A stretch of 64,000 nucleotides of DNA from Nemertoderma westbladi. Taxonomy: Eukaryota > Animalia > Xenacoelomorpha. Shown in pieces: positions 1-64,000 of the stretch. The number at the start of each line of letters is the position of its first letter. Positions within the stretch are counted from its first letter, which is position 1. Position numbers and translations under genes: made by a program. A model generated the notes under the pieces. The model worked only from the letters and a program-made list of their open reading frames with translations, was not told the origin of the DNA and did not search any database. The stretch covers positions 1 to 64,000 of the forward strand of contig JAUCBJ010006976.1 of assembly GCA_032718475.1 (NCBI GenBank), written 5' to 3'.

Positions 1-951
1 TTTTATATGTCTTTATTGATAAACTGCCTTTTATAAGATGACAAGATTTAATACAAAAACAAACCAAAAACATTAGCCGAAGCCAGTCCATGCGCGTCCA
101 AATGACCCGTTTATAACACCGGGAGACTGGATTCGTGGGCTTAAATTTATTTGCGGTCAAGCCTACTGTATTATTCGATTGATTACTAATATATAATCTC
201 TGACAAATATTATTCACTTTCGGGAAATATTAGCAGTTCCTTTTAGGACGTGGCGCTCTACCTATGTAAACAGAGTTATGACTGATACTACACACAACGA
301 TATGGCTTAAATTTCAAGCATAGGGCGCATTCTTTAGGAATGCTTTATTATCAGATCCAATCACTTTACAATCACGCACGCTACCGGTAACGCACAACAC
401 TGCTCACTGATATGCCGACAGTTACTGACTTTGATCAGGTATAAAGAGATATGCACTGGACTCAGGTAGTGTCTGTCAAACAACATTAGATTCACTACAA
501 ACACAATAATAAAGTCGCAATTGTTGTACATAACCTTTCTCTCTAACCTGTAGTGTATCAAAGATATTGGGAAAATGTGGGTTGATTATTGATATTCTTC
601 AACTAATAACATCCAATTATACTGATACAAAATTACAAACAGTAAAAGCAGTATGACGGTAGGTTAAGATATAATTAGATTGCATTGAATCGTTAAGTTA
701 TAAATTGGAATCGTGTCGAATTGAATCGGATCGAATCGGATCCAATTATATCTGTAAACGCTTTTACAGCAGGTTTCAGAGTATTTCAGCGTATGGGGGA
801 AAAACTGGATCGCGGGGCGAAGGACCAGTTGCATCCCACAGAAGCTTTTACATAGGGTCCCACCACCAATGAATTTATATCCCTACTTTGTATAATTATT
901 CCTTTTCCAAGTTTTATACCGTCAACTACAACTTTTTATTTTACCTCCAAG

Positions 952-1167
952 GTTTTATACTCAGAACTTCAGAATTTATTGGAATTTCATGGAGACGAAA
1001 TTATCCGGGATTTATTGCCGATAGTAACGAACCTGTTGGAACGTCTGGACTCCGCCTACACGGAAACCGAACGATGTCAGACGGAGTGTGAGACCATAAT
1101 GAGGGAGAGAGATGAGCTCCAAAAACGATGCGACATAGAAAGACACAACAGAAGAATTGTGGATAAA
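952..1167 (+). CDS. Internal coding exon for a divergent RH1 (RILP homology 1 / Jnk-SapK_ap_N) domain; probable alternative 5' exon of the JIP3/4 gene or part of a paralog
   Basis: Pyrimidine-rich acceptor ttttacctccaag| before 952 and donor |gttagt at 1168; 216 nt, phase 0-0. It translates to VLYSELQNLLEFHGDEIIRDLLPIVTNLLERLDSAYTETERCQTECETIMRERDELQKRCDIERHNRRIVDK, which aligns without gaps over 72 aa to the end of the JIP3 exon at 18974-19357. Confidence 0.8.
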
Positions 1168-1378
1168 GTTAGTAAATTGAAAATATTATTGCTGTTATGC
1201 TGTTATTGCTTAATGTTATTGCTTATTATTTACAAAATTTATTATTTATTTACAAAAAATTTCTAATCTCACTCAACACCAACCATACATGTGTCAGTTG
1301 GATTTATCTGGAAGGCAATGGTATTTTTTGTTTGTATGTGTGTTCTGCAATGTTTTAGGTGTAGCTAGTTAGATTAAC

Positions 1379-1432
1379 ATGTGTCCTGTACGGGTTAGTG
1401 TAGCTGATGAGCCAAATCCCGGCGAAACACAT
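1379..1432 (+). ncRNA. Hammerhead ribozyme, type III topology
   Basis: Stem III ATGTG (1379-83) pairs with CACAT (1428-32). GTC triplet with cleavage after 1385. Stem I CTGTAC (1386-91) pairs with GTGTAG (1398-1403). Core CTGATGA (1404-10), stem II GCC/GGC (1411-13, 1421-23), GAAA (1424-27). The loops GGGTTA and AAATCCC are complementary. Confidence 0.85.
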
Positions 1433-1684
1433 ATTCAAAAATGTAACTAAATATTAATTATTATTTTTCCTTAATTATTTTATAATTAAAGACTTTTTTA
1501 GAACAATAATAAAGAATTACGTTAATACCGAAAATTTGTAAATAGTAGCTATTTTTTAAATTAATGAGAGATTAATATATCTATTGAAAAAATATTAATT
1601 AAAGAAATATTAATTGGTAAACCCCCTGACACATATGGTTGGTTTTAAGAGAGATTAGAAAGTTTTGTGAATATATACAGTACA

Positions 1685-1731
1685 GTATATATATATATAT
1701 ATATATATACAGTATATATATATATATATAT
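1685..1731. repeat. (TA)n microsatellite, interrupted
   Basis: Two TA runs separated by CAG. Confidence 0.9.
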
Positions 1732-1770
1732 GTCTGGGATCCATGAAATGAAACTGACGAAAACACTATT

Positions 1771-1835
1771 TCCGTAACTGCAACCAAATCTCTTGTTTAC
1801 AGTCCGTAACTGCAACCAAATCTCTTGTTTACAGT
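1771..1835 (+). repeat. 32-bp direct tandem duplication at the left edge of the Penelope-like element
   Basis: tccgtaactgcaaccaaatctcttgtttacag occurs twice, at 1771 and 1803. Confidence 0.9.
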
Positions 1836-2527
1836 AAACTTATACAATCTTCAGTACCCCGAGGCCAGAACCAGACCCTCGAGCATTTTCACGACCTTCT
1901 AAGCTCCATCGAATCAACCATTAAACCTAACATTGAGAAGAACTTGAATACTGGTCTCCAAGACGCTTTAATTAAACTCCAACAAAATGACGCGATATTT
2001 GCAACGCGGATAAAGGTGGAGCTATCTGCATTCTCACCAACAATCAATACGAACAACTGGTGGATCAACACCTATCCGATACCAACACTTATGAAACTGC
2101 CTCAGCACAAAACGACATAGAGACAAACCGCCGGGTTAAGGACCTTTGCACCAAAAAATCACTTACCAGTCAAGAATATTTTTACCTCACAAACTTCAAA
2201 CCCAAATCAAGCTACATCCATGTCCTTCCCAAAATTCACAAATCCGACACCATAAGTCGCCTTAGAGACACAGTTGAAGATGGTGTTCTAGAAACTACTT
2301 TCCCTAGTGACCTGTCATCGCGACCCATCATCGCCAACATAGATTCCCCAACTTCACGCTTGTCCGAGTTGATGGATGAGATTTTTAAACCTATCGTACG
2401 ATCCACACCAAGCAATTTAAGGGACACCAAAGAATTTATTAATAGCCTTCCAAATAACACCGATGTAGGAACCACTCTATTGACCATGGACGTAAAATCA
2501 CTTTTCACATCCATCCCACGCGAGCAA

Positions 2528-3377
2528 GGATAGTTATAAAACCCGAAAATAACGAAAAAGACGAATTTAACAGCGAAAATATCAAAATTATCAAACAATC
2601 TACAAAATCTCGCTTTCCAATAAGATGAGTATAATTAGAAGTCACACTTTACATTTTTTAATTAATAAAATCCGATAATTTCGCCCCATTTTCGACCTTA
2701 AAAGTAATTTAATACCAAATACTGTCTACTGGTTGGTTGGTGGGTGTTGACCAATAATGGCAGCTTGGATGAATGACTCAGCATCAACAGATCTGTAGCC
2801 TATAGGGGCCTACTGGTGTATTACTGTACAGTACAAGCATATGGTACGGTACAGCCTGAAGCGGCAAAGTTGAAAGAAGCGGTCCGGTACCCTAACCCAA
2901 TACTGCAACGATGTAATTCCCATATGAAATGTTGTTTGCATTACGGCATACGGTACCTTTAGCGCTACCTGGCCTAGGTGTGCACTGTAGGCCTACAGTG
3001 ACTGTCAGGCAAGTGACGCGGCGCGGCGGATGTGAACAGGTGAACGTAACTACAGAATTGCAGTCCAGAAGTCGCTAGAACTGCAGTAGGCCTACACTCT
3101 GACTGTACTGTCCTAATTTGAGCGCCATCTTGTGGTGTTTTGCAATCATTGGATCACCCCTAACAACCAATCAGCAGCGCCAGTATTTGGTATTAAATTA
3201 CTTTTAGGGTCGAAAATGGGGCGAAATTATCGGATTTTCTTAATTAAAAAATGTAAAGTGTGCCTTCTAATAATACCGATCTCACTGAAAAGCGAGATTT
3301 TATTTAAAGTTTTATAATTTCGACATTTTCGTTAATAATTTCGTCTTTTTCGTTTTTTTCGGGTTTTATAACTATCC
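2528..3377. mobile_element. Non-autonomous Mutator-like (MULE) MITE, 850 bp
   Basis: Imperfect terminal inverted repeats of ~230 bp (GGATAGTTATAAAACCCG ... CGGGTTTTATAACTATCC); 9-bp target-site duplication CGCGAGCAA at 2519-2527 and 3378-3386; splits the Penelope RT at SIPREQ|G. Confidence 0.88.
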
Positions 3378-3574
3378 CGCGAGCAAGGCCTTGAAGCCCT
3401 AGAGTTTTGGATCGATGAAAAACCAGATCTTATACCCGATCGCTTTGAAAAGGAATTTATTGTAAATTCAATGAACATAATACTTAAATATAATTTCTTC
3501 CAACACACTAATAAAGCGACCAACATTACTCAATTCTACCACCAAACGACAGGGGGCGCTATGGGTTCTAAATG

Positions 3575-4550
3575 GTAGATGTATATATATGCAAGTTGTC
3601 AGTGACAAACAGGCAGTATGGGGTCTGACTGGCTGAAAATAGATCTAGTAGTGGTAAACGTTATCGGCCTAACGGCCTGCTTCAGACTATAATTAAAGTA
3701 AGCAAATAATATAAAACTAACATTTAAAATTCCCTCCACCAACACCAAGTAGAACATAACCAAACGAAGACGGGGGGGGGGGGGGGGGGGTGGGCAACAA
3801 ATGCTGAATGCTGTAAATACTAATTACAGTAGACACATTAATTGGGTCAGAACAAAATAGTGTTGCACGGTGAAATTCAAATAGTAATTTTACTACTACT
3901 ACTAGGTCGAGCGAACTCGGACAGTGGAAATGAGATCCTTCCAGGCTTCCCGATTCTCCATAGCTGTCGCAATTTCGTTTCTCCCAAGTTCAGTATCCCT
4001 TTCAAGTTGATCTATATATGTTATGGCAGGTCGTCCACGACTACGCTTTCCATGAGTTGGTTGCCAGAGAAGTAGATCTGGTATGACCTCGTCTTTACTT
4101 CGCCAGCAGTGCCCACTGAATCTTAATCTGCGTTCACGGAGGGTGGTTGATAGAGGTGGTATTGTACCATAAAGCTCGGCGTTTGTCATGTTTTGTCTCC
4201 AGCTGATGTTTAGGGCTGCCCTTAGTAGTCTTGTGTAGAAACCATCAATTCGTTGTTCAAGTGATTTAGTCAGTGTCCAGGTCTCACCCCCGTATAAAAA
4301 TATACACTTTCCACTGTGGCTCGAAAGAACTTAGTCTTCAGGTGCCTGGAGAGATCTGATTTCCAGATGGTATCCATTTTTGATAGAGCTACCCAAGCCT
4401 TTGCTTTCCTTAGCCTAGCTCTTTTAGAACGCATAAACTATAAACGACGGAGTAGTATTGCAAGCGGTGAGTGAAATCGAAATACTGTAGAATTAGAATT
4501 GCATCGTAATTTATAACGCGCAAAGTGTGGGGAAGAAAAATATCATAATA
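3575..4550. mobile_element. 976-bp composite insertion in the Penelope RT, containing a LINE 3' fragment
   Basis: 11-bp direct repeat GGTTCTAAATG at 3564-3574 and 4551-4561; the Penelope frame (AMGSK|CIPNY) resumes exactly after it. Confidence 0.8.
3891..4415 (-). mobile_element. 5'-truncated RTE-like LINE, 3' end (family A)
   Basis: Minus-strand translation KAWVALSKMDTIWKS...ETWTLTK..RIDGFYTRLLR...RERRLRFSGHCWR...LLLWQP...RGRP; (TAG)n tail at the stop codon. Confidence 0.85.
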
Positions 4551-4948
4551 GGTTCTAAATGTATACCGAACTACTCTAATCTTTTCATGGCCTATCTAGA
4601 AAATCGCACATTTAATATAATATTATCTAGTTATGGACGCACATGCGCCAATTACTTCTTAGAGGCGTGGAAGCGCTACATTAATGACTGTTTCGCTTTA
4701 TGGCTGAAATCACTGGCGCTAACAATCACTGCGCTATTTCTAATCATGAACAACTTGTTTCCTAGTATAAAGTTCACCATGGAAGAAAGTGACAAATCCA
4801 TAAATTTCCTTGATGTCACAGTCAGCATTGAAAAACATAAGATAAATCTCGATATATACACGAAACCTACAGATTCCATGCGCTACCTCAACTATAATTC
4901 CTGTCATCCCCGACACACTTTAAAGAATATTCCCTACAACCTATCAAA

Positions 4949-5190
4949 AAAAGCAAACAGTCGGCCGAAGCCGGAGGCGACCCGAAGGCTCCTCTTTCGA
5001 TAGCTGCTACCCGAGGGTAGGGGTGGGCGCTACTCCTATCCCAAGATTTGCTCCCAGTTATTTAACTGGTACTCATTTTATCGACCCCAGTGGATGAAAG
5101 GCTGAGTGGACCCTGGCGGGGCTGAACCTACAACCATTAGATTGCAGGCCCGGCGCTCAACCAACTGAGCTACCCCGCCTTCCAACCATT
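4949..5190 (-). mobile_element. tRNA-derived SINE, probably with a Deu/Nin-type central domain
   Basis: Minus strand has an A box (GTAGCTCAGTTGG), a B-box-like GGTTCAGCCC and a central CACTCAGCCTTTCATCC..GGTCGATAAAATGAGTACC (domain identity from memory). 14-bp TSD TACAACCTATCAAA at 4935-4948 and 5191-5204. Confidence 0.85.
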
Positions 5191-5800
5191 TACAACCTAT
5201 CAAAGATAATCGTAATGATAGTGAATAACAATGAAACCCGTGATAAACGACTCAAAGAATTAAGCACAGCGCTTATAAACTGTTCTTATCCGACAGACCT
5301 CGTACAAAGAGCCACTGACGAATCCAAAAAGCTATGAAGAGAAGACCTACTGAGAGACCAACAGAGAAAGGAAAATCCCATAATTCCATTTGTAACAACT
5401 TTTAATCCTAACGTTGTCAACAAATTCCGAGAAACGATAAAACACGCATTCGAGACACTTAAACAGAACAGTCGAACGAAGGGGAAATTGTGCAACAAAC
5501 GACTGGTACTCGCACAAAAACAACCTCCTTCCATAAAAAGAATCCACATAAGATTTGGAAAAGATTCCACAAAACACAATTAAAAGTGGAAAATCCGGGA
5601 ATTAAAAAATGCCACAGTCATAGATGCCAACTATGCAATATAATAATAACTGGGAAAGACATCACTTTCAAAAACGGCAAATCCTTTAAAAGAAAGTCCG
5701 CATTAACCTGTAACAGTACCAACATTATTTACGCGCTTTTCTGCAAAAACTGTAATGAGTTCTATATCGGTGAGACCAACAACTTGAGAAACAGAACCAA

Positions 5801-5880
5801 TACACACCGCCAACAGATAAACACTCCACACCGCCAACTGATAAACCCTCCACACCGCCAACAGATAAACACTCCACATC
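5801..5880 (+). repeat. 27-bp in-frame tandem triplication inside the GIY-YIG region
   Basis: HRQQINTP / HRQLINPP / HRQQINTP in ORF 5490-5996. Confidence 0.8.
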
Positions 5881-6535
5881 TACGTCAATTAATTTGCAGC
5901 AAGCACGTTTTCACCTGTAGCTCAGGTGACTTTAACATAGCCCCACCCACTATTTCAATTAAAAACTCCCAATATTGCGCTCCGACAAGAATATGAAACC
6001 CACTTCATTAAGAGGCTTAAACCAGGGTTAAACTCTTATTCCCCTCCATAAACAGAACACACCAACAGCGACCAATAGAAAACGCGGGGGCGTTAGGGAA
6101 TTCCCGCATTCTAAGCCGCCACCTACAGTATATCAACCAACAATAACTCAAATCCCACCACCTGAAGAGGCCGAAAGGCATTAATAATTATTAATTATTA
6201 ATTAAAAATGCATTAATAAACTGGCTGTTTTTTTTAAATTATAAGTTTACATTAATATACTGAACATTGATTTATTCGAGTTATTTATTTATTTTTTATT
6301 TATTTACATAATATATTTCAATGGACAAACTATGATTTGGAACTCAACCTAACTTTTTCAATTTTATATATATATATATATATACAGTATACTTTATCTT
6401 GCTCGAAGGCCCCACGAACGTTTACCTTTTAGGTGGTGGTTACCATAACAGTAGGCCTACATACAAATCACTTAGGGTTTAGACGGAAGAATTTAGCTGA
6501 AAGTATACCTAACTGTGAACTAATGGCATTCTGAG

Positions 6536-8630
6536 CTACTACTACTACTAGGATCGGCATGCTGCGTTGCAGCTGCATTTTTAAGAATGCTGTGCCGGCT
6601 TGTCAACAAAATTGCACCGCCACAACTCCCTATCACCCATGACATTTGCTAGATCATCCGCATCTTTAAGGCCAGTGTCCTTTAAGATGCGTCTCAAGAA
6701 AGTCATGGGCTGTCCACCATGCTTATTCACTCCATGAGGTTGCCAAAGTACAAGATTATGCACTGGCTGGTCCTCACGGCGAAAGCAATGTCCTGCAAAG
6801 CGGAGGCGATTTTGTTCTAGTGTCAAGCTTGGGGGAACCAATGAGACACCTCCAATGTTATATAGTGTCTGGTTGGAGATGTGTGCATTGTACTTGACAC
6901 AATGAACCCGGCGTAGCATTCTTGTGAATGTGCCATCCAGAGATTTGGTGTCCTCAGCAGTTAGAGCCCAGCATGGACTCCCATAGAGGAGTACTGGAAC
7001 TACTGCTGCTCTAAATAATCGGACCTTAAGTTTCCGATTAATTCTCGGTGACTTCCAAATCCTGGAAAGCCTATTCAAGGCTGCCCATGCCTTTCCCTTA
7101 CGTATTCGAAGGTCCTCACCTGACTTCCGGATCCATGATCCCAGGTAACAGAAGTCGTCCACATGCTCAAGCATACCATCCTTTGAGCTTATGCTCATCC
7201 GATCAGAGACTTGCTGAGGACTTTCAAAGTTAACTGTCAGAATTTTGGTCTTTCTGGAGTTAATAAAAAGACCAACACTAGAAGCAGCATGTTCTAATGA
7301 GCTGAGGAGCCGTTGGGCTCCCTCTAATGATTCTGAGAGTACTCCTAAGTCATCAGCAAAGTCTAGATCAGTTAGGTACTTGGCAGGATTTCCTCGACTT
7401 CTGGAGCCAGTAGGTGGAGTTATCATCACCCCATCATCATTATGATGATCTAAGGACATGCGTAGAACATAGTCAACCACAATAATGAACAAGAATGGTG
7501 CAAGTGTGTCTCCTTGGAGGACGCCCCATAACACTTCAAATGGTTCTGTGTCACCGTCAACAGTAGACACAAATGTTGTCGAACCATCGTATACTGATCT
7601 GATTGCTGCAATAATTTCATCAGGAATCCCATATAATGAAAGTATGCTGAACATACGTGATCGAGAGACTGAATCAAAGGCCTTGAAGAAGTCAACAAAG
7701 ATAACAGCCAGATGCCTGTCTTTCTTTTTTGATAATTCTTCAATTATCCTTCTAAGTGCCAAAATGGGCTCCATGGTCCCACGACCTTTACGGAACCCAT
7801 TCTGATTTCCACGGAGCAGTCTCTCAATGGGATCCCTGATGCGATTTAATAGAATCCTATTGTATAGCTTTGCAGCAATCGAGATCAATGAGATTCCCCG
7901 AAAAGAACCATAGAGTGTTAGGTTGCCCTTCTTGGGAACTGGCACCAACTTATTTGTTTTCATTTCTTGTGGGACTCTTGTTGTACGGTACATGTCTACT
8001 ATGATGGGATAGATGAGCTTTAAACACTCAGGTATTTTAAAGACCTCAGGGGGAACACCATCTACTCCACTGGCACGATTGGTCTTAATGCTCTTTGCAG
8101 CAGCCTTCACTTCTGCAAAGGAGATATCGCCAATGGGAATATCTGGGAGTACAGACTCAGACACCTTTACTTCTATAAAGTTATCAGGCAATACCCTGTC
8201 ATTATTGAGGAGCTTTTCAAAGTGGGCTTTCCAACCATTGAGGCGATCGGCTGGTGATTCAGCCTTAACCTTGGTGGTTGGTTGGCTTTTCCGCCCAGTA
8301 AGCAGATTGATCGATTTCCATGCCTGGGATGATTGCCTGCTGTTGTCAGCATCATTGATGGCATCAACCTGTTGGTTTATTAGCTCCTGTAGATTAGCAG
8401 AGTACTGCCTGTTCAGGGACCTAGATGCAGCCTTAACTGCATTCTTGGCCGCTGTAGTCTGTTTGAGTCGGGACTCTTTCTGCGCCTTATGAAGGTCATT
8501 TCGGCACTTTTGAATTTTGTTGTCAGTCCAGGGGGCCCTTTTCCTGTTTCGAGGGTATACAGGAACTGTTTCTGCAGCTGCTAACTTAACTGCTTCTGTA
8601 AAGGCAGTATAGCCCTCACAGTGATGCTAC
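6536..8630 (-). mobile_element. 5'-truncated RTE-like non-LTR retrotransposon (family B) with an intact RT domain
   Basis: Long RT ORF, 3' UTR of about 30 nt and a (TAG)n tail at 6536-6550; no endonuclease domain visible; 5' boundary approximate. Confidence 0.92.
6581..8191 (-). CDS. Non-LTR reverse transcriptase of the LINE; the frame appears to stay open upstream to about 8620 with no true start codon
   Basis: ASGVDGVP, PKKGNL, FRGISL, QNGFRKGR, FVDFFKAFDSV, GVLQGDTLAPFLF, DFADD, FCYLGS. Confidence 0.85.
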   Translation of the reverse strand: MPDNFIEVKVSESVLPDIPIGDISFAEVKAAAKSIKTNRASGVDGVPPEVFKIPECLKLIYPIIVDMYRTTRVPQEMKTNKLVPVPKKGNLTLYGSFRGISLISIAAKLYNRILLNRIRDPIERLLRGNQNGFRKGRGTMEPILALRRIIEELSKKKDRHLAVIFVDFFKAFDSVSRSRMFSILSLYGIPDEIIAAIRSVYDGSTTFVSTVDGDTEPFEVLWGVLQGDTLAPFLFIIVVDYVLRMSLDHHNDDGVMITPPTGSRSRGNPAKYLTDLDFADDLGVLSESLEGAQRLLSSLEHAASSVGLFINSRKTKILTVNFESPQQVSDRMSISSKDGMLEHVDDFCYLGSWIRKSGEDLRIRKGKAWAALNRLSRIWKSPRINRKLKVRLFRAAVVPVLLYGSPCWALTAEDTKSLDGTFTRMLRRVHCVKYNAHISNQTLYNIGGVSLVPPSLTLEQNRLRFAGHCFRREDQPVHNLVLWQPHGVNKHGGQPMTFLRRILKDTGLKDADDLANVMGDRELWRCNFVDKPAQHS

Positions 8631-9066
8631 CCTCTGTAGACTGAAAACCCACTCTCAGTGCCCGCTTTATATTGCTTATAACTGCATTTCATTTGATCAC
8701 TCAAGTTGTTATTACTTGTGTCCTGCATACTCAGTACGTAAATGTCCCCTTTTCTGACTCTTTGAAACTGAAAGTTTTTTTAGGTTTTTGTTTTTTTTTT
8801 CTGTGTGTACCTACTACGTGATTTAGGTGTCTGACAAAATGGCAAGTGAAAGAAGTTTTGCCAGACCTTGGGTCTAGCATTGTGTTTCCCACAGCCCCGA
8901 GACTGGGACCTAACGAGAGTTCCCCTTAGCAGTGACCAACCGACCCAGACTGTATCACACCTACCGGTAGCCGATCAGTCAGTCAGTCAGATCACAGACT
9001 GCTCCGGGATTATTATATACTGCTTATTGCTGTATTATATCATATCGATACGTCCGCTGGATATTA

Positions 9067-9441
9067 CTCGAGGTGTTTTACCCCATACACCCTACTTCTC
9101 GAGGTGTTTTACCCCATACTTCCTACTTCTCGAGGTGTTTTACCCCATACACCCTACTTCTCGAGGTGTTTTACCCCATACACCCTACTTCTCGAGGTGT
9201 TTTACCCCATACTTCCTACTTCTCGAGGTGTTTTACCCCATACACCCTACTTCTCGAGGTGTTTTACCCCATACACCCTACTTCTCGAGGTGTTTTACCC
9301 CATACACCCTACTTCTCGAGGTGTTTTACCCCATACACCCTACTTCTCGAGGTGTTTTACCCCATACACCCTACTTCTCGAGGTGTTTTACCCCATACAC
9401 CCTACTTCTCGAGGTGTTTTACCCCATACACCCTACTTCTC
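9067..9441. repeat. 31-bp minisatellite, about 12 copies
   Basis: Unit ctcgaggtgttttaccccatacaccctactt with a variant ...catacttcctactt. Confidence 0.95.
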
Positions 9442-10370
9442 ACCCCTCTGGCGCTAGTACTGTATGAATAAAAATACAAAAAAAAAAATTTTTGAAAATA
9501 TTTACAATACTTATTATTTACATCCAAAGAACAAATTCTACGAATTTAATAGGTTTCAATAGTTACTTTGCTATAAACCATCACATATAATAGAGTGTGA
9601 TTTTCTGATGGCACGCCCTCCCCCCCCCCCCCCCATAATTTTTATTTACACGAATATTTTTCACATTGCCTCCATATCGTGGCCATTCTTCACATTAGTC
9701 GTAATTTCATTATAAAACTTGCATTGTAATGATTCAAAATAATGTAACTACTGTTGAGAATCCGCTAAATTATTTGCGTTTAAAGATTGCAAGAAGTATC
9801 GTTCGCTGTGTTCGCTGTTCGCTGGGTTACTAGTATACTCCCTATAGTATGTGTACCCACAAAGGAGTTTATGCTACTATATAGCTAGTTTTTCCTACTT
9901 TTTTTATAAATATGCTATGTGATGTTAGCTATTGGTAGGTAAAATAATTATGTTCTAGTACAAATATTTTTTGTTCTAGAACATTTTCGAAAAATTAACT
10001 ACACTTTTTAATTACGGTATCTATAAACATTAATACAGTAGCTACCAATTTTTATAGTAGCTAGAGAATTTGCAAGTTATCTATTATTTTTTAAAACAAT
10101 TTTTTACATTAAAAAAAATTGAGTTGTTTCTCGTTATTTAAAATATTATATTTGTAACCATATACACCATATACACCATATTTTTACCGTGTTTATATAT
10201 ATTATATGTTCTAGAATATTACAAATTATATTCCAGAATATTTTAATAATATTATAATAAAAGTACTGTAGATGATGTTCTAGAACGATAATAAACATAT
10301 AAGAAGTGGAGAAAACTTAAATAAAAATTCTCGAAATTTTTCTGTACATATACTATAGTAGTACCCAACA

Positions 10371-10401
10371 CACATACATACATACATACATACATACATA
10401 C
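10371..10401. repeat. (CATA)n microsatellite
   Basis: Direct reading. Confidence 0.9.
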
Positions 10402-10783
10402 GTATGGGGCGTGCACAAATGATGTCACGGTCGAAGGGGAGGAGGGGGTTTGCAATTTTGTGACAATTTATGACATTGGGGAAGGGGGGGGGGGGGTAGC
10501 TAAACTTGTGACGTCACTATAGCACTTTTTGTGAACAAATAAATTTCACAACACCAACATCAACAGCCAAAGTGAAATCTATGCAAGTAATTTCGATTCA
10601 AGTAATCGCGAATCGAGGGGATGAAGTGTTAATTATAAGTGGCGATAAAGATGAAGAACACCACATTGACTGGGTAGATAAGGACGAAGTAGATTTAGAC
10701 CCAGGAAGTGAAACAATGGTCGGTCGGATACCTGGTGCACTTCCGGTGATCTATGTCGAAACTCAGATGTCGTCATTCCGATG

Positions 10784-11709
10784 GAGTGAATATGTGGGGT
10801 GTCTTCCTTGTTTAGTCATTGTGTACAGCTGAATTAAGGAAGTATTAACATGAGTGAATATGTGGGTGTCTTCCTTGTTTAGTCATTGTGTACAGCTGAA
10901 TTAATGAAGTATTAACATGAGTGAATATGTGGGTGTCTTCCTTGTTTAGTCATTGTGTACAGCTGAATTAATGAAGTATTAACATGAGTGAATATGTGGG
11001 GTGGCTTCCTTGTTTAGTCTTTGTGTACAGCTGAATTACTACTACTACAGTACTACTAGGATCGGTATGCTGCATTGCAGCTGCATTTTTAAGAATGCTG
11101 TGCCGGCTTATCGACAAAATTGCACCGCCACAACTCCCTATCACCCATGACATTTGCTAGATCATCCGCATCTTCAAGGCCAGTGTCCTTTAAGATGCGT
11201 CTCAAGAAAGTCATGGGCTGTCCACCATGCTTATTCACTCCATGAGGCTGCCAAAGTACAAGATTATGCACTGGCTGGTCCTCACGGCGAAAGCAATGTC
11301 CTGCAAAGCGGAGGCGATTTTGTTCTAGTGTCAAGCTTGGGGGAACCAATGAGACACCTCCAATGTTATATAGTGTCTGGTTGGAGATGTGTGCATTGTA
11401 CTTGACACAATGAACCCGGCGTAGCATTCTTGTGAATGTGCCATCCTCCATCCAGAGATTTGGTGTCCTCAGCAGTTAGAGCCCAGCATGGACTCCCGTA
11501 GAGGAGTACTGGAACTACTGCTGCTCTAAATAATCGGACCTTAATTGTCCGATTAATTCTCGGTGACTTCCAAATCCTGGAAAGCCTATTCAAGGCTGCC
11601 CATGCCTTTCCCTTACGTATTCGAAGGTCCTCACCTGACTTCCAGATCCATGATCCCAGGTAACAGAAGTCATCCACATGCTCAGCTGAATTAATGCAGT
11701 ATTAACATG
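10784..11709. repeat. 67-68 bp tandem repeat, 4 copies, the last split by a LINE
   Basis: Units start at 10784, 10852, 10919 and 10986 (gagtgaatatgtggg...); the fourth unit is completed at 11694-11709. Confidence 0.9.
11039..11682 (-). mobile_element. 5'-truncated copy of RTE-like LINE family B
   Basis: Near-identical to 6536-7168 with a small frameshifting duplication near 11445; 11-bp TSD CAGCTGAATTA at 11028-11038 and 11683-11693. Confidence 0.93.
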
Positions 11710-12310
11710 TAGTATTAATAACATAATTTCAAATTTAACATTTTTTATGAACTATACGGGGTATTTTTGGTGACGTGACGTTCAAGGGGGGAGGGGGGGT
11801 TTCAAAATTCGTCACAGATTGTGACAGAGGGGGGGTCGGGGTCGAAAATCGTCAAAAAAAGCGTGACATCATTAGTGCACGGCCCCTATATAAAATATTC
11901 CAGAATGATGTTTATTTATTCAATAGAATAAATACCCCTAGCGAACGATAATTCTCGGAATCTTCGTAAGCCTATATCTCAGCTATATTCGTTCACGAAT
12001 TTCAGACATTGTTGTACATTTTACATATTTCGCATTTTTATAAAACGCTCAGATAAAAAGAGACACAATCGAAAAATTTGGTTCCATGTGGACATCGAAT
12101 GTGAGTTTTACTGCAGTAATTATTGTGTTTCAAATGTCAAGCAATGGGATTAAGTTTTGTAAAAATATGGGGTGTACGTGTCATCAGAAATTGATACTAT
12201 GTTACGTGTCGTGGTGTAGTTGCTAAAACAAACTGTCCACTGGTACACCGAACACATAATCCCGGTTTTGGTAATAATTCATGTACTATAGTACCTCTAA
12301 CGAGATTCTT

Positions 12311-15307
12311 CTACGAGATTCTTTTGATTTTCATTAAAACTTTTTCAATATATGTGGTATATACGAATTTGTTACTTATATTATTCCACATGTATATAGG
12401 TATTGTTCCTTCGTTCTTAATTCGGTTGAAGTCTACCATGATGCCTTGTTTCTTTCCGATTTTCCACCAAGTACCACAATCAGTAACGCAACTATCATCG
12501 CAATTTCGTTTATCAGGGAATACGCTGTTGTTGTAAGATGACATGAAATCGCTCCAATTCCCAGCGTTGTCTAAATTCCCGGTTACTTTGTAACCGTCGA
12601 CAATCAGGCGGTAATCCGTGCTGTTTCCAACAATGAATCTCGAATATTCAGTGGAGTAACTAACTTTTTCCCCAAAAATTATATCAATTCGAAGTGACAC
12701 AACTCCATCTTTGGTCAGATTCGATAATTTATCTAATCCCACCCAATACCCGCTATCTCCACGGAAACCGTCAACGTATTTGTTATCTTGGCAACTTTGT
12801 TTAAATGTCTCATCACCCTTTTCACTATCCCTTTCCATTATGACTAACCACGGTCCTTCGCATTTGACCTTTTCATTGAATCCAAATCGGGTAGCGGAAA
12901 TAGTTTCATTATTTGACACATCTGTGCATGGAAAATCGAACGATAAAATCTGTATTATGAAATGTATCATCAAAGTAAACGTTAACACATTGCACGACAC
13001 TGAGGTAATTAGCACAAGAACCAACCAAAACCGTCTTGTAGGCCTACTTAGTAATTGTACACTAATTCTCTTTAGCAATGCAAAGATATTTTCTTTATTT
13101 GTGAAGCCAACATCACTGCCACTGTCCTTCCTATCTTCAACACTATCTCTCCCAATGTCTTCCTTCTGATCCCCAATATCATCACCATAAACCACATCAC
13201 CATTTTGTCCCACTATATCATTAACCACATTTTGATTTTGACCCACGATATCATTAACAACTCTTCCACTTTGACCCACGATATCATTAACAACTCTTCC
13301 ACTTTGACCCACCATATCATTAACAACTCCTCCACTTTGACCCTGCTTATTAACCACATTTCGATATTGACCCACCATATCATTAGCAACTTTTCCATTT
13401 TGACCCACCATATCATTAACAACTCTTCCACTTTGACCCACCATATTAACCGCATTTTGATTTTGACCCACCATATCATTAACAACTCTTCCACTTTGAC
13501 CCACCATATTAACCACATTTCGATTTTGACCCACCATATCATTAACAACTCTTCCACTTTGACCCACCATATTAACCACATTTCGATTTTGACCCACCAT
13601 ATCATTAGGAACTCTTCCACTTTGACCCACCATATCATAGTCAACTCTTCCACTTTGACCCACCATATCATTAGCAACTCTTCCATTTTGAGCCTGCTTA
13701 TTAACCACATTTCGATTTTGACCCACCATATCATTAGCAACTCTTCCACTTTGACCCACCATATTAACCACATTTTGATTTTGACCCACCATATCATTAA
13801 CAACTCTTCCACTTTGACCCACCATATTAACCACATTTCGATTTTGACCCACCATATCATTAGGAACTCTTCCACTTTGACCCACCATATCATAGTCAAC
13901 TCTTCCACTTTGACCCACCATATCATTAGCAACTCTTCCATTTTGAGCCTGCTTATTAACCACATTTCGATTTTGACCCACCATATCATTAGCAACTCTT
14001 CCACTTTGACCCACCATATTAACCACATTTTGATTTTGACCCACCATATCATTAACAACTCTTCCACTTTGACCCACCATATCATTAACAACTCTTCCAC
14101 TTTTACCCACCGTATTAACCACATTTCGATTTTGACCCACCATATCATTAGGAACTCTTCCACTTTGACCCACCATATCATTAGCAACTCTTCCACTTTG
14201 ACCCACCATATCATTAGCAACTCTTCCACTTTGACCCTGCTTATTAACCAAATTTCTATTTTGACCCACCATATCATTAGCAATTCTTCCATTTTGAGCC
14301 TGCATATTAACCAAATTTCGATTTTGACCCACCATATCATTAACTACTCTTCCACCTTGACCCACCATATCATTAGCAATTCTTCCATTTTGACCCTGCA
14401 TATTAACCACATTTCGATTTTGACCCACCATATCATTAGCAATTCTTCCATTTTGACCCACCATATTAACCACATTTCGATTTTGACCCACCATATTATT
14501 AGCAACTCTTCCACTTTGACCCACCATATTAACCACATTTCGATTTTGACCCACCATATCATTAGCAACTCTTCCACTTTGACCCACCATATCATTAGCA
14601 ACTCTTCCACTTTGACCCACCATATCATTAGCAACTCTTCCACTTTGACCCACCATATCATTAGCAACTCTTCCACTTTGACCCACCATATTAACCACAT
14701 TTCGATTTTGACCCACCATATCATTAGCAACTCTTCCACTTTGACCCACCATATCATTAACAACTCTTCGACTTTGTCCCTGCATATTAACCTCATTTAA
14801 ATTTTCGCCTCCAATATTATTTACGACATAGTCTTCACCATCAATGTTTTGAACCACATATTCTTGGCCATCTACATTATAAACCTTATATTCTTGACCT
14901 TCAATATTATAAACCTTATATTCTTGACCCTGGATATGATTATCCACATTTCCATGTTGGTACTCAATATGATTAACCACGTTTCCATTTACACCATTAA
15001 TATTATTATTAACCTCATTTAAATTGTCGCCTCCAATATTATTTACGACATAATCTTGACCATCAATGTTTTGAACCACATATTCTTGGCCATCTACATT
15101 ATAAACCTTATATTCTTGACCATCAAAATTATAGACCTTATATTCTTGACCCACATATTGATTTTGACCCGCAATATCTTCGACTCCCTCTTCCCATCTA
15201 CCCCCAGCCTCACCCAATTGACCATTAACATTGTTATACACATTTTCCGAGGGATCGATATAGCTACTTATATACTGCCGAGGTAGTCTTCTTCCCGAAT
15301 CTCCCAT
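12311..15307 (-). CDS. Intronless type II membrane protein (~998 aa): repetitive N/Q/G/V-rich N-terminus, one transmembrane helix, C-terminal fibrinogen-related domain (FReD)
   Basis: Uninterrupted ORF from ATG 15307. Basic stretch RPTRR precedes a hydrophobic segment FWLVLVLITSVSCNVLTFTLMIHFIIQILSF. FReD motifs: C..GPWLVIMER, F..YVDGF..YWVGLDKLSNLT, LRIDI, EYSRFIV..DYRLIVDGY, C..GTWW, terminal LMKIK. Confidence 0.85.
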   Translation of the reverse strand: MGDSGRRLPRQYISSYIDPSENVYNNVNGQLGEAGGRWEEGVEDIAGQNQYVGQEYKVYNFDGQEYKVYNVDGQEYVVQNIDGQDYVVNNIGGDNLNEVNNNINGVNGNVVNHIEYQHGNVDNHIQGQEYKVYNIEGQEYKVYNVDGQEYVVQNIDGEDYVVNNIGGENLNEVNMQGQSRRVVNDMVGQSGRVANDMVGQNRNVVNMVGQSGRVANDMVGQSGRVANDMVGQSGRVANDMVGQSGRVANDMVGQNRNVVNMVGQSGRVANNMVGQNRNVVNMVGQNGRIANDMVGQNRNVVNMQGQNGRIANDMVGQGGRVVNDMVGQNRNLVNMQAQNGRIANDMVGQNRNLVNKQGQSGRVANDMVGQSGRVANDMVGQSGRVPNDMVGQNRNVVNTVGKSGRVVNDMVGQSGRVVNDMVGQNQNVVNMVGQSGRVANDMVGQNRNVVNKQAQNGRVANDMVGQSGRVDYDMVGQSGRVPNDMVGQNRNVVNMVGQSGRVVNDMVGQNQNVVNMVGQSGRVANDMVGQNRNVVNKQAQNGRVANDMVGQSGRVDYDMVGQSGRVPNDMVGQNRNVVNMVGQSGRVVNDMVGQNRNVVNMVGQSGRVVNDMVGQNQNAVNMVGQSGRVVNDMVGQNGKVANDMVGQYRNVVNKQGQSGGVVNDMVGQSGRVVNDIVGQSGRVVNDIVGQNQNVVNDIVGQNGDVVYGDDIGDQKEDIGRDSVEDRKDSGSDVGFTNKENIFALLKRISVQLLSRPTRRFWLVLVLITSVSCNVLTFTLMIHFIIQILSFDFPCTDVSNNETISATRFGFNEKVKCEGPWLVIMERDSEKGDETFKQSCQDNKYVDGFRGDSGYWVGLDKLSNLTKDGVVSLRIDIIFGEKVSYSTEYSRFIVGNSTDYRLIVDGYKVTGNLDNAGNWSDFMSSYNNSVFPDKRNCDDSCVTDCGTWWKIGKKQGIMVDFNRIKNEGTIPIYMWNNISNKFVYTTYIEKVLMKIKRIS
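13205..14800 (-). repeat. Coding minisatellite of interleaved 33-bp and 30-bp units, about 50 units
   Basis: Peptide units NDMVGQSGRV(A/V) and NMVGQ../..GQNRNVV; all length variants are multiples of 3. Confidence 0.92.
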
Positions 15308-17149
15308 TGTCACTTTTCTATCAGTTGTGCGAATACCTATAATGTTCCGTTTTTGTTAATAGGTAATTATACAGTAGATTTTTATATTCTAGAAAATAAC
15401 TAACTTCAGAACCCACAGCAACTATAAAACAATAATTTGGGCCTAGTAATGTTATAAATAAAGTATCTGCGTACACATTACAGCACGTGGACACACCCCA
15501 CAACTGATGTAGTTGCCAATGTTATTATTATTATTATATTTATTAATTCACTCGCAGATTGGGTTAAATATTTTGTAAGGTTTTTTTTAAAATACAGTAT
15601 ATAAAATGTGATTCCAAAATCACTATACGGATAAAAAGGAGGCTACAGAACGTCGTACTCCGTAGCCTATATATTTGATGGGATTAGTCCTACAATTGAG
15701 CCAATAATTTATATGATATAAGTTGTTTTTCGCAATACTGTAACTATTTATTTTATAAAATAAAAGTAGCATTTTTGTTCAACTTTATAATCCTCATTTT
15801 GAAGGAATAGTAAAAACATATTTTTTCGAGGCCGCGTATTCGATAATTCTATGTAGGGAATCTACAACCATTGTTAACAATTTGGATGGAGGCTTGTATC
15901 ATTTTCCAAACAAAAGTAATCTAGATAAGCAGTGATGTCCCAGTGAGGCTAATACATAGGATTTACCTCAAGAGCAAAATGGATCCGAATAAACTTTACA
16001 ATTAATAAATTAATAATATATAAATTAATTAATAAATATTACAACAACTGTATCCTTCAGTCAGAGTCCATACGGGTGAACTGTTGAGTCCACTCACGTA
16101 AATACTATTTCAGACTTCGACAGACTACATGCGTACCAGTCTGCAGGGATGGTCTAAACACGTTAGGTTTAATTTTCCCGAGATTCTCTGAAATAGGTCG
16201 CCCACTTCGTTGCTCGCTCCACACTCATTTATGACACCATATATTACACAATCTCCCTTAAGTCGGAGCCCGCCCCCAAATTTATTTTCAAACTTCAATC
16301 AAACTTCTTACTGCTGGCATGGCCGGATTATTCAATATTGAAATATTTTATTTAGATGCAACATAGATAAAAATGGGTGTTTATAAATATTTAACCATCT
16401 TTGTTGGCTTGGAATGTAATCTAGATAACATTAGAACCGCCTTCTGTTGAAGATTCCGAATCTGAAAACCGTTTTAAATTTTACACCAATATATACGTAT
16501 ATATACATTTTGACACGTAAATCTATATATTCTAATGTTTTTTACTCAATTCTAGAATATTAATTACGCGTAATGAAGAAACAGGTAAATAAATGAATAA
16601 TTGGAGTTGAGCTGTTAATGCAACTGTAATTAATTATATTAATTATTAATTAATATTATGGTTTGGTCATAATAAGCAGCAGCATGGTCTAGTGGTGACA
16701 TTCAAAAAAATAATTTAATTGTTTAATTGTTTTAATTTTTTAATTTTATCTTTTAATTTATTTTCTTCAATTGTTAATTGTTTAACTCTGTTAACCAAAA
16801 TTATGGTTAACAGAGATACAAAAATTGCAATTAAAAACTGCACATTTAAAATGGGTGGTGGGGGGTTGGGGGGTTGTAGTTTGATTTGGCCCTGGGCGCT
16901 GCACACACTCGGGTCCGCCTGCACCTGCATACAAGGATTCCAAAAATATAAAAACTTTTGAATTTTGATGGGATGAAATAGCTGAGATATGGACAAGATA
17001 TAGCCGAGGATTCGAATGTTGCATGCATGAAGGCCACTTTGCTTCCCATCCAGGCTATTTGTTCTATTTAATAAACGCAATTAATTTGTTTATCACTAAA
17101 ATTCATCATTCATAACTATTTTTTATTGTCATTGCGATTCTTTATTGCG

Positions 17150-17510
17150 ATTGTTATAAAAGCCTACCTCTGTATTCTGCACCTTTCCCTGAATTGGTAA
17201 GAACATTGTTTATTGCTTTTACATTGCTTTGGTTATAAAAGCCTACCTCTGTAACCTGCTCATCCTTTACCTTAATTGGTAACAACATTGTTTATTGTTT
17301 TGGTTATAGAAAATCTCACATCTGTAACCTGATCATTTACCTGACTTGGTAAAAAATTGTTTTTTTGTTTTGGTTAGAAAAGTCCACCTTTTCCTTTTCC
17401 TCAATTGGTAACAACATTGTTTATTGTTTTGGTTAGAAAAGCCTACCTCTGTCCCTAGCCTGCTCCTGTCCTTCAATTGTTAACAACATTGTTAAGTGTT
17501 TTGGCTAGAA
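17150..17510. repeat. Degenerate tandem repeat of about 60-75 bp, 5-6 copies
   Basis: Recurrent ttggtta(t/g)aaaagcctacctctgt ... aattggtaacaacattgtttattg. Confidence 0.8.
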
Positions 17511-18009
17511 ATTACATTCCATTTCTGCTATTTATCACACTATTACAAGTACTGTAGTACTGGAGTACGGTACACTACCAAACAGACAGATAGGGGGAAA
17601 AACTAACAAATGTAGATTCGAATTGATTTAATTTGTTGGAAAATGAATTAATTTTAGTGATAAGTGATTAATTTTAGTGCATTAAAATTTGTAAAAAATG
17701 TTTTTTTTTAGTGATGGAAATATTAGTGCCTTTAATAAATATAGGATATTATTATGCAACAATTTGTTAGATCCCATACGTAGTTGGGTATCAATGAAAA
17801 GCATCTTTAATCATGCTCTTACGTAATAGGGTTGAAGAATAATTGCAGTGTAACTGGTGAAATAACGCCAGAGACACCTTTATCAAATGGCAATATTTGG
17901 TTGAAATTTATAACGGTTTTATGATTTCAGACTCCGACTTATTAAAATGGTTCTGTATTGAGAGAGATGATGGTCTATGTATTTTTCAATAAATTAATAA
18001 TATTTGATT

Positions 18010-18033
18010 GTTGCCTAGCGACACTGTAAACAA
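18010..18033 (+). promoter_or_regulatory. Candidate RFX X-box with an adjacent forkhead site upstream of JIP3 exon 1
   Basis: GTTGCCTAGCGAC (18010-18022) followed by GTAAACAA (18026-18033), at the shift from AT-rich to more GC-rich sequence. Confidence 0.4.
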
Positions 18034-18662
18034 TATTTTAACCGCATTGAACACTGAACAGTTCGGAAAAGAAGCTTCATGCTTAGCTTAAGATTGATTG
18101 ATATCTGCATACAGGCATATCTGTGAGTCTGTCACCAGTACTGCTATCAGCAATAAGTAGGCCTATCTGCCTATTTTGTGTACCTGTACTACAGTACTAT
18201 ATCATTTAAATAATCCAATCGTTTAGACTGCCTGACCGCAACCGCAATAATCAGATAATACAGTCCGTCGGTCCGTGAGTCAGACAGTGCACCACCACTA
18301 CTGGCAGACTGGGAATTTACTACACAGGCTACAGGGACTTAGCGCCTGAGTGTCAAGCTGCTACGCTACGGCAGTACGGACACGGCTACACTCAGACTCT
18401 ACCAGCATTCATTTATTATTCTGTATTCATTAGGCCCCAGGACAGTAAGATGTTAGGTACTATCTTACCATTATTGCCAATTTATCAGATAATTTGTGGC
18501 TCTCAGGCTCTTGCAGTCTAAGAATTACCGGTACTGGCACTGGGTACTGGGGTAGGCGTAGAGGATTAATTTATGAATTCTGTTGTTTATAATATAAATG
18601 GAAAACATTGGGCATCTTTAGGAACAGCAACAGTAGTACGTGACTGTGCTTTGCCTACTCTT

Positions 18663-18745
18663 TTTGCTTTTGTTGACAAGCCGGCACAGCATTCTCTGAT
18701 TCTTAAAAATGCAGCTGCAATGCAGCATGCCGATCCTAGTAGTAG
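18663..18745 (+). mobile_element. Very short (~80 bp) 3'-end copy of LINE family B
   Basis: Encodes FVDKPAQHS followed by the 3' UTR and (TAG)n tail; TSD TTGCCTACTCTT at 18651-18662 and 18746-18757. Confidence 0.88.
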
Positions 18746-18973
18746 TTGCCTACTCTTCCTACCGGTGTTTCATCTGTTCATATCTGCATGTATTCCGGCT
18801 GTGCGGTGCAGTGAGGTTTGAGGTAGTACAGGTAGTAGTAGAGTATAGTGATAGATTTATTTCTATGCGATATCGATGTACCGCTACCGGTACAATACTG
18901 CTGTCCATTATTACACGACCCACTTCAGCGCTTCCAATCAAACAGCTAACTCGATAACATTCTAAACGCGAGA

Positions 18974-19357
18974 ATGACGAATTTAACGTCATCATTTAGT
19001 ACCGAGGTAGTCTACACGGGGGATGAGGATTCCTTCCCGGCGGTTGTCTACTCGGGTACCGGTAGTCCATCCAGCTCGGCGAACAGCGACGAGGCAGCTA
19101 ACCAATCACTGATGTCGCCGAGAGTGTCTCATCTTGCGAGCTCCATATACAAAGAGTTTGAGAGAATTATCACAGATTACCACGAGGACTCGATAAAGAC
19201 GTTGATGCCTCTTGTGGTCTCATTGTTAGAGACTTTGGATCAATCGGTCACTGATGGGGATGATAGGGAGGTTGAGAACGATCTTCTGAAGGAAGACAAC
19301 GAACAGCTAGTTACTCAGTACGAGAGAGAGAAACAGTTCAGGAAGTTGGCAGAACAG
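18974..19357 (+). CDS. MAPK8IP3: JIP3/JIP4 (sunday driver/UNC-16) first coding exon, RH1 domain
   Basis: MSPRVSHLASSIYKEFERII..LMPLVVSLLETLD..LLKEDNEQLVTQYEREK matches the JIP3/4 N-terminus; donor CAG|GTACCG at 19358, phase 0. Confidence 0.95.
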
Positions 19358-20256
19358 GTACCGGTAATATACACTGCGAGATAGGCCTATGTTGCGGTTT
19401 TTGGGACCAATCAATGTGTGTCTTTATTCTGACTGTCTAGGTTAAGCACTACCGGTCCGGTATCCGTTTTATCAGCTCATTTAGATAATGGAAAATGGAA
19501 AGTTTTTATTTACTTCCATAAGTAAAAACGCACCAACCAACATGCACAACACAATAAAATATGATCATTTTTTAAACATTCACTTAGTGACTGATAGCGG
19601 CCGTATCTAAATAATCAAATATCAGTATACAGTATGCTATACACACGATATAAAAACAAATTGATTACTATTGGTGAGTATGTTAGTATATGTGATCTAC
19701 AGTATAAAATAAGGATGTAGGATATTGTTTTTAAAATACAAAAAATAAATTAAAATAAGTCTGTAGGAGAGTGATCTTAAAAATTTCTTAAAATTTAATA
19801 ATTTAATAATAATTTATTTTTTAAAATCTTAAAATAGAAACAAACAACATATTAAAATACCTAAAATTTAATAAAATAAAATGATTTAAGTTAGTAGTTT
19901 TATTCTTAAAATAAACGATGTTTAATAAAATAAGTATATTATGTAATGTAGGTTTATTGAATCAAAATATTGTAAAATAATGTATTTAAGATAATGAAAT
20001 ATTGAAATGAAAATATAAAAGTTTATGTTCTTTTGGACTATTATTATGGTAGATTACGGAACGCTTTCAAGTATGAGCTCAAATCAAAATCACGTAATAG
20101 AGTTTTAAAGGAAGCTAGTGGTGTTCCTGAACTGCATTGCCGGTAATCCGTTCCAAGGGTTGAAAACTCTAAAGTAAAGGCTATTTCGTATTAAGCATGA
20201 TGCCACATTTATACTTATGTCCACGTGTTCTTATGTGCTGTGTTTTTATTGTCTAG

Positions 20257-20377
20257 AAAATGATTCAGGATGAAGATCTTTTCGAACAGGAACGACGGGA
20301 GATGATGGAGAGAATCGATTCTCTGGAGAGCAACACGAGGAATCTCGATGCTAAACTCAAGAATTACGTGGAACAAG
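20257..20377 (+). CDS. MAPK8IP3: JIP3/JIP4 coding exon 2 (121 nt)
   Basis: Acceptor ttattgtctag|, translation KMIQDEDLFEQERREMMERIDSLESNTRNLDAKLKNYVEQ, donor AAG|GTATGA; matches JIP3 KFIEFED..LELKAKNYADQ. Confidence 0.93.
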
Positions 20378-20554
20378 GTATGAGGGAGCCGTTATGGATG
20401 GGGATTTAGCGAAACACAAGTGGGGTGTCGTGCGGCAGAACTGTAAGCCATTTCAACGAACAGTTAATACAGCCATAGAATGATTACAACAGTTCGCCGT
20501 TCAGTTCAGGCGGGAGACCCACAACTAACAATCTGTAACTCTTATTGTTTTTAG

Positions 20555-20625
20555 TTTCACGATTTGAAGATCGGGAACACGATATGAAGAAAGATTATCA
20601 GACGTTGAATACAAGGCACACTGAA
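20555..20625 (+). CDS. MAPK8IP3: JIP3/JIP4 coding exon 3 (71 nt)
   Basis: Branch-like ACTAAC at about 20524, acceptor ttgtttttag|, translation (V)SRFEDREHDMKKDYQTLNTRHTE, donor GAA|GTGAGT; matches JIP3 SRLEERE.EMKKEY..L..RHTE. Confidence 0.93.
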
Positions 20626-23600
20626 GTGAGTAAAAGTTACCGTAATAAATAGCCGACACACTGAAGTGAGTAAAAGTTACCGTAATAAATAGCCGACACA
20701 CTGAAGTGAGTAAAAGTTACCGTAATAAATAGCCGACACACTGAAGTGAGTAAAAGTTACCGTAATAAATAGCCGACACACTGAAGTGAGTAAAAGTTAC
20801 CGTAATAAATAGCCGACACACTGAAGTGAGTAAAAGTTACCGTAATAAATAGCCGACACACTGAAGTGAGTAAAAGTTACCGTAATAAATAGCCGACACA
20901 CTGAAGTGAGTAAAAGTTACCGTAATAAATAGCCGACACACTGAAGTGAGTAAAAGTTACCGTAATAAATAGCCGACACACTGAAGTGAGTAAAAGTTAC
21001 CGTAATAAATAGCCGACACACTGAAGTGAGTAAAAGTTACCGTAATAAATAGCCGACACACTGAAGTGAGTAAAAGTTACCGTAATAAATAGCCGACACA
21101 CTGAAGTGAGTAAAAGTTACCGTAATAAATAGCCGACACACTGAAGTGAGTAAAAGTTACCGTAATAAATAGCCGACACACTGAAGTGAGTAAAAGTTAC
21201 CGTAATAAATAGCCGACACACTGAAGTGAGTAAAAGTTACCGTAATAAATAGCCGACACACTGAAGTGAGTAAAAGTTACCGTAATAAATAGCCGACACA
21301 CTGAAGTGAGTAAAAGTTACCGTAATAAATAGCCGACACACTGAAGTGAGTAAAAGTTACCGTAATAAATAGCCGACACACTGAAGTGAGTAAAAGTTAC
21401 CGTAATAAATAGCCGACACACTGAAGTGAGTAAAAGTTACCGTAATAAATAGCCGACACACTGAAGTGAGTAAAAGTTACCGTAATAAATAGCCGACACA
21501 CTGAAGTGAGTAAAAGTTACCGTAATAAATAGCCGACACACTGAAGTGAGTAAAAGTTACCGTAATAAATAGCCGACACACTGAAGTGAGTAAAAGTTAC
21601 CGTAATAAATAGCCGACACACTGAAGTGAGTAAAAGTTACCGTAATAAATAGCCGACACACTGAAGTGAGTAAAAGTTACCGTAATAAATAGCCGGCACA
21701 CTGAAGTGAGTAAAAGTTACAGGAATAAATAGCCGACACACTGAAGTGAGTAAAAGTTACAGGAATAAATAGCCGACACACTGAAGTGAGTAAAAGTTAC
21801 AGGAATAAATAGCCGACACACTGAAGTGAGTAAAAGTTACAGGAATAAATAGCCGACACACTGAAGTGAGTAAAAGTTACAGGAATAAATAGCCGACACA
21901 CTGAAGTGAGTAAAAGTTACAGGAATAAATAGCCGACACACTGAAGTGAGTAAAAGTTACAGGAATAAATAGCCGACACACTGAAGTGAGTAAAAGTTAC
22001 AGGAATAAATAGCCGACACACTGAAGTGAGTAAAAGTTACAGGAATAAATAGCCGACACACTGAAGTGAGTAAAAGTTACAGGAATAAATAGCCGACACA
22101 CTGAAGTGAGTAAAAGTTACCGTAATAAATAGCCGACACACTGAAGTGAGTAAAAGTTACCGTAATAAATAGCCGACACACTGAAGTGAGTAAAAGTTAC
22201 AGGAATAAATAGCCGACACACTGAAGTGAGTAAAAGTTACCGTAATAAATAGCCGACACACTGAAGTGAGTAAAAGTTACCGTAATAAATAGCCGACACA
22301 CTGAAGTGAGTAAAAGTTACAGGAATAAATAGCCGACACACTGAAGTGAGTAAAAGTTACAGGAATAAATAGCCGACACACTGAAGTGAGTAAAAGTTAC
22401 AGGAATAAATAGCCGACACACTGAAGTGAGTAAAAGTTACAGGAATAAATAGCCGACACACTGAAGTGAGTAAAAGTTACAGGAATAAATAGCCGACACA
22501 CTGAAGTGAGTAAAAGTTACAGGAATAAATAGCCGACACACTGAAGTGAGTAAAAGTTACAGGAATAAATAGCCGACACACTGAAGTGAGTAAAAGTTAC
22601 AGGAATAAATAGCCGACACACTGAAGTGAGTAAAAGTTACAGGAATAAATAGCCGACACACTGAAGTGAGTAAAAGTTACAGGAATAAATAGCCGACACA
22701 CTGAAGTGAGTAAAAGTTACCGTAATAAATAGCCGACACACTGAAGTGAGTAAAAGTTACCGTAATAAATAGCCGACACACTGAAGTGAGTAAAAGTTAC
22801 AGGAATAAATAGCCGACACACTGAAGTGAGTAAAAGTTACCGTAATAAATAGCCGACACACTGAAGTGAGTAAAAGTTACCGTAATAAATAGCCGACACA
22901 CTGAAGTGAGTAAAAGTTACCGTAATAAATAGCCGACACACTGAAGTGAGTAAAAGTTACCGTAATAAATAGCCGACACACTGAAGTGAGTAAAAGTTAC
23001 AGGAATAAATAGCCGGCACACTGAAGTGAGTAAAAGTTACAGGAATAAATAGCCGACACACTGAAGTGAGTAAAAGTTACAGGAATAAATAGCCGACACA
23101 CTGAAGTGAGTAAAAGTTACAGGAATAAATAGCCGACACACTGGAGTGAGTAAAAGTCACCGTAATAAAGAGCCGACACACTGAAGTGAGTAAAAGTCAC
23201 CGTAATAAAGAGCCGACACACTGAAGTGAGTAAAAGTTACAGGAATAAATAGCCGACACACTGAAGTGAGTAAAAGTTACAGGAATAAATAGCCGACACA
23301 CTGAAGTGAGTAAAAGTTACAGGAATAAATAGCCGACACACTGAAGTGAGTAAAAGTTACAGGAATAAATAGCCGACACACTGAAGTGAGTAAAAGTTAC
23401 CGTAATAAATAGCCGACACACTGAAGTGAGTAAAAGTTACAGGAATAAATAGCCGGCACACTGAAGTGAGTAAAAGTTACAGGAATAAATAGCCGGCACA
23501 CTGAAGTGAGTAAAAGTTACAGGAATAAATAGCCGACACACTGAAGTGAGTAAAAGTTACCGTAATAAATAGCCGACACACTGAAGTGAGTAAAAGTTAC

Positions 23601-26600
23601 AGGAATAAATAGCCGGCACACTGAAGTGAGTAAAAGTTACAGGAATAAATAGCCGGCACACTGAAGTGAGTAAAAGTTACCGTAATAAATAGCCGACACA
23701 CTGAAGTGAGTAAAAGTTACCGTAATAAATAGCCGACACACTGAAGTGAGTAAAAGTTACAGGAATAAATAGCCGACACACTGAAGTGAGTAAAAGTTAC
23801 CGTAATAAATAGCCGACACACTGAAGTGAGTAAAAGTCACCGTAATAAAGAGCCGACACACTGAAGTGAGTAAAAGTTACAGGAATAAATAGCCGACACA
23901 CTGAAGTGAGTAAAAGTTACAGGAATAAATAGCCGACACACTGAAGTGAGTAAAAGTTACAGGAATAAATAGCCGACACACTGAAGTGAGTAAAAGTTAC
24001 AGGAATAAATAGCCGACACACTGAAGTGAGTAAAAGTTACAGGAATAAATAGCCGACACACTGAAGTGAGTAAAAGTTACAGGAATAAATAGCCGACACA
24101 CTGAAGTGAGTAAAAGTTACAGGAATAAATAGCCGACACACTGAAGTGAGTAAAAGTTACAGGAATAAATAGCCGACACACTGAAGTGAGTAAAAGTTAC
24201 AGGAATAAATAGCCGACACACTGAAGTGAGTAAAAGTTACAGGAATAAATAGCCGACACACTGAAGTGAGTAAAAGTTACAGGAATAAATAGCCGACACA
24301 CTGAAGTGAGTAAAAGTTACAGGAATAAATAGCCGACACACTGAGGTGAGTAAAAGTTACCGTAATAAATAGCCGACACACTGGAGTGAGTAAAAGTTAC
24401 CGTAATAAATAGCCGACACACTGAAGTGAGTAAAAGTTACCGTAATAAATAGCCGACACACTGAAGTGAGTAAAAGTTACAGGAATAAATAGCCGACACA
24501 CTGAAGTGAGTAAAAGTTACCGTAATAAATAGCCGACACACTGAAGTGAGTAAAAGTTACAGGAATAAATAGCCGACACACTGAAGTGAGTAAAAGTTAC
24601 AGGAATAAATAGCCGACACACTGAAGTGAGTAAAAGTTACATGAATAAATAGCCGACACACTGAAGTGAGTAAAAGTTACAGGAATAAATAGCCGACACA
24701 CTGAAGTGAGTAAAAGTTACAGGAATAAATAGCCGACACACTGAAGTGAGTAAAAGTTACAGGAATAAATAGCCGACACACTGAAGTGAGTAAAAGTTAC
24801 CGTAATAAATAGCCGACACACTGAAGTGAGTAAAAGTTACAGGAATAAATAGCCGACACACTGAAGTGAGTAAAAGTTACAGGAATAAATAGCCGACACA
24901 CTGAAGTGAGTAAAAGTTACAGGAATAAATAGCCGACACACTGAAGTGAGTAAAAGTTACAGGAATAAATAGCCGACACACTGAAGTGAGTAAAAGTTAC
25001 AGGAATAAATAGCCGACACACTGAGGTGAGTAAAAGTTACCGTAATAAATAGCCGACACACTGGAGTGAGTAAAAGTTACCGTAATAAATAGCCGACACA
25101 CTGAAGTGAGTAAAAGTTACCGTAATAAATAGCCGACACACTGAAGTGAGTAAAAGTTACCGTAATAAATAGCCGACACACTGAAGTGAGTAAAAGTTAC
25201 CGTAATAAATAGCCGACACACTGAAGTGAGTAAAAGTTACAGGAATAAATAGCCGACACACTGAAGTGAGTAAAAGTTACCGTAATAAATAGCCGACACA
25301 CTGAAGTGAGTAAAAGTTACAGGAATAAATAGCCGACACACTGAAGTGAGTAAAAGTTACAGGAATAAATAGCCGACACACTGAAGTGAGTAAAAGTTAC
25401 AGGAATAAATAGCCGACACACTGAAGTGAGTAAAAGTTACAGGAATAAATAGCCGACACACTGAAGTGAGTAAAAGTTACAGGAATAAATAGCCGACACA
25501 CTGAAATGAGTAAAAGTTACAGGAATAAATAGCCGACACACTGAAGTGAGTAAAAGTTGCCGTAATAAATAGCCGACACACTGAAGTGAGTAAAAGTTAC
25601 CGTAATAAATAGCCGACACACTGAAGTGAGTAAAAGTTACCGTAATGAATAGCCGACACACTGAAGTGAGTAAAAGTTACAGGAATAAATAGCCGACACA
25701 CTGAAGTGAGTAAAAGTTACCGGAATAAATAGCCGACACACTGAAGTGAGTAAAAGTTACAGGAATAAATAGCCGACACACTGAAGTGAGTAAAAGTTAC
25801 AGGAATAAATAGCCGACACACTGAAGTGAGTAAAAGTTACAGGAATAAATAGCCGGCACACTGAAGTGAGTAAAAGTTACCGTAATAAATAGCCGACACA
25901 CTGAAGTGAGTAAAAGTTACCGTAATAAATAGCCGACACACTGAAGTGAGTAAAAGTTACAGGAATAAATAGCCGGCACACTGAAGTGAGTAAAAGTTAC
26001 AGGAATAAATAGCCGGCACACTGAAGTGAGTAAAAGTTACAGGAATAAATAGCCGACACACTGAAGTGAGTAAAAGTTACCGTAATAAATAGCCGACACA
26101 CTGAAGTGAGTAAAAGTTACCGTAATAAATAGCCGACACACTGAAGTGAGTAAAAGTTACCGTAATAAATAGCCGACACACTGAAGTGAGTAAAAGTTGC
26201 CGTAATAAATAGCCGACACACTGAAGTGAGTAAAAGTTACCGTAATAAATAGCCGACACACTGAAGTGAGTAAAAGTGACAGGAATAAATAGCCGACACA
26301 CTGAAGTGAGTAAAAGTTACCGTAATAAATAGCCGACACACTGAAGTGAGTAAAAGTTACCGTAATAAATAGCCGACACACTGAAGTGAGTAAAAGTTAC
26401 CGGAATAAATAGCCGGCACACTGAAGTGAGTAAAAGTTACCGGAATAAATAGCCGGCACACTGAAGTGAGTAAAAGTTACCGGAATAAATAGCCGGCACA
26501 CTGAAGTGAGTAAAAGTTACAGGAATAAATAGCCGACACACTGAAGTGAGTAAAAGTTACCGTAATAAATAGCCGACACACTGAAGTGAGTAAAAGTTAC

Positions 26601-29600
26601 AGGAATAAATAGCCGACACACTGAAGTGAGTAAAAGTTACAGGAATAAATAGCCGACACACTGAAGTGAGTAAAAGTTACCGTAATAAATAGCCGACACA
26701 CTGAAGTGAGTAAAAGTTACAGGAATAAATAGCTGACACACTGAAGTGAGTAAAAGTTACAGGAATAAATAGCCGACACACTGAAGTGAGTAAAAGTTAC
26801 CGGAATAAATAGCCGGCACACTGAAGTGAGTAAAAGTTACAGGAATAAATAGCCGACACACTGAAGTGAGTAAAAGTTACCGTAATAAATAGCCGACACA
26901 CTGAAGTGAGTAAAAGTTACAGGAATAAATAGCCGACACACTGAAGTGAGTAAAAGTTACCGTAATAAATAGCCGACACACTGAAGTGAGTAAAAGTTAC
27001 CGTAATAAATAGCCGACACACTGAAGTGAGTAAAAGTGACAGGAATAAATAGCCGACACACTGAAGTGAGTAAAAGTTACCGTAATAAATAGCCGACACA
27101 CTGAAGTGAGTAAAAGTTACCGTAATAAATAGCCGACACACTGAAGTGAGTAAAAGTTACCGTAATAAATAGCCGACACACTGAAGTGAGTAAAAGTTAC
27201 CGTAATAAATAGCCGACACACTGAAGTGAGTAAAAGTGACAGGAATAAATAGCCGACACACTGAAGTGAGTAAAAGTGACAGGAATAAATAGCCGACACA
27301 CTGAAGTGAGTAAAAGTTACCGTAATAAATAGCCGACACACTGAAGTGAGTAAAAGTTACCGTAATAAATAGCCGACACACTGAAGTGAGTAAAAGTTAC
27401 CGTAATAAATAGCCGACACACTGAAGTGAGTAAAAGTTACCGTAATAAATAGCCGACACACTGAAGTGAGTAAAAGTGACAGGAATAAATAGCCGACACA
27501 CTGAAGTGAGTAAAAGTTACCGGAATAAATAGCCGACACACTGAAGTGAGTAAAAGTTACCGGAATAAATAGCCGGCACACTGAAGTGAGTAAAAGTTAC
27601 AGGAATAAATAGCCGACACACTGAAGTGAGTAAAAGTTACCGTAATAAATAGCCGACACACTGAAGTGAGTAAAAGTTACAGGAATAAATAGCTGACACA
27701 CTGAAGTGAGTAAAAGTTACAGGAATAAATAGCCGACACACTGAAGTGAGTAAAAGTTACCGTAATAAATAGCCGACACACTGAAGTGAGTAAAAGTTAC
27801 CGTAATAAATAGCCGACACACTGAAGTGAGTAAAAGTTACCGGAATAAATAGCCGGCACACTGAAGTGAGTAAAAGTTACAGGAATAAATAGCCGACACA
27901 CTGAAGTGAGTAAAAGTTACCGTAATAAATAGCCGACACACTGAAGTGAGTAAAAGTTACAGGAATAAATAGCTGACACACTGAAGTGAGTAAAAGTTAC
28001 AGGAATAAATAGCCGACACACTGAAGTGAGTAAAAGTTACCGTAATAAATAGCCGACACACTGAAGTGAGTAAAAGTTACAGGAATAAATAGCTGACACA
28101 CTGAAGTGAGTAAAAGTTACAGGAATAAATAGCCGACACACTGAAGTGAGTAAAAGTTACCGTAATAAATAGCCGACACACTGAAGTGAGTAAAAGTTAC
28201 AGGAATAAATAGCCGACACACTGAAGTGAGTAAAAGTTACAGGAATAAATAGCCGACACACTGAAGTGAGTAAAAGTTACAGGAATAAATAGCCGACACA
28301 CTGAAGTGAGTAAAAGTTACAGGAATAAATAGCCGACACACTGAAGTGAGTAAAAGTTACAGGAATAAATAGCCGACACACTGAAGTGAGTAAAAGTTAC
28401 AGGAATAAATAGCCGACACACTGAAGTGAGTAAAAGTTACAGGAATAAATAGCCGACACACTGAAGTGAGTAAAAGTTACCGTAATAAATAGCCGACACA
28501 CTGAAGTGAGTAAAAGTTACCGTAATAAATAGCCGACACACTGAAGTGAGTAAAAGTTACCGGAATAAATAGCCGGCACACTGAAGTGAGTAAAAGTTAC
28601 AGGAATAAATAGCCGGCACACTGAAGTGAGTAAAAGTTACAGGAATAAATAGCCGGCACACTGAAGTGAGTAAGAGTTACCGTAATAAATAGCCGACACA
28701 CTGAAGTGAGTAAAAGTGACAGGAATAAATAGCCGACACACTGAAGTGAGTAAAAGTTGCCGTAATAAATAGCCGACACACTGAAGTGAGTAAAAGTTAC
28801 CGTAATAAATAGCCGACACACTGAAGTGAGTAAAAGTTACCGGAATAAATAGCCGGCACACTGAAGTGAGTAAAAGTTACAGGAATAAATAGCCGGCACA
28901 CTGAAGTGAGTAAAAGTTGCCGTAATAAATAGCCGACACACTGAAGTGAGTAAAAGTGACAGGAATAAATAGCCGACACACTGAAGTGAGTAAAAGTTGC
29001 CGTAATAAATAGCCGACACACTGAAGTGAGTAAAAGTTACCGTAATAAATAGCCGACACACTGAAGTGAGTAAAAGTTACCGGAATAAATAGCCGACACA
29101 CTGAAGTGAGTAAAAGTTACAGGAATAAATAGCCGGCACACTGAAGTGAGTAAAAGTTACAGGAATAAATAGCCGGCACACTGAAGTGAGTAAAAGTTGC
29201 CGTAATAAATAGCCGACACACTGAAGTGAGTAAAAGTTACCGTAATAAATAGCCGACACACTGAAGTGAGTAAAAGTGACAGGAATAAATAGCCGACACA
29301 CTGAAGTGAGTAAAAGTTACCGTAATAAATAGCCGACACACTGAAGTGAGTAAAAGTTACCGTAATAAATAGCCGACACACTGAAGTGAGTAAAAGTTAC
29401 CGGAATAAATAGCCGGCACACTGAAGTGAGTAAAAGTTACAGGAATAAATAGCCGGCACACTGAAGTGAGTAAAAGTTGCCGTAATAAATAGCCGACACA
29501 CTGAAGTGAGTAAAAGTTACAGGAATAAATAGCTGACACACTGAAGTGAGTAAAGGTTACCGTAATAAATAGCCGACACACTGAAGTGAGTAAAAGTTAC

Positions 29601-32600
29601 CGTAATAAATAGCCGACACACTGAAGTGAGTAAAAGTTACAGGAATAAATAGCTGACACACTGAAGTGAGTAAAAGTTACAGGAATAAATAGCCGACACA
29701 CTGAAGTGAGTAAAAGTTACCGTAATAAATAGCCGACACACTGAAGTGAGTAAAAGTTACAGGAATAAATAGCTGACACACTGAAGTGAGTAAAAGTTAC
29801 AGGAATAAATAGCCGACACACTGAAGTGAGTAAAAGTTACCGTAATAAATAGCCGACACACTGAAGTGAGTAAAAGTTACAGGAATAAATAGCCGACACA
29901 CTGAAGTGAGTAAAAGTTACAGGAATAAATAGCCGACACACTGAAGTGAGTAAAAGTTACAGGAATAAATAGCCGACACACTGAAGTGAGTAAAAGTTAC
30001 AGGAATAAATAGCCGACACACTGAAGTGAGTAAAAGTTACAGGAATAAATAGCCGACACACTGAAGTGAGTAAAAGTTACAGGAATAAATAGCCGACACA
30101 CTGAAGTGAGTAAAAGTTACAGGAATAAATAGCCGACACACTGAAGTGAGTAAAAGTTACAGGAATAAATAGCCGACACACTGAAGTGAGTAAAAGTTAC
30201 AGGAATAAATAGCCGACACACTGAAGTGAGTAAAAGTTACCGTAATAAATAGCCGACACACTGAAGTGAGTAAAAGTTACAGGAATAAATAGCCGACACA
30301 CTGAAGTGAGTAAAAGTTACAGGAATAAATAGCCGACACACTGAAGTGAGTAAAAGTTACCGGAATAAATAGCCGACAAACTGAAGTGAGTAAAAGTTGC
30401 CGTAATAAATAGCCGACACACTGAAGTGAGTAAAAGTTACCGTAATAAATAGCCGACACACTGAAGTGAGTAAAAGTTACCGTAATAAATAGCCGACACA
30501 CTGAAGTGAGTAAAAGTTGCCGTAATAAATAGCCGACACACTGAAGTGAGTAAAAGTTACCGTAATAAATAGCCGACACACTGAAGTGAGTAAAAGTTAC
30601 CGTAATAAATAGCCGACACACTGAAGTGAGTAAAAGTTACCGTAATAAATAGCCGACACACTGAAGTGAGTAAAAGTTACCGTAATAAATAGCCGGCACA
30701 CTGAAGTGAGTAAAAGTTACAGGAATAAATAGCCGACACACTGAAGTGAGTAAAAGTTACAGGAATAAATAGCCGACACACTGAAGTGAGTAAAAGTTAC
30801 AGGAATAAATAGCCGACACACTGAAGTGAGTAAAAGTTACAGGAATAAATAGCCGACACACTGAAGTGAGTAAAAGTTACCGTAATAAATAGCCGACACA
30901 CTGAAGTGAGTAAAAGTTACAGGAATAAATAGCCGACACACTGAAGTGAGTAAAAGTTACAGGAATAAATAGCCGACACACTGAAGTGAGTAAAAGTTAC
31001 CGGAATAAATAGCCGACACACTGAAGTGAGTAAAAGTTACAGGAATAAATAGCCGACACACTGAAGTGAGTAAAAGTTACCGTAATAAATAGCCGACACA
31101 CTGAAGTGAGTAAAAGTTACCGTAATAAATAGCCGACACACTGAAGTGAGTAAAAGTTGCCGTAATAAATAGCCGACACACTGAAGTGAGTAAAAGTTAC
31201 CGTAATAAATAGCCGACACACTGAAGTGAGTAAAAGTTACAGGAATAAATAGCCGACACACTGAAGTGAGTAAAAGTTACAGGAATAAATAGCCGACACA
31301 CTGAAGTGAGTAAAAGTTACCGTAATAAATAGCCGACACACTGAAGTGAGTAAAAGTTACCGTAATAAATAGCCGACACACTGAAGTGAGTAAAAGTTAC
31401 AGGAATAAATAGCCGACACACTGAAGTGAGTAAAAGTTACAGGAATAAATAGCCGACACACTGAAGTGAGTAAAAGTTACAGGAATAAATAGCCGACACA
31501 CTGAAGTGAGTAAAAGTTACCGTAATAAATAGCCGACACACTGAAGTGAGTAAAAGTTACCGTAATAAATAGCCGACACACTGAAGTGAGTAAAAGTTAC
31601 CGTAATAAATAGCCGACACACTGAAGTGAGTAAAAGTTACCGTAATAAATAGCCGACACACTGAAGTGAGTAAAAGTTACCGTAATAAATAGCCGACACA
31701 CTGAAGTGAGTAAAAGTTACCGTAATAAATAGCCGACACACTGAAGTGAGTAAAAGTTACCGTAATAAATAGCCGACACACTGAAGTGAGTAAAAGTTAC
31801 CGTAATAAATAGCCGACACACTGAAGTGAGTAAAAGTTACAGGAATAAATAGCCGGCACACTGAAGTGAGTAAAAGTTACCGGAATAAATAGCCGACACA
31901 CTGAGGTGAGTAAAGGTTACCGTAATAAATAGCCGACACACTGAAGTGAGTAAAAGTTACCGTAATAAATAGCCGACACACTGAAGTGAGTAAAAGTTAC
32001 CGTAATAAATAGCCGACACACTGGAGTGAGTAAAAGTTACCGGAATAAATAGCCGACACACTGAATGAAGTGAGTAAAAGTTACCGTAATAAATAGCCGA
32101 CGCACTGAAGTGAGTAAAAGTTACCGTAATAAATAGCCGACACACTGAAGTGAGTAAAGGTTACCGTAATAAATAGCCGACACACTGAAGTGAGTAAAAG
32201 TTACCGTAATAAATAGCCGACACACTGAAGTGAGTAAAAGTTACCGTAATAAATAGCCGACACACTGGAGTGAGTAAAAGTTACCGTAATAAATAGCCGA
32301 CACACTGAAGTGAGTAAAAGTTACAGGAATAAATAGCCGACACACTGAAGTGAGTAAAAGTTACAGGAATAAATAGCCGACACACTGAAGTGAGTAAAAG
32401 TTACAGGAATAAATAGCCGACACACTGAAGTGAGTAAAAGTTACAGGAATAAATAGCCGACACACTGAAGTGAGTAAAAGTTACAGGAATAAATAGCCGA
32501 CACACTGAAGTGAGTAAAAGTTACAGGAATAAATAGCCGACACACTGAAGTGAGTAAAAGTTACCGTAATAAATAGCCGACACACTGAAGTGAGTAAAAG

Positions 32601-35600
32601 TTACAGGAATAAATAGCCGACACACTGAAGTGAGTAAAAGTTACAGGAATAAATAGCCGACACACTGAAGTGAGTAAAAGTTACCGGAATAAATAGCTGA
32701 CAAACTGAAGTGAGTAAAAGTTGCCGTAATAAATAGCCGACACACTGAAGTGAGTAAAAGTTACCGTAATAAATAGCCGACACACTGAAGTGAGTAAAAG
32801 TTACCGTAATAAATAGCCGACACACTGAAGTGAGTAAAAGTTGCCGTAATAAATAGCCGACACACTGAAGTGAGTAAAAGTTACCGTAATAAATAGCCGA
32901 CACACTGAAGTGAGTAAAAGTTACCGTAATAAATAGCCGACACACTGAAGTGAGTAAAAGTTACCGTAATAAATAGCCGACACACTGAAGTGAGTAAAAG
33001 TTACCGTAATAAATAGCCGGCACACTGAAGTGAGTAAAAGTTACAGGAATAAATAGCCGACACACTGAAGTGAGTAAAAGTTACAGGAATAAATAGCCGA
33101 CACACTGAAGTGAGTAAAAGTTACAGGAATAAATAGCCGACACACTGAAGTGAGTAAAAGTTACAGGAATAAATAGCCGACACACTGAAGTGAGTAAAAG
33201 TTACCGTAATAAATAGCCGACACACTGAAGTGAGTAAAAGTTACAGGAATAAATAGCCGACACACTGAAGTGAGTAAAAGTTACAGGAATAAATAGCCGA
33301 CACACTGAAGTGAGTAAAAGTTACCGGAATAAATAGCCGACAAACTGAAGTGAGTAAAAGTTACAGGAATAAATAGCCGACACACTGAAGTGAGTAAAAG
33401 TTACCGTAATAAATAGCCGACACACTGAAGTGAGTAAAAGTTACCGTAATAAATAGCCGACACACTGAAGTGAGTAAAAGTTGCCGTAATAAATAGCCGA
33501 CACACTGAAGTGAGTAAAAGTTACCGTAATAAATAGCCGACACACTGAAGTGAGTAAAAGTTACAGGAATAAATAGCCGACACACTGAAGTGAGTAAAAG
33601 TTACAGGAATAAATAGCCGACACACTGAAGTGAGTAAAAGTTACCGTAATAAATAGCCGACACACTGAAGTGAGTAAAAGTTACCGTAATAAATAGCCGA
33701 CACACTGAAGTGAGTAAAAGTTACAGGAATAAATAGCCGACACACTGAAGTGAGTAAAAGTTACAGGAATAAATAGCCGACACACTGAAGTGAGTAAAAG
33801 TTACAGGAATAAATAGCCGACACACTGAAGTGAGTAAAAGTTACCGTAATAAATAGCCGACACACTGAAGTGAGTAAAAGTTACCGTAATAAATAGCCGA
33901 CACACTGAAGTGAGTAAAAGTTACCGTAATAAATAGCCGACACACTGAAGTGAGTAAAAGTTACCGTAATAAATAGCCGACACACTGAAGTGAGTAAAAG
34001 TTACCGTAATAAATAGCCGACACACTGAAGTGAGTAAAAGTTACCGTAATAAATAGCCGACACACTGAAGTGAGTAAAAGTTACCGTAATAAATAGCCGA
34101 CACACTGAAGTGAGTAAAAGTTACCGTAATAAATAGCCGACACACTGAAGTGAGTAAAAGTTACAGGAATAAATAGCCGACACACTGAAGTGAGTAAAAG
34201 TTACCGTAATAAATAGCCGACACACTGAAGTGAGTAAAAGTTACCGTAATAAATAGCCGACACACTGAAGTGAGTAAAAGTTACAGGAATAAATAGCCGA
34301 CACACTGAAGTGAGTAAAAGTTACAGGAATAAATAGCCGACACACTGAAGTGAGTAAAAGTTACCGTAATAAATAGCCGACACACTGAAGTGAGTAAAAG
34401 TTACAGGAATAAATAGCCGACACACTGAAGTGAGTAAAAGTTACAGTAATAAATAGCCGACACACTGAAGTGAGTAAAAGTTACCGTAATAAATAGCCGA
34501 CACACTGAAGTGAGTAAAAGTTACAGGAATAAATAGCCGACACACTGAAGTGAGTAAAAGTTACAGGAATAAATAGCCGACACACTGAAGTGAGTAAAAG
34601 TTACAGGAATAAATAGCCGACACACTGAAGTGAGTAAAAGTTACAGGAATAAATAGCCGACACACTGAAGTGAGTAAAAGTTACAGGAATAAATAGCCGA
34701 CACACTGAAGTGAGTAAAAGTTACAGGAATAAATAGCCGACACACTGAAGTGAGTAAAAGTTACAGGAATAAATAGCCGACACACTGAAGTGAGTAAAAG
34801 TTACAGGAATAAATAGCCGACACACTGAAGTGAGTAAAAGTTACAGGAATAAATAGCCGACACACTGAAGTGAGTAAAAGTTACCGTAATAAATAGCCGA
34901 CACACTGAAGTGAGTAAAAGTTACAGGAATAAATAGCCGACACACTGAAGTGAGTAAAAGTTACAGGAATAAATAGCCGACACACTGAAGTGAGTAAAAG
35001 TTACCGGAATAAATAGCCGACAAACTGAAGTGAGTAAAAGTTGCCGTAATAAATAGCCGACACACTGAAGTGAGTAAAAGTTACCGTAATAAATAGCCGA
35101 CACACTGAAGTGAGTAAAAGTTACCGTAATAAATAGCCGACACACTGAAGTGAGTAAAAGTTGCCGTAATAAATAGCCGACACACTGAAGTGAGTAAAAG
35201 TTACCGTAATAAATAGCCGACACACTGAAGTGAGTAAAAGTTACCGTAATAAATAGCCGACACACTGAAGTGAGTAAAAGTTACCGTAATAAATAGCCGA
35301 CACACTGAAGTGAGTAAAAGTTACCGTAATAAATAGCCGGCACACTGAAGTGAGTAAAAGTTACAGGAATAAATAGCCGACACACTGAAGTGAGTAAAAG
35401 TTACAGGAATAAATAGCCGACACACTGAAGTGAGTAAAAGTTACAGGAATAAATAGCCGACACACTGAAGTGAGTAAAAGTTACAGGAATAAATAGCCGA
35501 CACACTGAAGTGAGTAAAAGTTACCGTAATAAATAGCCGACACACTGAAGTGAGTAAAAGTTACAGGAATAAATAGCCGACACACTGAAGTGAGTAAAAG

Positions 35601-38600
35601 TTACAGGAATAAATAGCCGACACACTGAAGTGAGTAAAAGTTACCGGAATAAATAGCCGACAAACTGAAGTGAGTAAAAGTTACAGGAATAAATAGCCGA
35701 CACACTGAAGTGAGTAAAAGTTACCGTAATAAATAGCCGACACACTGAAGTGAGTAAAAGTTACCGTAATAAATAGCCGACACACTGAAGTGAGTAAAAG
35801 TTGCCGTAATAAATAGCCGACACACTGAAGTGAGTAAAAGTTACCGTAATAAATAGCCGACACACTGAAGTGAGTAAAAGTTACAGGAATAAATAGCCGA
35901 CACACTGAAGTGAGTAAAAGTTACAGGAATAAATAGCCGACACACTGAAGTGAGTAAAAGTTACCGTAATAAATAGCCGACACACTGAAGTGAGTAAAAG
36001 TTACCGTAATAAATAGCCGACACACTGAAGTGAGTAAAAGTTACAGGAATAAATAGCCGACACACTGAAGTGAGTAAAAGTTACAGGAATAAATAGCCGA
36101 CACACTGAAGTGAGTAAAAGTTACAGGAATAAATAGCCGACACACTGAAGTGAGTAAAAGTTACCGTAATAAATAGCCGACACACTGAAGTGAGTAAAAG
36201 TTACCGTAATAAATAGCCGACACACTGAAGTGAGTAAAAGTTACCGTAATAAATAGCCGACACACTGAAGTGAGTAAAAGTTACCGTAATAAATAGCCGA
36301 CACACTGAAGTGAGTAAAAGTTACCGTAATAAATAGCCGACACACTGAAGTGAGTAAAAGTTACCGTAATAAATAGCCGACACACTGAAGTGAGTAAAAG
36401 TTACCGTAATAAATAGCCGACACACTGAAGTGAGTAAAAGTTACCGTAATAAATAGCCGACACACTGAAGTGAGTAAAAGTTACAGGAATAAATAGCCGG
36501 CACACTGGAGTGAGTAAAAGTTACCGGAATAAATAGCCGACACACTGAGGTGAGTAAAGGTTACCGTAATAAATAGCCGACACACTGAAGTGAGTAAAAG
36601 TTACCGTAATAAATAGCCGACACACTGAAGTGAGTAAAAGTTACCGTAATAAATAGCCGACACACTGGAGTGAGTAAAAGTTACCGGAATAAATAGCCGA
36701 CACACTGAATGAAGTGAGTAAAAGTTACCGTAATAAATAGCCGACGCACTGAAGTGAGTAAAAGTTACCGTAATAAATAGCCGACACACTGAAGTGAGTA
36801 AAGGTTACCGTAATAAATAGCCGACACACTGAAGTGAGTAAAAGTTACCGTAATAAATAGCCGACACACTGAAGTGAGTAAAAGTTACCGTAATAAATAG
36901 CCGACACACTGGAGTGAGTAAAAGTTACCGTAATAAATAGCCGACACACTGAAGTGAGTAAAAGTTACAGGAATAAATAGCCGACACACTGAAGTGAGTA
37001 AAAGTTACAGGAATAAATAGCCGACACACTGAAGTGAGTAAAAGTTACAGGAATAAATAGCCGACACACTGAAGTGAGTAAAAGTTACAGGAATAAATAG
37101 CCGACACACTGAAGTGAGTAAAAGTTACAGGAATAAATAGCCGACACACTGAAGTGAGTAAAAGTTACAGGAATAAATAGCCGACACACTGAAGTGAGTA
37201 AAAGTTACCGTAATAAATAGCCGACACACTGAAGTGAGTAAAAGTTACAGGAATAAATAGCCGACACACTGAAGTGAGTAAAAGTTACAGGAATAAATAG
37301 CCGACACACTGAAGTGAGTAAAAGTTACCGGAATAAATAGCTGACAAACTGAAGTGAGTAAAAGTTGCCGTAATAAATAGCCGACACACTGAAGTGAGTA
37401 AAAGTTACCGTAATAAATAGCCGACACACTGAAGTGAGTAAAAGTTACCGTAATAAATAGCCGACACACTGAAGTGAGTAAAAGTTGCCGTAATAAATAG
37501 CCGACACACTGAAGTGAGTAAAAGTTACCGTAATAAATAGCCGACACACTGAAGTGAGTAAAAGTTACCGTAATAAATAGCCGACACACTGAAGTGAGTA
37601 AAAGTTACCGTAATAAATAGCCGACACACTGAAGTGAGTAAAAGTTACCGTAATAAATAGCCGGCACACTGAAGTGAGTAAAAGTTACAGGAATAAATAG
37701 CCGACACACTGAAGTGAGTAAAAGTTACAGGAATAAATAGCCGACACACTGAAGTGAGTAAAAGTTACAGGAATAAATAGCCGACACACTGAAGTGAGTA
37801 AAAGTTACAGGAATAAATAGCCGACACACTGAAGTGAGTAAAAGTTACCGTAATAAATAGCCGACACACTGAAGTGAGTAAAAGTTACAGGAATAAATAG
37901 CCGACACACTGAAGTGAGTAAAAGTTACAGGAATAAATAGCCGACACACTGAAGTGAGTAAAAGTTACCGGAATAAATAGCCGACACACTGAAGTGAGTA
38001 AAAGTTACAGGAATAAATAGCCGACACACTGAAGTGAGTAAAAGTTACCGTAATAAATAGCCGACACACTGAAGTGAGTAAAAGTTACCGTAATAAATAG
38101 CCGACACACTGAAGTGAGTAAAAGTTGCCGTAATAAATAGCCGACACACTGAAGTGAGTAAAAGTTACCGTAATAAATAGCCGACACACTGAAGTGAGTA
38201 AAAGTTACAGGAATAAATAGCCGACACACTGAAGTGAGTAAAAGTTACAGGAATAAATAGCCGACACACTGAAGTGAGTAAAAGTTACCGTAATAAATAG
38301 CCGACACACTGAAGTGAGTAAAAGTTACCGTAATAAATAGCCGACACACTGAAGTGAGTAAAAGTTACAGGAATAAATAGCCGACACACTGAAGTGAGTA
38401 AAAGTTACAGGAATAAATAGCCGACACACTGAAGTGAGTAAAAGTTACAGGAATAAATAGCCGACACACTGAAGTGAGTAAAAGTTACCGTAATAAATAG
38501 CCGACACACTGAAGTGAGTAAAAGTTACCGTAATAAATAGCCGACACACTGAAGTGAGTAAAAGTTACCGTAATAAATAGCCGACACACTGAAGTGAGTA

Positions 38601-41600
38601 AAAGTTACCGTAATAAATAGCCGACACACTGAAGTGAGTAAAAGTTACCGTAATAAATAGCCGACACACTGAAGTGAGTAAAAGTTACCGTAATAAATAG
38701 CCGACACACTGAAGTGAGTAAAAGTTACCGTAATAAATAGCCGACACACTGAAGTGAGTAAAAGTTACCGTAATAAATAGCCGACACACTGAAGTGAGTA
38801 AAAGTTACAGGAATAAATAGCCGACACACTGGAGTGAGTAAAAGTTACCGGAATAAATAGCCGACACACTGAGGTGAGTAAAGGTTACCGTAATAAATAG
38901 CCGACACACTGAAGTGAGTAAAAGTTACCGTAATAAATAGCCGACACACTGAAGTGAGTAAAAGTTACCGTAATAAATAGCCGACACACTGGAGTGAGTA
39001 AAAGTTACCGGAATAAATAGCCGACACACTGAATGAAGTGAGTAAAAGTTACCGTAATAAATAGCCGACGCACTGAAGTGAGTAAAAGTTACCGTAATAA
39101 ATAGCCGACACACTGAAGTGAGTAAAGGTTACCGTAATAAATAGCCGACACACTGAAGTGAGTAAAAGTTACCGTAATAAATAGCCGACACACTGAAGTG
39201 AGTAAAAGTTACCGTAATAAATAGCCGACACACTGGAGTGAGTAAAAGTTACCGTAATAAATAGCCGACACACTGAAGTGAGTAAAAGTTACCGTAATAA
39301 ATAGCCGACACACTGGAGTGAGTAAAAGTTACCGGAATAAATAGCCGACACACTGAATGAAGTGAGTAAAAGTTACCGTAATAAATAGCCGACGCACTGA
39401 AGTGAGTAAAAGTTACCGTAATAAATAGCCGACACACTGAAGTGAGTAAAAGTTACCGTAATAAATAGCCGACACACTGAAGTGAGTAAAAGTTACCGGA
39501 ATAAATAGCCGACACACTGAATGAAGTGAGTAAAAGTTACCGTAATAAATAGCCGACGCACTGAAGTGAGTAAAAGTTACCGTAATAAATAGCCGACACA
39601 CTGAAGTGAGTAAAAGTTACCGTAATAAATAGCCGACACACTGAAGTGAGTAAAAGTTACCGTAATAAATAGCCGACACACTGAAGTGAGTAAAAGTTAC
39701 CGTAATAAATAGCCGACACACTGAAGTGAGTAAAAGTTACCGTAATAAATAGCCGACACACTGAGAGTGAGTAAAAGTTACCGTAATAAATAGCCGACAC
39801 ACTGAAGTGAGTAAAAGTTACAGGAATAAATAGCCGACACACTGAAGTGAGTAAAAGTTACAGGAATAAATAGCCGACACACTGAAGTGAGTAAAAGTTA
39901 CCGTAATAAATAGCCGACACACTGAAGTGAGTAAAAGTTACAGGAATAAATAGCCGACACACTGAAGTGAGTAAAAGTTACAGGAATAAATAGCCGACAC
40001 ACTGAAGTGAGTAAAAGTTACCGGAATAAATAGCCGACACACTGAAGTGAGTAAAAGTTACCGGAATAAATAGCCGACACACTGAAGTGAGTAAAAGTTA
40101 CCGTAATAAATAGCCGACACACTGAAGTGAGTAAAAGTTACCGTAATAAATAGCCGACACACTGAAGTGAGTAAAAGTTGCCGTAATAAATAGCCGACAC
40201 ACTGAAGTGAGTAAAAGTTACCGTAATAAATAGCCGACACACTGAAGTGAGTAAAAGTTACAGGAATAAATAGCCGACACACTGAAGTGAGTAAAAGTTA
40301 CAGGAATAAATAGCCGACACACTGAAGTGAGTAAAAGTTACAGTAATAAATAGCCGACACACTGAAGTGAGTAAAAGTTACCGTAATAAATAGCCGACAC
40401 ACTGAAGTGAGTAAAAGTTACAGGAATAAATAGCCGACACACTGAAGTGAGTAAAAGTTACAGGAATAAATAGCCGACACACTGAAGTGAGTAAAAGTTA
40501 CAGGAATAAATAGCCGACACACTGAAGTGAGTAAAAGTTACCGTAATAAATAGCCGACACACTGAAGTGAGTAAAAGTTACCGTAATAAATAGCCGACAC
40601 ACTGAAGTGAGTAAAAGTTACCGTAATAAATAGCCGACACACTGAAGTGAGTAAAAGTTACCGTAATAAATAGCCGACACACTGAAGTGAGTAAAAGTTA
40701 CCGTAATAAATAGCCGACACACTGAAGTGAGTAAAAGTTACCGTAATAAATAGCCGACACACTGAAGTGAGTAAAAGTTACAGGAATAAATAGCCGGCAC
40801 ACTGGAGTGAGTAAAAGTTACCGGAATAAATAGCCGACACACTGAGGTGAGTAAAGGTTACCGTAATAAATAGCCGACACACTGAAGTGAGTAAAAGTTA
40901 CCGTAATAAATAGCCGACACACTGAAGTGAGTAAAAGTTACCGTAATAAATAGCCGACACACTGGAGTGAGTAAAAGTTACCGGAATAAATAGCCGACAC
41001 ACTGAATGAAGTGAGTAAAAGTTACCGTAATAAATAGCCGACGCACTGAAGTGAGTAAAAGTTACCGTAATAAATAGCCGACACACTGAAGTGAGTAAAG
41101 GTTACCGTAATAAATAGCCGACACACTGAAGTGAGTAAAAGTTACCGTAATAAATAGCCGACACACTGAAGTGAGTAAAAGTTACCGTAATAAATAGCCG
41201 ACACACTGGAGTGAGTAAAAGTTACCGTAATAAATAGCCGACACACTGAAGTGAGTAAAAGTTACCGTAATAAATAGCCGACACACTGGAGTGAGTAAAA
41301 GTTACCGGAATAAATAGCCGACACACTGAATGAAGTGAGTAAAAGTTACCGTAATAAATAGCCGACGCACTGAAGTGAGTAAAAGTTACCGTAATAAATA
41401 GCCGACACACTGAAGTGAGTAAAAGTTACCGTAATAAATAGCCGACACACTGAAGTGAGTAAAAGTTACCGGAATAAATAGCCGACACACTGAATGAAGT
41501 GAGTAAAAGTTACCGTAATAAATAGCCGACGCACTGAAGTGAGTAAAAGTTACCGTAATAAATAGCCGACACACTGAAGTGAGTAAAAGTTACAGGAATA

Positions 41601-44600
41601 AATAGCCGACACACTGAAGTGAGTAAAAGTTACAGGAATAAATAGCCGACACACTGAAGTGAGTAAAAGTTACCGGAATAAATAACCGACACACTGAAGT
41701 GAGTAAAAGTTACCGGAATAAATAGCCGACACACTGAAGTGAGTAAAAGTTACAGGAATAAATAGCCGACACACTGAAGTGAGTAAAAGTTACAGGAATA
41801 AATAGCCGACACACTGAAGTGAGTAAAAGTTACAGGAATAAATAGCCGACACACTGAAGTGAGTAAAAGTTACCGGAATAAATAGCCGACACACTGAAGT
41901 GAGTAAAAGTTACCGGAATAAATAACCGACACACTGAAGTGAGTAAAAGTTACCGGAATAAATAGCCGACACACTGAAGTGAGTAAAAGTTACAGGAATA
42001 AATAGCCGACACACTGAAGTGAGTAAAAGTTACAGGAATAAATAGCCGACACACTGAAGTGAGTAAAAGTTACAGGAATAAATAGCCGACACACTGAAGT
42101 GAGTAAAAGTTACCGTAATAGATAGCCGACACACTGAAGTGAGTAAAAGTTACAGGAATAAATAGCCGACACACTGAAGTGAGTAAAAGTTACCGGAATA
42201 AATAACCGACACACTGAAGTGAGTAAAAGTTACCGTAATAAATAGCCGGCACACTGGAGTGAGTAAAAGTTACCGTAATAAATAGCCGACACACTGAAGT
42301 GAGTAAAAGTTACAGGAATAAATAGCCGACACACTGAAGTGAGTAAAAGTTACCGTAATAAATAGCCGGCACACTGGAGTGAGTAAAAGTTACCGTAATA
42401 AATAGCCGACACACTGAAGTGAGTAAAAGTTACAGGAATAAATAGCCGACACACTGAAGTGAGTAAAAGTTACAGGAATAAATAGCCGACACACTGAAGT
42501 GAGTAAAAGTTACCGTAATAAATAGCCGACACACTGAAGTGAGTAAAAGTTACAGGAATAAATAGCCGACACACTGAAGTGAGTAAAAGTTACCGGAATA
42601 AATAACCGACACACTGAAGTGAGTAAAAGTTACCGGAATAAATAGCCGACACACTGAAGTGAGTAAAAGTTACAGGAATAAATAGCCGACACACTGAAGT
42701 GAGTAAAAGTTACAGGAATAAATAGCCGACACACTGAAGTGAGTAAAAGTTACAGGAATAAATAGCCGACACACTGAAGTGAGTAAAAGTTACCGGAATA
42801 AATAACCGACACACTGAAGTGAGTAAAAGTTACCGGAATAAATAGCCGACACACTGAAGTGAGTAAAAGTTACAGGAATAAATAGCCGACACACTGAAGT
42901 GAGTAAAAGTTACATGAATAAATAGCCGACACACTGAAGTGAGTAAAAGTTACCGTAATAAATAGCCGACACACTGAAGTGAGTAAAAGTTACAGGAATA
43001 AATAGCCGACACACTGAAGTGAGTAAAAGTTACCGTAATAAATAGCCGACACACTGAAGTGAGTAAAAGTTACCGTAATAAATAGCCGGCACACTGAAGT
43101 GAGTAAAAGTTACCGTAATAAATAGCCGACACACTGAAGTGAGTAAAAGTTACCGTAATAAATAGCCGACACACTGAAGTGAGTAAAAGTTACAGGAATA
43201 AATAGCCGACACACTGAAGTGAGTAAAAGTTACAGGAATAAATAGCCGACACACTGAAGTGAGTAAAAATTACAGGAATAAATAGCCGACACACTGAAGT
43301 GAGTAAAAGTTACCGTAATAAATAGCCGACACACTGAAGTGAGTAAAAGTTACAGGAATAAATAGCCGACACACTGAAGTGAGTAAAAGTTACCGTAATA
43401 AATAGCCGACACACTGGAGTGAGTAAAAGTTACCGGAATAAATAACCGACACACTGAAGTGAGTAAAAGTTACCGGAATAAATAGCCGACACACTGAAGT
43501 GAGTAAAAGTTACAGGAATAAATAGCCGACACACTGAAGTGAGTAAAAGTTACAGGAATAAATAGCCGACACACTGAAGTGAGTAAAAGTTACAGGAATA
43601 AATAGCCGACACACTGAAGTGAGTAAAAGTTACCGTAATAAATAGCCGACACACTGAAGTGAGTAAAAGTTACAGGAATAAATAGCCAACACACTGAAGT
43701 GAGTAAAAGTTACCGTAATAAATAGCCGACACACTGGAGTGAGTAAAAGTTACCGGAATAAATAACCGACACACTGAAGTGAGTAAAAGTTACCGGAATA
43801 AATAGCCGACACACTGAAGTGAGTAAAAGTTACAGGAATAAATAGCCGACACACTGAAGTGAGTAAAAGTTACAGGAATAAATAGCTGACACACTGAAGT
43901 GAGTAAAAGTTACCGGAATAAATAACCGACACACTGAAGTGAGTAAAAGTTACCGGAATAAATAGCCGACACACTGAAGTGAGTAAAAGTTACAGGAATA
44001 AATAGCCGACACACTGAAGTGAGTAAAAGTTACAGGAATAAATAGCCGACACACTGAAGTGATTAAAAGTTACAGGAATAAATAGCCGACACACTGAAGT
44101 GAGTAAAAGTTACCGGAATAAATAACCGACACACTGAAGTGAGTAAAAGTTACCGGAATAAATAGCCGACACACTGAAGTGAGTAAAAGTTACAGGAATA
44201 AATAGCCGACACACTGAAGTGAGTAAAAGTTACAGGAATAAATAGCCGACACACTGAAGTGAGTAAAAGTTACCGTAATAAATAGCCGACACACTGAAGT
44301 GAGTAAAAGTTACAGGAATAAATAGCCGACACACTGAAGTGAGTAAAAGTTACCGGAATAAATAACCGACACACTGAAGTGAGTAAAAGTTACCGGAATA
44401 AATAGCCGACACACTGAAGTGAGTAAAAGTTACAGGAATAAATAGCCGACACACTGAAGTGAGTAAAAGTTACAGGAATAAATAGCCGACACACTGAAGT
44501 GAGTAAAAGTTACAGGAATAAATAGCCGACACACTGAAGTGAGTAAAAGTTACCGGAATAAATAACCGACACACTGAAGTGAGTAAAAGTTACCGGAATA

Positions 44601-47600
44601 AATAGCCGACACACTGAAGTGAGTAAAAGTTACAGGAATAAATAGCCGACACACTGAAGTGAGTAAAAGTTACAGGAATAAATAGCCGACACACTGAAGT
44701 GAGTAAAAGTTACCGTAATAAATAGCCGACACACTGAAGTGAGTAAAAGTTACAGGAATAAATAGCCGACACACTGAAGTGAGTAAAAGTTACCGTAATA
44801 AATAGCCGACACACTGAAGTGAGTAAAAGTTACCGTAATAAATAGCCGGCACACTGAAGTGAGTAAAAGTTACCGTAATAAATAGCCGACACATTGAAGT
44901 GAGTAAAAGTTACCGGAATAAATAGCTGACACACTGAAGTGAGTAAAAGTTACCGGAATAAATAGCCGACACACTGAAGTGAGTAAAAGTTACCGTAATA
45001 AATAGCCGACACACTGAAGTGAGTAAAAGTTACAGGAATAAATAGCCGACACACTGAAGTGAGTAAAAGTTACAGGAATAAATAGCCGACACACTGAAGT
45101 GAGTAAAAGTTACAGGAATAAATAGCCGACACACTGAAGTGAGTAAAAGTTACCGTAATAAATAGCCGGCACACTGAAGTGAGTAAAAGTTACCGTAATA
45201 AATAGCCGACACACTGAAGTGAGTAAAAGTTACCGTAATAAATAGCCGACACACTGAAGTGAGTAAAAGTTACAGGAATAAATAGCCGACACACTGAAGT
45301 GAGTAAAAGTTACCGTAATAAATAGCCGACACACTGAAGTAAGTAAAAGTTACAGGAATAAATAGCCGACACACTGAAGTGAGTAAAAGTTACCGTAATA
45401 AATAGCCGACACACTGAAGTGAGTAAAAGTTACAGGAATAAATAGCCGACACACTGAAGTGAGTAAAAGTTACCGGAATAAATAACCGACACACTGAAGT
45501 GAGTAAAAGTTACAGGAATAAATAGCCGACACACTGAAGTGAGTAAAAGTTACAGGAATAAATAGCCGACACACTGAAGTGAGTAAAAGTTACCGTAATA
45601 AATAGCCGACACACTGAAGTGAGTAAAAGTTACAGGAATAAATAGCCGACACACTGAAGTGAGTAAAAGTTACCGTAATAAATAGCCGACACACTGCAGT
45701 GAGTAAAAGTTACCGGAATAAATAGCCGACACACTGAAGTGAGTAAAAGTTACCGGAATAAATAGCCGACACACTGAAGTGAGTAAAAGTTACCGTAATA
45801 AATAGCCGACACACTGAAGTGAGTAAAAGTTACCGTAATAAATAGCCGACACACTGAAGTGAGTAAAAGTTACCGTAATAAATAGCCGACACACTGAAGT
45901 GAGTAAAAGTTACCGGAATAAATAGCCGACACACTGAAGTGAGTAAAAGTTACCGGAATAAATAGCCGACACACTGAAGTGAGTAAAGGTTACCGTAATA
46001 AATAGCCGACACACTGAAGTGAGTAAAAGTTACCGTAATAAATAGCCGACACACTGAAGTGAGTAAAAGTTACCGTAATAAATAGCCGACACACTGAAGT
46101 GAGTAAAAGTTACCGGAATAAATAGCCGACACACTGAAGTGAGTAAAAGTTACCGTAATAAATAGCCGACACACTGAAGTGAGTAAAAGTTACCGTAATA
46201 AATAGCCGACACACTGAAGTGAGTAAAAGTTACAGGAATAAATAGCCGACACACTGAAGTGAGTAAAATTTACCGTAATAAATAGCCGACACACTGAAGT
46301 GAGTAAAAGTTACCGGAATAAATAGCCGACACACTGAAGTGAGTAAAAGTTACCGTAATAAATAGCCGACACACATGAAGTGAGTAAAAGTTACCGTAAT
46401 AAATAGCCGACACACTGAAGTGAGTAAAAGTTACAGGAATAAATAGCCGACACACTGAAGTGAGTAAAAGTTACCGTAATAAATAGCCGACACACTGAAG
46501 TGAGTAAAAGTTACAGGAATAAATAGCCGACACACTGAAGTGAGTAAAAGTTACCGTAATAAATAGCCGACACACTGAAGTGAGTAAAAGTTACAGGAAT
46601 AAATAGCCGACACACTGAAGTGAGTAAAAGTTACCGGAATAAATAACCGACACACTGAAGTGAGTAAAAGTTACAGGAATAAATAGCCGACACACTGAAG
46701 TGAGTAAAAGTTACAGGAATAAATAGCCGACACACTGAAGTGAGTAAAAGTTACCGTAATAAATAGCCGACACACTGAAGTGAGTAAAAGTTACAGGAAT
46801 AAATAGCCGACACACTGAAGTGAGTAAAAATTACCAGAATAAATAGCCGGCACACTGAAGTGAGTAAAAGTTACAGGAATAAATAGCCGACACACTGAAG
46901 TGAGTAAAAGTTACAGGAATAAATAGCCGACACACTGAAGTGAGTAAAAGTTACAGGAATAAATAGCCGACACACTGAAGTGAGTAAAAGTTACAGGAAT
47001 AAATAGCCGACACACTGAATTGAGTAAAAGTTACAGGAATAAATAGCCGACACACTGAAGTGAGTAAAAGTTACAGGAATAAATAGCCGACACACTGAAG
47101 TGAGTAAAAGTTACCGTAATAAATAGCCGACACACTGAAGTGAGTAAAAGTTACAGGAATAAATAGCCGACACACTGAAGTGAGTAAAAGTTACCGTAAT
47201 AAATAGCCGACACACTGAAGTGAGTAAAAGTTACAGGAATAAATAGCCGACACACTGAAGTGAGTAAAAGTTACAGGAATAAATAGCCGACACACTGAAG
47301 TGAGTAAAAGTTACCGTAATAAATAGTCGACACACTGAAGTGAGTAAAAGTTACCGTAATAAATAGCCGGCACACTGAAGTGAGTAAAAGTTACAGGAAT
47401 AAATAGCCGGCACACTGAAGTGAGTAAAAGTTACAGGAATAAATAGCCGACACACTGAAGTGAGTAAAAGTTACAGGAATAAATAGCCGACACACTGAAG
47501 TGAGTAAAAGTTACCGTAATAAATAGCCGGCACACTGAAGTGAGTAAAAGTTACAGGAATAAATAGCCGGCACACTGAAGTGAGTAAAAGTTACCGTAAT

Positions 47601-50600
47601 AAATAGCCGACACACTGAAGTGAGTAAAAGTTACAGGAATAAATAGCCGACACACTGAAGTGAGTAAAAGTTACAGGAATAAATAGCCGACACACTGAAG
47701 TGAGTAAAAGTTACCGTAATAAATAGTCGACACACTGAAGTGAGTAAAAGTTACCGTAATAAATAGCCGGCACACTGAAGTGAGTAAAAGTTACAGGAAT
47801 AAATAGCCGCCACACTGAAGTGAGTAAAAGTTACAGGAATAAATAGCCGACACACTGAAGTGAGTAAAAGTTACAGGAATAAATAGCAGACACACTGAAG
47901 TGAGTAAAAGTTACCGTAATAAATAGCCGGCACACTGAAGTGAGTAAAAGTTACAGAAATAAATAGCCGGCACACTGAAGTGAGTAAAAGTTACCGTAAT
48001 AAATAGCCGACACACTGAAGTGAGTAAAAGTTACAGGAATAAATAGCCGACACACTGAAGTGAGTAAAAATTACCGGAATAAATAGCCGGCACACTGAAG
48101 TGAGTAAAAGTTACAGGAATAAATAGCCGACACACTGAAGTGAGTAAAAGTTACCGTAATAAATAGCCGACACACTGAAGTGAGTAAAAGTTACCGTAAT
48201 AAATAGCCGGCACACTGAAGTGAGTAAAAGTTACAGGAATAAATAGCCGGCACACTGAAGTGAGTAAAAGTTACAGGAATAAATAGCCGACACACTGAAG
48301 TGAGTAAAAGTTACAGGAATAAATAGCCGACACACTGAAGTGAGTAAAAGTTACCGTAATAAATAGCCGGCACACTGAAGTGAGTAAGAGTTACCGTAAT
48401 AAATAGCCGACACACTGAAGTGAGTAAAAGTTACCGTAATAAATAGCCGACACACTGAAGTGAGTAAAAGTTACCGTAATAAATAGCCGGCACACTGAAG
48501 TGAGTAAAAGTTACCGTAATAAATAGCCGGCACACTGAAGTGAGTAAAAGTTACCGTAATAAATAGCCGGCACACTGAAGTGAGTAAAAGTTACCGTAAT
48601 AAATAGCCGGCACACTGAAGTGAGTAAAAGTTACCGTAATAAATAGCCGGCACACTGAAGTGAGTAAAAGTTACCGTAATAAATAGCCGACACACTGAAG
48701 TGAGTAAAAGTTACCGTAATAAATAGCCGACACACTGAAGTGAGTAAAAGTTACCGTAATAAATAGCCGGCACACTGAAGTGAGTAAAAGTTACAGGAAT
48801 AAATAGCCGGCACACTGAAGTGAGTAAAAGTTACAGGAATAAATAGCCGACACACTGAAGTGAGTAAAAGTTACAGGAATAAATAGCCGACACACTGAAG
48901 TGAGTAAAAATTACTGGAATAAATAGCCGGCACACTGAAGTGAGTAAAAGTTACAGGAATAAATAGCCGACACACTGAAGTGAGTAAAAATTACCGGAAT
49001 AAATAGCCGGCACACTGAAGTGAGTAAAAGTTACAGGAATAAATAGCCGACACACTGAAGTGAGTAAAAGTTACCGTAATAAATAGCCGACACACTGAAG
49101 TGAGTAAAAGTTACAGGAATAAATAGCCGGCACACTGAAGTGAGTAAAAGTTACCGTAATAAATAGCCGATACACTGAAGTGAGTAAAAGTTACCGTAAT
49201 AAATAGCCGGCACACTGAGGTGAGTAAAAGTTACCGTAATAAATAGCCGACACACTGGAGTGAGTAAAAGTTACCGTAATAAATAGCCGACACACTGAAG
49301 TGAGTAAAAATTACCGGAATAAATAGCCGGCACACTGAAGTGAGTAAAAGTTACAGGAATAAATAGCCGACACACTGAAGTGAGTAAAAATTACCGGAAT
49401 AAATAGCCGGCACACTGAAGTGAGTAAAAGTTACAGGAATAAATAGCCGACACACTGAAGTGAGTAAAAGTTACCGTAATAAATAGCCGACACACTGAAG
49501 TGAGTAAAAGTTACCGTAATAAATAGCCGGCACACTGAAGTGAGTAAAAGTTACAGGAATAAATAGCCGGCACACTGAAGTGAGTAAAAGTTACAGGAAT
49601 AAATAGCCGACACACTGAAGTGAGTAAAAGTTACAGGAATAAATAGCCGACACACTGAAGTGAGTAAAAGTTACCGTAATAAATAGCCGGCACACTGAAG
49701 TGAGTAAAAGTTACCGTAATAAATAGCCGACACACTGAAGTGAGTAAAAGTTACCGTAATAAATAGCCGACACACTGAAGTGAGTAAAAGTTACCGTAAT
49801 AAATAGCCGGCACACTGAAGTGAGTAAAAGTTACCGTAATAAATAGCCGGCACACTGAAGTGAGTAAAAGTTACCGTAATAAATAGCCGACACACTGGAG
49901 TGAGTAAAAGTTACCGTAATAAATAGCCGACACACTGAAGTGAGTAAAAGTTACCGTAATAAATAGCCGGCACACTGAAGTGAGTAAAAGTTACCGTAAT
50001 AAATAGCCGACACACTGAAGTGAGTAAAAGTTACCGGAATAAATAGCCGACACACTGAAGTGAGTAAAAGTTACCGTAATAAATAGCCGGCACACTGAAG
50101 TGAGTAAAAGTTACCGTAATAAATAGCCGGCACACTGAAGTGAGTAAAAGTTACCGTAATAAATAGCCGACACACTGAAGTGAGTAAAAGTTACCGTAAT
50201 AAATAGCCGACACACTGAAGTGAGTAAAAGTTACCGTAATAAATAGCCGGCACACTGAAGTAAGTAAAAGTTACAGGAATAAATAGCCGGCACACTGAAG
50301 TGAGTAAAAGTTACAGGAATAAATAGCCGACACACTGAAGTGAGTAAAAGTTACAGGAATAAATAGCCGACACACTGAGGTGAGTAAAGGTTACCGTAAT
50401 AAATAGCCGACACACTGAAGTGAGTAAAAGTTACCGTAATAAATAGCCGACACACTGAAGTGAGTAAAAGTTACCGTAATAAATAGCCGACACACTGAAG
50501 TGAGTAAAAGTTACCGTAATAAATAGCCGGCACACTGAAGTGAGTAAAAGTTACAGGAATAAATAGCCGACACACTGAAGTGAGTAAAAGTTACAGGAAT

Positions 50601-53600
50601 AAATAGCCGACACACTGAAGTGAGTAAAAGTTACCGTAATAAATAGCCGGCACACTGAAGTGAGTAAAAGTTACAGGAATAAATAGCCGGCACACTGAAG
50701 TGAGTAAAAGTTACCGTAATAAATAGCCGACACACTGAAGTGAGTAAAAGTTACAGGAATAAATAGCCGACACACTGAAGTGAGTAAAAATTACCGGAAT
50801 AAATAGCCGGCACACTGAAGTGAGTAAAAGTTACAGGAATAAATAGCCGACACACTGAAGTGAGTAAAAGTTACCGTAATAAATAGCCGACACACTGAAG
50901 TGAGTAAAAGTTACAGAAATAAATAGCCGACACACTGAAGTGAGTAAAAGTTACCGGAATAAATAACCGACACACTGAAGTGAGTAAAAGTTACAGGAAT
51001 AAATAGCCGACACACTGAAGTGAGTAAAAGTTACAGGAATAAATAGCCGACACACTGAAGTGAGTAAAAGTTACCGTAATAAATAGCCGACACACTGAAG
51101 TGAATAAAAGTTACAGGAATAAATAGCCGACACACTGAAGTGAGTAAAAGTTACCGTAATAAATAGCCGACACACTGAAGTGAGTAAAAGTTACAGGAAT
51201 AAATAGCCGACACACTGAAGTGAGTAAAAGTTACCGGAATAAATAACCGACACACTGAAGTGAGTAAAAGTTACAGGAATAAATAGCCGACACACTGAAG
51301 TGAGTAAAAGTTACAGGAATAAATAGCCGACACACTGAAGTGAGTAAAAGTTACCGGAATAAATAACCGACACACTGAAGTGAGTAAAAGTTACAGGAAT
51401 AAATAGCCGACACACTGAAGTGAGTAAAAGTTACAGGAATAAATAGCCGACACACTGAAGTGAGTAAAAGTTACAGGAATAAATAGCCGACACACTGAAG
51501 TGAGTAAAAGTTACAGGAATAAATAGCCGACACACTGAAGTGAGTAAAAGTTACAGGAATAAATAGCCGACACACTGAAGTGAGTAAAAGTTACCGTAAT
51601 AAATAGCCGACACACTGAAGTGAGTAAAAGTTACAGGAATAAATAGCCGGCACACTGAAGTGAGTAAAAGTTACAGGAATAAATAGCCGACACACTGAAG
51701 TGAGTAAAAGTTACCGTAATAAATAGCCGACACACTGGAGTGAGTAAAAGTTACCGGAATAAATAGCCGATACACTGAAGTGAGTAAAAGTTACAGGAAT
51801 AAATAGCCGGCACACTGAAGTGAGTAAAAGTTACCGTAATGAATAGCCGACACACTGAAGTGAGTAAAAGTTACAGGAATAAATAGCCGACACACTGAAG
51901 TGAGTAAAAGTTACAGGAATAAATAGCCGACACACTGAAGTGAGTAAAAGTTACAGGAATAAATAGCCGGCACACTGAAGTGAGTAAGAGTTACCGTAAT
52001 AAATAGCCGACACACTGAAGTGAGTAAAAGTTACCGGAATAAATAGCCGACACACTGAAGTGAGTAAAAGTTACAGGAATAAATAGCCGGCACACTGAAG
52101 TGAGTAAGAGTTACCGTAATAAATAGCCGACACACTGAAGTGAGTAAAAGTTACCGTAATAAATAGCCGGCACACTGAAGTGAGTAAAAGTTACAGGAAT
52201 AAATAGCCGGCACACTGAAGTGAGTAAAAGTTTCCGTAATAAATAGCCGGCACACTGAAGTGAGTAAAAGTTACCGTAATAAATAGCCGGCACACTGAAG
52301 TGAGTAAAAGTTACAGGAATAAATAGCCGACACACTGAAGTGAGTAAAAGTTACCGGAATAAATAACCGACACACTGAAGTGAGTAAAAGTTACAGGAAT
52401 AAATAGTCGACACACTGAAGTGAGTAAAAGTTACCGTAATAAATAGCCGACACACTGAAGTGAGTAAAAGTTACCGTAATAAATAGCCGGCACACTGAAG
52501 TGAGTAAAAGTTACAGGAATAAATAGCCGGCACACTGAAGTGAGTAAAAGTTACAGGAATAAATAGCCGACACACTGAAGTGAGTAAAAGTTACAGGAAT
52601 AAATAGCCGACACACTGAAGTGAGTAAAAGTTACCGTAATAAATAGCCGGCACACTGAAGTGAGTAAAAGTTACAGGAATAAATAGCCGGCACACTGAAG
52701 TGAGTAAGAGTTACCGTAATAAATAGCCGACACACTGAAGTGAGTAAAAGTTACCGTAATAAATAGCCGGTACACTGAAGTGAGTAAAAGTTACAGGAAT
52801 AAATAGCCGACACACTGAAGTGAGTAAAAGTTACCGTAATAAATAGCCGGCACACTGAAGTGAGTAAAAGTTACCGTAATAAATAGCCGACACACTGAAG
52901 TGAGTAAAAGTTACCGGAATAAATAGCCGACACACTGGAGTGAGTAAAAGTTACCGGAATAAATAACCGACACACTGAAGTGAGTAAAAGTTACAGGAAT
53001 AAATAGCTGACACACTGTAGTGAGTAAAAGTTACCGTAATAAATAGCCGACACACTGAAGTGAGTAAAAGTTACAGGAATAAATAGCCGACACACTGAAG
53101 TGAGTAAAAGTTACCGTAATAAATAGCCGACACACTGTAGTGAGTAAAAGTTACCGTAATAAATAGCCGACACACTGAAGTGAGTAAAAGTTACAGGAAT
53201 AAATAGCCGACACACTGAAGTGAGTAAAAGTTACAGGAATAAATAGCCGACACACTGAAGTGAGTAAAAGTTACCGTAATAAATAGCCGGCACACTGAAG
53301 TGAGTAAAAGTTACCGTAATAAATAGCCGACACACTGAAGTGAGTAAAAGTTACAGAAATAAATAGCCGACACACTGAAGTGAGTAAAAGTTACAGGAAT
53401 AAATAGCTGACACACTGTAGTGAGTAAAAGTTACCGTAATAAATAGCCGACACACTGAAGTGAGTAAAAGTTACAGGAATAAATAGCCGACACACTGAAG
53501 TGAGTAAAAGTTACCGTAATAAATAGCCGGCACACTGAAGTGAGTAAAAGTTACCGTAATAAATAGCCGACACACTGAAGTGAGTAAAAGTTACAGGAAT

Positions 53601-56600
53601 AAATAGCCGACACACTGAAGTGAGTAAAAATTACCGGAATAAATAGCCGGCACACTGAAGTGAGTAAAAGTTACAGGAATAAATAGCCGACACACTGAAG
53701 TGAGTAAAAGTTACCGTAATAAATAGCCGACACACTGAAGTGAGTAAAAGTTACAGAAATAAATAGCCGACACACTGAAGTGAGTAAAAGTTACCGGAAT
53801 AAATAACCGACACACTGAAGTGAGTAAAAGTTACAGGAATAAATAGCCGACACACTGAAGTGAGTAAAAGTTACAGGAATAAATAGCCGACACACTGAAG
53901 TGAGTAAAAGTTACCGTAATAAATAGCCGACACACTGAAGTGAATAAAAGTTACAGGAATAAATAGCCGACACACTGAAGTGAGTAAAAGTTACCGTAAT
54001 AAATAGCCGACACACTGAAGTGAGTAAAAGTTACAGGAATAAATAGCCGACACACTGAAGTGAGTAAAAGTTACCGGAATAAATAACCGACACACTGAAG
54101 TGAGTAAAAGTTACAGGAATAAATAGCCGACACACTGAAGTGAGTAAAAGTTACAGGAATAAATAGCCGACACACTGAAGTGAGTAAAAGTTACCGGAAT
54201 AAATAACCGACACACTGAAGTGAGTAAAAGTTACAGGAATAAATAGCCGACACACTGAAGTGAGTAAAAGTTACAGGAATAAATAGCCGACACACTGAAG
54301 TGAGTAAAAGTTACAGGAATAAATAGCCGACACACTGAAGTGAGTAAAAGTTACAGGAATAAATAGCCGACACACTGAAGTGAGTAAAAGTTACAGGAAT
54401 AAATAGCCGACACACTGAAGTGAGTAAAAGTTACCGTAATAAATAGCCGACACACTGAAGTGAGTAAAAGTTACAGGAATAAATAGCCGGCACACTGAAG
54501 TGAGTAAAAGTTACAGGAATAAATAGCCGACACACTGAAGTGAGTAAAAGTTACCGTAATAAATAGCCGACACACTGGAGTGAGTAAAAGTTACCGGAAT
54601 AAATAGCCGATACACTGAAGTGAGTAAAAGTTACAGGAATAAATAGCCGGCACACTGAAGTGAGTAAAAGTTACCGTAATGAATAGCCGACACACTGAAG
54701 TGAGTAAAAGTTACAGGAATAAATAGCCGACACACTGAAGTGAGTAAAAGTTACAGGAATAAATAGCCGACACACTGAAGTGAGTAAAAGTTACAGGAAT
54801 AAATAGCCGGCACACTGAAGTGAGTAAGAGTTACCGTAATAAATAGCCGACACACTGAAGTGAGTAAAAGTTACCGGAATAAATAGCCGACACACTGAAG
54901 TGAGTAAAAGTTACAGGAATAAATAGCCGGCACACTGAAGTGAGTAAGAGTTACCGTAATAAATAGCCGACACACTGAAGTGAGTAAAAGTTACCGTAAT
55001 AAATAGCCGGCACACTGAAGTGAGTAAAAGTTACAGGAATAAATAGCCGGCACACTGAAGTGAGTAAAAGTTTCCGTAATAAATAGCCGGCACACTGAAG
55101 TGAGTAAAAGTTACCGTAATAAATAGCCGGCACACTGAAGTGAGTAAAAGTTACAGGAATAAATAGCCGACACACTGAAGTGAGTAAAAGTTACCGGAAT
55201 AAATAACCGACACACTGAAGTGAGTAAAAGTTACAGGAATAAATAGTCGACACACTGAAGTGAGTAAAAGTTACCGTAATAAATAGCCGACACACTGAAG
55301 TGAGTAAAAGTTACCGTAATAAATAGCCGGCACACTGAAGTGAGTAAAAGTTACAGGAATAAATAGCCGGCACACTGAAGTGAGTAAAAGTTACAGGAAT
55401 AAATAGCCGACACACTGAAGTGAGTAAAAGTTACAGGAATAAATAGCCGACACACTGAAGTGAGTAAAAGTTACCGTAATAAATAGCCGGCACACTGAAG
55501 TGAGTAAAAGTTACAGGAATAAATAGCCGGCACACTGAAGTGAGTAAGAGTTACCGTAATAAATAGCCGACACACTGAAGTGAGTAAAAGTTACCGTAAT
55601 AAATAGCCGGTACACTGAAGTGAGTAAAAGTTACAGGAATAAATAGCCGACACACTGAAGTGAGTAAAAGTTACCGTAATAAATAGCCGGCACACTGAAG
55701 TGAGTAAAAGTTACCGTAATAAATAGCCGACACACTGAAGTGAGTAAAAGTTACCGGAATAAATAGCCGACACACTGGAGTGAGTAAAAGTTACCGGAAT
55801 AAATAACCGACACACTGAAGTGAGTAAAAGTTACAGGAATAAATAGCTGACACACTGTAGTGAGTAAAAGTTACCGTAATAAATAGCCGACACACTGAAG
55901 TGAGTAAAAGTTACAGGAATAAATAGCCGACACACTGAAGTGAGTAAAAGTTACCGTAATAAATAGCCGACACACTGTAGTGAGTAAAAGTTACCGTAAT
56001 AAATAGCCGACACACTGAAGTGAGTAAAAGTTACAGGAATAAATAGCCGACACACTGAAGTGAGTAAAAGTTACAGGAATAAATAGCCGACACACTGAAG
56101 TGAGTAAAAGTTACCGTAATAAATAGCCGGCACACTGAAGTGAGTAAAAGTTACCGTAATAAATAGCCGACACACTGAAGTGAGTAAAAGTTACAGGAAT
56201 AAATAGCCGACACACTGAAGTGAGTAAAAGTTACCGTAATAAATAGCCGACACACTGAAGTGAGTAAAAGTTACCGGAATAAATAGCCGACACACTGGAG
56301 TGAGTAAAAGTTACCGGAATAAATAACCGACACACTGAAGTGAGTAAAAGTTACAGGAATAAATAGCCGACACACTGAAGTGAGTAAAAGTTACCGGAAT
56401 AAATAACCGACACACTGAAGTGAGTAAAAGTTACCGGAATAAATAGCCGACACACTGAAGTGAGTAAAAGTTACAGGAATAAATAGCCGACACACTGAAG
56501 TGAGTAAAAGTTACAGGAATAAATAGCCGACACACTGAAGTGAGTAAAAGTTACCGTAATAAATAGCCGACATACTGAAGTGAGTAAAAGTTACAGGAAT

Positions 56601-59600
56601 AAATAGCTGACACACTGAAGTGAGTAAAAGTTACCGTAATAAATAGCCGACACACTGAAGTGAGTAAAAGTTACCGGAATAAATAGCTGACACACTGGAG
56701 TGAGTAAAAGTTACCGTAATAAATAGCCGACACACTGAAGTGAGTAAAAGTTACCGGAATAAATAGCCGACAAACTGAAGTGAGTAAAAGTTACAGGAAT
56801 AAATAGCCGACACACTGAAGTGAGTAAAAGTTACCGTAATAAATAGCCGACACACTGAAGTGAGTAAAAGTTACCGGAATAAATAACCGACACACTGAAG
56901 TGAGTAAAAGTTACCGTAATAAATAGCCGACACACTGAAGTGAGTAAAAGTTACCGGAATAAATAGCCGACACACTGGAGTGAGTAAAAGTTACCGGAAT
57001 AAATAACCGACACACTGAAGTGAGTAAAAGTTACAGGAATAAATAGCCGACACACTGAAGTGAGTAAAAGTTACCGTAATAAATAGCCGACACACTGAAG
57101 TGAGTAAAAGTTACAGGAATAAATAGCCGACACACTGAAGTGAGTAAAAGTTACCGTAATAAATAGCCGACACACTGGAGTGAGTAAAAGTTACCGGAAT
57201 AAATAACCGACACACTGAAGTGAGTAAAAGTTACAGGAATAAATAGCCGACACACTGAAGTGAGTAAAAGTTACCGGAATAAATAACCGACACACTGAAG
57301 TGAGTAAAAGTTACCGGAATAAATAGCCGACACACTGAAGTGAGTAAAAGTTACCGGAATAAATAGCCGACACACTGGAGTGAGTAAAAGTTACCGGAAT
57401 AAATAACCGACACACTGAAGTGAGTAAAAGTTACAGGAATAAATAGCCGAAACACTGAAGTGAGTAAAAGTTACCGGAATAAATAACCGACACACTGAAG
57501 TGAGTAAAAGTTACCGGAATAAATAGCCGACACACTGAAGTGAGTAAAAGTTACAGGAATAAATAGCCGACACACTGAAGTGAGTAAAAGTTACAGGAAT
57601 AAATAGCCGACACACTGAAGTGAGTAAAAGTTACCGTAATAAATAGCCGACACACTGAAGTGAGTAAAAGTTACAGGAATAAATAGCCGACACACTGAAG
57701 TGAGTAAGAGTTACCGTAATAAATAGCCGACACACTGAAGTGAGTAAAAGTTACCGGAATAAATAGCTGACACACTGGAGTGAGTAAAAGTTACCGTAAT
57801 AAATAGCCGACACACTGAAGTGAGTAAAAGTTACCGGAATAAATAGCCGACAAACTGAAGTGAGTAAAAGTTACAGGAATAAATAGCCGACACACTGAAG
57901 TGAGTAAAAGTTACCGGAATAAATAGCCGACACACTGGAGTGAGTAAAAGTTACCGGAATAAATAACCGACACACTGAAGTGAGTAAAAGTTACAGGAAT
58001 AAATAGCCGACACACTGAAGTGAGTAAAAGTTACCGGAATAAATAACCGACACACTGAAGTGAGTAAAAGTTACCGGAATAAATAGCCGACACACTGAAG
58101 TGAGTAAAAGTTACAGGAATAAATAGCCGACACACTGAAGTGAGTAAAAGTTACAGGAATAAATAGCCGACACACTGAAGTGAGTAAAAGTTACCGTAAT
58201 AAATAGCCGACACACTGAAGTGAGTAAAAGTTACAGGAATAAATAGCCGACACACTGAAGTGAGTAAAAGTTACCGTAATAAATAGCCGACACACTGAAG
58301 TGAGTAAAAGTTACCGGAATAAATAGCTGACACACTGGAGTGAGTAAAAGTTACCGTAATAAATAGCCGACACACTGAAGTGAGTAAAAGTTACCGGAAT
58401 AAATAGCCGACAAACTGAAGTGAGTAAAAGTTACAGGAATAAATAGCCGACACACTGAAGTGAGTAAAAGTTACCGTAATAAATAGCCGACACACTGAAG
58501 TGAGTAAAAGTTACCGTAATAAATAGCCGACACACTGAAGTGAGTAAAAGTTACAGGAATAAATAGCCGACACACTGAAGTGAGTAAAAGTTACCGTAAT
58601 AAATAGCCGACACACTGAAGTGAGTAAAAGTTACCGTAATAAATAGCCGACACACTGAAGTGAGTAAAAGTTACCGGAATAAATAGCCGACACACTGAAG
58701 TGAGTAAAAGTTACCGTAATAAATAGCCGACACACTGAAGTGAGTAAAAGTTACCGTAATAAATAGCCGACACACTGAAGTGAGTAAAAGTTACCGGAAT
58801 AAATAGCCGACACACTGAAGTGAGTAAAAGTTACCGTAATAAATAGCCGACACACTGAAGTGAGTAAAAGTTACCGGAATAAATAGCCGGCACACTGAAG
58901 TGAGTAAAAGTTACCGTAATAAATAGCCGACACACTGAAGTGAGTAAAAGTTACCGTAATAAATAGCCGACACACTGAAGTGAGTAAAAGTTACCGTAAT
59001 AAATAGCCGACACACTGAAGTGAGTAAAAGTTACCGTAATAAATAGCCGACACACTGAAGTGAGTAAAAGTTACAGGAATAAATAGCCGACACACTGAAG
59101 TGAGTAAAAGTTACCGTAATAAATAGCCGACACACTGAAGTGAGTAAAAGTTACCGTAATAAATAGCCGACACACTGAAGTGAGTAAAAGTTACAGGAAT
59201 AAATAGCCGACACACTGAAGTGAGTAAAAGTTACCGTAATAAATAGCCGACACACTGAAGTGAGTAAAAGTTACCGTAATAAATAGCCGACACACTGAAG
59301 TGAGTAAAAGTTACCGTAATAAATAGCCGACACACTGAAGTGAGTAAAAGTTACCGTAATAAATAGCCGACACACTGAAGTGAGTAAAAGTTACCGTAAT
59401 AAATAGCCGACACACTGAAGTGAGTAAAAGTTACCGTAATAAATAGCCGACACACTGATGAAGTGAGTAAAAGTTACCGGAATAAATAGCCGACACACTG
59501 AAGTGAGTAAAAGTTACCGTAATAAATAGCCGACACACTGAAGTGAGTAAAAGTTACCGTAATAAATAGCCGACACACTGAAGTGAGTAAAAGTTACCGT

Positions 59601-62600
59601 AATAAATAGCCGACACACTGAAGTGAGTAAAAGTTACCGTAATAAATAGCCGACACACTGAAGTGAGTAAAAGTTACAGGAATAAATAGCCGACACACTG
59701 AAGTGAGTAAAAGTTACAGGAATAAATAGCCGACACACTGAAGTGAGTAAAAGTTACCGTAATAAATAGCCGACACACTGAAGTGAGTAAAAGTTACCGT
59801 AATAAATAGCCGACACACTGAAGTGAGTAAAAGTTACAGGAATAAATAGCCGACACACTGAAGTGAGTAAAAGTTACCGTAATAAATAGCCGACACACTG
59901 AAGTGAGTAAAAGTTACCGTAATAAATAGCCGACACACTGAAGTGAGTAAAAGTTACCGTAATAAATAGCCGACACACTGAAGTGAGTAAAAGTTACCGT
60001 AATAAATAGCCGACACACTGAAGTGAGTAAAAGTTACCGTAATAAATAGCCGACACACTGAAGTGAGTAAAAGTTACCGTAATAAATAGCCGACACACTG
60101 AAGTGAGTAAAAGTTACCGTAATAAATAGCCGACACACTGAAGTGAGTAAAAGTTACAGGAATAAATAGCCGACACACTGAAGTGAGTAAAAGTTACAGG
60201 AATAAATAGCCGACACACTGAAGTGAGTAAAAGTTACCGTAATAAATAGCCGACACACTGAAGTGAGTAAAAGTTACCGTAATAAATAGCCGACACACTG
60301 AAGTGAGTAAAAGTTACCGTAATAAATAGCCGACACACTGAAGTGAGTAAAAGTTACAGGAATAAATAGCCGACACACTGAAGTGAGTAAAAGTTACCGT
60401 AATAAATAGCCGACACACTGGAGTGAGTAAAAGTTACCGGAATAAATAGCCGATACACTGAAGTGAGTAAAAGTTACAGGAATAAATAGCCGGCACACTG
60501 AAGTGAGTAAAAGTTACCGTAATGAATAGCCGACACACTGAAGTGAGTAAAAGTTACAGGAATAAATAGCCGACACACTGAAGTGAGTAAAAGTTACAGG
60601 AATAAATAGCCGACACACTGAAGTGAGTAAAAGTTACAGGAATAAATAGCCGGCACACTGAAGTGAGTAAGAGTTACCGTAATAAATAGCCGACACACTG
60701 AAGTGAGTAAAAGTTACCGGAATAAATAGCCGACACACTGAAGTGAGTAAAAGTTACAGGAATAAATAGCCGGCACACTGAAGTGAGTAAGAGTTACCGT
60801 AATAAATAGCCGACACACTGAAGTGAGTAAAAGTTACCGTAATAAATAGCCGGCACACTGAAGTGAGTAAAAGTTACAGGAATAAATAGCCGGCACACTG
60901 AAGTGAGTAAAAGTTACCATAATAAATAGCCGGCACACTGAAGTGAGTAAAAGTTACCGTAATAAATAGCCGGCACACTGAAGTGAGTAAAAGTTACAGG
61001 AATAAATAGCCGACACACTGAAGTGAGTAAAAGTTACCGGAATAAATAACCGACACACTGAAGTGAGTAAAAGTTACAGGAATAAATAGTCGACACACTG
61101 AAGTGAGTAAAAGTTACCGTAATAAATAGCCGACACACTGAAGTGAGTAAAAGTTACCGTAATAAATAGCCGGCACACTGAAGTGAGTAAAAGTTACAGG
61201 AATAAATAGCCGGCACACTGAAGTGAGTAAAAGTTACAGGAATAAATAGCCGACACACTGAAGTGAGTAAAAGTTACAGGAATAAATAGCCGACACACTG
61301 AAGTGAGTAAAAGTTACCGTAATAAATAGCCGGCACACTGAAGTGAGTAAAAGTTACAGGAATAAATAGCCGGCACACTGAAGTGAGTAAGAGTTACCGT
61401 AATAAATAGCCGACACACTGAAGTGAGTAAAAGTTACCGTAATAAATAGCCGACACACTGAAGAAGTGAGTAAAAGTTACCGTAATAAATAGCCGACACA
61501 CTGAAGTGAGTAAAAGTTACCGGAATAAATAGCTGACACACTGAAGTGAGTAAAAGTTACCGTAATAAATAGCCGACACACTGAAGTGAGTAAAAGTTAC
61601 CGTAATAAATAGCCGACACACTGGAGTGAGTAAAAGTTACCGTAATAAATAGCCGACACACTGAAGTGAGTAAAAGTTACCGTAATAAATAGCCGACACA
61701 CTGGAGTGAGTAAAAGTTACCGGAATAAATAGCCGACACACTGAATGAAGTGAGTAAAAGTTACCGTAATAAATAGCCGACGCACTGAAGTGAGTAAAAG
61801 TTACCGTAATAAATAGCCGACACACTGAAGTGAGTAAAAGTTACCGTAATAAATAGCCGACACACTGAAGTGAGTAAAAGTTACCGGAATAAATAGCCGA
61901 CACACTGAATGAAGTGAGTAAAAGTTACCGTAATAAATAGCCGACGCACTGAAGTGAGTAAAAGTTACCGTAATAAATAGCCGACACACTGAAGTGAGTA
62001 AAAGTTACAGGAATAAATAGCCGACACACTGAAGTGAGTAAAAGTTACAGGAATAAATAGCCGACACACTGAAGTGAGTAAAAGTTACAGGAATAAATAG
62101 CCGACACACTGAAGTGAGTAAAAGTTACCGTAATAAATAGCCGGCACACTGAAGTGAGTAAAAGTTACCGTAATAAATAGCCGACACACTGAAGTGAGTA
62201 AAAGTTACCGTAATAAATAGCCGACACACTGAAGTGAGTAAAAGTTACAGGAATAAATAGCCGACACACTGAAGTGAGTAAAAGTTACCGTAATAAATAG
62301 CCGACACACTGAAGTGAGTAAAAGTTACAGGAATAAATAGCCGACACACTGAAGTGAGTAAAAGTTACCGTAATAAATAGCCGACACACTGAAGTGAGTA
62401 AAAGTTACAGGAATAAATAGCCGACACACTGAAGTGAGTAAAAGTTACCGGAATAAATAACCGACACACTGAAGTGAGTAAAAGTTACAGGAATAAATAG
62501 CCGACACACTGAAGTGAGTAAAAGTTACAGGAATAAATAGCCGACACACTGAAGTGAGTAAAAGTTACCGTAATAAATAGCCGACACACTGAAGTGAGTA

Positions 62601-64000
62601 AAAGTTACAGGAATAAATAGCCGACACACTGAAGTGAGTAAAAGTTACCGTAATAAATAGCCGACACACTGCAGTGAGTAAAAGTTACCGGAATAAATAG
62701 CCGACACACTGAAGTGAGTAAAAGTTACCGGAATAAATAGCCGACACACTGAAGTGAGTAAAAGTTACCGTAATAAATAGCCGACACACTGAAGTGAGTA
62801 AAAGTTACCGTAATAAATAGCCGACACACTGAAGTGAGTAAAAGTTACCGTAATAAATAGCCGACACACTGAAGTGAGTAAAAGTTACCGGAATAAATAG
62901 CCGACACACTGAAGTGAGTAAAAGTTACCGGAATAAATAGCCGACACACTGAAGTGAGTAAAGGTTACCGTAATAAATAGCCGACACACTGAAGTGAGTA
63001 AAAGTTACCGTAATAAATAGCCGACACACTGAAGTGAGTAAAAGTTACCGTAATAAATAGCCGACACACTGAAGTGAGTAAAAGTTACCGGAATAAATAG
63101 CCGACACACTGAAGTGAGTAAAAGTTACCGTAATAAATAGCCGACACACTGAAGTGAGTAAAAGTTACCGTAATAAATAGCCGACACACTGAAGTGAGTA
63201 AAAGTTACAGGAATAAATAGCCGACACACTGAAGTGAGTAAAATTTACCGTAATAAATAGCCGACACACTGAAGTGAGTAAAAGTTACCGGAATAAATAG
63301 CCGACACACTGAAGTGAGTAAAAGTTACCGTAATAAATAGCCGACACACATGAAGTGAGTAAAAGTTACCGTAATAAATAGCCGACACACTGAAGTGAGT
63401 AAAAGTTACAGGAATAAATAGCCGACACACTGAAGTGAGTAAAAGTTACCGTAATAAATAGCCGACACACTGAAGTGAGTAAAAGTTACAGGAATAAATA
63501 GCCGACACACTGAAGTGAGTAAAAGTTACCGTAATAAATAGCCGACACACTGAAGTGAGTAAAAGTTACAGGAATAAATAGCCGACACACTGAAGTGAGT
63601 AAAAGTTACCGGAATAAATAACCGACACACTGAAGTGAGTAAAAGTTACAGGAATAAATAGCCGACACACTGAAGTGAGTAAAAGTTACAGGAATAAATA
63701 GCCGACACACTGAAGTGAGTAAAAGTTACCGTAATAAATAGCCGACACACTGAAGTGAGTAAAAGTTACAGGAATAAATAGCCGACACACTGAAGTGAGT
63801 AAAAATTACCGGAATAAATAGCCGGCACACTGAAGTGAGTAAAAGTTACAGGAATAAATAGCCGACACACTGAAGTGAGTAAAAGTTACAGGAATAAATA
63901 GCCAACACACTGAAGTGAGTAAAAGTTACAGGAATAAATAGCCGACACACTGAAGTGAGTAAAAGTTACAGGAATAAATAGCCGACACACTGAATTGAGT
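20617..64000 (+). repeat. Intronic 40-bp satellite array (>43 kb, ~1,080 units, runs off the window) derived from the JIP3 exon 3 donor junction
   Basis: Unit CACACTGAA|GTGAGTAAAAGTTAC(CGT/AGG/CGG)AATAAATAGCCG(A/G); the first unit overlaps the last 9 nt of exon 3. Confidence 0.98.

Follow-up and report, generated by a model that had tools for sequence, protein, structure and literature searches.

The window, a 64,000-nucleotide stretch of the Nemertoderma westbladi genome, carries the first three coding exons of a JIP3/4 gene and, 18 kb upstream of coding exon 1 on the same strand, a further RH1-type exon, here called exon A. The features of the locus are:

912..951, forward strand: possible 5' extension of exon A from a further AG acceptor in frame (pyrimidine fraction 0.74)
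952..1167, forward strand: exon A, encoding alpha2 and the second half of alpha1 of a diverged JIP3-type RH1, with the start of the LZI, and corresponding to human JIP3 35-106
1168..1266, forward strand: low-complexity, AT-rich read-through beyond the exon A donor, open for 32 codons and including a hydrophobic stretch (Kyte-Doolittle 2.7)
1168..20256, forward strand: putative intron of the alternative isoform, 19,089 nt
5463..5993, forward strand: GIY-YIG endonuclease fragment of a broken retroelement, which we take to be Penelope-like
6584..8626, reverse strand: LINE-type element with a reverse transcriptase ORF open for 681 aa
12311..15307, reverse strand: antisense single-ORF gene between exon A and exon 1, repeat-rich in its N-terminal part and with a fibrinogen domain at the C-terminus
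18974..19357, forward strand: canonical JIP3/4 coding exon 1, with ATG at 18974, a complete RH1 and the donor CAG/GTACCG
20257..20377, forward strand: JIP3/4 exon 2, 121 nt, phase 0-1, in which the LZI continues
20555..20625, forward strand: JIP3/4 exon 3, 71 nt, phase 1-0
20617..64000, forward strand: 40-bp satellite that fills intron 3, the unit of which holds the end of exon 3 and its donor

The surroundings of exon A are rich in retroelement fragments. Exon A itself encodes 72 aa in phase 0-0 between a pyrimidine-rich AG acceptor and the donor AAA/GTTAGT. Its GC content of 0.43 is exon-like, compared to 0.33 and 0.28 in the flanks. The sole in-frame Met, at residue 50, leaves no usable start codon, which indicates that exon A is an internal exon. 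The first half of alpha1 (human 22-34) is not encoded within it. The 5' end is uncertain because of the second in-frame acceptor at 912; the segment 912-951 more probably serves the 952 acceptor as its polypyrimidine tract than extends the exon. The read-through at 1168-1266 is probably intron. Among the 24 open GT sites in positions 1-900, none stood out as the end of a 5' partner exon, and the best alpha1-region candidate there scored 6.5 on the profile compared to 22.9 for exon 1. A first-exon candidate ending at 438 (ATG 412, CAG/GTATAA) was rejected, as it ranked 148 of 635 on the alpha1 profile.

To place exon A among RH1 domains, we compared it with canonical exon 1 and with protein collections. 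The gap-free 72-aa alignment with the end of exon 1 that the first-pass annotation had described was reproduced: exon A and the last 72 codons of exon 1 (19142-19357) share 16 of 72 residues, with a BLASTP E value of 8e-8. The Pfam RH1 profile (PF09744), a search that the annotation had suggested, matched exon A at 36 bits against a cut-off of 24 and covered profile positions 9-65 of 65. Atlas feature matches (0.91-0.93) were RH1 clusters, and the same clusters were returned when JIP C-terminal families were skipped; these matches do not separate JIP from RILP. In the PDB, exon A matched JIP3 (E 6e-6), and canonical exon 1 was likewise without a RILPL2 match. Among 1.84 billion protein representatives, all 40 matches with E<=0.001 were, on reading their sequences, ordinary JIP3/4 N-termini of 25-36% identity, with no RILP among these 40 best. 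Exon A contains the JIP-invariant residues Y37, E39, L63, E64, L90 and E97; Tyr at human position 37 is present in 96/96 JIP segments and is Gly in RILPL2. At 36 family-conserved positions, 14 residues are identical to JIP3/4 and 15 more are similar. Collectively, these comparisons support the view that exon A is a duplicated, strongly diverged JIP3-type RH1 exon.

RH1 domains are built from two helices, alpha1 and alpha2, that dimerise into a four-helix bundle. An alignment-based AlphaFold monomer of exon A gave a helix at residues 2-13, a break at Gly14 and a helix at 15-71, and prediction without an alignment gave a single helix. A Foldseek search with the helical model returned no match. 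Exon A could not be placed by a tree built on 72 columns from 52 rows, namely both exons and a selection from the 96 distinct segments. It formed a branch of 3.5 grouped with other long branches, with a p-AU of 0.505 for sisterhood with exon 1, and the trees were uninformative.

Exon A and exon 1 agree at 34, 41 and 21 of 72 first, second and third codon positions, respectively. In 3000 runs of a neutral simulation, the frame and the GT were retained in only 5, and the BLOSUM score of 92 of the real pair was reached in none (mean 19, sd 15). Identity to exon 1 was concentrated at family-conserved positions (14/36, compared to 2/36 at variable positions). These patterns in the paired exons show purifying selection on exon A.

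We then asked what exon A might be spliced to. When exon A is joined in silico to exon 2 (20257-20377), the reading frame continues and the register matches that of exon 1, in agreement with the equivalent phase-0 donor noted in the first-pass annotation. The annotation's statement that no further JIP-like exon lies between exon A and exon 1 also held: when 976 six-frame ORFs of positions 1-20700 were scored with JIP3/4 profiles, scores were obtained for exon A and exons 1-3 alone, although such scoring would struggle to pick up a paralogous exon 2 as diverged as exon A (the score of exon A drops from 134 to 25 bits, and the true exon 2 scores 22). The plus strand of 1200-20300 contains 917 AGs, 215 of which open at least 28 codons in phase 0. 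The 12 best of these openings by coiled-coil composition all lie within exon 1 or exon 2, and the best coiled-coil score outside the JIP3 exons was 0.43 compared to 0.57 for exon 2. JIP3 exon 2 is thus the most plausible in-frame partner of exon A. Exon 2 is also the first separate coiled-coil exon downstream that has an acceptor in phase 0, which makes an alternative N-terminus the favoured interpretation. The 19-kb intron is in scale, because intron 3 of the same JIP3 gene exceeds 43 kb.

The shared 3' boundary, by comparison, is a weak argument for an isoform. The intron position is ancestral, with a GT at the equivalent codon in 66 of the 80 other animal JIP loci, and would pass to a separate duplicated gene as well. 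The interpretation in the first-pass annotation is therefore retained as to a duplicated, diverged and selected RH1 exon with exon 2 as its likeliest partner, and given little weight as to the argument from the shared boundary; its upstream promoter and different motor binding are kept as predictions. Exon A likely provides JIP3 with an alternative N-terminus, spliced behind one or more first exons to exon 2. At least one first exon, probably left of the window, would precede exon A, and an upstream promoter would drive the isoform. Canonical exon 1 would be skipped across the 19-kb intron, in which the antisense gene would be nested. The resulting JIP3 would carry a swapped motor-binding N-terminus with predicted weaker coupling to dynein, followed by the LZII, RH2 and WD40 of JIP3.

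Counting against this isoform are the entire antisense gene that separates exon A from JIP3, the failure to find a 5' partner exon in 1-900 or an orthologue in the searches described below, and the finding of no protein with two RH1 domains among 179 JIP proteins. Exon A could instead be part of a separate upstream RH1 gene, either a short or fast-evolving JIP3 paralogue or an aberrant RILP-family member, the other coding exons of which lie left of the window or escape notice through small size or divergence. We consider this unlikely, though it has several points in its favour. The intervening antisense gene and the ancestral 3' boundary fit it, as does the intron of exon A inside alpha1, which is absent from exon 1. 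The RH1 exon of vertebrate RILPL1 ends at the same 3' boundary as that of JIP; a literature search gave no confirmation of the RILPL1 intron position. Other animals have paralogues of the whole JIP gene, each with its own exon 2 (for example, at loci L060 and L061). RILP, RILPL1 and RILPL2 resemble exon A in having an RH1 followed by a coiled coil, and the 25-36% identity of exon A to JIP3/4 is within the 20-35% range given for JIP versus RILP RH1 domains in the part of PMC6831827 consulted. In contrast, we found no JIP-like or coiled-coil phase-0 exon from 1168 to exon 1, nor any RH2-like or RILP-like coiled-coil exon downstream of exon A ahead of JIP3. Exon A also has Tyr where RILPL2 has Gly39, retains the JIP-type residues Y37, D67, E79, E81, L90, E97 and R101, and drew no RILP among its 40 best matches.

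It is improbable that exon A is a last coding exon, with read-through of the donor adding 32 residues to give a membrane tail-anchored RH1 adaptor. The frame is open to 1263 with a best 19-residue hydropathy of 2.7, and values of at least 2.0 are rare among background start points in AT-rich zones (61 of 4596). However, the tail DNA has low complexity, contains a 13-bp tandem repeat and drops to a GC content of 0.28, read-through tails of ordinary JIP exon 1 reach 2.0 in 3 of 54 distinct cases (3 of the 24 long enough), and the exact ancestral position is occupied by a good donor. Slightly less probable still is an exon that was long functional and is now silent, as a recently dead exon or gene remnant. 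This would fit with finding neither a partner exon in 1-900 nor an orthologue, and with the retroelement fragments crowding the neighbourhood, but any loss of function would have to be very recent, because third codon positions are saturated and yet the frame, the AG and the GT have all survived. Splicing to a cryptic acceptor within exon 1 (19007, 19094 or 19232) to give a tandem or extended RH1-LZI JIP3 is very improbable: in-frame AGs are present in the exon 1 ORF and the pyrimidine fraction at 19232 (0.68) equals that of exon 2, but these acceptors sit in coding sequence, mostly with poor tracts, and 0 of 179 JIP proteins compared have two RH1 domains.

Word-based protein searches for exon A orthologues gave no match among 346 longer candidates or 2 of near length, and a metagenome scan none among 428; no orthologue was found among the 1.84 billion protein representatives or in the metagenome scan. 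A JIP-alignment scan yielded 172 relatives, of which 80 were retained. No diverged second RH1 exon was found beside these 80 other JIP loci, of which 4 have at least 9 kb of upstream DNA and none has 18 kb. Locus L045 has only an inverted, near-identical piece. Literature searches found no description of a second RH1 copy at a JIP3/4 locus or of an alternative RH1 exon.

Compared to the RH1-LZI of known JIP3/4 proteins (MAPK8IP3/SPAG9, Syd and UNC-16), exon A is alike in its Pfam RH1 domain, its gap-free alignment to human JIP3 35-106 and the position and phase of its 3' intron. It differs in its 25-36% identity (up to 69% for canonical exon 1), in the extra intron inside alpha1 and in being a second copy at the locus. 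The arrangement fits a known class, that of duplicated N-terminal exons on alternative promoters, since two homologous 5' coding exons lie in one locus. The sections of PMC8373072 available to us give 39 such N-terminal duplicated-exon substitutions in human and, for examples such as the protocadherin and UGT clusters, PLEC and KCNAB1, a homologous 5' coding exon upstream of a frame-compatible shared downstream exon, as here. Unlike that class as described there, exon A is internal and needs its own first exon, its splicing is predicted, and an unrelated antisense gene lies between it and exon 1. MAPK8IP3, SPAG9 and RILP are absent from one supplementary file of that paper, a weak blank given that UGT1A is absent from it too.

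Exon A is altered at several motor-contact residues. According to the parts of PMC9284427 and PMC7615804 consulted, V60 is the DLIC pocket valine, and Q89 and Q93 contact the dynein heavy chain. These residues are found in 92/96, 88/96 and 96/96 JIP segments, respectively, and are Thr, Glu and Arg in exon A, which further differs from JIP3/4 by N87R and Y94C. The change of all three dynein contacts is not significant (p about 0.22), because 22 of 36 conserved positions are changed overall. In the kinesin patch, exon A retains the acids E39 and E72, has Asp in place of E54 and has Gln in place of both E41 and E77. It also retains P57, as do RILP and RILPL1, and therefore lacks the myosin-V-type Phe of RILPL2. 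From these substitutions, the exon A isoform is predicted to couple less well to dynein. More tentatively, and with considerable doubt, the isoform may be a natural JIP3 with its whole motor module swapped from an upstream promoter, dynein-uncoupled and possibly non-autoinhibited, so that promoter choice would set cargo direction. Such a protein would have lost the DLIC pocket valine and both heavy-chain glutamines while retaining the greater part of the acidic kinesin-1 surface. It might escape autoinhibition because the autoinhibitory helix uses the same pocket.

The RH1-LZI end of JIP3 couples lysosomes and other vesicles to both dynein and kinesin-1, which raises the question of how a single adaptor chooses direction. 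Given a real splice, exon A would be a naturally selected RH1 altered at residues that are mutated in laboratories to uncouple dynein (V60). The 72-residue module is open to standard binding assays under any gene model. Vertebrates use two genes, JIP3 and JIP4, the KIF5B affinities of which are about 38-fold apart in the portion of PMC13499124 consulted. If the splice is real, one gene with two N-termini would do in Nemertoderma westbladi what vertebrates do with two genes.

The DNA of the window is animal. It holds coding exons 1 to 3 of a JIP3/4 gene and, upstream of them, exon A, a diverged second RH1 exon of 72 aa:

952-1167 (+), exon A, with a pyrimidine-rich AG acceptor and an AAA/GTTAGT donor, phase 0 at both
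18974-19357 (+), JIP3/4 coding exon 1 (canonical), the first of the three
20257-20377 (+), JIP3/4 coding exon 2
20555-20625 (+), JIP3/4 coding exon 3, followed by a 40-bp satellite up to the window end

The lineage is poorly sampled, since canonical exon 1 reached at best 69% identity to relatives among the 120 best matches listed. Its N-terminal part (18974-19120) carries two VVY motifs and a Ser-rich spacer, exceeding most relatives in length. The satellite forms JIP3 intron 3 (20617-64000, >43 kb), and its unit includes the last bases and donor of exon 3; the real exon 3 is followed by 1023 copies of GAA/GTGAGT. These decoy donors may be harmless, because the commonest unit lacks a pyrimidine-tract acceptor.

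Exon A scored 36 bits against the Pfam RH1 profile (cut-off 24) and matched human JIP3 in the PDB (E 6e-6), its counterpart in that alignment being residues 35-106. As claimed in the first-pass annotation, it aligned without gaps with the last 72 codons of canonical exon 1 (16/72 identical). A phmmer search of 1.84 billion representatives with exon A returned 40 matches, 25-36% identical and all read as JIP3/4 N-termini, among which were neither a RILP nor a close orthologue. Position 37 is Tyr in exon A and in 96/96 distinct JIP segments, whereas RILPL2 has Gly there (PMC6831827, available part). Exon A is likely to be of JIP3 type, and only likely, because RH1 identities between JIP and RILP also span 20-35% (same source) and RH1 trees were uninformative: exon A had an end branch of 3.5, and sisterhood with exon 1 was neither supported nor rejected (p-AU 0.505).

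Nucleotide identity between exon A and exon 1 at codon positions 1, 2 and 3 was 34, 41 and 21 of 72. When exon 1 was mutated neutrally by substitutions only, down to the observed amino-acid identity, 19 of 3000 runs stayed stop-free and 5/3000 also kept the GT. The actual pair has a BLOSUM62 score of 92, which none of the 3000 runs reached (neutral mean 19, sd 15). On a profile that includes proteins chosen by likeness to exon A, exon A scored 54.9 bits and the neutral runs at most 17; on a profile of 12 full-length proteins chosen through exon 1, it obtained 24.6 bits, with an E of 2.8e-7 in a set of 976 ORFs. The two exons agree at 14/36 family-conserved positions and 2/36 variable ones. On these comparisons, exon A bears the mark of selection and is a coding exon, working now or until very recently.

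The shared 3' boundary had been taken to indicate that exon A can splice to exon 2. The boundary is indeed shared; however, GT stands at the equivalent codon in 66/80 JIP loci from other animals, so any exon 1 duplicate inherits it and it is no evidence for the splice. Exclusion of other partners is the better argument. No ORF in 1-20700 other than the known exons scored in a JIP-profile search, which bears out the reported absence of further JIP-like exons. Among acceptor-like sites, 26/80 open at least 20 codons in phase 0; of these, exon 2 is the richest in charged residues. Without the tract filter, 215/917 AGs open at least 28 codons, and the 12 best by coiled-coil composition all lie inside exon 1 or exon 2; the best site elsewhere reached 0.43, whereas exon 2 scores 0.57 and 59 homologous segments have a median of 0.54. 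A short or non-coiled-coil exon would escape these tests.

The interval between exon A and exon 1 is filled with retroelement fragments, short repeats and an antisense gene:

1758-2530, 3372-3575 and 4497-5993 (+), pieces of a broken retroelement, presumably Penelope-like, with a GIY-YIG domain at the end
2528-2762 and 3141-3377, inverted repeat pair of 238 bp (86%), interrupting these pieces
3905-4330 (-), LINE fragment, also interrupting them
6584-8626 (-), reverse-transcriptase ORF, 681 codons open, its 3' part (6536-7169) repeated at 11042-11684 with 97% identity
12311-15307 (-), gene consisting of one ORF (998 codons), which encodes a long repeat region rich in Asn, Val, Gly and Gln, a hydrophobic stretch and, C-terminally, a fibrinogen domain (Pfam 49.5 bits); it lies head-to-head with canonical JIP3, whose start is 3.7 kb away

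Exon A needs an upstream exon, because helix alpha1 is present only from its second half on and there is no useful start codon; a second in-frame acceptor at 912 makes its 5' end uncertain. A search of 1-900 (24 open GT sites) yielded no first exon. Of the 80 JIP loci compared for conservation of the arrangement, only 4 had upstream DNA of at least 9 kb. Exon A might instead belong to a separate RH1 gene upstream, which we consider unlikely; vertebrate RILPL1 probably has an intron at the position of the JIP exon 1 3' boundary. Improbable is a short tail-anchored product ending in exon A by donor read-through: the tail's hydropathy is 2.7, and 61/4596 background start points reach 2.0 or more, but 3/54 read-through tails of ordinary JIP look alike. 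A recently dead exon is slightly less credible still, the coding signal extending at least to very recent times. Splicing of exon A into canonical exon 1 is most improbable, and 0/179 stored JIP proteins have two RH1 domains.

Among metagenome loci, L060, L061, L078, L080 and related ones hold two distinct JIP3/4 types; these are paralogous genes rather than alternative exons, because both types come with an exon 2 and an exon 3 of their own. Locus L077 has exon 2 in two near-identical copies (1537-1716 and 1870-2049) and L045 a partial inverted exon 1 copy at its contig edge (3-110, -); either may be an assembly artefact.

Exon A probably provides an alternative JIP3 N-terminus. A promoter farther upstream and one or more first exons would lead into exon A, which would be joined across a 19,089-nt intron to the shared JIP3 body, skipping canonical exon 1. 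Motor contacts were compared in human JIP3 numbering, anchored on residue numbers in PMC13499124. In the available parts of the sources, V60Q abolishes binding of DLIC, the dynein light intermediate chain, but not of kinesin heavy chain (PMC9284427); Q89 and Q93 contact dynein heavy chain, and JIP3 is autoinhibited through the V60 pocket by an internal helix (PMC7615804); kinesin-1 binds H45-C46 and the acidic patches E39/E41/E54 and E27/E72/E77 (PMC13499124). Exon A has Thr60 (0/96 family segments), Glu89 and Arg93 (Q93 in 96/96). It keeps E39 and E72, has D54, Q41 and Q77 instead (Q77 as in JIP4), and E45-F46 for H45-C46. This suggests weaker dynein coupling with kinesin binding partly kept. 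The suggestion is purely hypothetical, since 22/36 family-conserved positions are changed (p 0.22 for all three chosen ones) and Thr60 is a milder change than the experimental Gln.

Homologous N-termini from duplicated 5' exons with alternative promoters are a known class, with 39 human cases (PMC8373072, available part), and a literature search of titles and abstract openings found no description of such duplication for JIP3/4, Syd or UNC-16. Exon A is a real, unusual feature, and with its predicted 1167-20257 junction the arrangement would be a variant, in JIP3, of this known class.

Follow-up and report, generated by a model that had tools for sequence, protein, structure and literature searches.

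A complete type III hammerhead motif in a likely intron of Nemertoderma westbladi, very probably a copy of a mobile or repeated element

A sequence with all the parts of a self-cleaving hammerhead ribozyme, in the type III form that plants and phages usually have, stands in what is likely an intron of Nemertoderma westbladi. Is it a switch that acts on the gene around it, or the passenger of an element that has moved through the genome? An earlier note on this DNA had left both possibilities standing: the motif could cut the pre-mRNA co-transcriptionally and tune the upstream isoform, or it could be a remnant of a retrozyme or of the Penelope-like element that lies downstream. We addressed the question in the first 64,000 nt of contig JAUCBJ010006976.1 (hereafter the window), to which all coordinates refer.

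The hammerhead motif and its predicted fold

Three features are needed to describe the motif in its immediate setting:
952 to 1167, plus strand: likely exon with an RH1 domain, phase 0-0, its own 5' start codon absent, at single-copy depth.
1366 to 1378, plus strand: segment complementary to 1394-1406 (12/13 pairs, three of them G.U).
1379 to 1432, plus strand: type III hammerhead motif, for which cleavage is predicted between 1385 and 1386 and whose loops I and II could form 5 bp.

On sequence grounds, 1379-1432 was confirmed as a real and complete type III hammerhead motif, with the full core, three stems and GUC site that the earlier note had described. Stem III (1379-1384 with 1427-1432) is made of six Watson-Crick pairs including U16.1-A15.1, stem I (1386-1391 with 1398-1403) of four Watson-Crick and two G.U pairs, and stem II (GCC/GGC, 1411-1413 with 1421-1423) of 3 bp. 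The three helices (6/3/6 bp) follow the type III order, I and II being closed by loops and III open. The core consists of CUGAUGA (1404-1410) and GAAA (1424-1427); cleavage is predicted after C17 (1385), the last base of the GUC triplet 1383-1385. Every position of the RF00008 core set (C3-U4-G5-A6-N7-G8-A9, G12-A13-A14, A15.1-U16.1 and H17) is present. Loop I reads GGGUUA and loop II AAAUCCC, and GGGUU (1392-1396) is complementary to AAUCC (1415-1419) through four Watson-Crick pairs and one G.U pair (-4.3 kcal/mol as a duplex). The pairing capacity noted earlier between the two loops is thus present, and a tertiary contact between them is possible.

Dinucleotide shuffles of 1-20,600 yielded a type III match in none of 1,000 trials, on either strand and with strict or relaxed stem lengths, and 1379-1432 is the sole strict type III match within the 64-kb window. 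The Rfam search that had been suggested as a check had a divided outcome: when 131 nt were searched, RF00008 matched 1378-1433 over its full model (1-54, loops unaligned; E 2.4e-4), at 27.5 bits and hence under the gathering score of 48.5. The motif was unreported when longer stretches (481 nt and 6000 nt) were searched with RF00008, and no ribozyme was found on the minus strand by pattern or Rfam search. Two other readings of the motif were rejected, the sole type I reading, in which stem III is only 1 bp long and stem I is poor, and a long-helix reading from 1336 with a GUU site and a penalty of 13 kcal/mol.

The motif starts 211 nt past the GT at 1168 and on the same strand, and the predicted cut lies 218 nt past this likely donor, in agreement with the earlier placement about 210 nt into an intron in sense orientation. 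The intron itself would follow from the AG/GT frame, in which 72 open codons (952-1167) stand between an AG at 950-951 and the GT.

Adopting the hammerhead state would cost the window copy 7.7 kcal/mol alone and 13.3 kcal/mol with 40 nt of 5' flank, in a folding model that omits the loop-loop pseudoknot and Mg2+ and in which part of the penalty comes from the same loops pairing in nested form. Among 32 de-duplicated, putatively active phage type III motifs, drawn from 44 loci matched by a loose pattern, the median penalty was 1.1 (maximum 5.4) alone and 2.0 (maximum 5.7) with flank, and in neither condition did any of the 32 have a penalty as high as the window copy. A predicted hairpin formed by 1366-1406 (-11.9 kcal/mol) would block the hammerhead fold and is predicted to form ahead of the complete ribozyme; the effect of this blocking flank is marginally beyond chance (5/300 shuffles with 40 nt, 22/300 with 20 nt, and 60/2000). 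Slow cleavage of the window copy in its context is what the model predicts.

The phage loci deserve a brief description of their own. Proper type III stems occur in 44/44 of them (L001-L044), complementary loops in several (L005, L019, L022 and L040), and a second motif nearby in two (L004 and L013).

Repetition of the motif and the unit that carries it

The repeated part was delimited by contig depth:
1378 to 1447, plus strand: highly repeated module, the ribozyme and about 15 nt of 3' tail, with approximate edges set by 36-nt depth bins and by contigs covering 1370-1447.

Four of seven public contig sets were compared with 600-1669 at 80% likeness, six of the seven containing part of the window and none of these being listed as RNA. 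The set X2 may be the sample behind the window's assembly; X3 comes from another study and gives independent support. One X2 contig, identical over 1307-1419 and at a depth of 31.3 against 29.6 for the RH1 exon, is the locus studied. Other X2 contigs (326 and 378 nt long) hold the motif with 5 and 8 differences, four X2 contigs diverge from the window at 1432 and three at 1354 into other sequence, and a 615-nt contig of X3 holds a diverged copy with 8 differences. Comparison of copies and flanks, as the earlier note had advised, thus places the motif on several contigs with different flanks.

Summed depth in the three bins of 1356-1463 reached 27,028, 72,192 and 35,702 in X2 and 5,375, 15,420 and 5,008 in X3, the peak bin being 1392-1427 in both sets, whereas the flanks of the unit in X2 lie between 37 and 420. 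The resulting X2 ratio of motif to exon, about 2,400, is not a copy number (it would fall to about 80 on the assumption that each base is counted 31 times), and summed contig depth does not separate dispersed copies, tandem arrays or another kind of high-copy element. The animal holds at least tens of copies of the motif, probably hundreds. Conservation is confined to about 1378-1447, the motif being better conserved than its flanks, and AATAAA stands shortly downstream in one loose-end consensus. Since the exact contig is at single-copy depth, each 31-letter word of the window copy up to 1389-1419 should be private, judging from the word length, and the window copy would therefore differ from the abundant form; this difference may lie in the two G.U pairs of stem I. 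As the motif is heavily repeated, a passenger of a jumping element is likelier than a control switch of a gene, and we consider it very probable that 1379-1432 is a copy of a mobile or repeated element.

Cover was uneven among the other sets, and missing cover is no proof of absence. Depth on the RH1 exon is zero in X3, X5 and X6. X5, which has the same organism label and a high depth on 600-852, has zero depth on 1320-1427; the family might be missing from that sample, or this might be only a filter or library effect. In X6 (another organism label; RNA, by our guess) one contig covers 1391-1447, showing 1 difference, and stops at 1391, which is 5 nt away from the predicted cut; we gave it no weight as an RNA end.

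The motif lies inside a larger unit bounded by inverted repeats:
1243 to 1677, plus strand: non-coding unit with the ribozyme, 435 nt, 27% G+C, with a few related copies at a likeness of at least 80%.
1243 to 1297, plus strand: left-hand arm of the imperfect inverted repeat, the two arms being 83.6% alike over 55 columns (E 4.7e-9).
1626 to 1677, minus strand: right-hand arm, with a TA run directly after it, supported by a related X2 contig.
1339 to 1366, plus strand: possibly a second, decayed version of the ribozyme's 5' half (1380-1405), borderline, since 25/2000 shuffles and 1/504 real tiles score as high.

In a related X2 contig the body of the unit (1541-1621) is followed by the left arm in reverse complement, and terminal inverted repeats common to family members were found in this one related contig. 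Related contigs of X2 and X3 have ribozyme and body in unchanged order (joint 1398-1471), and a few share the 3' body of the unit; by contig depth, body and arms are low-copy and the ribozyme is high-copy. The flanks of the unit are AT-rich, with TA at both outer ends by eye and no clear target duplication. The fold of 1240-1680 is strong (z -7.0) because of the arms alone, which fold on both strands; inside the arms it is no better than that of shuffles (z -0.5), so that the unit without arms gives no sign of a rod-like circular RNA.

Two shorter signals were discarded. The words ACATGTGTC and ACACATAT, common to the inner ends of the arms and stem III, did not align significantly (370/2000 and 1512/2000 shuffles), and TA-CAG-TA was dropped as a transposon footprint, the word and its complement occurring 20 times in 20.6 kb.

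The arms can be read in two ways: as the inverted truncated end of a Penelope-type insertion, or as fixed transposon termini. Penelope elements are known for inverted truncated copies and for TA targets (PMC8557442); arms that fold on both strands could equally be the termini of a DNA transposon. The 435-nt unit would then be a DNA element of the MITE kind, flanked by its terminal inverted repeats, and the abundant hammerhead module would be cargo that it carries or has received, the ribozyme spreading by another route. Such an element would account for 55-nt arms at both ends, for the match of the related contig's right arm to the window's left arm, for a low-copy body and arms beside a high-copy ribozyme, for folding without strand preference and for the TA at the outer ends. 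However, it sits less well with the absence of a clear target duplication and with the ribozyme-body order that related contigs retain; moreover, the arms match none of the transposon ends compared, and we found no description in the literature searched of a type III hammerhead in a transposable element with terminal inverted repeats. We therefore regard a MITE-like origin as unlikely.

Tandem satellite-like arrays of the abundant form, or its derivation from an integrated viroid-like circular RNA, would make the window copy a stray fragment. The very high summed depth could stem from arrays, the 6-bp stem I, 3-bp GCC/GGC stem II and 7-nt loop II resemble phage motifs, and type III is typical of subviral circles (PMC7936874). 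Yet flanks vary among contigs, and neither an opposite-strand ribozyme nor a rod-like fold inside the arms was found. Furthermore, none of the 44 phage loci from the loose pattern is related to the window motif outside the core, metagenome contigs gave 0 matches to two family patterns and viral contigs 0 to the pseudoknot pattern, and thus no close relative emerged from viral or metagenome contigs; this origin appears quite improbable.

The remaining neighbour to be considered is the Penelope-like element:
About 1732 to 6180, plus strand: broken Penelope-like element, reverse transcriptase then GIY-YIG, 5'-truncated, with nested insertions, separate from the 435-nt unit.
6162 to 6176, plus strand: hammerhead-like core (CUGAAGA, a 4-nt palindrome, GAAA) at the Penelope 3' end, incomplete and type-I-like, with no stem I partner nearby.

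We take this second core to be truncated in stem II or, alternatively, to be a minimal variant of the dimer type. The type III motif lies only about 300 nt from the start of the element and on the same strand, and Penelope repeats carry hammerheads (PMC4209133); it could thus have been the ribozyme of a 5' pseudo-LTR belonging to the adjacent Penelope, or an inverted piece of that element. A Penelope remnant was among the origins offered in the earlier note. The comparison went against it. The best local scores between the unit and the Penelope 3' region (32 and 30) were equalled by 5/200 and 9/200 shuffles and involved AT-rich runs only, and a second comparison of the unit with the Penelope found no homology. 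Moreover, the element begins at about 1732 inside its open reading frame and beside a TA run, it has the different core at 6162-6176, and Penelope motifs are of type I (PMC4209133). This origin is largely refuted and we consider it highly improbable, whereas mobilisation of the unit in trans by some Penelope may have occurred.

The Penelope and its surroundings hold several other insertions. A MITE at 2528-3377, presumably Mutator-like, has inverted repeats of at least 197 nt and an exact 9-bp target duplication and is inserted in the Penelope reverse transcriptase. The 3' fragment of a LINE (3570-4420, minus strand) also lies inside the Penelope, as does a short G+C-richer insertion (4945-5190) with a weak minus-strand tRNA match (Rfam 21.5 bits), possibly a tRNA-derived SINE. 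A different LINE is represented by a copy at 6536-8626 (minus strand) with a 681-aa reverse transcriptase frame and a TAG-repeat tail, by a partial copy at 11042-11701 (minus strand) that is 97% identical to it, and by a third short piece at 18668-18746.

A retrozyme-like origin and known hammerheads

The reading that we favour, and hold to be probable, is that the window locus is a solitary copy, drifted in part, of a mobile repeat that is non-coding and bears a ribozyme, and that it came to lie in a likely intron through a retrozyme-like cycle. A retrozyme remnant had been proposed before, and the many copies with varied flanks are what the earlier note had counted as evidence against a host function. 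We infer every step of the cycle along the lines modelled for retrozymes (PMC7761336). Family transcripts would arise by read-through and would self-cleave after the GUC, giving the ends of a short RNA that is possibly circularised. An autonomous retroelement, most likely Penelope-like, would copy this RNA back into DNA rich in AT/TA; the inverted arm would be a Penelope-type inverted truncated end or a fixed terminal repeat. Selection on the element would preserve the ribozyme while the flanks diverge. At the window locus, the 5' flank would fold over the ribozyme before its transcription is complete; given this predicted misfolding, the host pre-mRNA would be cut slowly, and the insertion would be close to neutral. 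With a single ribozyme, the window copy could not excise a monomer, and its intact core and pairing positions fit either a recent insertion or selection at the site.

Animal retrozyme monomers measure 150-450 bp with a G+C content below 50% (PMC7229834), a range into which 435 nt and 27% G+C fall. Solo monomers are common, and more than 40% of the Xenopus copies overlap introns (10.64898/2026.07.22.740005). The window unit resembles the metazoan non-LTR retrozymes (PMC7229834; 10.64898/2026.07.22.740005) in being non-coding, AT-rich, a few hundred bases long and multi-copy, in having the hammerhead as its most conserved part, in the solitary monomer within an intron and in the presence of Penelope in the same genome. 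It differs from them in its type III motif, single ribozyme, inverted arms and lack of a tandem unit at the locus. The type is a point against a retrozyme-like origin: described animal retrozymes and Penelope repeats carry type I, whereas plants and subviral RNAs have type III (PMC7229834, PMC4209133, PMC6155905, PMC6765202, 10.64898/2026.07.22.740005); that type III is the rarer form in animals, as the earlier note had stated, agrees with PMC7229834, PMC7761336 and PMC3088659.

Other known hammerheads share some of these traits. Plant LTR retrozymes (PMC7229834, PMC7761336) also bear type III hammerheads in a non-autonomous repeat. However, they have two direct LTRs, each with a type III motif and 600-1000 nt apart, more than 55% G+C and non-canonical loop contacts, whereas the window has one motif in 64 kb, inverted repeats, a unit of 27% G+C, a predicted Watson-Crick loop pairing and an animal host. 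The termite and dipteran genomic type III motifs, of the form carried by the HDV-like RNAs of toad and termite (PMC7936874), are likewise isolated motifs in animal genomes with loop I-loop II pairing (predicted here); they have a long helix I with a GCCR internal loop and a 6-bp helix II with a YGGC loop (PMC7936874), unlike the window motif, which is compact (6 + 3 bp) and highly repeated.

A similar architecture is found in the pseudoknotted phage and bacterial hammerheads (Perreault et al. 2011, PMC3088659), which are compact type III motifs with a short stem II and base-paired loops (a pairing that is predicted here). About 40% of non-repetitive hammerheads are predicted to use the loop pseudoknot (PMC3088659); type III pseudoknots are tied to stems I and II differing by 2 bp (Figure S4 legend, PMC3088659), whereas the difference in the window motif is 3 bp. 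Finally, the Penelope pseudo-LTR hammerheads (Cervera and de la Pena 2014, PMC4209133) are comparable in their many solitary, scattered motifs and in their inverted and TA-associated insertions. They are minimal type I motifs that need dimers, in contrast to the full monomeric type III motif of the window, which has no homology to the neighbouring Penelope.

Within an incomplete coverage of the literature, we found no animal for which an abundant, compact type III repeat bounded by inverted arms has been described, and Dataset S1 of Perreault and colleagues may hold similar motifs. It is tentatively suggested that the copies belong to an abundant, undescribed family of non-coding retroelements that carry a compact, phage-like, pseudoknotted type III hammerhead and are bounded by inverted repeats. 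Seehafer et al. 2011 reportedly found motifs of type III in the genomes of many animals, and such a family would then be less novel. If real, the family would break the rule that repeat-borne animal hammerheads are of type I. Repeat-associated animal hammerheads are overwhelmingly type I, and it has even been suggested that spreading may need the type I architecture (PMC3088659); the family would put this idea to the test, and an amplified animal type III would do so directly, with hundreds of natural variants in which to look for covariation of the loop contact. Its insertion footprints would name the mobilising enzyme, and the built-in 5' anti-ribozyme hairpin would keep sense intronic copies harmless.

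The host gene and the surrounding sequence

The likely exon at 952-1167 holds an RH1 domain (Pfam, 36.7 bits). A second RH1 exon at 18974-19357 carries an ATG and is the first exon of a JIP3/4 gene, with 59-69% identity to its best relatives; further exons of this gene lie at 20257 and 20554. Both RH1 exons end at the same position in phase 0, so that the upstream one could splice to 20257, and it is plausible from these junctions that 952-1167 serves as an alternative exon. Its identity to the JIP3/4 first exon is 23%. A family search for its relatives passed 0/346 candidates, and the Atlas clusters obtained for it are generic RH1 only. A coiled-coil partner exon was not evident by eye among the 71 listed plus-strand frames of at least 35 aa, in the intervals outside mobile elements.

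This setting bears on the idea that the copy has been domesticated, i.e. that it cuts the nascent pre-mRNA 218 nt past the donor and thereby lowers or times the upstream RH1 isoform. Sense orientation, a nearby donor, an intact core, a GUC site and complementary loops are all compatible with such a role. Furthermore, domesticated intronic motifs have precedents, regulation of this kind having been proposed for amniote intronic hammerheads and for the CPEB3 ribozyme (PMC6155905; PMC10919898). Nevertheless, the motif is multi-copy, unlike the single or few copies of the amniote HH9/HH10 type, and the region is a pile-up of repeats. In sequence the window copy is distinct from the abundant form, and pairing with its 5' flank is predicted to prevail over the hammerhead fold. 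The exon, whose splicing is deduced, has a low identity to the JIP3/4 first exon, and no sequence relatives of it were found. Co-transcriptional tuning of the upstream isoform, as proposed earlier, is thus unsupported; we consider domestication improbable, and the finding is weak as a case of a host-gene regulator.

Several other features of the surrounding sequence are worth recording. Just upstream of the RH1 exon, another one or two repeats of very high copy occupy 600-852, where summed depth in X2 rises to 256,000, with an internal palindrome at 667-753; an apparent ATG frame at 793 falls in the same repeat. Between the two RH1 exons and antisense to them, 12311-15355 (minus strand) is an open frame of 1014 aa without interruption; its product would have many 13-14-aa repeats in a long array, a hydrophobic stretch and, at the C-terminus, a fibrinogen-C domain. 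The rest of the window, 20606-64000 or about 43 kb, is filled by a tandem repeat with a 40-nt unit (96% identity at that period), which begins inside exon 3 of the JIP3/4 gene. Each 40-nt unit apparently holds the last bases of exon 3 and a GTGAGT donor, so that the 5' splice site would recur about 1,080 times.

Follow-up and report, generated by a model that had tools for sequence, protein, structure and literature searches.

A splice-donor-spanning minisatellite of at least 1,083 units in intron 3 of a Nemertoderma westbladi JIP3/4 gene

Introduction

The giant introns of genes on the Drosophila Y chromosome contain satellite DNA. These Y-linked gigantic genes have introns of megabase scale, which the accessible text does not describe as built from splice donors (PMC11207136). 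Donor-built repeats are described in human genes, among them the 37-bp VNTR of F7 intron 7, for which Borensztajn et al. (2006) showed experimentally that the most upstream donor is used (PMC1557585); for pseudo-sites elsewhere, the same report cites 6-16 (25), CBS intron 13 (15-20), LMNB2 (10-15), and PDGF (16-18). The 25-bp VNTR of human ABCA7 intron 18 ranges from 12 to 440 copies (PMC13747324), and its long alleles are reported to lower expression and raise exon skipping (PMC5954066). In chicken oocytes, the donor-rich tandem-repeat RNA LL2R of the "lumpy loops" is found with snRNP condensates, and multiple U1 loading and slow transcription have been proposed for it (bioRxiv 10.64898/2026.03.19.712899).

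Here, we describe a tandem array in intron 3 of a JIP3/4 gene of Nemertoderma westbladi. As in F7, the first unit straddles the exon-intron boundary, identical donors repeat into the intron, and the most upstream donor is used; unlike F7, with its 5-9 copies, this array has at least 1,083, along with satellite-scale duplications and an AATAAA per unit, a motif not mentioned for F7 in the accessible part of that report. The ABCA7 repeat likewise starts at and includes the donor GT; as far as the available texts describe it, it is highly variable in length, as the present array may be, with second-donor use yielding a low-level out-of-frame product; however, its unit has no exonic bases, is C-rich, and extends over at most ~11 kb, whereas the present array covers at least 43 kb. 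Moreover, effects on expression have been measured for ABCA7, whereas our array is known from sequence, read depth, and one spliced contig. With LL2R it shares a long tandem RNA in which donors are far in excess of acceptors; in the accessible preprint text, though, LL2R has an ~160-kb non-coding unit, a retrotransposon promoter, and depleted poly(A) signals, whereas the array here, intronic in a spliced coding gene, originated from a junction of that same gene and carries AATAAA in almost every unit. With the Drosophila Y genes, the likeness is that of a greatly enlarged intron. The array is thus of a known kind, i.e., a donor-spanning minisatellite, and is ~2.5 times larger than any we found; in the literature searched, with subscription papers thinly covered, there was neither a donor array of more than 440 copies nor a genome-wide survey, making this the largest natural splice-donor array found.

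Results

A JIP3/4 gene precedes the array

The window analysed, i.e., the whole 64,000-nt stretch at positions 1 to 64,000 of contig JAUCBJ010006976.1 (assembly GCA_032718475.1), contains three intact exons that together comprise 576 nt and end in phase 0 (Table 1). Exon 1 matches Pfam RH1 (PF09744) at 2e-16, consistent with an N-terminal RH1 domain, and the best homologues with names are mostly JIP4/JIP3. The coiled coil continues as RHTE-MIHxYMEH in both the spliced contig described below and the homologues, with RHTE-MI(H/Q)xY found in 95 of 120; these were the best 120 of 640 homologue matches, among which the full-length protein of the source organism itself was absent. The downstream LZII, RH2, and WD40 domains of JIP3/JIP4 (MAPK8IP3/SPAG9) lie beyond the window. 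An RH1 exon at 952-1167 was considered as a recent intact copy of exon 1 and rejected, the two sharing 23% identity. Intron 1 contains a dispersed repeat at ~19490-20200, with depth reaching ~2,600 in DNA runs.

Table 1. Coordinates of gene and array features in the window (a slash marks the splice cut).
Feature	Position	Strand	Basis or remark
JIP3/4 coding exon 1 (RH1 domain)	18974..19357	+	Pfam RH1, JIP3/JIP4 homologues, X4 contig cover from 19000
Intron 1, 899 nt, GT..AG	19358..20256	+	Skipped in X4 contig
Exon 2	20257..20377	+	Part of X4 spliced contig
Intron 2, 177 nt, GT..AG	20378..20554	+	Skipped in X4 contig
Exon 3, 71 nt, ending ...RHTE in phase 0	20555..20625	+	X4 contig, homologue comparison
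Whole array, 1,083 whole units, open at window end	20617..64000	+	Tandem Repeats Finder, unit parsing
First 40-bp unit, 9 exonic + 31 intronic nt	20617..20656	+	Unit parsing against exon 3 end
CACA, likely short direct repeat seeding the first duplication (putative role)	20617..20620	+	X1 junction contig; exon end against unit junction
Authentic 5' splice site GAA/GTGAGT, cut 20625/20626, first donor of array	20623..20631	+	X4 contig
First AATAAA, intron +19 to +24	20644..20649	+	In 1,078/1,083 units
In-frame TAG in unit 1	20650..20652	+	Read-through product ends at 200 aa (...HTE-VSKSYRNK*)

Each unit carries a donor and a poly(A) hexamer

Tandem Repeats Finder returned one array (period 40, 1083.4 copies, 96% matches, score 77157) that occupies 43.4 kb of the window, and parsing divided it into 1,083 whole units (1,068 of 40 nt and 15 of 41-44 nt) plus a 15-nt tail. 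Sixty unit types are present, the two main ones with 353 and 344 exact copies, and these are arranged in nested internal duplications of 18-66 units, the longest being 66 versus 7-9 in five shuffles. A first-pass annotation of this DNA had described a >43-kb array of ~1,080 units starting at 20617, each built from the last 9 exonic and first 31 intronic nt of exon 3 in a JIP3/4 gene whose protein continues past RHTE; the repeat parsing, the exon coordinates, and the RH1 and homologue matches all bear this out. The donor variants it had listed are also present, GAG/GTGAGT eight times and GAA/GTAAGT twice. At the donor position, GT is found in 1,081 of the 1,083 units and GTGAGT in 1,076, in the sense direction.

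Overlooked in that annotation was the AATAAA in nearly every unit. The array holds 1,080 such hexamers, i.e., 24.9 per kb versus 1.26 per kb upstream, while only 3-14% of 31-nt segments in three non-array stretches contain one, and intron 2 contains none. Donors outnumber acceptors in the array, with 49.7 GTRAG per 2 kb and zero YAG preceded by at least 9 pyrimidines in 12 positions. No unusual RNA structure that would mask later donors was detected (z = -0.76 and -0.25), nor does the sense strand of the array contain a coding frame of more than 24 aa. Use of a later donor, or read-through, would lead to the stop in unit 1 and a protein of 200 aa.

Read depth supports a long array in one run and a short one in another

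Copy numbers were taken as single-contig depth over the single-copy depth of short-read contigs and are rough; summed depth was rejected as a measure, having ranged over 104-1,845 for run X1. In that run, contigs of the B type (depth 10,190) and A type (9,261/9,778), set against single-copy depths of 24.1/26.1, correspond to 355-423 copies per main type, versus 377-384 in the window, and to 1,017-1,191 units overall. This agreement of X1 depth and A:B ratio with the assembled counts argues that the array is real and, together with duplications of up to 66 units, that it is not an assembly artefact. As the X1 value of ~1,100 units is an average per haploid genome, X1 probably has two long alleles, or else one allele of double that length. 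The total X1 depth would accommodate little further large-array sequence of this unit elsewhere; this, with the unit encoding the conserved HTE end of exon 3, supports the proposal made at first pass that the array arose in place from the authentic donor of exon 3. An X1 contig exits the repeat into unique DNA just past the same CACA phase. This is the only unit-to-unique-DNA junction among the contig pieces listed, in which junction contigs overlap the repeat by only ~30 nt and contigs break at branch points, so that other flanks could be missed.

The first-pass annotation had named raw reads showing only a short array as evidence against its reading. On this point the runs diverge: X1 supports the long array, but X3 yields one exact 70-nt loop with a depth of 1,546 over 33-38, i.e., 40-47 copies. 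Run X2, from a different sample than X1, indicates at least ~316 units. Array length may therefore be polymorphic between individuals, as judged from X1 (~1,100) versus X3 (~45); since X2 and X3 differ despite an identical sample label, a library or filter effect may instead be responsible.

One spliced contig links the first donor to exon 4

Run X4 is RNA-like, as recognised from its spliced contig, and comes from a different sample and study, in which the array may differ in length. Its contig 25 (3,296 nt, depth 71.7) joins exons 1, 2, and 3 with GT..AG joints and does not cover the unique parts of the introns. It aligns to 20629 with one differing letter and then proceeds into exon 4 without a 40-nt insert. 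The continuation past exon 3 amounts to 2,742 nt, of which 30 letters, read by hand, give x-IHTYMEHIER in frame. In this one spliced contig of one run, then, the most upstream donor is the one used, and the passage from exons 1-2-3 into a conserved exon 4 indicates a live gene, both as the first-pass annotation had it. A shifted donor at +5 (GTGA/GTAAAA) was judged unlikely, given that the exon 3 mismatch sits at the end of the aligned piece and that homologues have Met at this position. No X4 contig covers the repeat unit past 20629, the last-bin depth of 27.2 being that of the exon contig itself; because contigs drop rare forms, this gap does not speak against the presence of intron RNA, splicing from later donors, or a short isoform.

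Variation among units

Fifteen of the 40 unit positions are invariant. The near-universal GT, to which the first-pass annotation had drawn attention, stands as a count but is not special: conservation of the GT pair is no higher than at base-matched positions (by alleles, p=0.72; by copies, p=0.32), and GT retention was accordingly dismissed as evidence of selection. The donor also shows an ordinary number of distinct mutations (five at +1..+6, p=0.37). The intronic donor hexamer and AATAAA together (12 sites) hold 12 of 1,379 variant letters, for which base-matched permutation gives p=0.0016 by copies and 0.096 by alleles; equally low variation is seen in 3 of the 580 window pairs and in 1 of the 40 rotations, and the two hexamers rank among the quietest 6-mers of the unit (p ~0.005, post hoc, in one array). 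This quietness weakens when the full 9-nt donor is used (45/1,040). All 15 indel units have their indel on the exonic side, leaving the donor-to-AATAAA spacing constant. When only G/C-to-A/T changes are counted, variants at the donor show no clear deficit (p=0.06-0.10); A/T-to-G/C changes have spread more overall (median 8 versus 2 copies, p=0.026), such that part of the quietness may come from biased mutation or conversion. Low donor and AATAAA variation with fixed spacing hints at constraint, contrary to a pure passenger, in a post hoc comparison within one genealogy.

Discussion

We favour, at a probability of about 0.64, a locally seeded, runaway donor-spanning minisatellite that is tolerated as a passenger through first-donor choice, likely helped by U1 masking of poly(A) signals. 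Minisatellites are modelled as originating by slippage. The unit here is the exon 3/intron 3 junction itself, and the first duplication would have arisen by slippage between two copies of CACA, one at the end of the exon and the other 40 nt further on, followed by growth through unequal exchange, of which the nested duplications are a partly visible trace. Donor 1 is joined to exon 4 in the RNA-like run, whose different sample makes this evidence about the gene, not about splicing across the 43-kb allele itself. By analogy with human F7, donor 1 may win because it comes first and defines the 71-nt exon; products of later donors, with the stop in unit 1, would be degraded. The ~1,080 AATAAA hexamers would not end the transcript, since a U1 site stands 19 nt ahead of each one (telescripting), and the protective reach of U1 against early cleavage is described as ~500-1,000 nt (PMC5499120). 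As a likely side effect, the nascent RNA would be densely loaded with U1 at this locus. Array length is suggested to differ widely among individuals, and a ~40-47-unit allele, as X3 suggests, is more in keeping with a passenger than with a fixed device. Nonetheless, the array may carry a cost: according to the accessible text (PMC5499120), selection usually acts against AATAAA adjoining donors, and in ABCA7 expression is reduced by long alleles.

Alternatively, the array could be a selected U1/poly(A) attenuator, in which limiting U1 would permit cleavage within the array, yielding a 200-aa RH1-containing fragment with its own stop and thereby tuning full-length JIP3. The AATAAA in 1,078 units, directly followed in unit 1 by the in-frame TAG, the rarity of this hexamer in 31-nt stretches outside the array, and the quiet, constantly spaced hexamers fit such a device. 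We consider it unlikely: the test was post hoc on a single genealogy, bias may account for part of the quietness, a ~45-unit allele may exist, and selection on one unit in a thousand should be very weak. A broader version, in which units are self-protecting U1-site/AATAAA cassettes under selection and intron 3 acts both as a U1-dose-sensitive switch between JIP3 and a 200-aa RH1 protein and as the seed of a local snRNP body, appears distinctly unlikely.

Quite improbable is a role for the array as a local snRNP condensate seed or transcription-delay element for JIP3, both of which the first-pass annotation had raised. The GTRAG density, without an acceptor-like site, is ~10 times the >5 predicted donors per 2 kb given for LL2R in the accessible preprint text, under differing counting methods, and no unusual structure hides the donors. 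However, this is a function proposed from sequence, for an array whose length may vary >20-fold. A cell-wide U1 sponge is unlikely, with ~10^3 sites per nascent RNA facing the ~10^6 U1 per cell of mammals. Moreover, at 43 kb the array falls well short of the megabase introns described for fly Y genes (PMC11207136). At first pass it was further conjectured that arrays seeded at splice junctions may be a widespread source of giant introns in this genome.

It is very improbable that the long allele is weak or null, the spliced RNA coming from short-array individuals while transcripts of the 43-kb allele are mis-spliced or truncated. X4 is indeed from another sample and study, and the effects reported for long ABCA7 alleles (PMC5954066) lend this idea some precedent; against it, X1 depth implies an average of ~1,100 units for each haploid genome, X2, another sample, also has hundreds of copies, and exons 1-3 are intact. 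That the array was created in assembly, or is a satellite that inserted from another locus and matches the junction by chance, is highly improbable and already largely refuted, as the ~45 copies of X3 and the flanks that broken contigs could miss are set against agreeing X1 depth and A:B ratio, 60 unit types in nested duplications, a unit encoding the conserved HTE, and a total depth with little room for further large arrays.

Even as a passenger, this array places >1,000 copies of a conserved gene's own donor and >1,000 AATAAA in one intron, pushing first-donor choice and U1 protection past the 5-440 copies of the published cases found. Should short alleles exist alongside long ones, they would form a natural series for the number of decoy donors that a pre-mRNA tolerates, as well as a test of telescripting saturation and of whether U1-dense nascent RNA forms a nuclear body. 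Were the units instead selected cassettes, natural alleles of ~45 and ~1,100 units would provide a ready dose series.

An array seeded at a 5' splice site

The JIP3/4 array is a locally seeded, donor-spanning minisatellite that has expanded to satellite size. Its 40-bp repeat, identified in a tandem-repeat scan of the window, runs from the end of exon 3 to the window end (1083.4 copies, 96% match) and was parsed into 1,083 whole units, among which 60 types can be told apart, bearing out the first-pass annotation on a donor-containing 40-nt array at this position. Positions 25 and 27 of the unit distinguish the two commonest types (353 and 344 copies), and the first 26 units are identical. GT is present in 1,081/1,083 units and GTGAGT in 1,076/1,083, with the authentic donor GAA/GTGAGT agreeing by eye with the consensus MAG/guragu (quoted in PMC1557585) at 7 of 9 positions. 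Donor-like GTRAG density is 49.7 per 2 kb; a simple rule detected no acceptor-like site in the array, and array RNA folded no better than shuffles. Identical stretches as long as 66 units occur more than once within the array (7-9 units in 5 shuffles), as expected from unequal exchange.

Contig depth, a rough measure of copy number, upholds the assembled length. In DNA run X1, the two main unit types are represented by contigs with depths of 10,190, 9,261, and 9,778, and the single-copy flanks have depths of 24.1 and 26.1. The ratios correspond to 355-423 copies per main type (the window has 377-384 matching words) and, for a haploid genome, to a total of 1,017-1,191 units or 41-48 kb, in agreement with the assembled 1,083. 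As X1 is possibly the assembled sample, this checks the assembly rather than a second individual. Given this total, nearly the whole array probably lies inside the window, with scant room for further large arrays elsewhere; the array is real and probably single-locus. An X1 contig (461 nt, depth 15.5) tracks the unit and exits into unique DNA right after CACA, suggesting that it marks the 3' end of the array; its depth is lower than that of the flanks, so it may instead be a solitary copy at another locus, or the array end on one haplotype. This exit point and the exon 3 end share CACA and, two bases before it, a G; the CACA pair would have served as a slippage seed for the first duplication.

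DNA runs X2 and X3 carry one sample label. In X3, the first unit type assembles into a single exact loop of 70 nt (depth 1,546 against 33-38, or ~40-47 copies), and X2 yields 652 contigs, with at least ~316 units on the most cautious reading. The X2 intron 2 flank has four changes and a 7-nt gap that are absent in X3. The discrepancy could stem from a bias of the libraries or from individuals that differ but were labelled alike.

A live gene spliced from the first donor

The RH1 domain was found in JIP3/4 exon 1 (Pfam). Fish JIP4 proteins make up most of the best 120 of 640 homologues, which also include some from JIP3 and from nematodes (~53-66% identity) and are interrelated, such that counts are not independent: (i) 95 continue RHTE-MI(H/Q), (ii) 8 read RHTE-V followed by unrelated text, as might be expected of gene models that read into a GT intron, (iii) 2 matched elsewhere, and (iv) 15 lack a pattern match.

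Run X4, judged to be RNA by its behaviour (none of the runs is recorded as such), contains a single contig (3,296 nt, depth 71.7) that skips both JIP3/4 introns at GT..AG. X4 has no cover of unique intron parts, and the joined exon form is absent from the three DNA runs. The contig matches the window to 20629 with one differing letter; a further 2,742 nt follow, and the loose end reads in frame x-IHTYMEHIER, the conserved exon 4. No 40-nt insert occurs at its exon 3-exon 4 joint, which indicates use of donor 1, the authentic site, in a transcript from a different sample, whatever the length of the array there. The gene is live and splices from donor 1, as the first-pass annotation had proposed on both counts.

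Features of the window
Feature	Position	Strand	Details
JIP3/4 exons	18974-19357, 20257-20377, 20555-20625	+	open 192-aa frame, ends RHTE in phase 0
40-bp array	20617-64000
AT-rich dispersed repeat	19490-20200		JIP3 intron 1; summed depth up to ~2,600 in DNA runs
Second RH1-domain exon	952-1167	+	Pfam 3.8e-09; 18 kb upstream of JIP3, same strand
Stop-free frame, ~1,013 aa	12314-15355	-	fibrinogen C-terminal domain, Pfam 5.9e-13, preceded by long Asn/Val/Gly-rich coding tandem repeats (13183-15151)
LINE-type reverse transcriptase (RT)	6584-8626	-	RVT_1, 9e-29
Fragments related to that RT	3905-4330, 11092-11701, 18590-18769
Broken element, putatively Penelope-like (our reading of its sequence)	~1990-5995	+	RT-like pieces, GIY-YIG domain 1.1e-07; LINE fragment inside
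Small minisatellites	9067-9441, 10784-11038, 17153-17381		units 31, 67, 70-82 bp

The second RH1 exon shares 23% identity with JIP3 exon 1 and ends at the same intron position; it is probably a diverged RH1-family neighbour, and the X4 JIP3 contig holds no pointer to it. None of the small minisatellites lies at any exon junction identified.

Poly(A) signals and selection on the unit

The first-pass description of the unit was right as to donor repetition and overlooked AATAAA, which occupies intron +19 to +24 in 1,078 units (24.9 per kb in the array against 1.26 per kb upstream). An in-frame TAG follows, such that read-through or use of any later donor would stop the protein at 200 aa. According to excerpts of PMC5499120, U1 at authentic or cryptic donors represses poly(A) signals over ~500-1,000 nt, and selection usually acts against AATAAA near donors. 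The unit may have been able to expand because each poly(A) signal comes with its own U1 site.

Selection on this pairing is a lead. By distinct mutations (alleles) and units carrying them (copies), respectively, conservation is unremarkable for GT (p=0.72 and 0.32) and donor -3..+6 (p=0.60 and 0.35), with an ordinary 5 alleles at donor +1..+6 (p=0.37); AATAAA alone gives p=0.16 and 0.029. Jointly, the donor hexamer and AATAAA carry 12/1,379 variant letters (p=0.0016 by copies, 0.004 by log copies, 0.096 by alleles), in a post hoc test of which many versions were tried and whose copies have one common history. As low were 3/580 window pairs and 1/40 rotations, 4/580 and 9/580 pairs in the array halves, and 45/1,040 with the 9-nt donor instead of the hexamer. 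The indel is on the exonic side in 15/15 indel units. Counting against selection, A/T-to-G/C variants reach higher copy number than G/C-to-A/T variants (medians of 8 and 2; p=0.026, or p=0.14 once the donor and sites 25 and 27 are excluded), as GC-biased conversion inside an array would produce; among G/C-to-A/T changes only, the donor effect has p=0.06-0.10.

Comparison with known donor repeats

According to PMC1557585, the first minisatellite unit of human F7 spans the donor, the most upstream donor wins across 50 constructs, and donor-spanning minisatellites are also given for 6-16, CBS, LMNB2, and PDGF. The ABCA7 repeat likewise takes in the donor GT (12-440 copies), with low-level use of the second donor and reduced expression from long alleles (excerpts of PMC5954066, PMC13747324). 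In chicken LL2R RNA, donor excess can accompany snRNP condensates; as described in that preprint (bioRxiv 10.64898/2026.03.19.712899), LL2R lacks coding capacity and has few poly(A) signals, whereas the JIP3/4 array sits in a coding gene with AATAAA in nearly all units. Our literature search found no donor array of >440 copies.

The idea of a U1 sponge is weak, as U1 abundance per cell outweighs the sites in the array. Condensate seeding and transcription delay, also raised in the first-pass annotation, would be hypothetical roles, and junction-seeded satellites as a general path to giant introns in this genome are likewise a conjecture. The JIP3/4 array agrees with the F7 kind in a first unit that spans a real exon-intron boundary, in intact sense-direction copies of the donor downstream, and in use of the most upstream donor, being set apart by its scale and by the AATAAA paired with each donor, and we consider it, with a probability of about 0.64, to be a tolerated passenger.

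Follow-up and report, generated by a model that had tools for sequence, protein, structure and literature searches.

Repeats that duplicate an exon-intron boundary have been described in human genes and in amphioxus. Intron 7 of human F7 carries a 37-bp VNTR of 5-9 copies; splicing takes place only at its first donor, and sites further downstream, though stronger, are reported not to compete with it (Borensztajn et al. 2006, PMC1557585). Similar repeats of 10-25 copies occur in CBS, 6-16, LMNB2 and PDGF (as cited in PMC1557585). In amphioxus the boundary duplications termed 'mirages', found in Adh3 and globin genes, have units of 10-160 bp, are reported to be spliced normally and undergo concerted evolution (PMC3087553). 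Poly(A) signals and long tandem DNA are also recorded inside transcribed regions. In telescripting targets a donor motif lies near an intronic AAUAAA, and donors placed upstream, in BPV, or downstream, in HIV-1, can be inhibitory (PMC4889658, PMC2874999). Polymerase crosses long tandem DNA in the satellite-filled giant introns of Drosophila Y genes (PMC11207136, PMC6508621), where splicing defects attenuate transcription (PMC11207136). Transcripts of human HSat1A are polyadenylated and contain poly(A) signals (PMC9909926). Obvious U1 sites are lacking in Xist Repeat A, and passages of three further reports contributed nothing decisive (PMC10078293, PMC12776774, PMC7544216).

A locus in Nemertoderma westbladi belongs with these systems. 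The window, which is the whole stretch of DNA analysed (64,000 nt), contains the start of a JIP3/JIP4-family gene and then a single array, 20617-64000, with a period of 40, 1083.4 copies and 96% matches (Tandem Repeats Finder). The window ends inside the array at 64000, so the array is open and comprises at least 1,083 units and at least 43 kb. The features are as follows.

18974..19357, plus strand: coding exon 1, RH1 domain, JIP3/JIP4 (MAPK8IP3/SPAG9) family, with the start ATG predicted from the open frame (Pfam, homologs, X4 contig from 19000)
19358..20256, plus strand: intron 1, 899 nt, GT-AG, with six sense AATAAA (899-nt skip joint, in X4 only)
20257..20377, plus strand: coding exon 2, 121 nt (X4 contig, open frame)
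20378..20554, plus strand: intron 2, 177 nt, GT-AG (177-nt skip joint in X4)
20555..20625, plus strand: coding exon 3, 71 nt, ending in phase 0 after R-H-T-E, its last nine bases being positions 1-9 of unit 1 (frame, homologs)
20617..64000, plus strand: 40-nt exon 3/intron 3 junction array, head-to-tail (repeat finding, unit cutting, tandem joint in DNA runs)
20626..20631, plus strand: authentic exon-3 donor GTGAGT, positions 10-15 of unit 1 (used in X4 record 25)
20644..20652, plus strand: AATAAA of unit 1 (20644-20649) followed by an in-frame TAG (20650-20652) (sequence)

The array shares with F7 a first unit that spans the boundary and identical donors repeated through the intron, the first of which is used, and it resembles the amphioxus mirages as an invertebrate, minisatellite-like duplication of an exon-intron boundary. 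In both anatomy and first-donor use it is a member of the exon-intron junction minisatellite class (F7 IVS7 type, 'mirage'). The differences are in scale and content. F7, CBS, 6-16, LMNB2 and PDGF have 5-25 copies, as against at least 1,083 units here, and each unit includes a poly(A) hexamer, a feature for which there is no mention in the F7 unit in the available text of that report (PMC1557585). The amphioxus globin mirage has 3-6 units and its cluster ends escape homogenization, whereas the present array is satellite-sized and the 26 units nearest the exon are the most uniform (PMC3087553). A donor close to an intronic AAUAAA is common to the array and to telescripting targets; however, telescripting has a range of about 500-1,000 nt as opposed to a 40-nt pairing, the unit carries no downstream element and its U1 dependence is putative (PMC4889658, PMC2874999). 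The Drosophila Y genes are on the megabase scale, and neither their repeats nor HSat1A are described in the available text of the sources as copies of a gene's own donor (PMC11207136, PMC6508621, PMC9909926). A literature search, with most subscription journals outside its reach, found no such JIP3 array, no unit combining a donor with AATAAA and no comparable scale.

The identity of the gene is supported by domain, homologs and frame. The RH1 domain in exon 1 is matched by Pfam at E 2e-16, and 640 homologs of that exon are found at E≤0.001, the named ones mostly JIP4/SPAG9 with some JIP3; among the matches listed these share 53-66% identity and are mostly from fish and nematodes. JIP3/JIP4 family is the safe label on this evidence, and at that level the gene call of a sequence-only reading, which had placed the array on the sense strand of a JIP3 intron, is upheld. 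Exons 1-3 are intact and when joined give 192 codons with no stop. The R-H-T-E that closes exon 3 is shared, at the same point, by 105 of the 110 homologs whose alignments extend so far (120 were fetched), and in seven of the 110, all predicted proteins, an unrelated continuation beginning with valine follows. Valine would be expected from reading into a GT, which hints that the intron position may be old. Read-through of the boundary, or splicing from any later donor, would bring the TAG at 20650-20652 into frame as a stop and limit the protein to 200 residues.

Cutting the array at the donor motif gave 1,083 complete units, 1,068 of exactly 40 nt and 15 with 1-4 inserted bases. Positions 1-9 of the unit are the final three codons of exon 3 (H-T-E), positions 10-15 the authentic exon-3 donor and positions 16-40 the 25 intron bases that follow. 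The first unit straddles the exon-intron boundary, as the array begins at 20617 and exon 3 ends at 20625; the sequence-only reading had recognized the array and placed its start at 20626, nine bases too late. The same reading had located the two motifs correctly. GTGAGT is intact at positions 10-15 in 1,076 of 1,083 units (GT in 1,081), and AATAAA at positions 28-33 in 1,078, the exceptions being, as noted earlier, the rare AATGAA (four units) and AATAGA (one). There is no unit in which both are lost. Two of the seven GTGAGT variants are GTAAGT, which is nearer to the consensus, and five of the 1,083 units carry a change that weakens the donor. The 9-mer of the real donor, GAA|GTGAGT, is present in 1,023 units, whilst GAG|GTGAGT, the better exonic match, is tolerated in eight. 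Each donor lies 18 nt upstream of the start of AATAAA and the next donor begins 16 nt past its end. A CACA, belonging to the next unit, does follow the hexamer, at 8-11 nt rather than the 8-12 nt first given. All 15 insertion units are altered at positions 5-9, so the donor-to-AATAAA spacing is unchanged.

Unit copies were not found on either strand of window positions 1-20600, and the sequence 5′ of unit 1 differs from a unit end. The first 26 units are identical. Internal block duplications occur at lags of 58, 71, 116, 174 and 424 units, the longest nested one being 66 units repeated at lag 71, and motif-breaking units have been copied with their blocks (AATGAA at units 780, 851 and 997; GTGAAT at 762 and 833). 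A coding role for the array on the plus strand was rejected, there being stops in all frames; on the minus strand three units can be read through in open frames. The possibility of a 27-nt GT-AG mini-intron in every unit was rejected by eye, such an intron being too short and lacking a pyrimidine tract. The predicted fold of three units is weak, -17.2 kcal/mol over 120 nt in a calculation without a shuffle control.

The array is also present in sequencing runs. A tandem joint from 20656 back to 20617, a step of 40 bases, was observed directly in DNA runs X1, X2 and X3 (two samples, two studies). Together with the nested block duplications this rules out an artefact of assembly. One X2 contig, whose intron 2 is of another haplotype (four substitutions and a 7-base gap), also enters unit 1. 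The summed contig depth on the unit is 30,952, 87,974 and 1,388, against 19-38 on unique sequence; it differs 60-fold between two runs of the same sample and is not a copy number. Odd letters at junctions in X2, at depth 3-24, may be errors.

Evidence for donor use is provided by a further run, X4, which is from a different sample and study than X1-X3, is labelled 'DNA?' and is recognized as RNA by its splice joints alone. These intron-skip joints are absent from X1-X3, so in those runs the locus is no retrocopy. One X4 contig (record 25; 3,296 nt, depth 71.7) joins exons 1, 2 and 3 at GT..AG and departs from the window at 20629, four letters past exon 3. The last piece includes one differing letter, probably at the first base of the donor. 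The loose end, 255 letters, is in frame and is like the next exon of the homologs; compared by hand with their commonest continuation (82 of 110), seven of nine whole codons match. The contig extends some 2.7 kb past exon 3. Had a later donor been spliced, unit sequence would have remained in the contig, and hence it was the first that was used. The most upstream donor is thus used in one assembled transcript, which continues into the next exon. The result is from one run and a single contig record, contigs drop rare forms, and that animal may or may not carry the array. X4 has no cover past 20629 and the depth of 29.6 in the last bin is that of the spliced contig alone; such a gap in contigs is not evidence against polyadenylation within the array.

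Several questions should be addressed in assessing an intron of this type. Are the hexamers working poly(A) signals? Are the two motifs under constraint? Does each signal need a U1 site of its own?

A metazoan poly(A) site consists of AAUAAA 10-30 nt before the cut with a U/GU-rich element behind it (PMC2874999), a rule for the downstream element that is derived mainly from mammals. The hexamer is present in 1,078 of 1,083 units. A CA for cleavage is marginally placed, the second one ending 11 nt past the hexamer. The U/GU-rich element is lacking, as the sequence-only reading had suspected. In the array T makes up 17.5% of the bases 15-55 nt downstream of AATAAA, whereas the median for 27 flank AATAAA is 35%; 1,069 of the 1,078 hexamers have at most two T in any downstream 6-mer, and the array has no TTTT, TGTG or GTGT and only five TGTA in 43 kb. 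Intron 1 offers a comparison. Five of its six sense AATAAA are U-richer downstream than those of the array (37-43% T); four of the six lie 512-566 nt from the intron donor, with a GTGAG-like site at 19674 upstream of them, and the intron is nevertheless spliced in X4. These features suggest that the passenger AATAAA is weak as a poly(A) signal. With 1,078 signals in series, a read-through of 50% needs cleavage of no more than 0.064% per signal; the calculated full-length output is 34% at 0.1% and 0.002% at 1%. Because the signals act in series 'weak' must mean very weak, and some help from U1 then becomes plausible.

Variants were scored across the 1,068 units that are exactly 40 nt long, all from one haplotype, with the 15 insertion units excluded. 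The earlier observation that common variants fall outside both motifs holds: none of the 12 motif positions has five or more variant copies, compared with 16 of the 28 others (Fisher p 0.0005, at a threshold chosen post hoc). In a base-matched permutation variants are rarer in both motifs (p 0.004; donor 0.045, AATAAA 0.040), with p 0.011 when stratified by AT/GC class and 0.007 when copies are collapsed into distinct contexts. Of 40 rigid rotations the motif pair gives the lowest score, and a score as low is seen for 3 of 580 window pairs. Distinct alleles in the motifs, seven of 39 against 11.7 (uniform) or 12.25 (base-matched) expected, are not significantly fewer (p 0.07-0.08), nor are those in the donor, five against 5.85-6.5 (p 0.37-0.46); the motif alleles are rarer, with 1-4 copies each (rank test p 0.006). 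Variation rises with local GC (rho 0.37, p 0.02 for all positions; 0.31, p 0.11 outside the motifs), and a check added afterwards, with neighbour context matched, gave p 0.029-0.036 for both motifs together, 0.16-0.20 for the donor and 0.06-0.08 for AATAAA. Variant density at the motifs, which the sequence-only reading would have required to differ from that elsewhere, is indeed not equal to it, being modestly lower (p 0.004; 0.03-0.04 context-matched). The motif-sparing variation is therefore real but modest, and it comes from one haplotype. AATAAA is the least variable of the 40 six-base windows, GTGAGT the fourth, and since a hazard that is merely tolerated should be free to decay, this fits poorly with mere toleration.

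It had been proposed that the signals are tolerated because each has its own U1 site. The pairing is real; the per-unit need is not borne out. The median reach of U1 cover is about 500 nt in flies, against about 1,000 in mammals (PMC4889658), and with 12 donor copies per 500 nt the hexamers within the array lie well in range of a donor. Such a reach spans 12 units, so one site per unit is unneeded. The U1 motif is in every unit because the unit copies the real exon-3 donor rather than having acquired a site for each signal, and for the same reason its pairing with AATAAA arose once. A founder with one AATAAA is unremarkable since 2.5% of 25-nt windows in the flank, and 11% in intron 1, hold the hexamer. 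In all likelihood the pairing came with the duplication and was not built as a safeguard through U1. The HIV-1 poly(A) site is inhibited by U1 at a donor downstream of it (a table row in PMC2874999); by analogy U1, if bound to the next donor 16 nt past the hexamer, would block cleavage in the 10-30 nt zone. Per-unit protection by U1 is neither shown nor needed, whilst hypersensitivity of the full-length output to U1 is possible.

How did such an array arise, and why does the gene appear to accommodate it? Origin from the exon 3/intron 3 junction is near certain and is common to all four of the readings that we now consider. The one we favour, and regard as probable, is amplification of the junction with the first donor winning, the passenger AATAAA near-silent for want of a downstream element and U1 as spare cover. 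The junction would have been amplified in tandem, copying the real donor into each unit. The array likely grew through unequal exchange and block duplication, a mode that we infer from the block duplications observed. The AATAAA is likely to be a passenger from the original start of the intron, probably kept almost silent by the missing U/GU-rich element, and U1 on the many donor copies would then likely give redundant cover. Choice of the first donor likely follows the 5′-to-3′ rule of human F7, to judge by analogy. A corrected form of the sequence-only idea keeps this origin and takes the hexamers to be live, with U1, acting collectively along the array or at the next donor over the cleavage zone, permitting transcription; the unit's own donor would have licensed expansion and the full-length output would be U1-hypersensitive. 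The geometry suits it, with donors 18 nt before and 16 nt after each AATAAA and a CA 11 nt after the hexamer, inside the 10-30 nt range. So do the rarity of donor-weakening units (5 of 1,083), the serial-hazard arithmetic over 1,078 signals and the co-occurrence of cryptic donors and AATAAA in long Drosophila introns (PMC4889658). However, it leaves unexplained why AATAAA is the least variable 6-mer, the donor holds five alleles against 5.85-6.5 expected, the depletion of variants in it is not significant once context is matched (p 0.16-0.20), the unit carries no U/GU-rich downstream element, and AATAAA hexamers in better context are spliced through in intron 1. We judge it unlikely, though a serious contender.

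The sparing of both motifs could also mean co-option of the array as a regulated attenuator, with both motifs selected and low U1 leading to a short mRNA that ends in the array. Such an mRNA would encode a 200-residue RH1 and coiled-coil fragment and would have no downstream junction to trigger decay; the in-frame TAG directly after AATAAA that closes the frame, the constant donor-to-AATAAA spacing in all 15 insertion units and the identity of the first 26 units are in keeping with this. The statistics are modest, though, derived from 39 alleles of one haplotype and weaker once context is matched, an early stop is expected anyway in an AT-rich intron, a switch would need few units and not more than 1,000, and X4 crosses the exon 3 junction in a single contig record. 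We consider co-option very improbable. A bolder reading, that more than 1,000 live signals are each masked by U1 on flanking donors with both motifs selected, making a U1-dosed serial amplifier, is a long shot; were it true, JIP3/4 output would shift from full length to the 200-residue RH1/coiled-coil fragment on a slight fall in U1, and array length would set the threshold. Finally, the array might impair its allele, by attenuation or by mis-splicing from later donors, the spliced transcript belonging to an animal or allele whose array is short or missing. X4 does derive from a sample and study other than those of X1-X3 and may represent another array genotype, splicing from any later donor gives a stop at codon 201, two pseudo-sites are used in CBS and in 6-16 (PMC1557585), and the far end of the array and exon 4 are outside the window. 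Against this, the tandem joint occurs in all three DNA runs examined (two samples, two studies), the X2 contig carrying the other intron-2 haplotype continues into unit 1 as well, and exons 1-3 are intact. This account too has only a slim chance of being right.

The junction-repeat class is known; an array of this size, with an AATAAA in each of nearly all its units, was not met in the literature searched. Even as a by-product the array extends the class from tens to more than 1,000 copies, and in a conserved motor-adaptor gene the first donor is, seemingly correctly, chosen against more than 1,000 identical competitors. The bound of no more than 0.064% cleavage makes the array a sensitive natural experiment on what silences cryptic poly(A) signals, the lack of downstream elements or U1. 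If the U1-dependent reading is true, sensitivity to U1 would be tuned heritably by the length of the repeat.

At the exon end of the array, the 26 exon-adjacent units (20617-21656) all share one sequence. No other uniform stretch of the array is as long, the next longest comprising 12 units. Such uniformity at the exon-side edge is contrary to the worn edge usual in arrays and can be read as recent growth, or polarised turnover, at this end. Insertions are carried by 15 units of five distinct forms between 32057 and 63385. All 15 alter unit positions 5-9, in the exon-derived part, and all leave the spacing from donor to AATAAA unchanged; the simple reading is slippage at GAA/TGAA.

Substitution alleles counted across the units (20617-64000) are unbalanced in two respects. 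Median copy number is 8 for AT-to-GC alleles as opposed to 2 for GC-to-AT alleles (p 0.011), and A>G is found at nine of the 17 A positions of the unit but T>C at only one of the seven T positions. GC-biased conversion together with transcription-linked strand asymmetry is a possible explanation. On the minus strand of the array the three frames over three consecutive units link into a stop-poor cycle, with one stop per 120 bases, whereas the plus strand frames contain frequent stops. This cycle is probably due to chance.

Further features of the window include the following.

955-1167, plus strand: a further exon with an RH1 domain (Pfam, E 9.5e-9)
9067-9441: young minisatellite, 31 nt x 12, 97% matches
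10784-11038: young minisatellite, 67 nt x 3.8, 97% matches
13183-14805: repeat with periods 63, 96 and 255, coming after a candidate coding stretch at 12360-13050 (minus strand)

The upstream RH1 exon lies on the same strand as the JIP3/JIP4-family gene, 18 kb upstream of it, and shares 31-33% identity with JIP3/4 in homolog comparison. It probably marks a gene adjoining JIP3/4, either RILP-like or a diverged paralog.

On the minus strand the repeat at 13183-14805 may encode protein; we take the neighbouring stretch, by eye, to be fibrinogen-related-domain-like. Segments 1860-2520, 4740-6020, 6540-8600 and 11050-11630, also judged by eye, are presumably reverse-transcriptase retroelement fragments. 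By the same inspection two copies, at about 6550-7170 and 11050-11630, are near-identical, and a short related end occurs at 18690-18750, just 5′ of exon 1.

A dispersed repeat makes up much of intron 1 (19490-20200): in the DNA runs, numerous contigs match it at 90-95% identity, with summed depths 10-100x the unique level. Besides the array, the two young minisatellites mark this genome as prone to tandem amplification.
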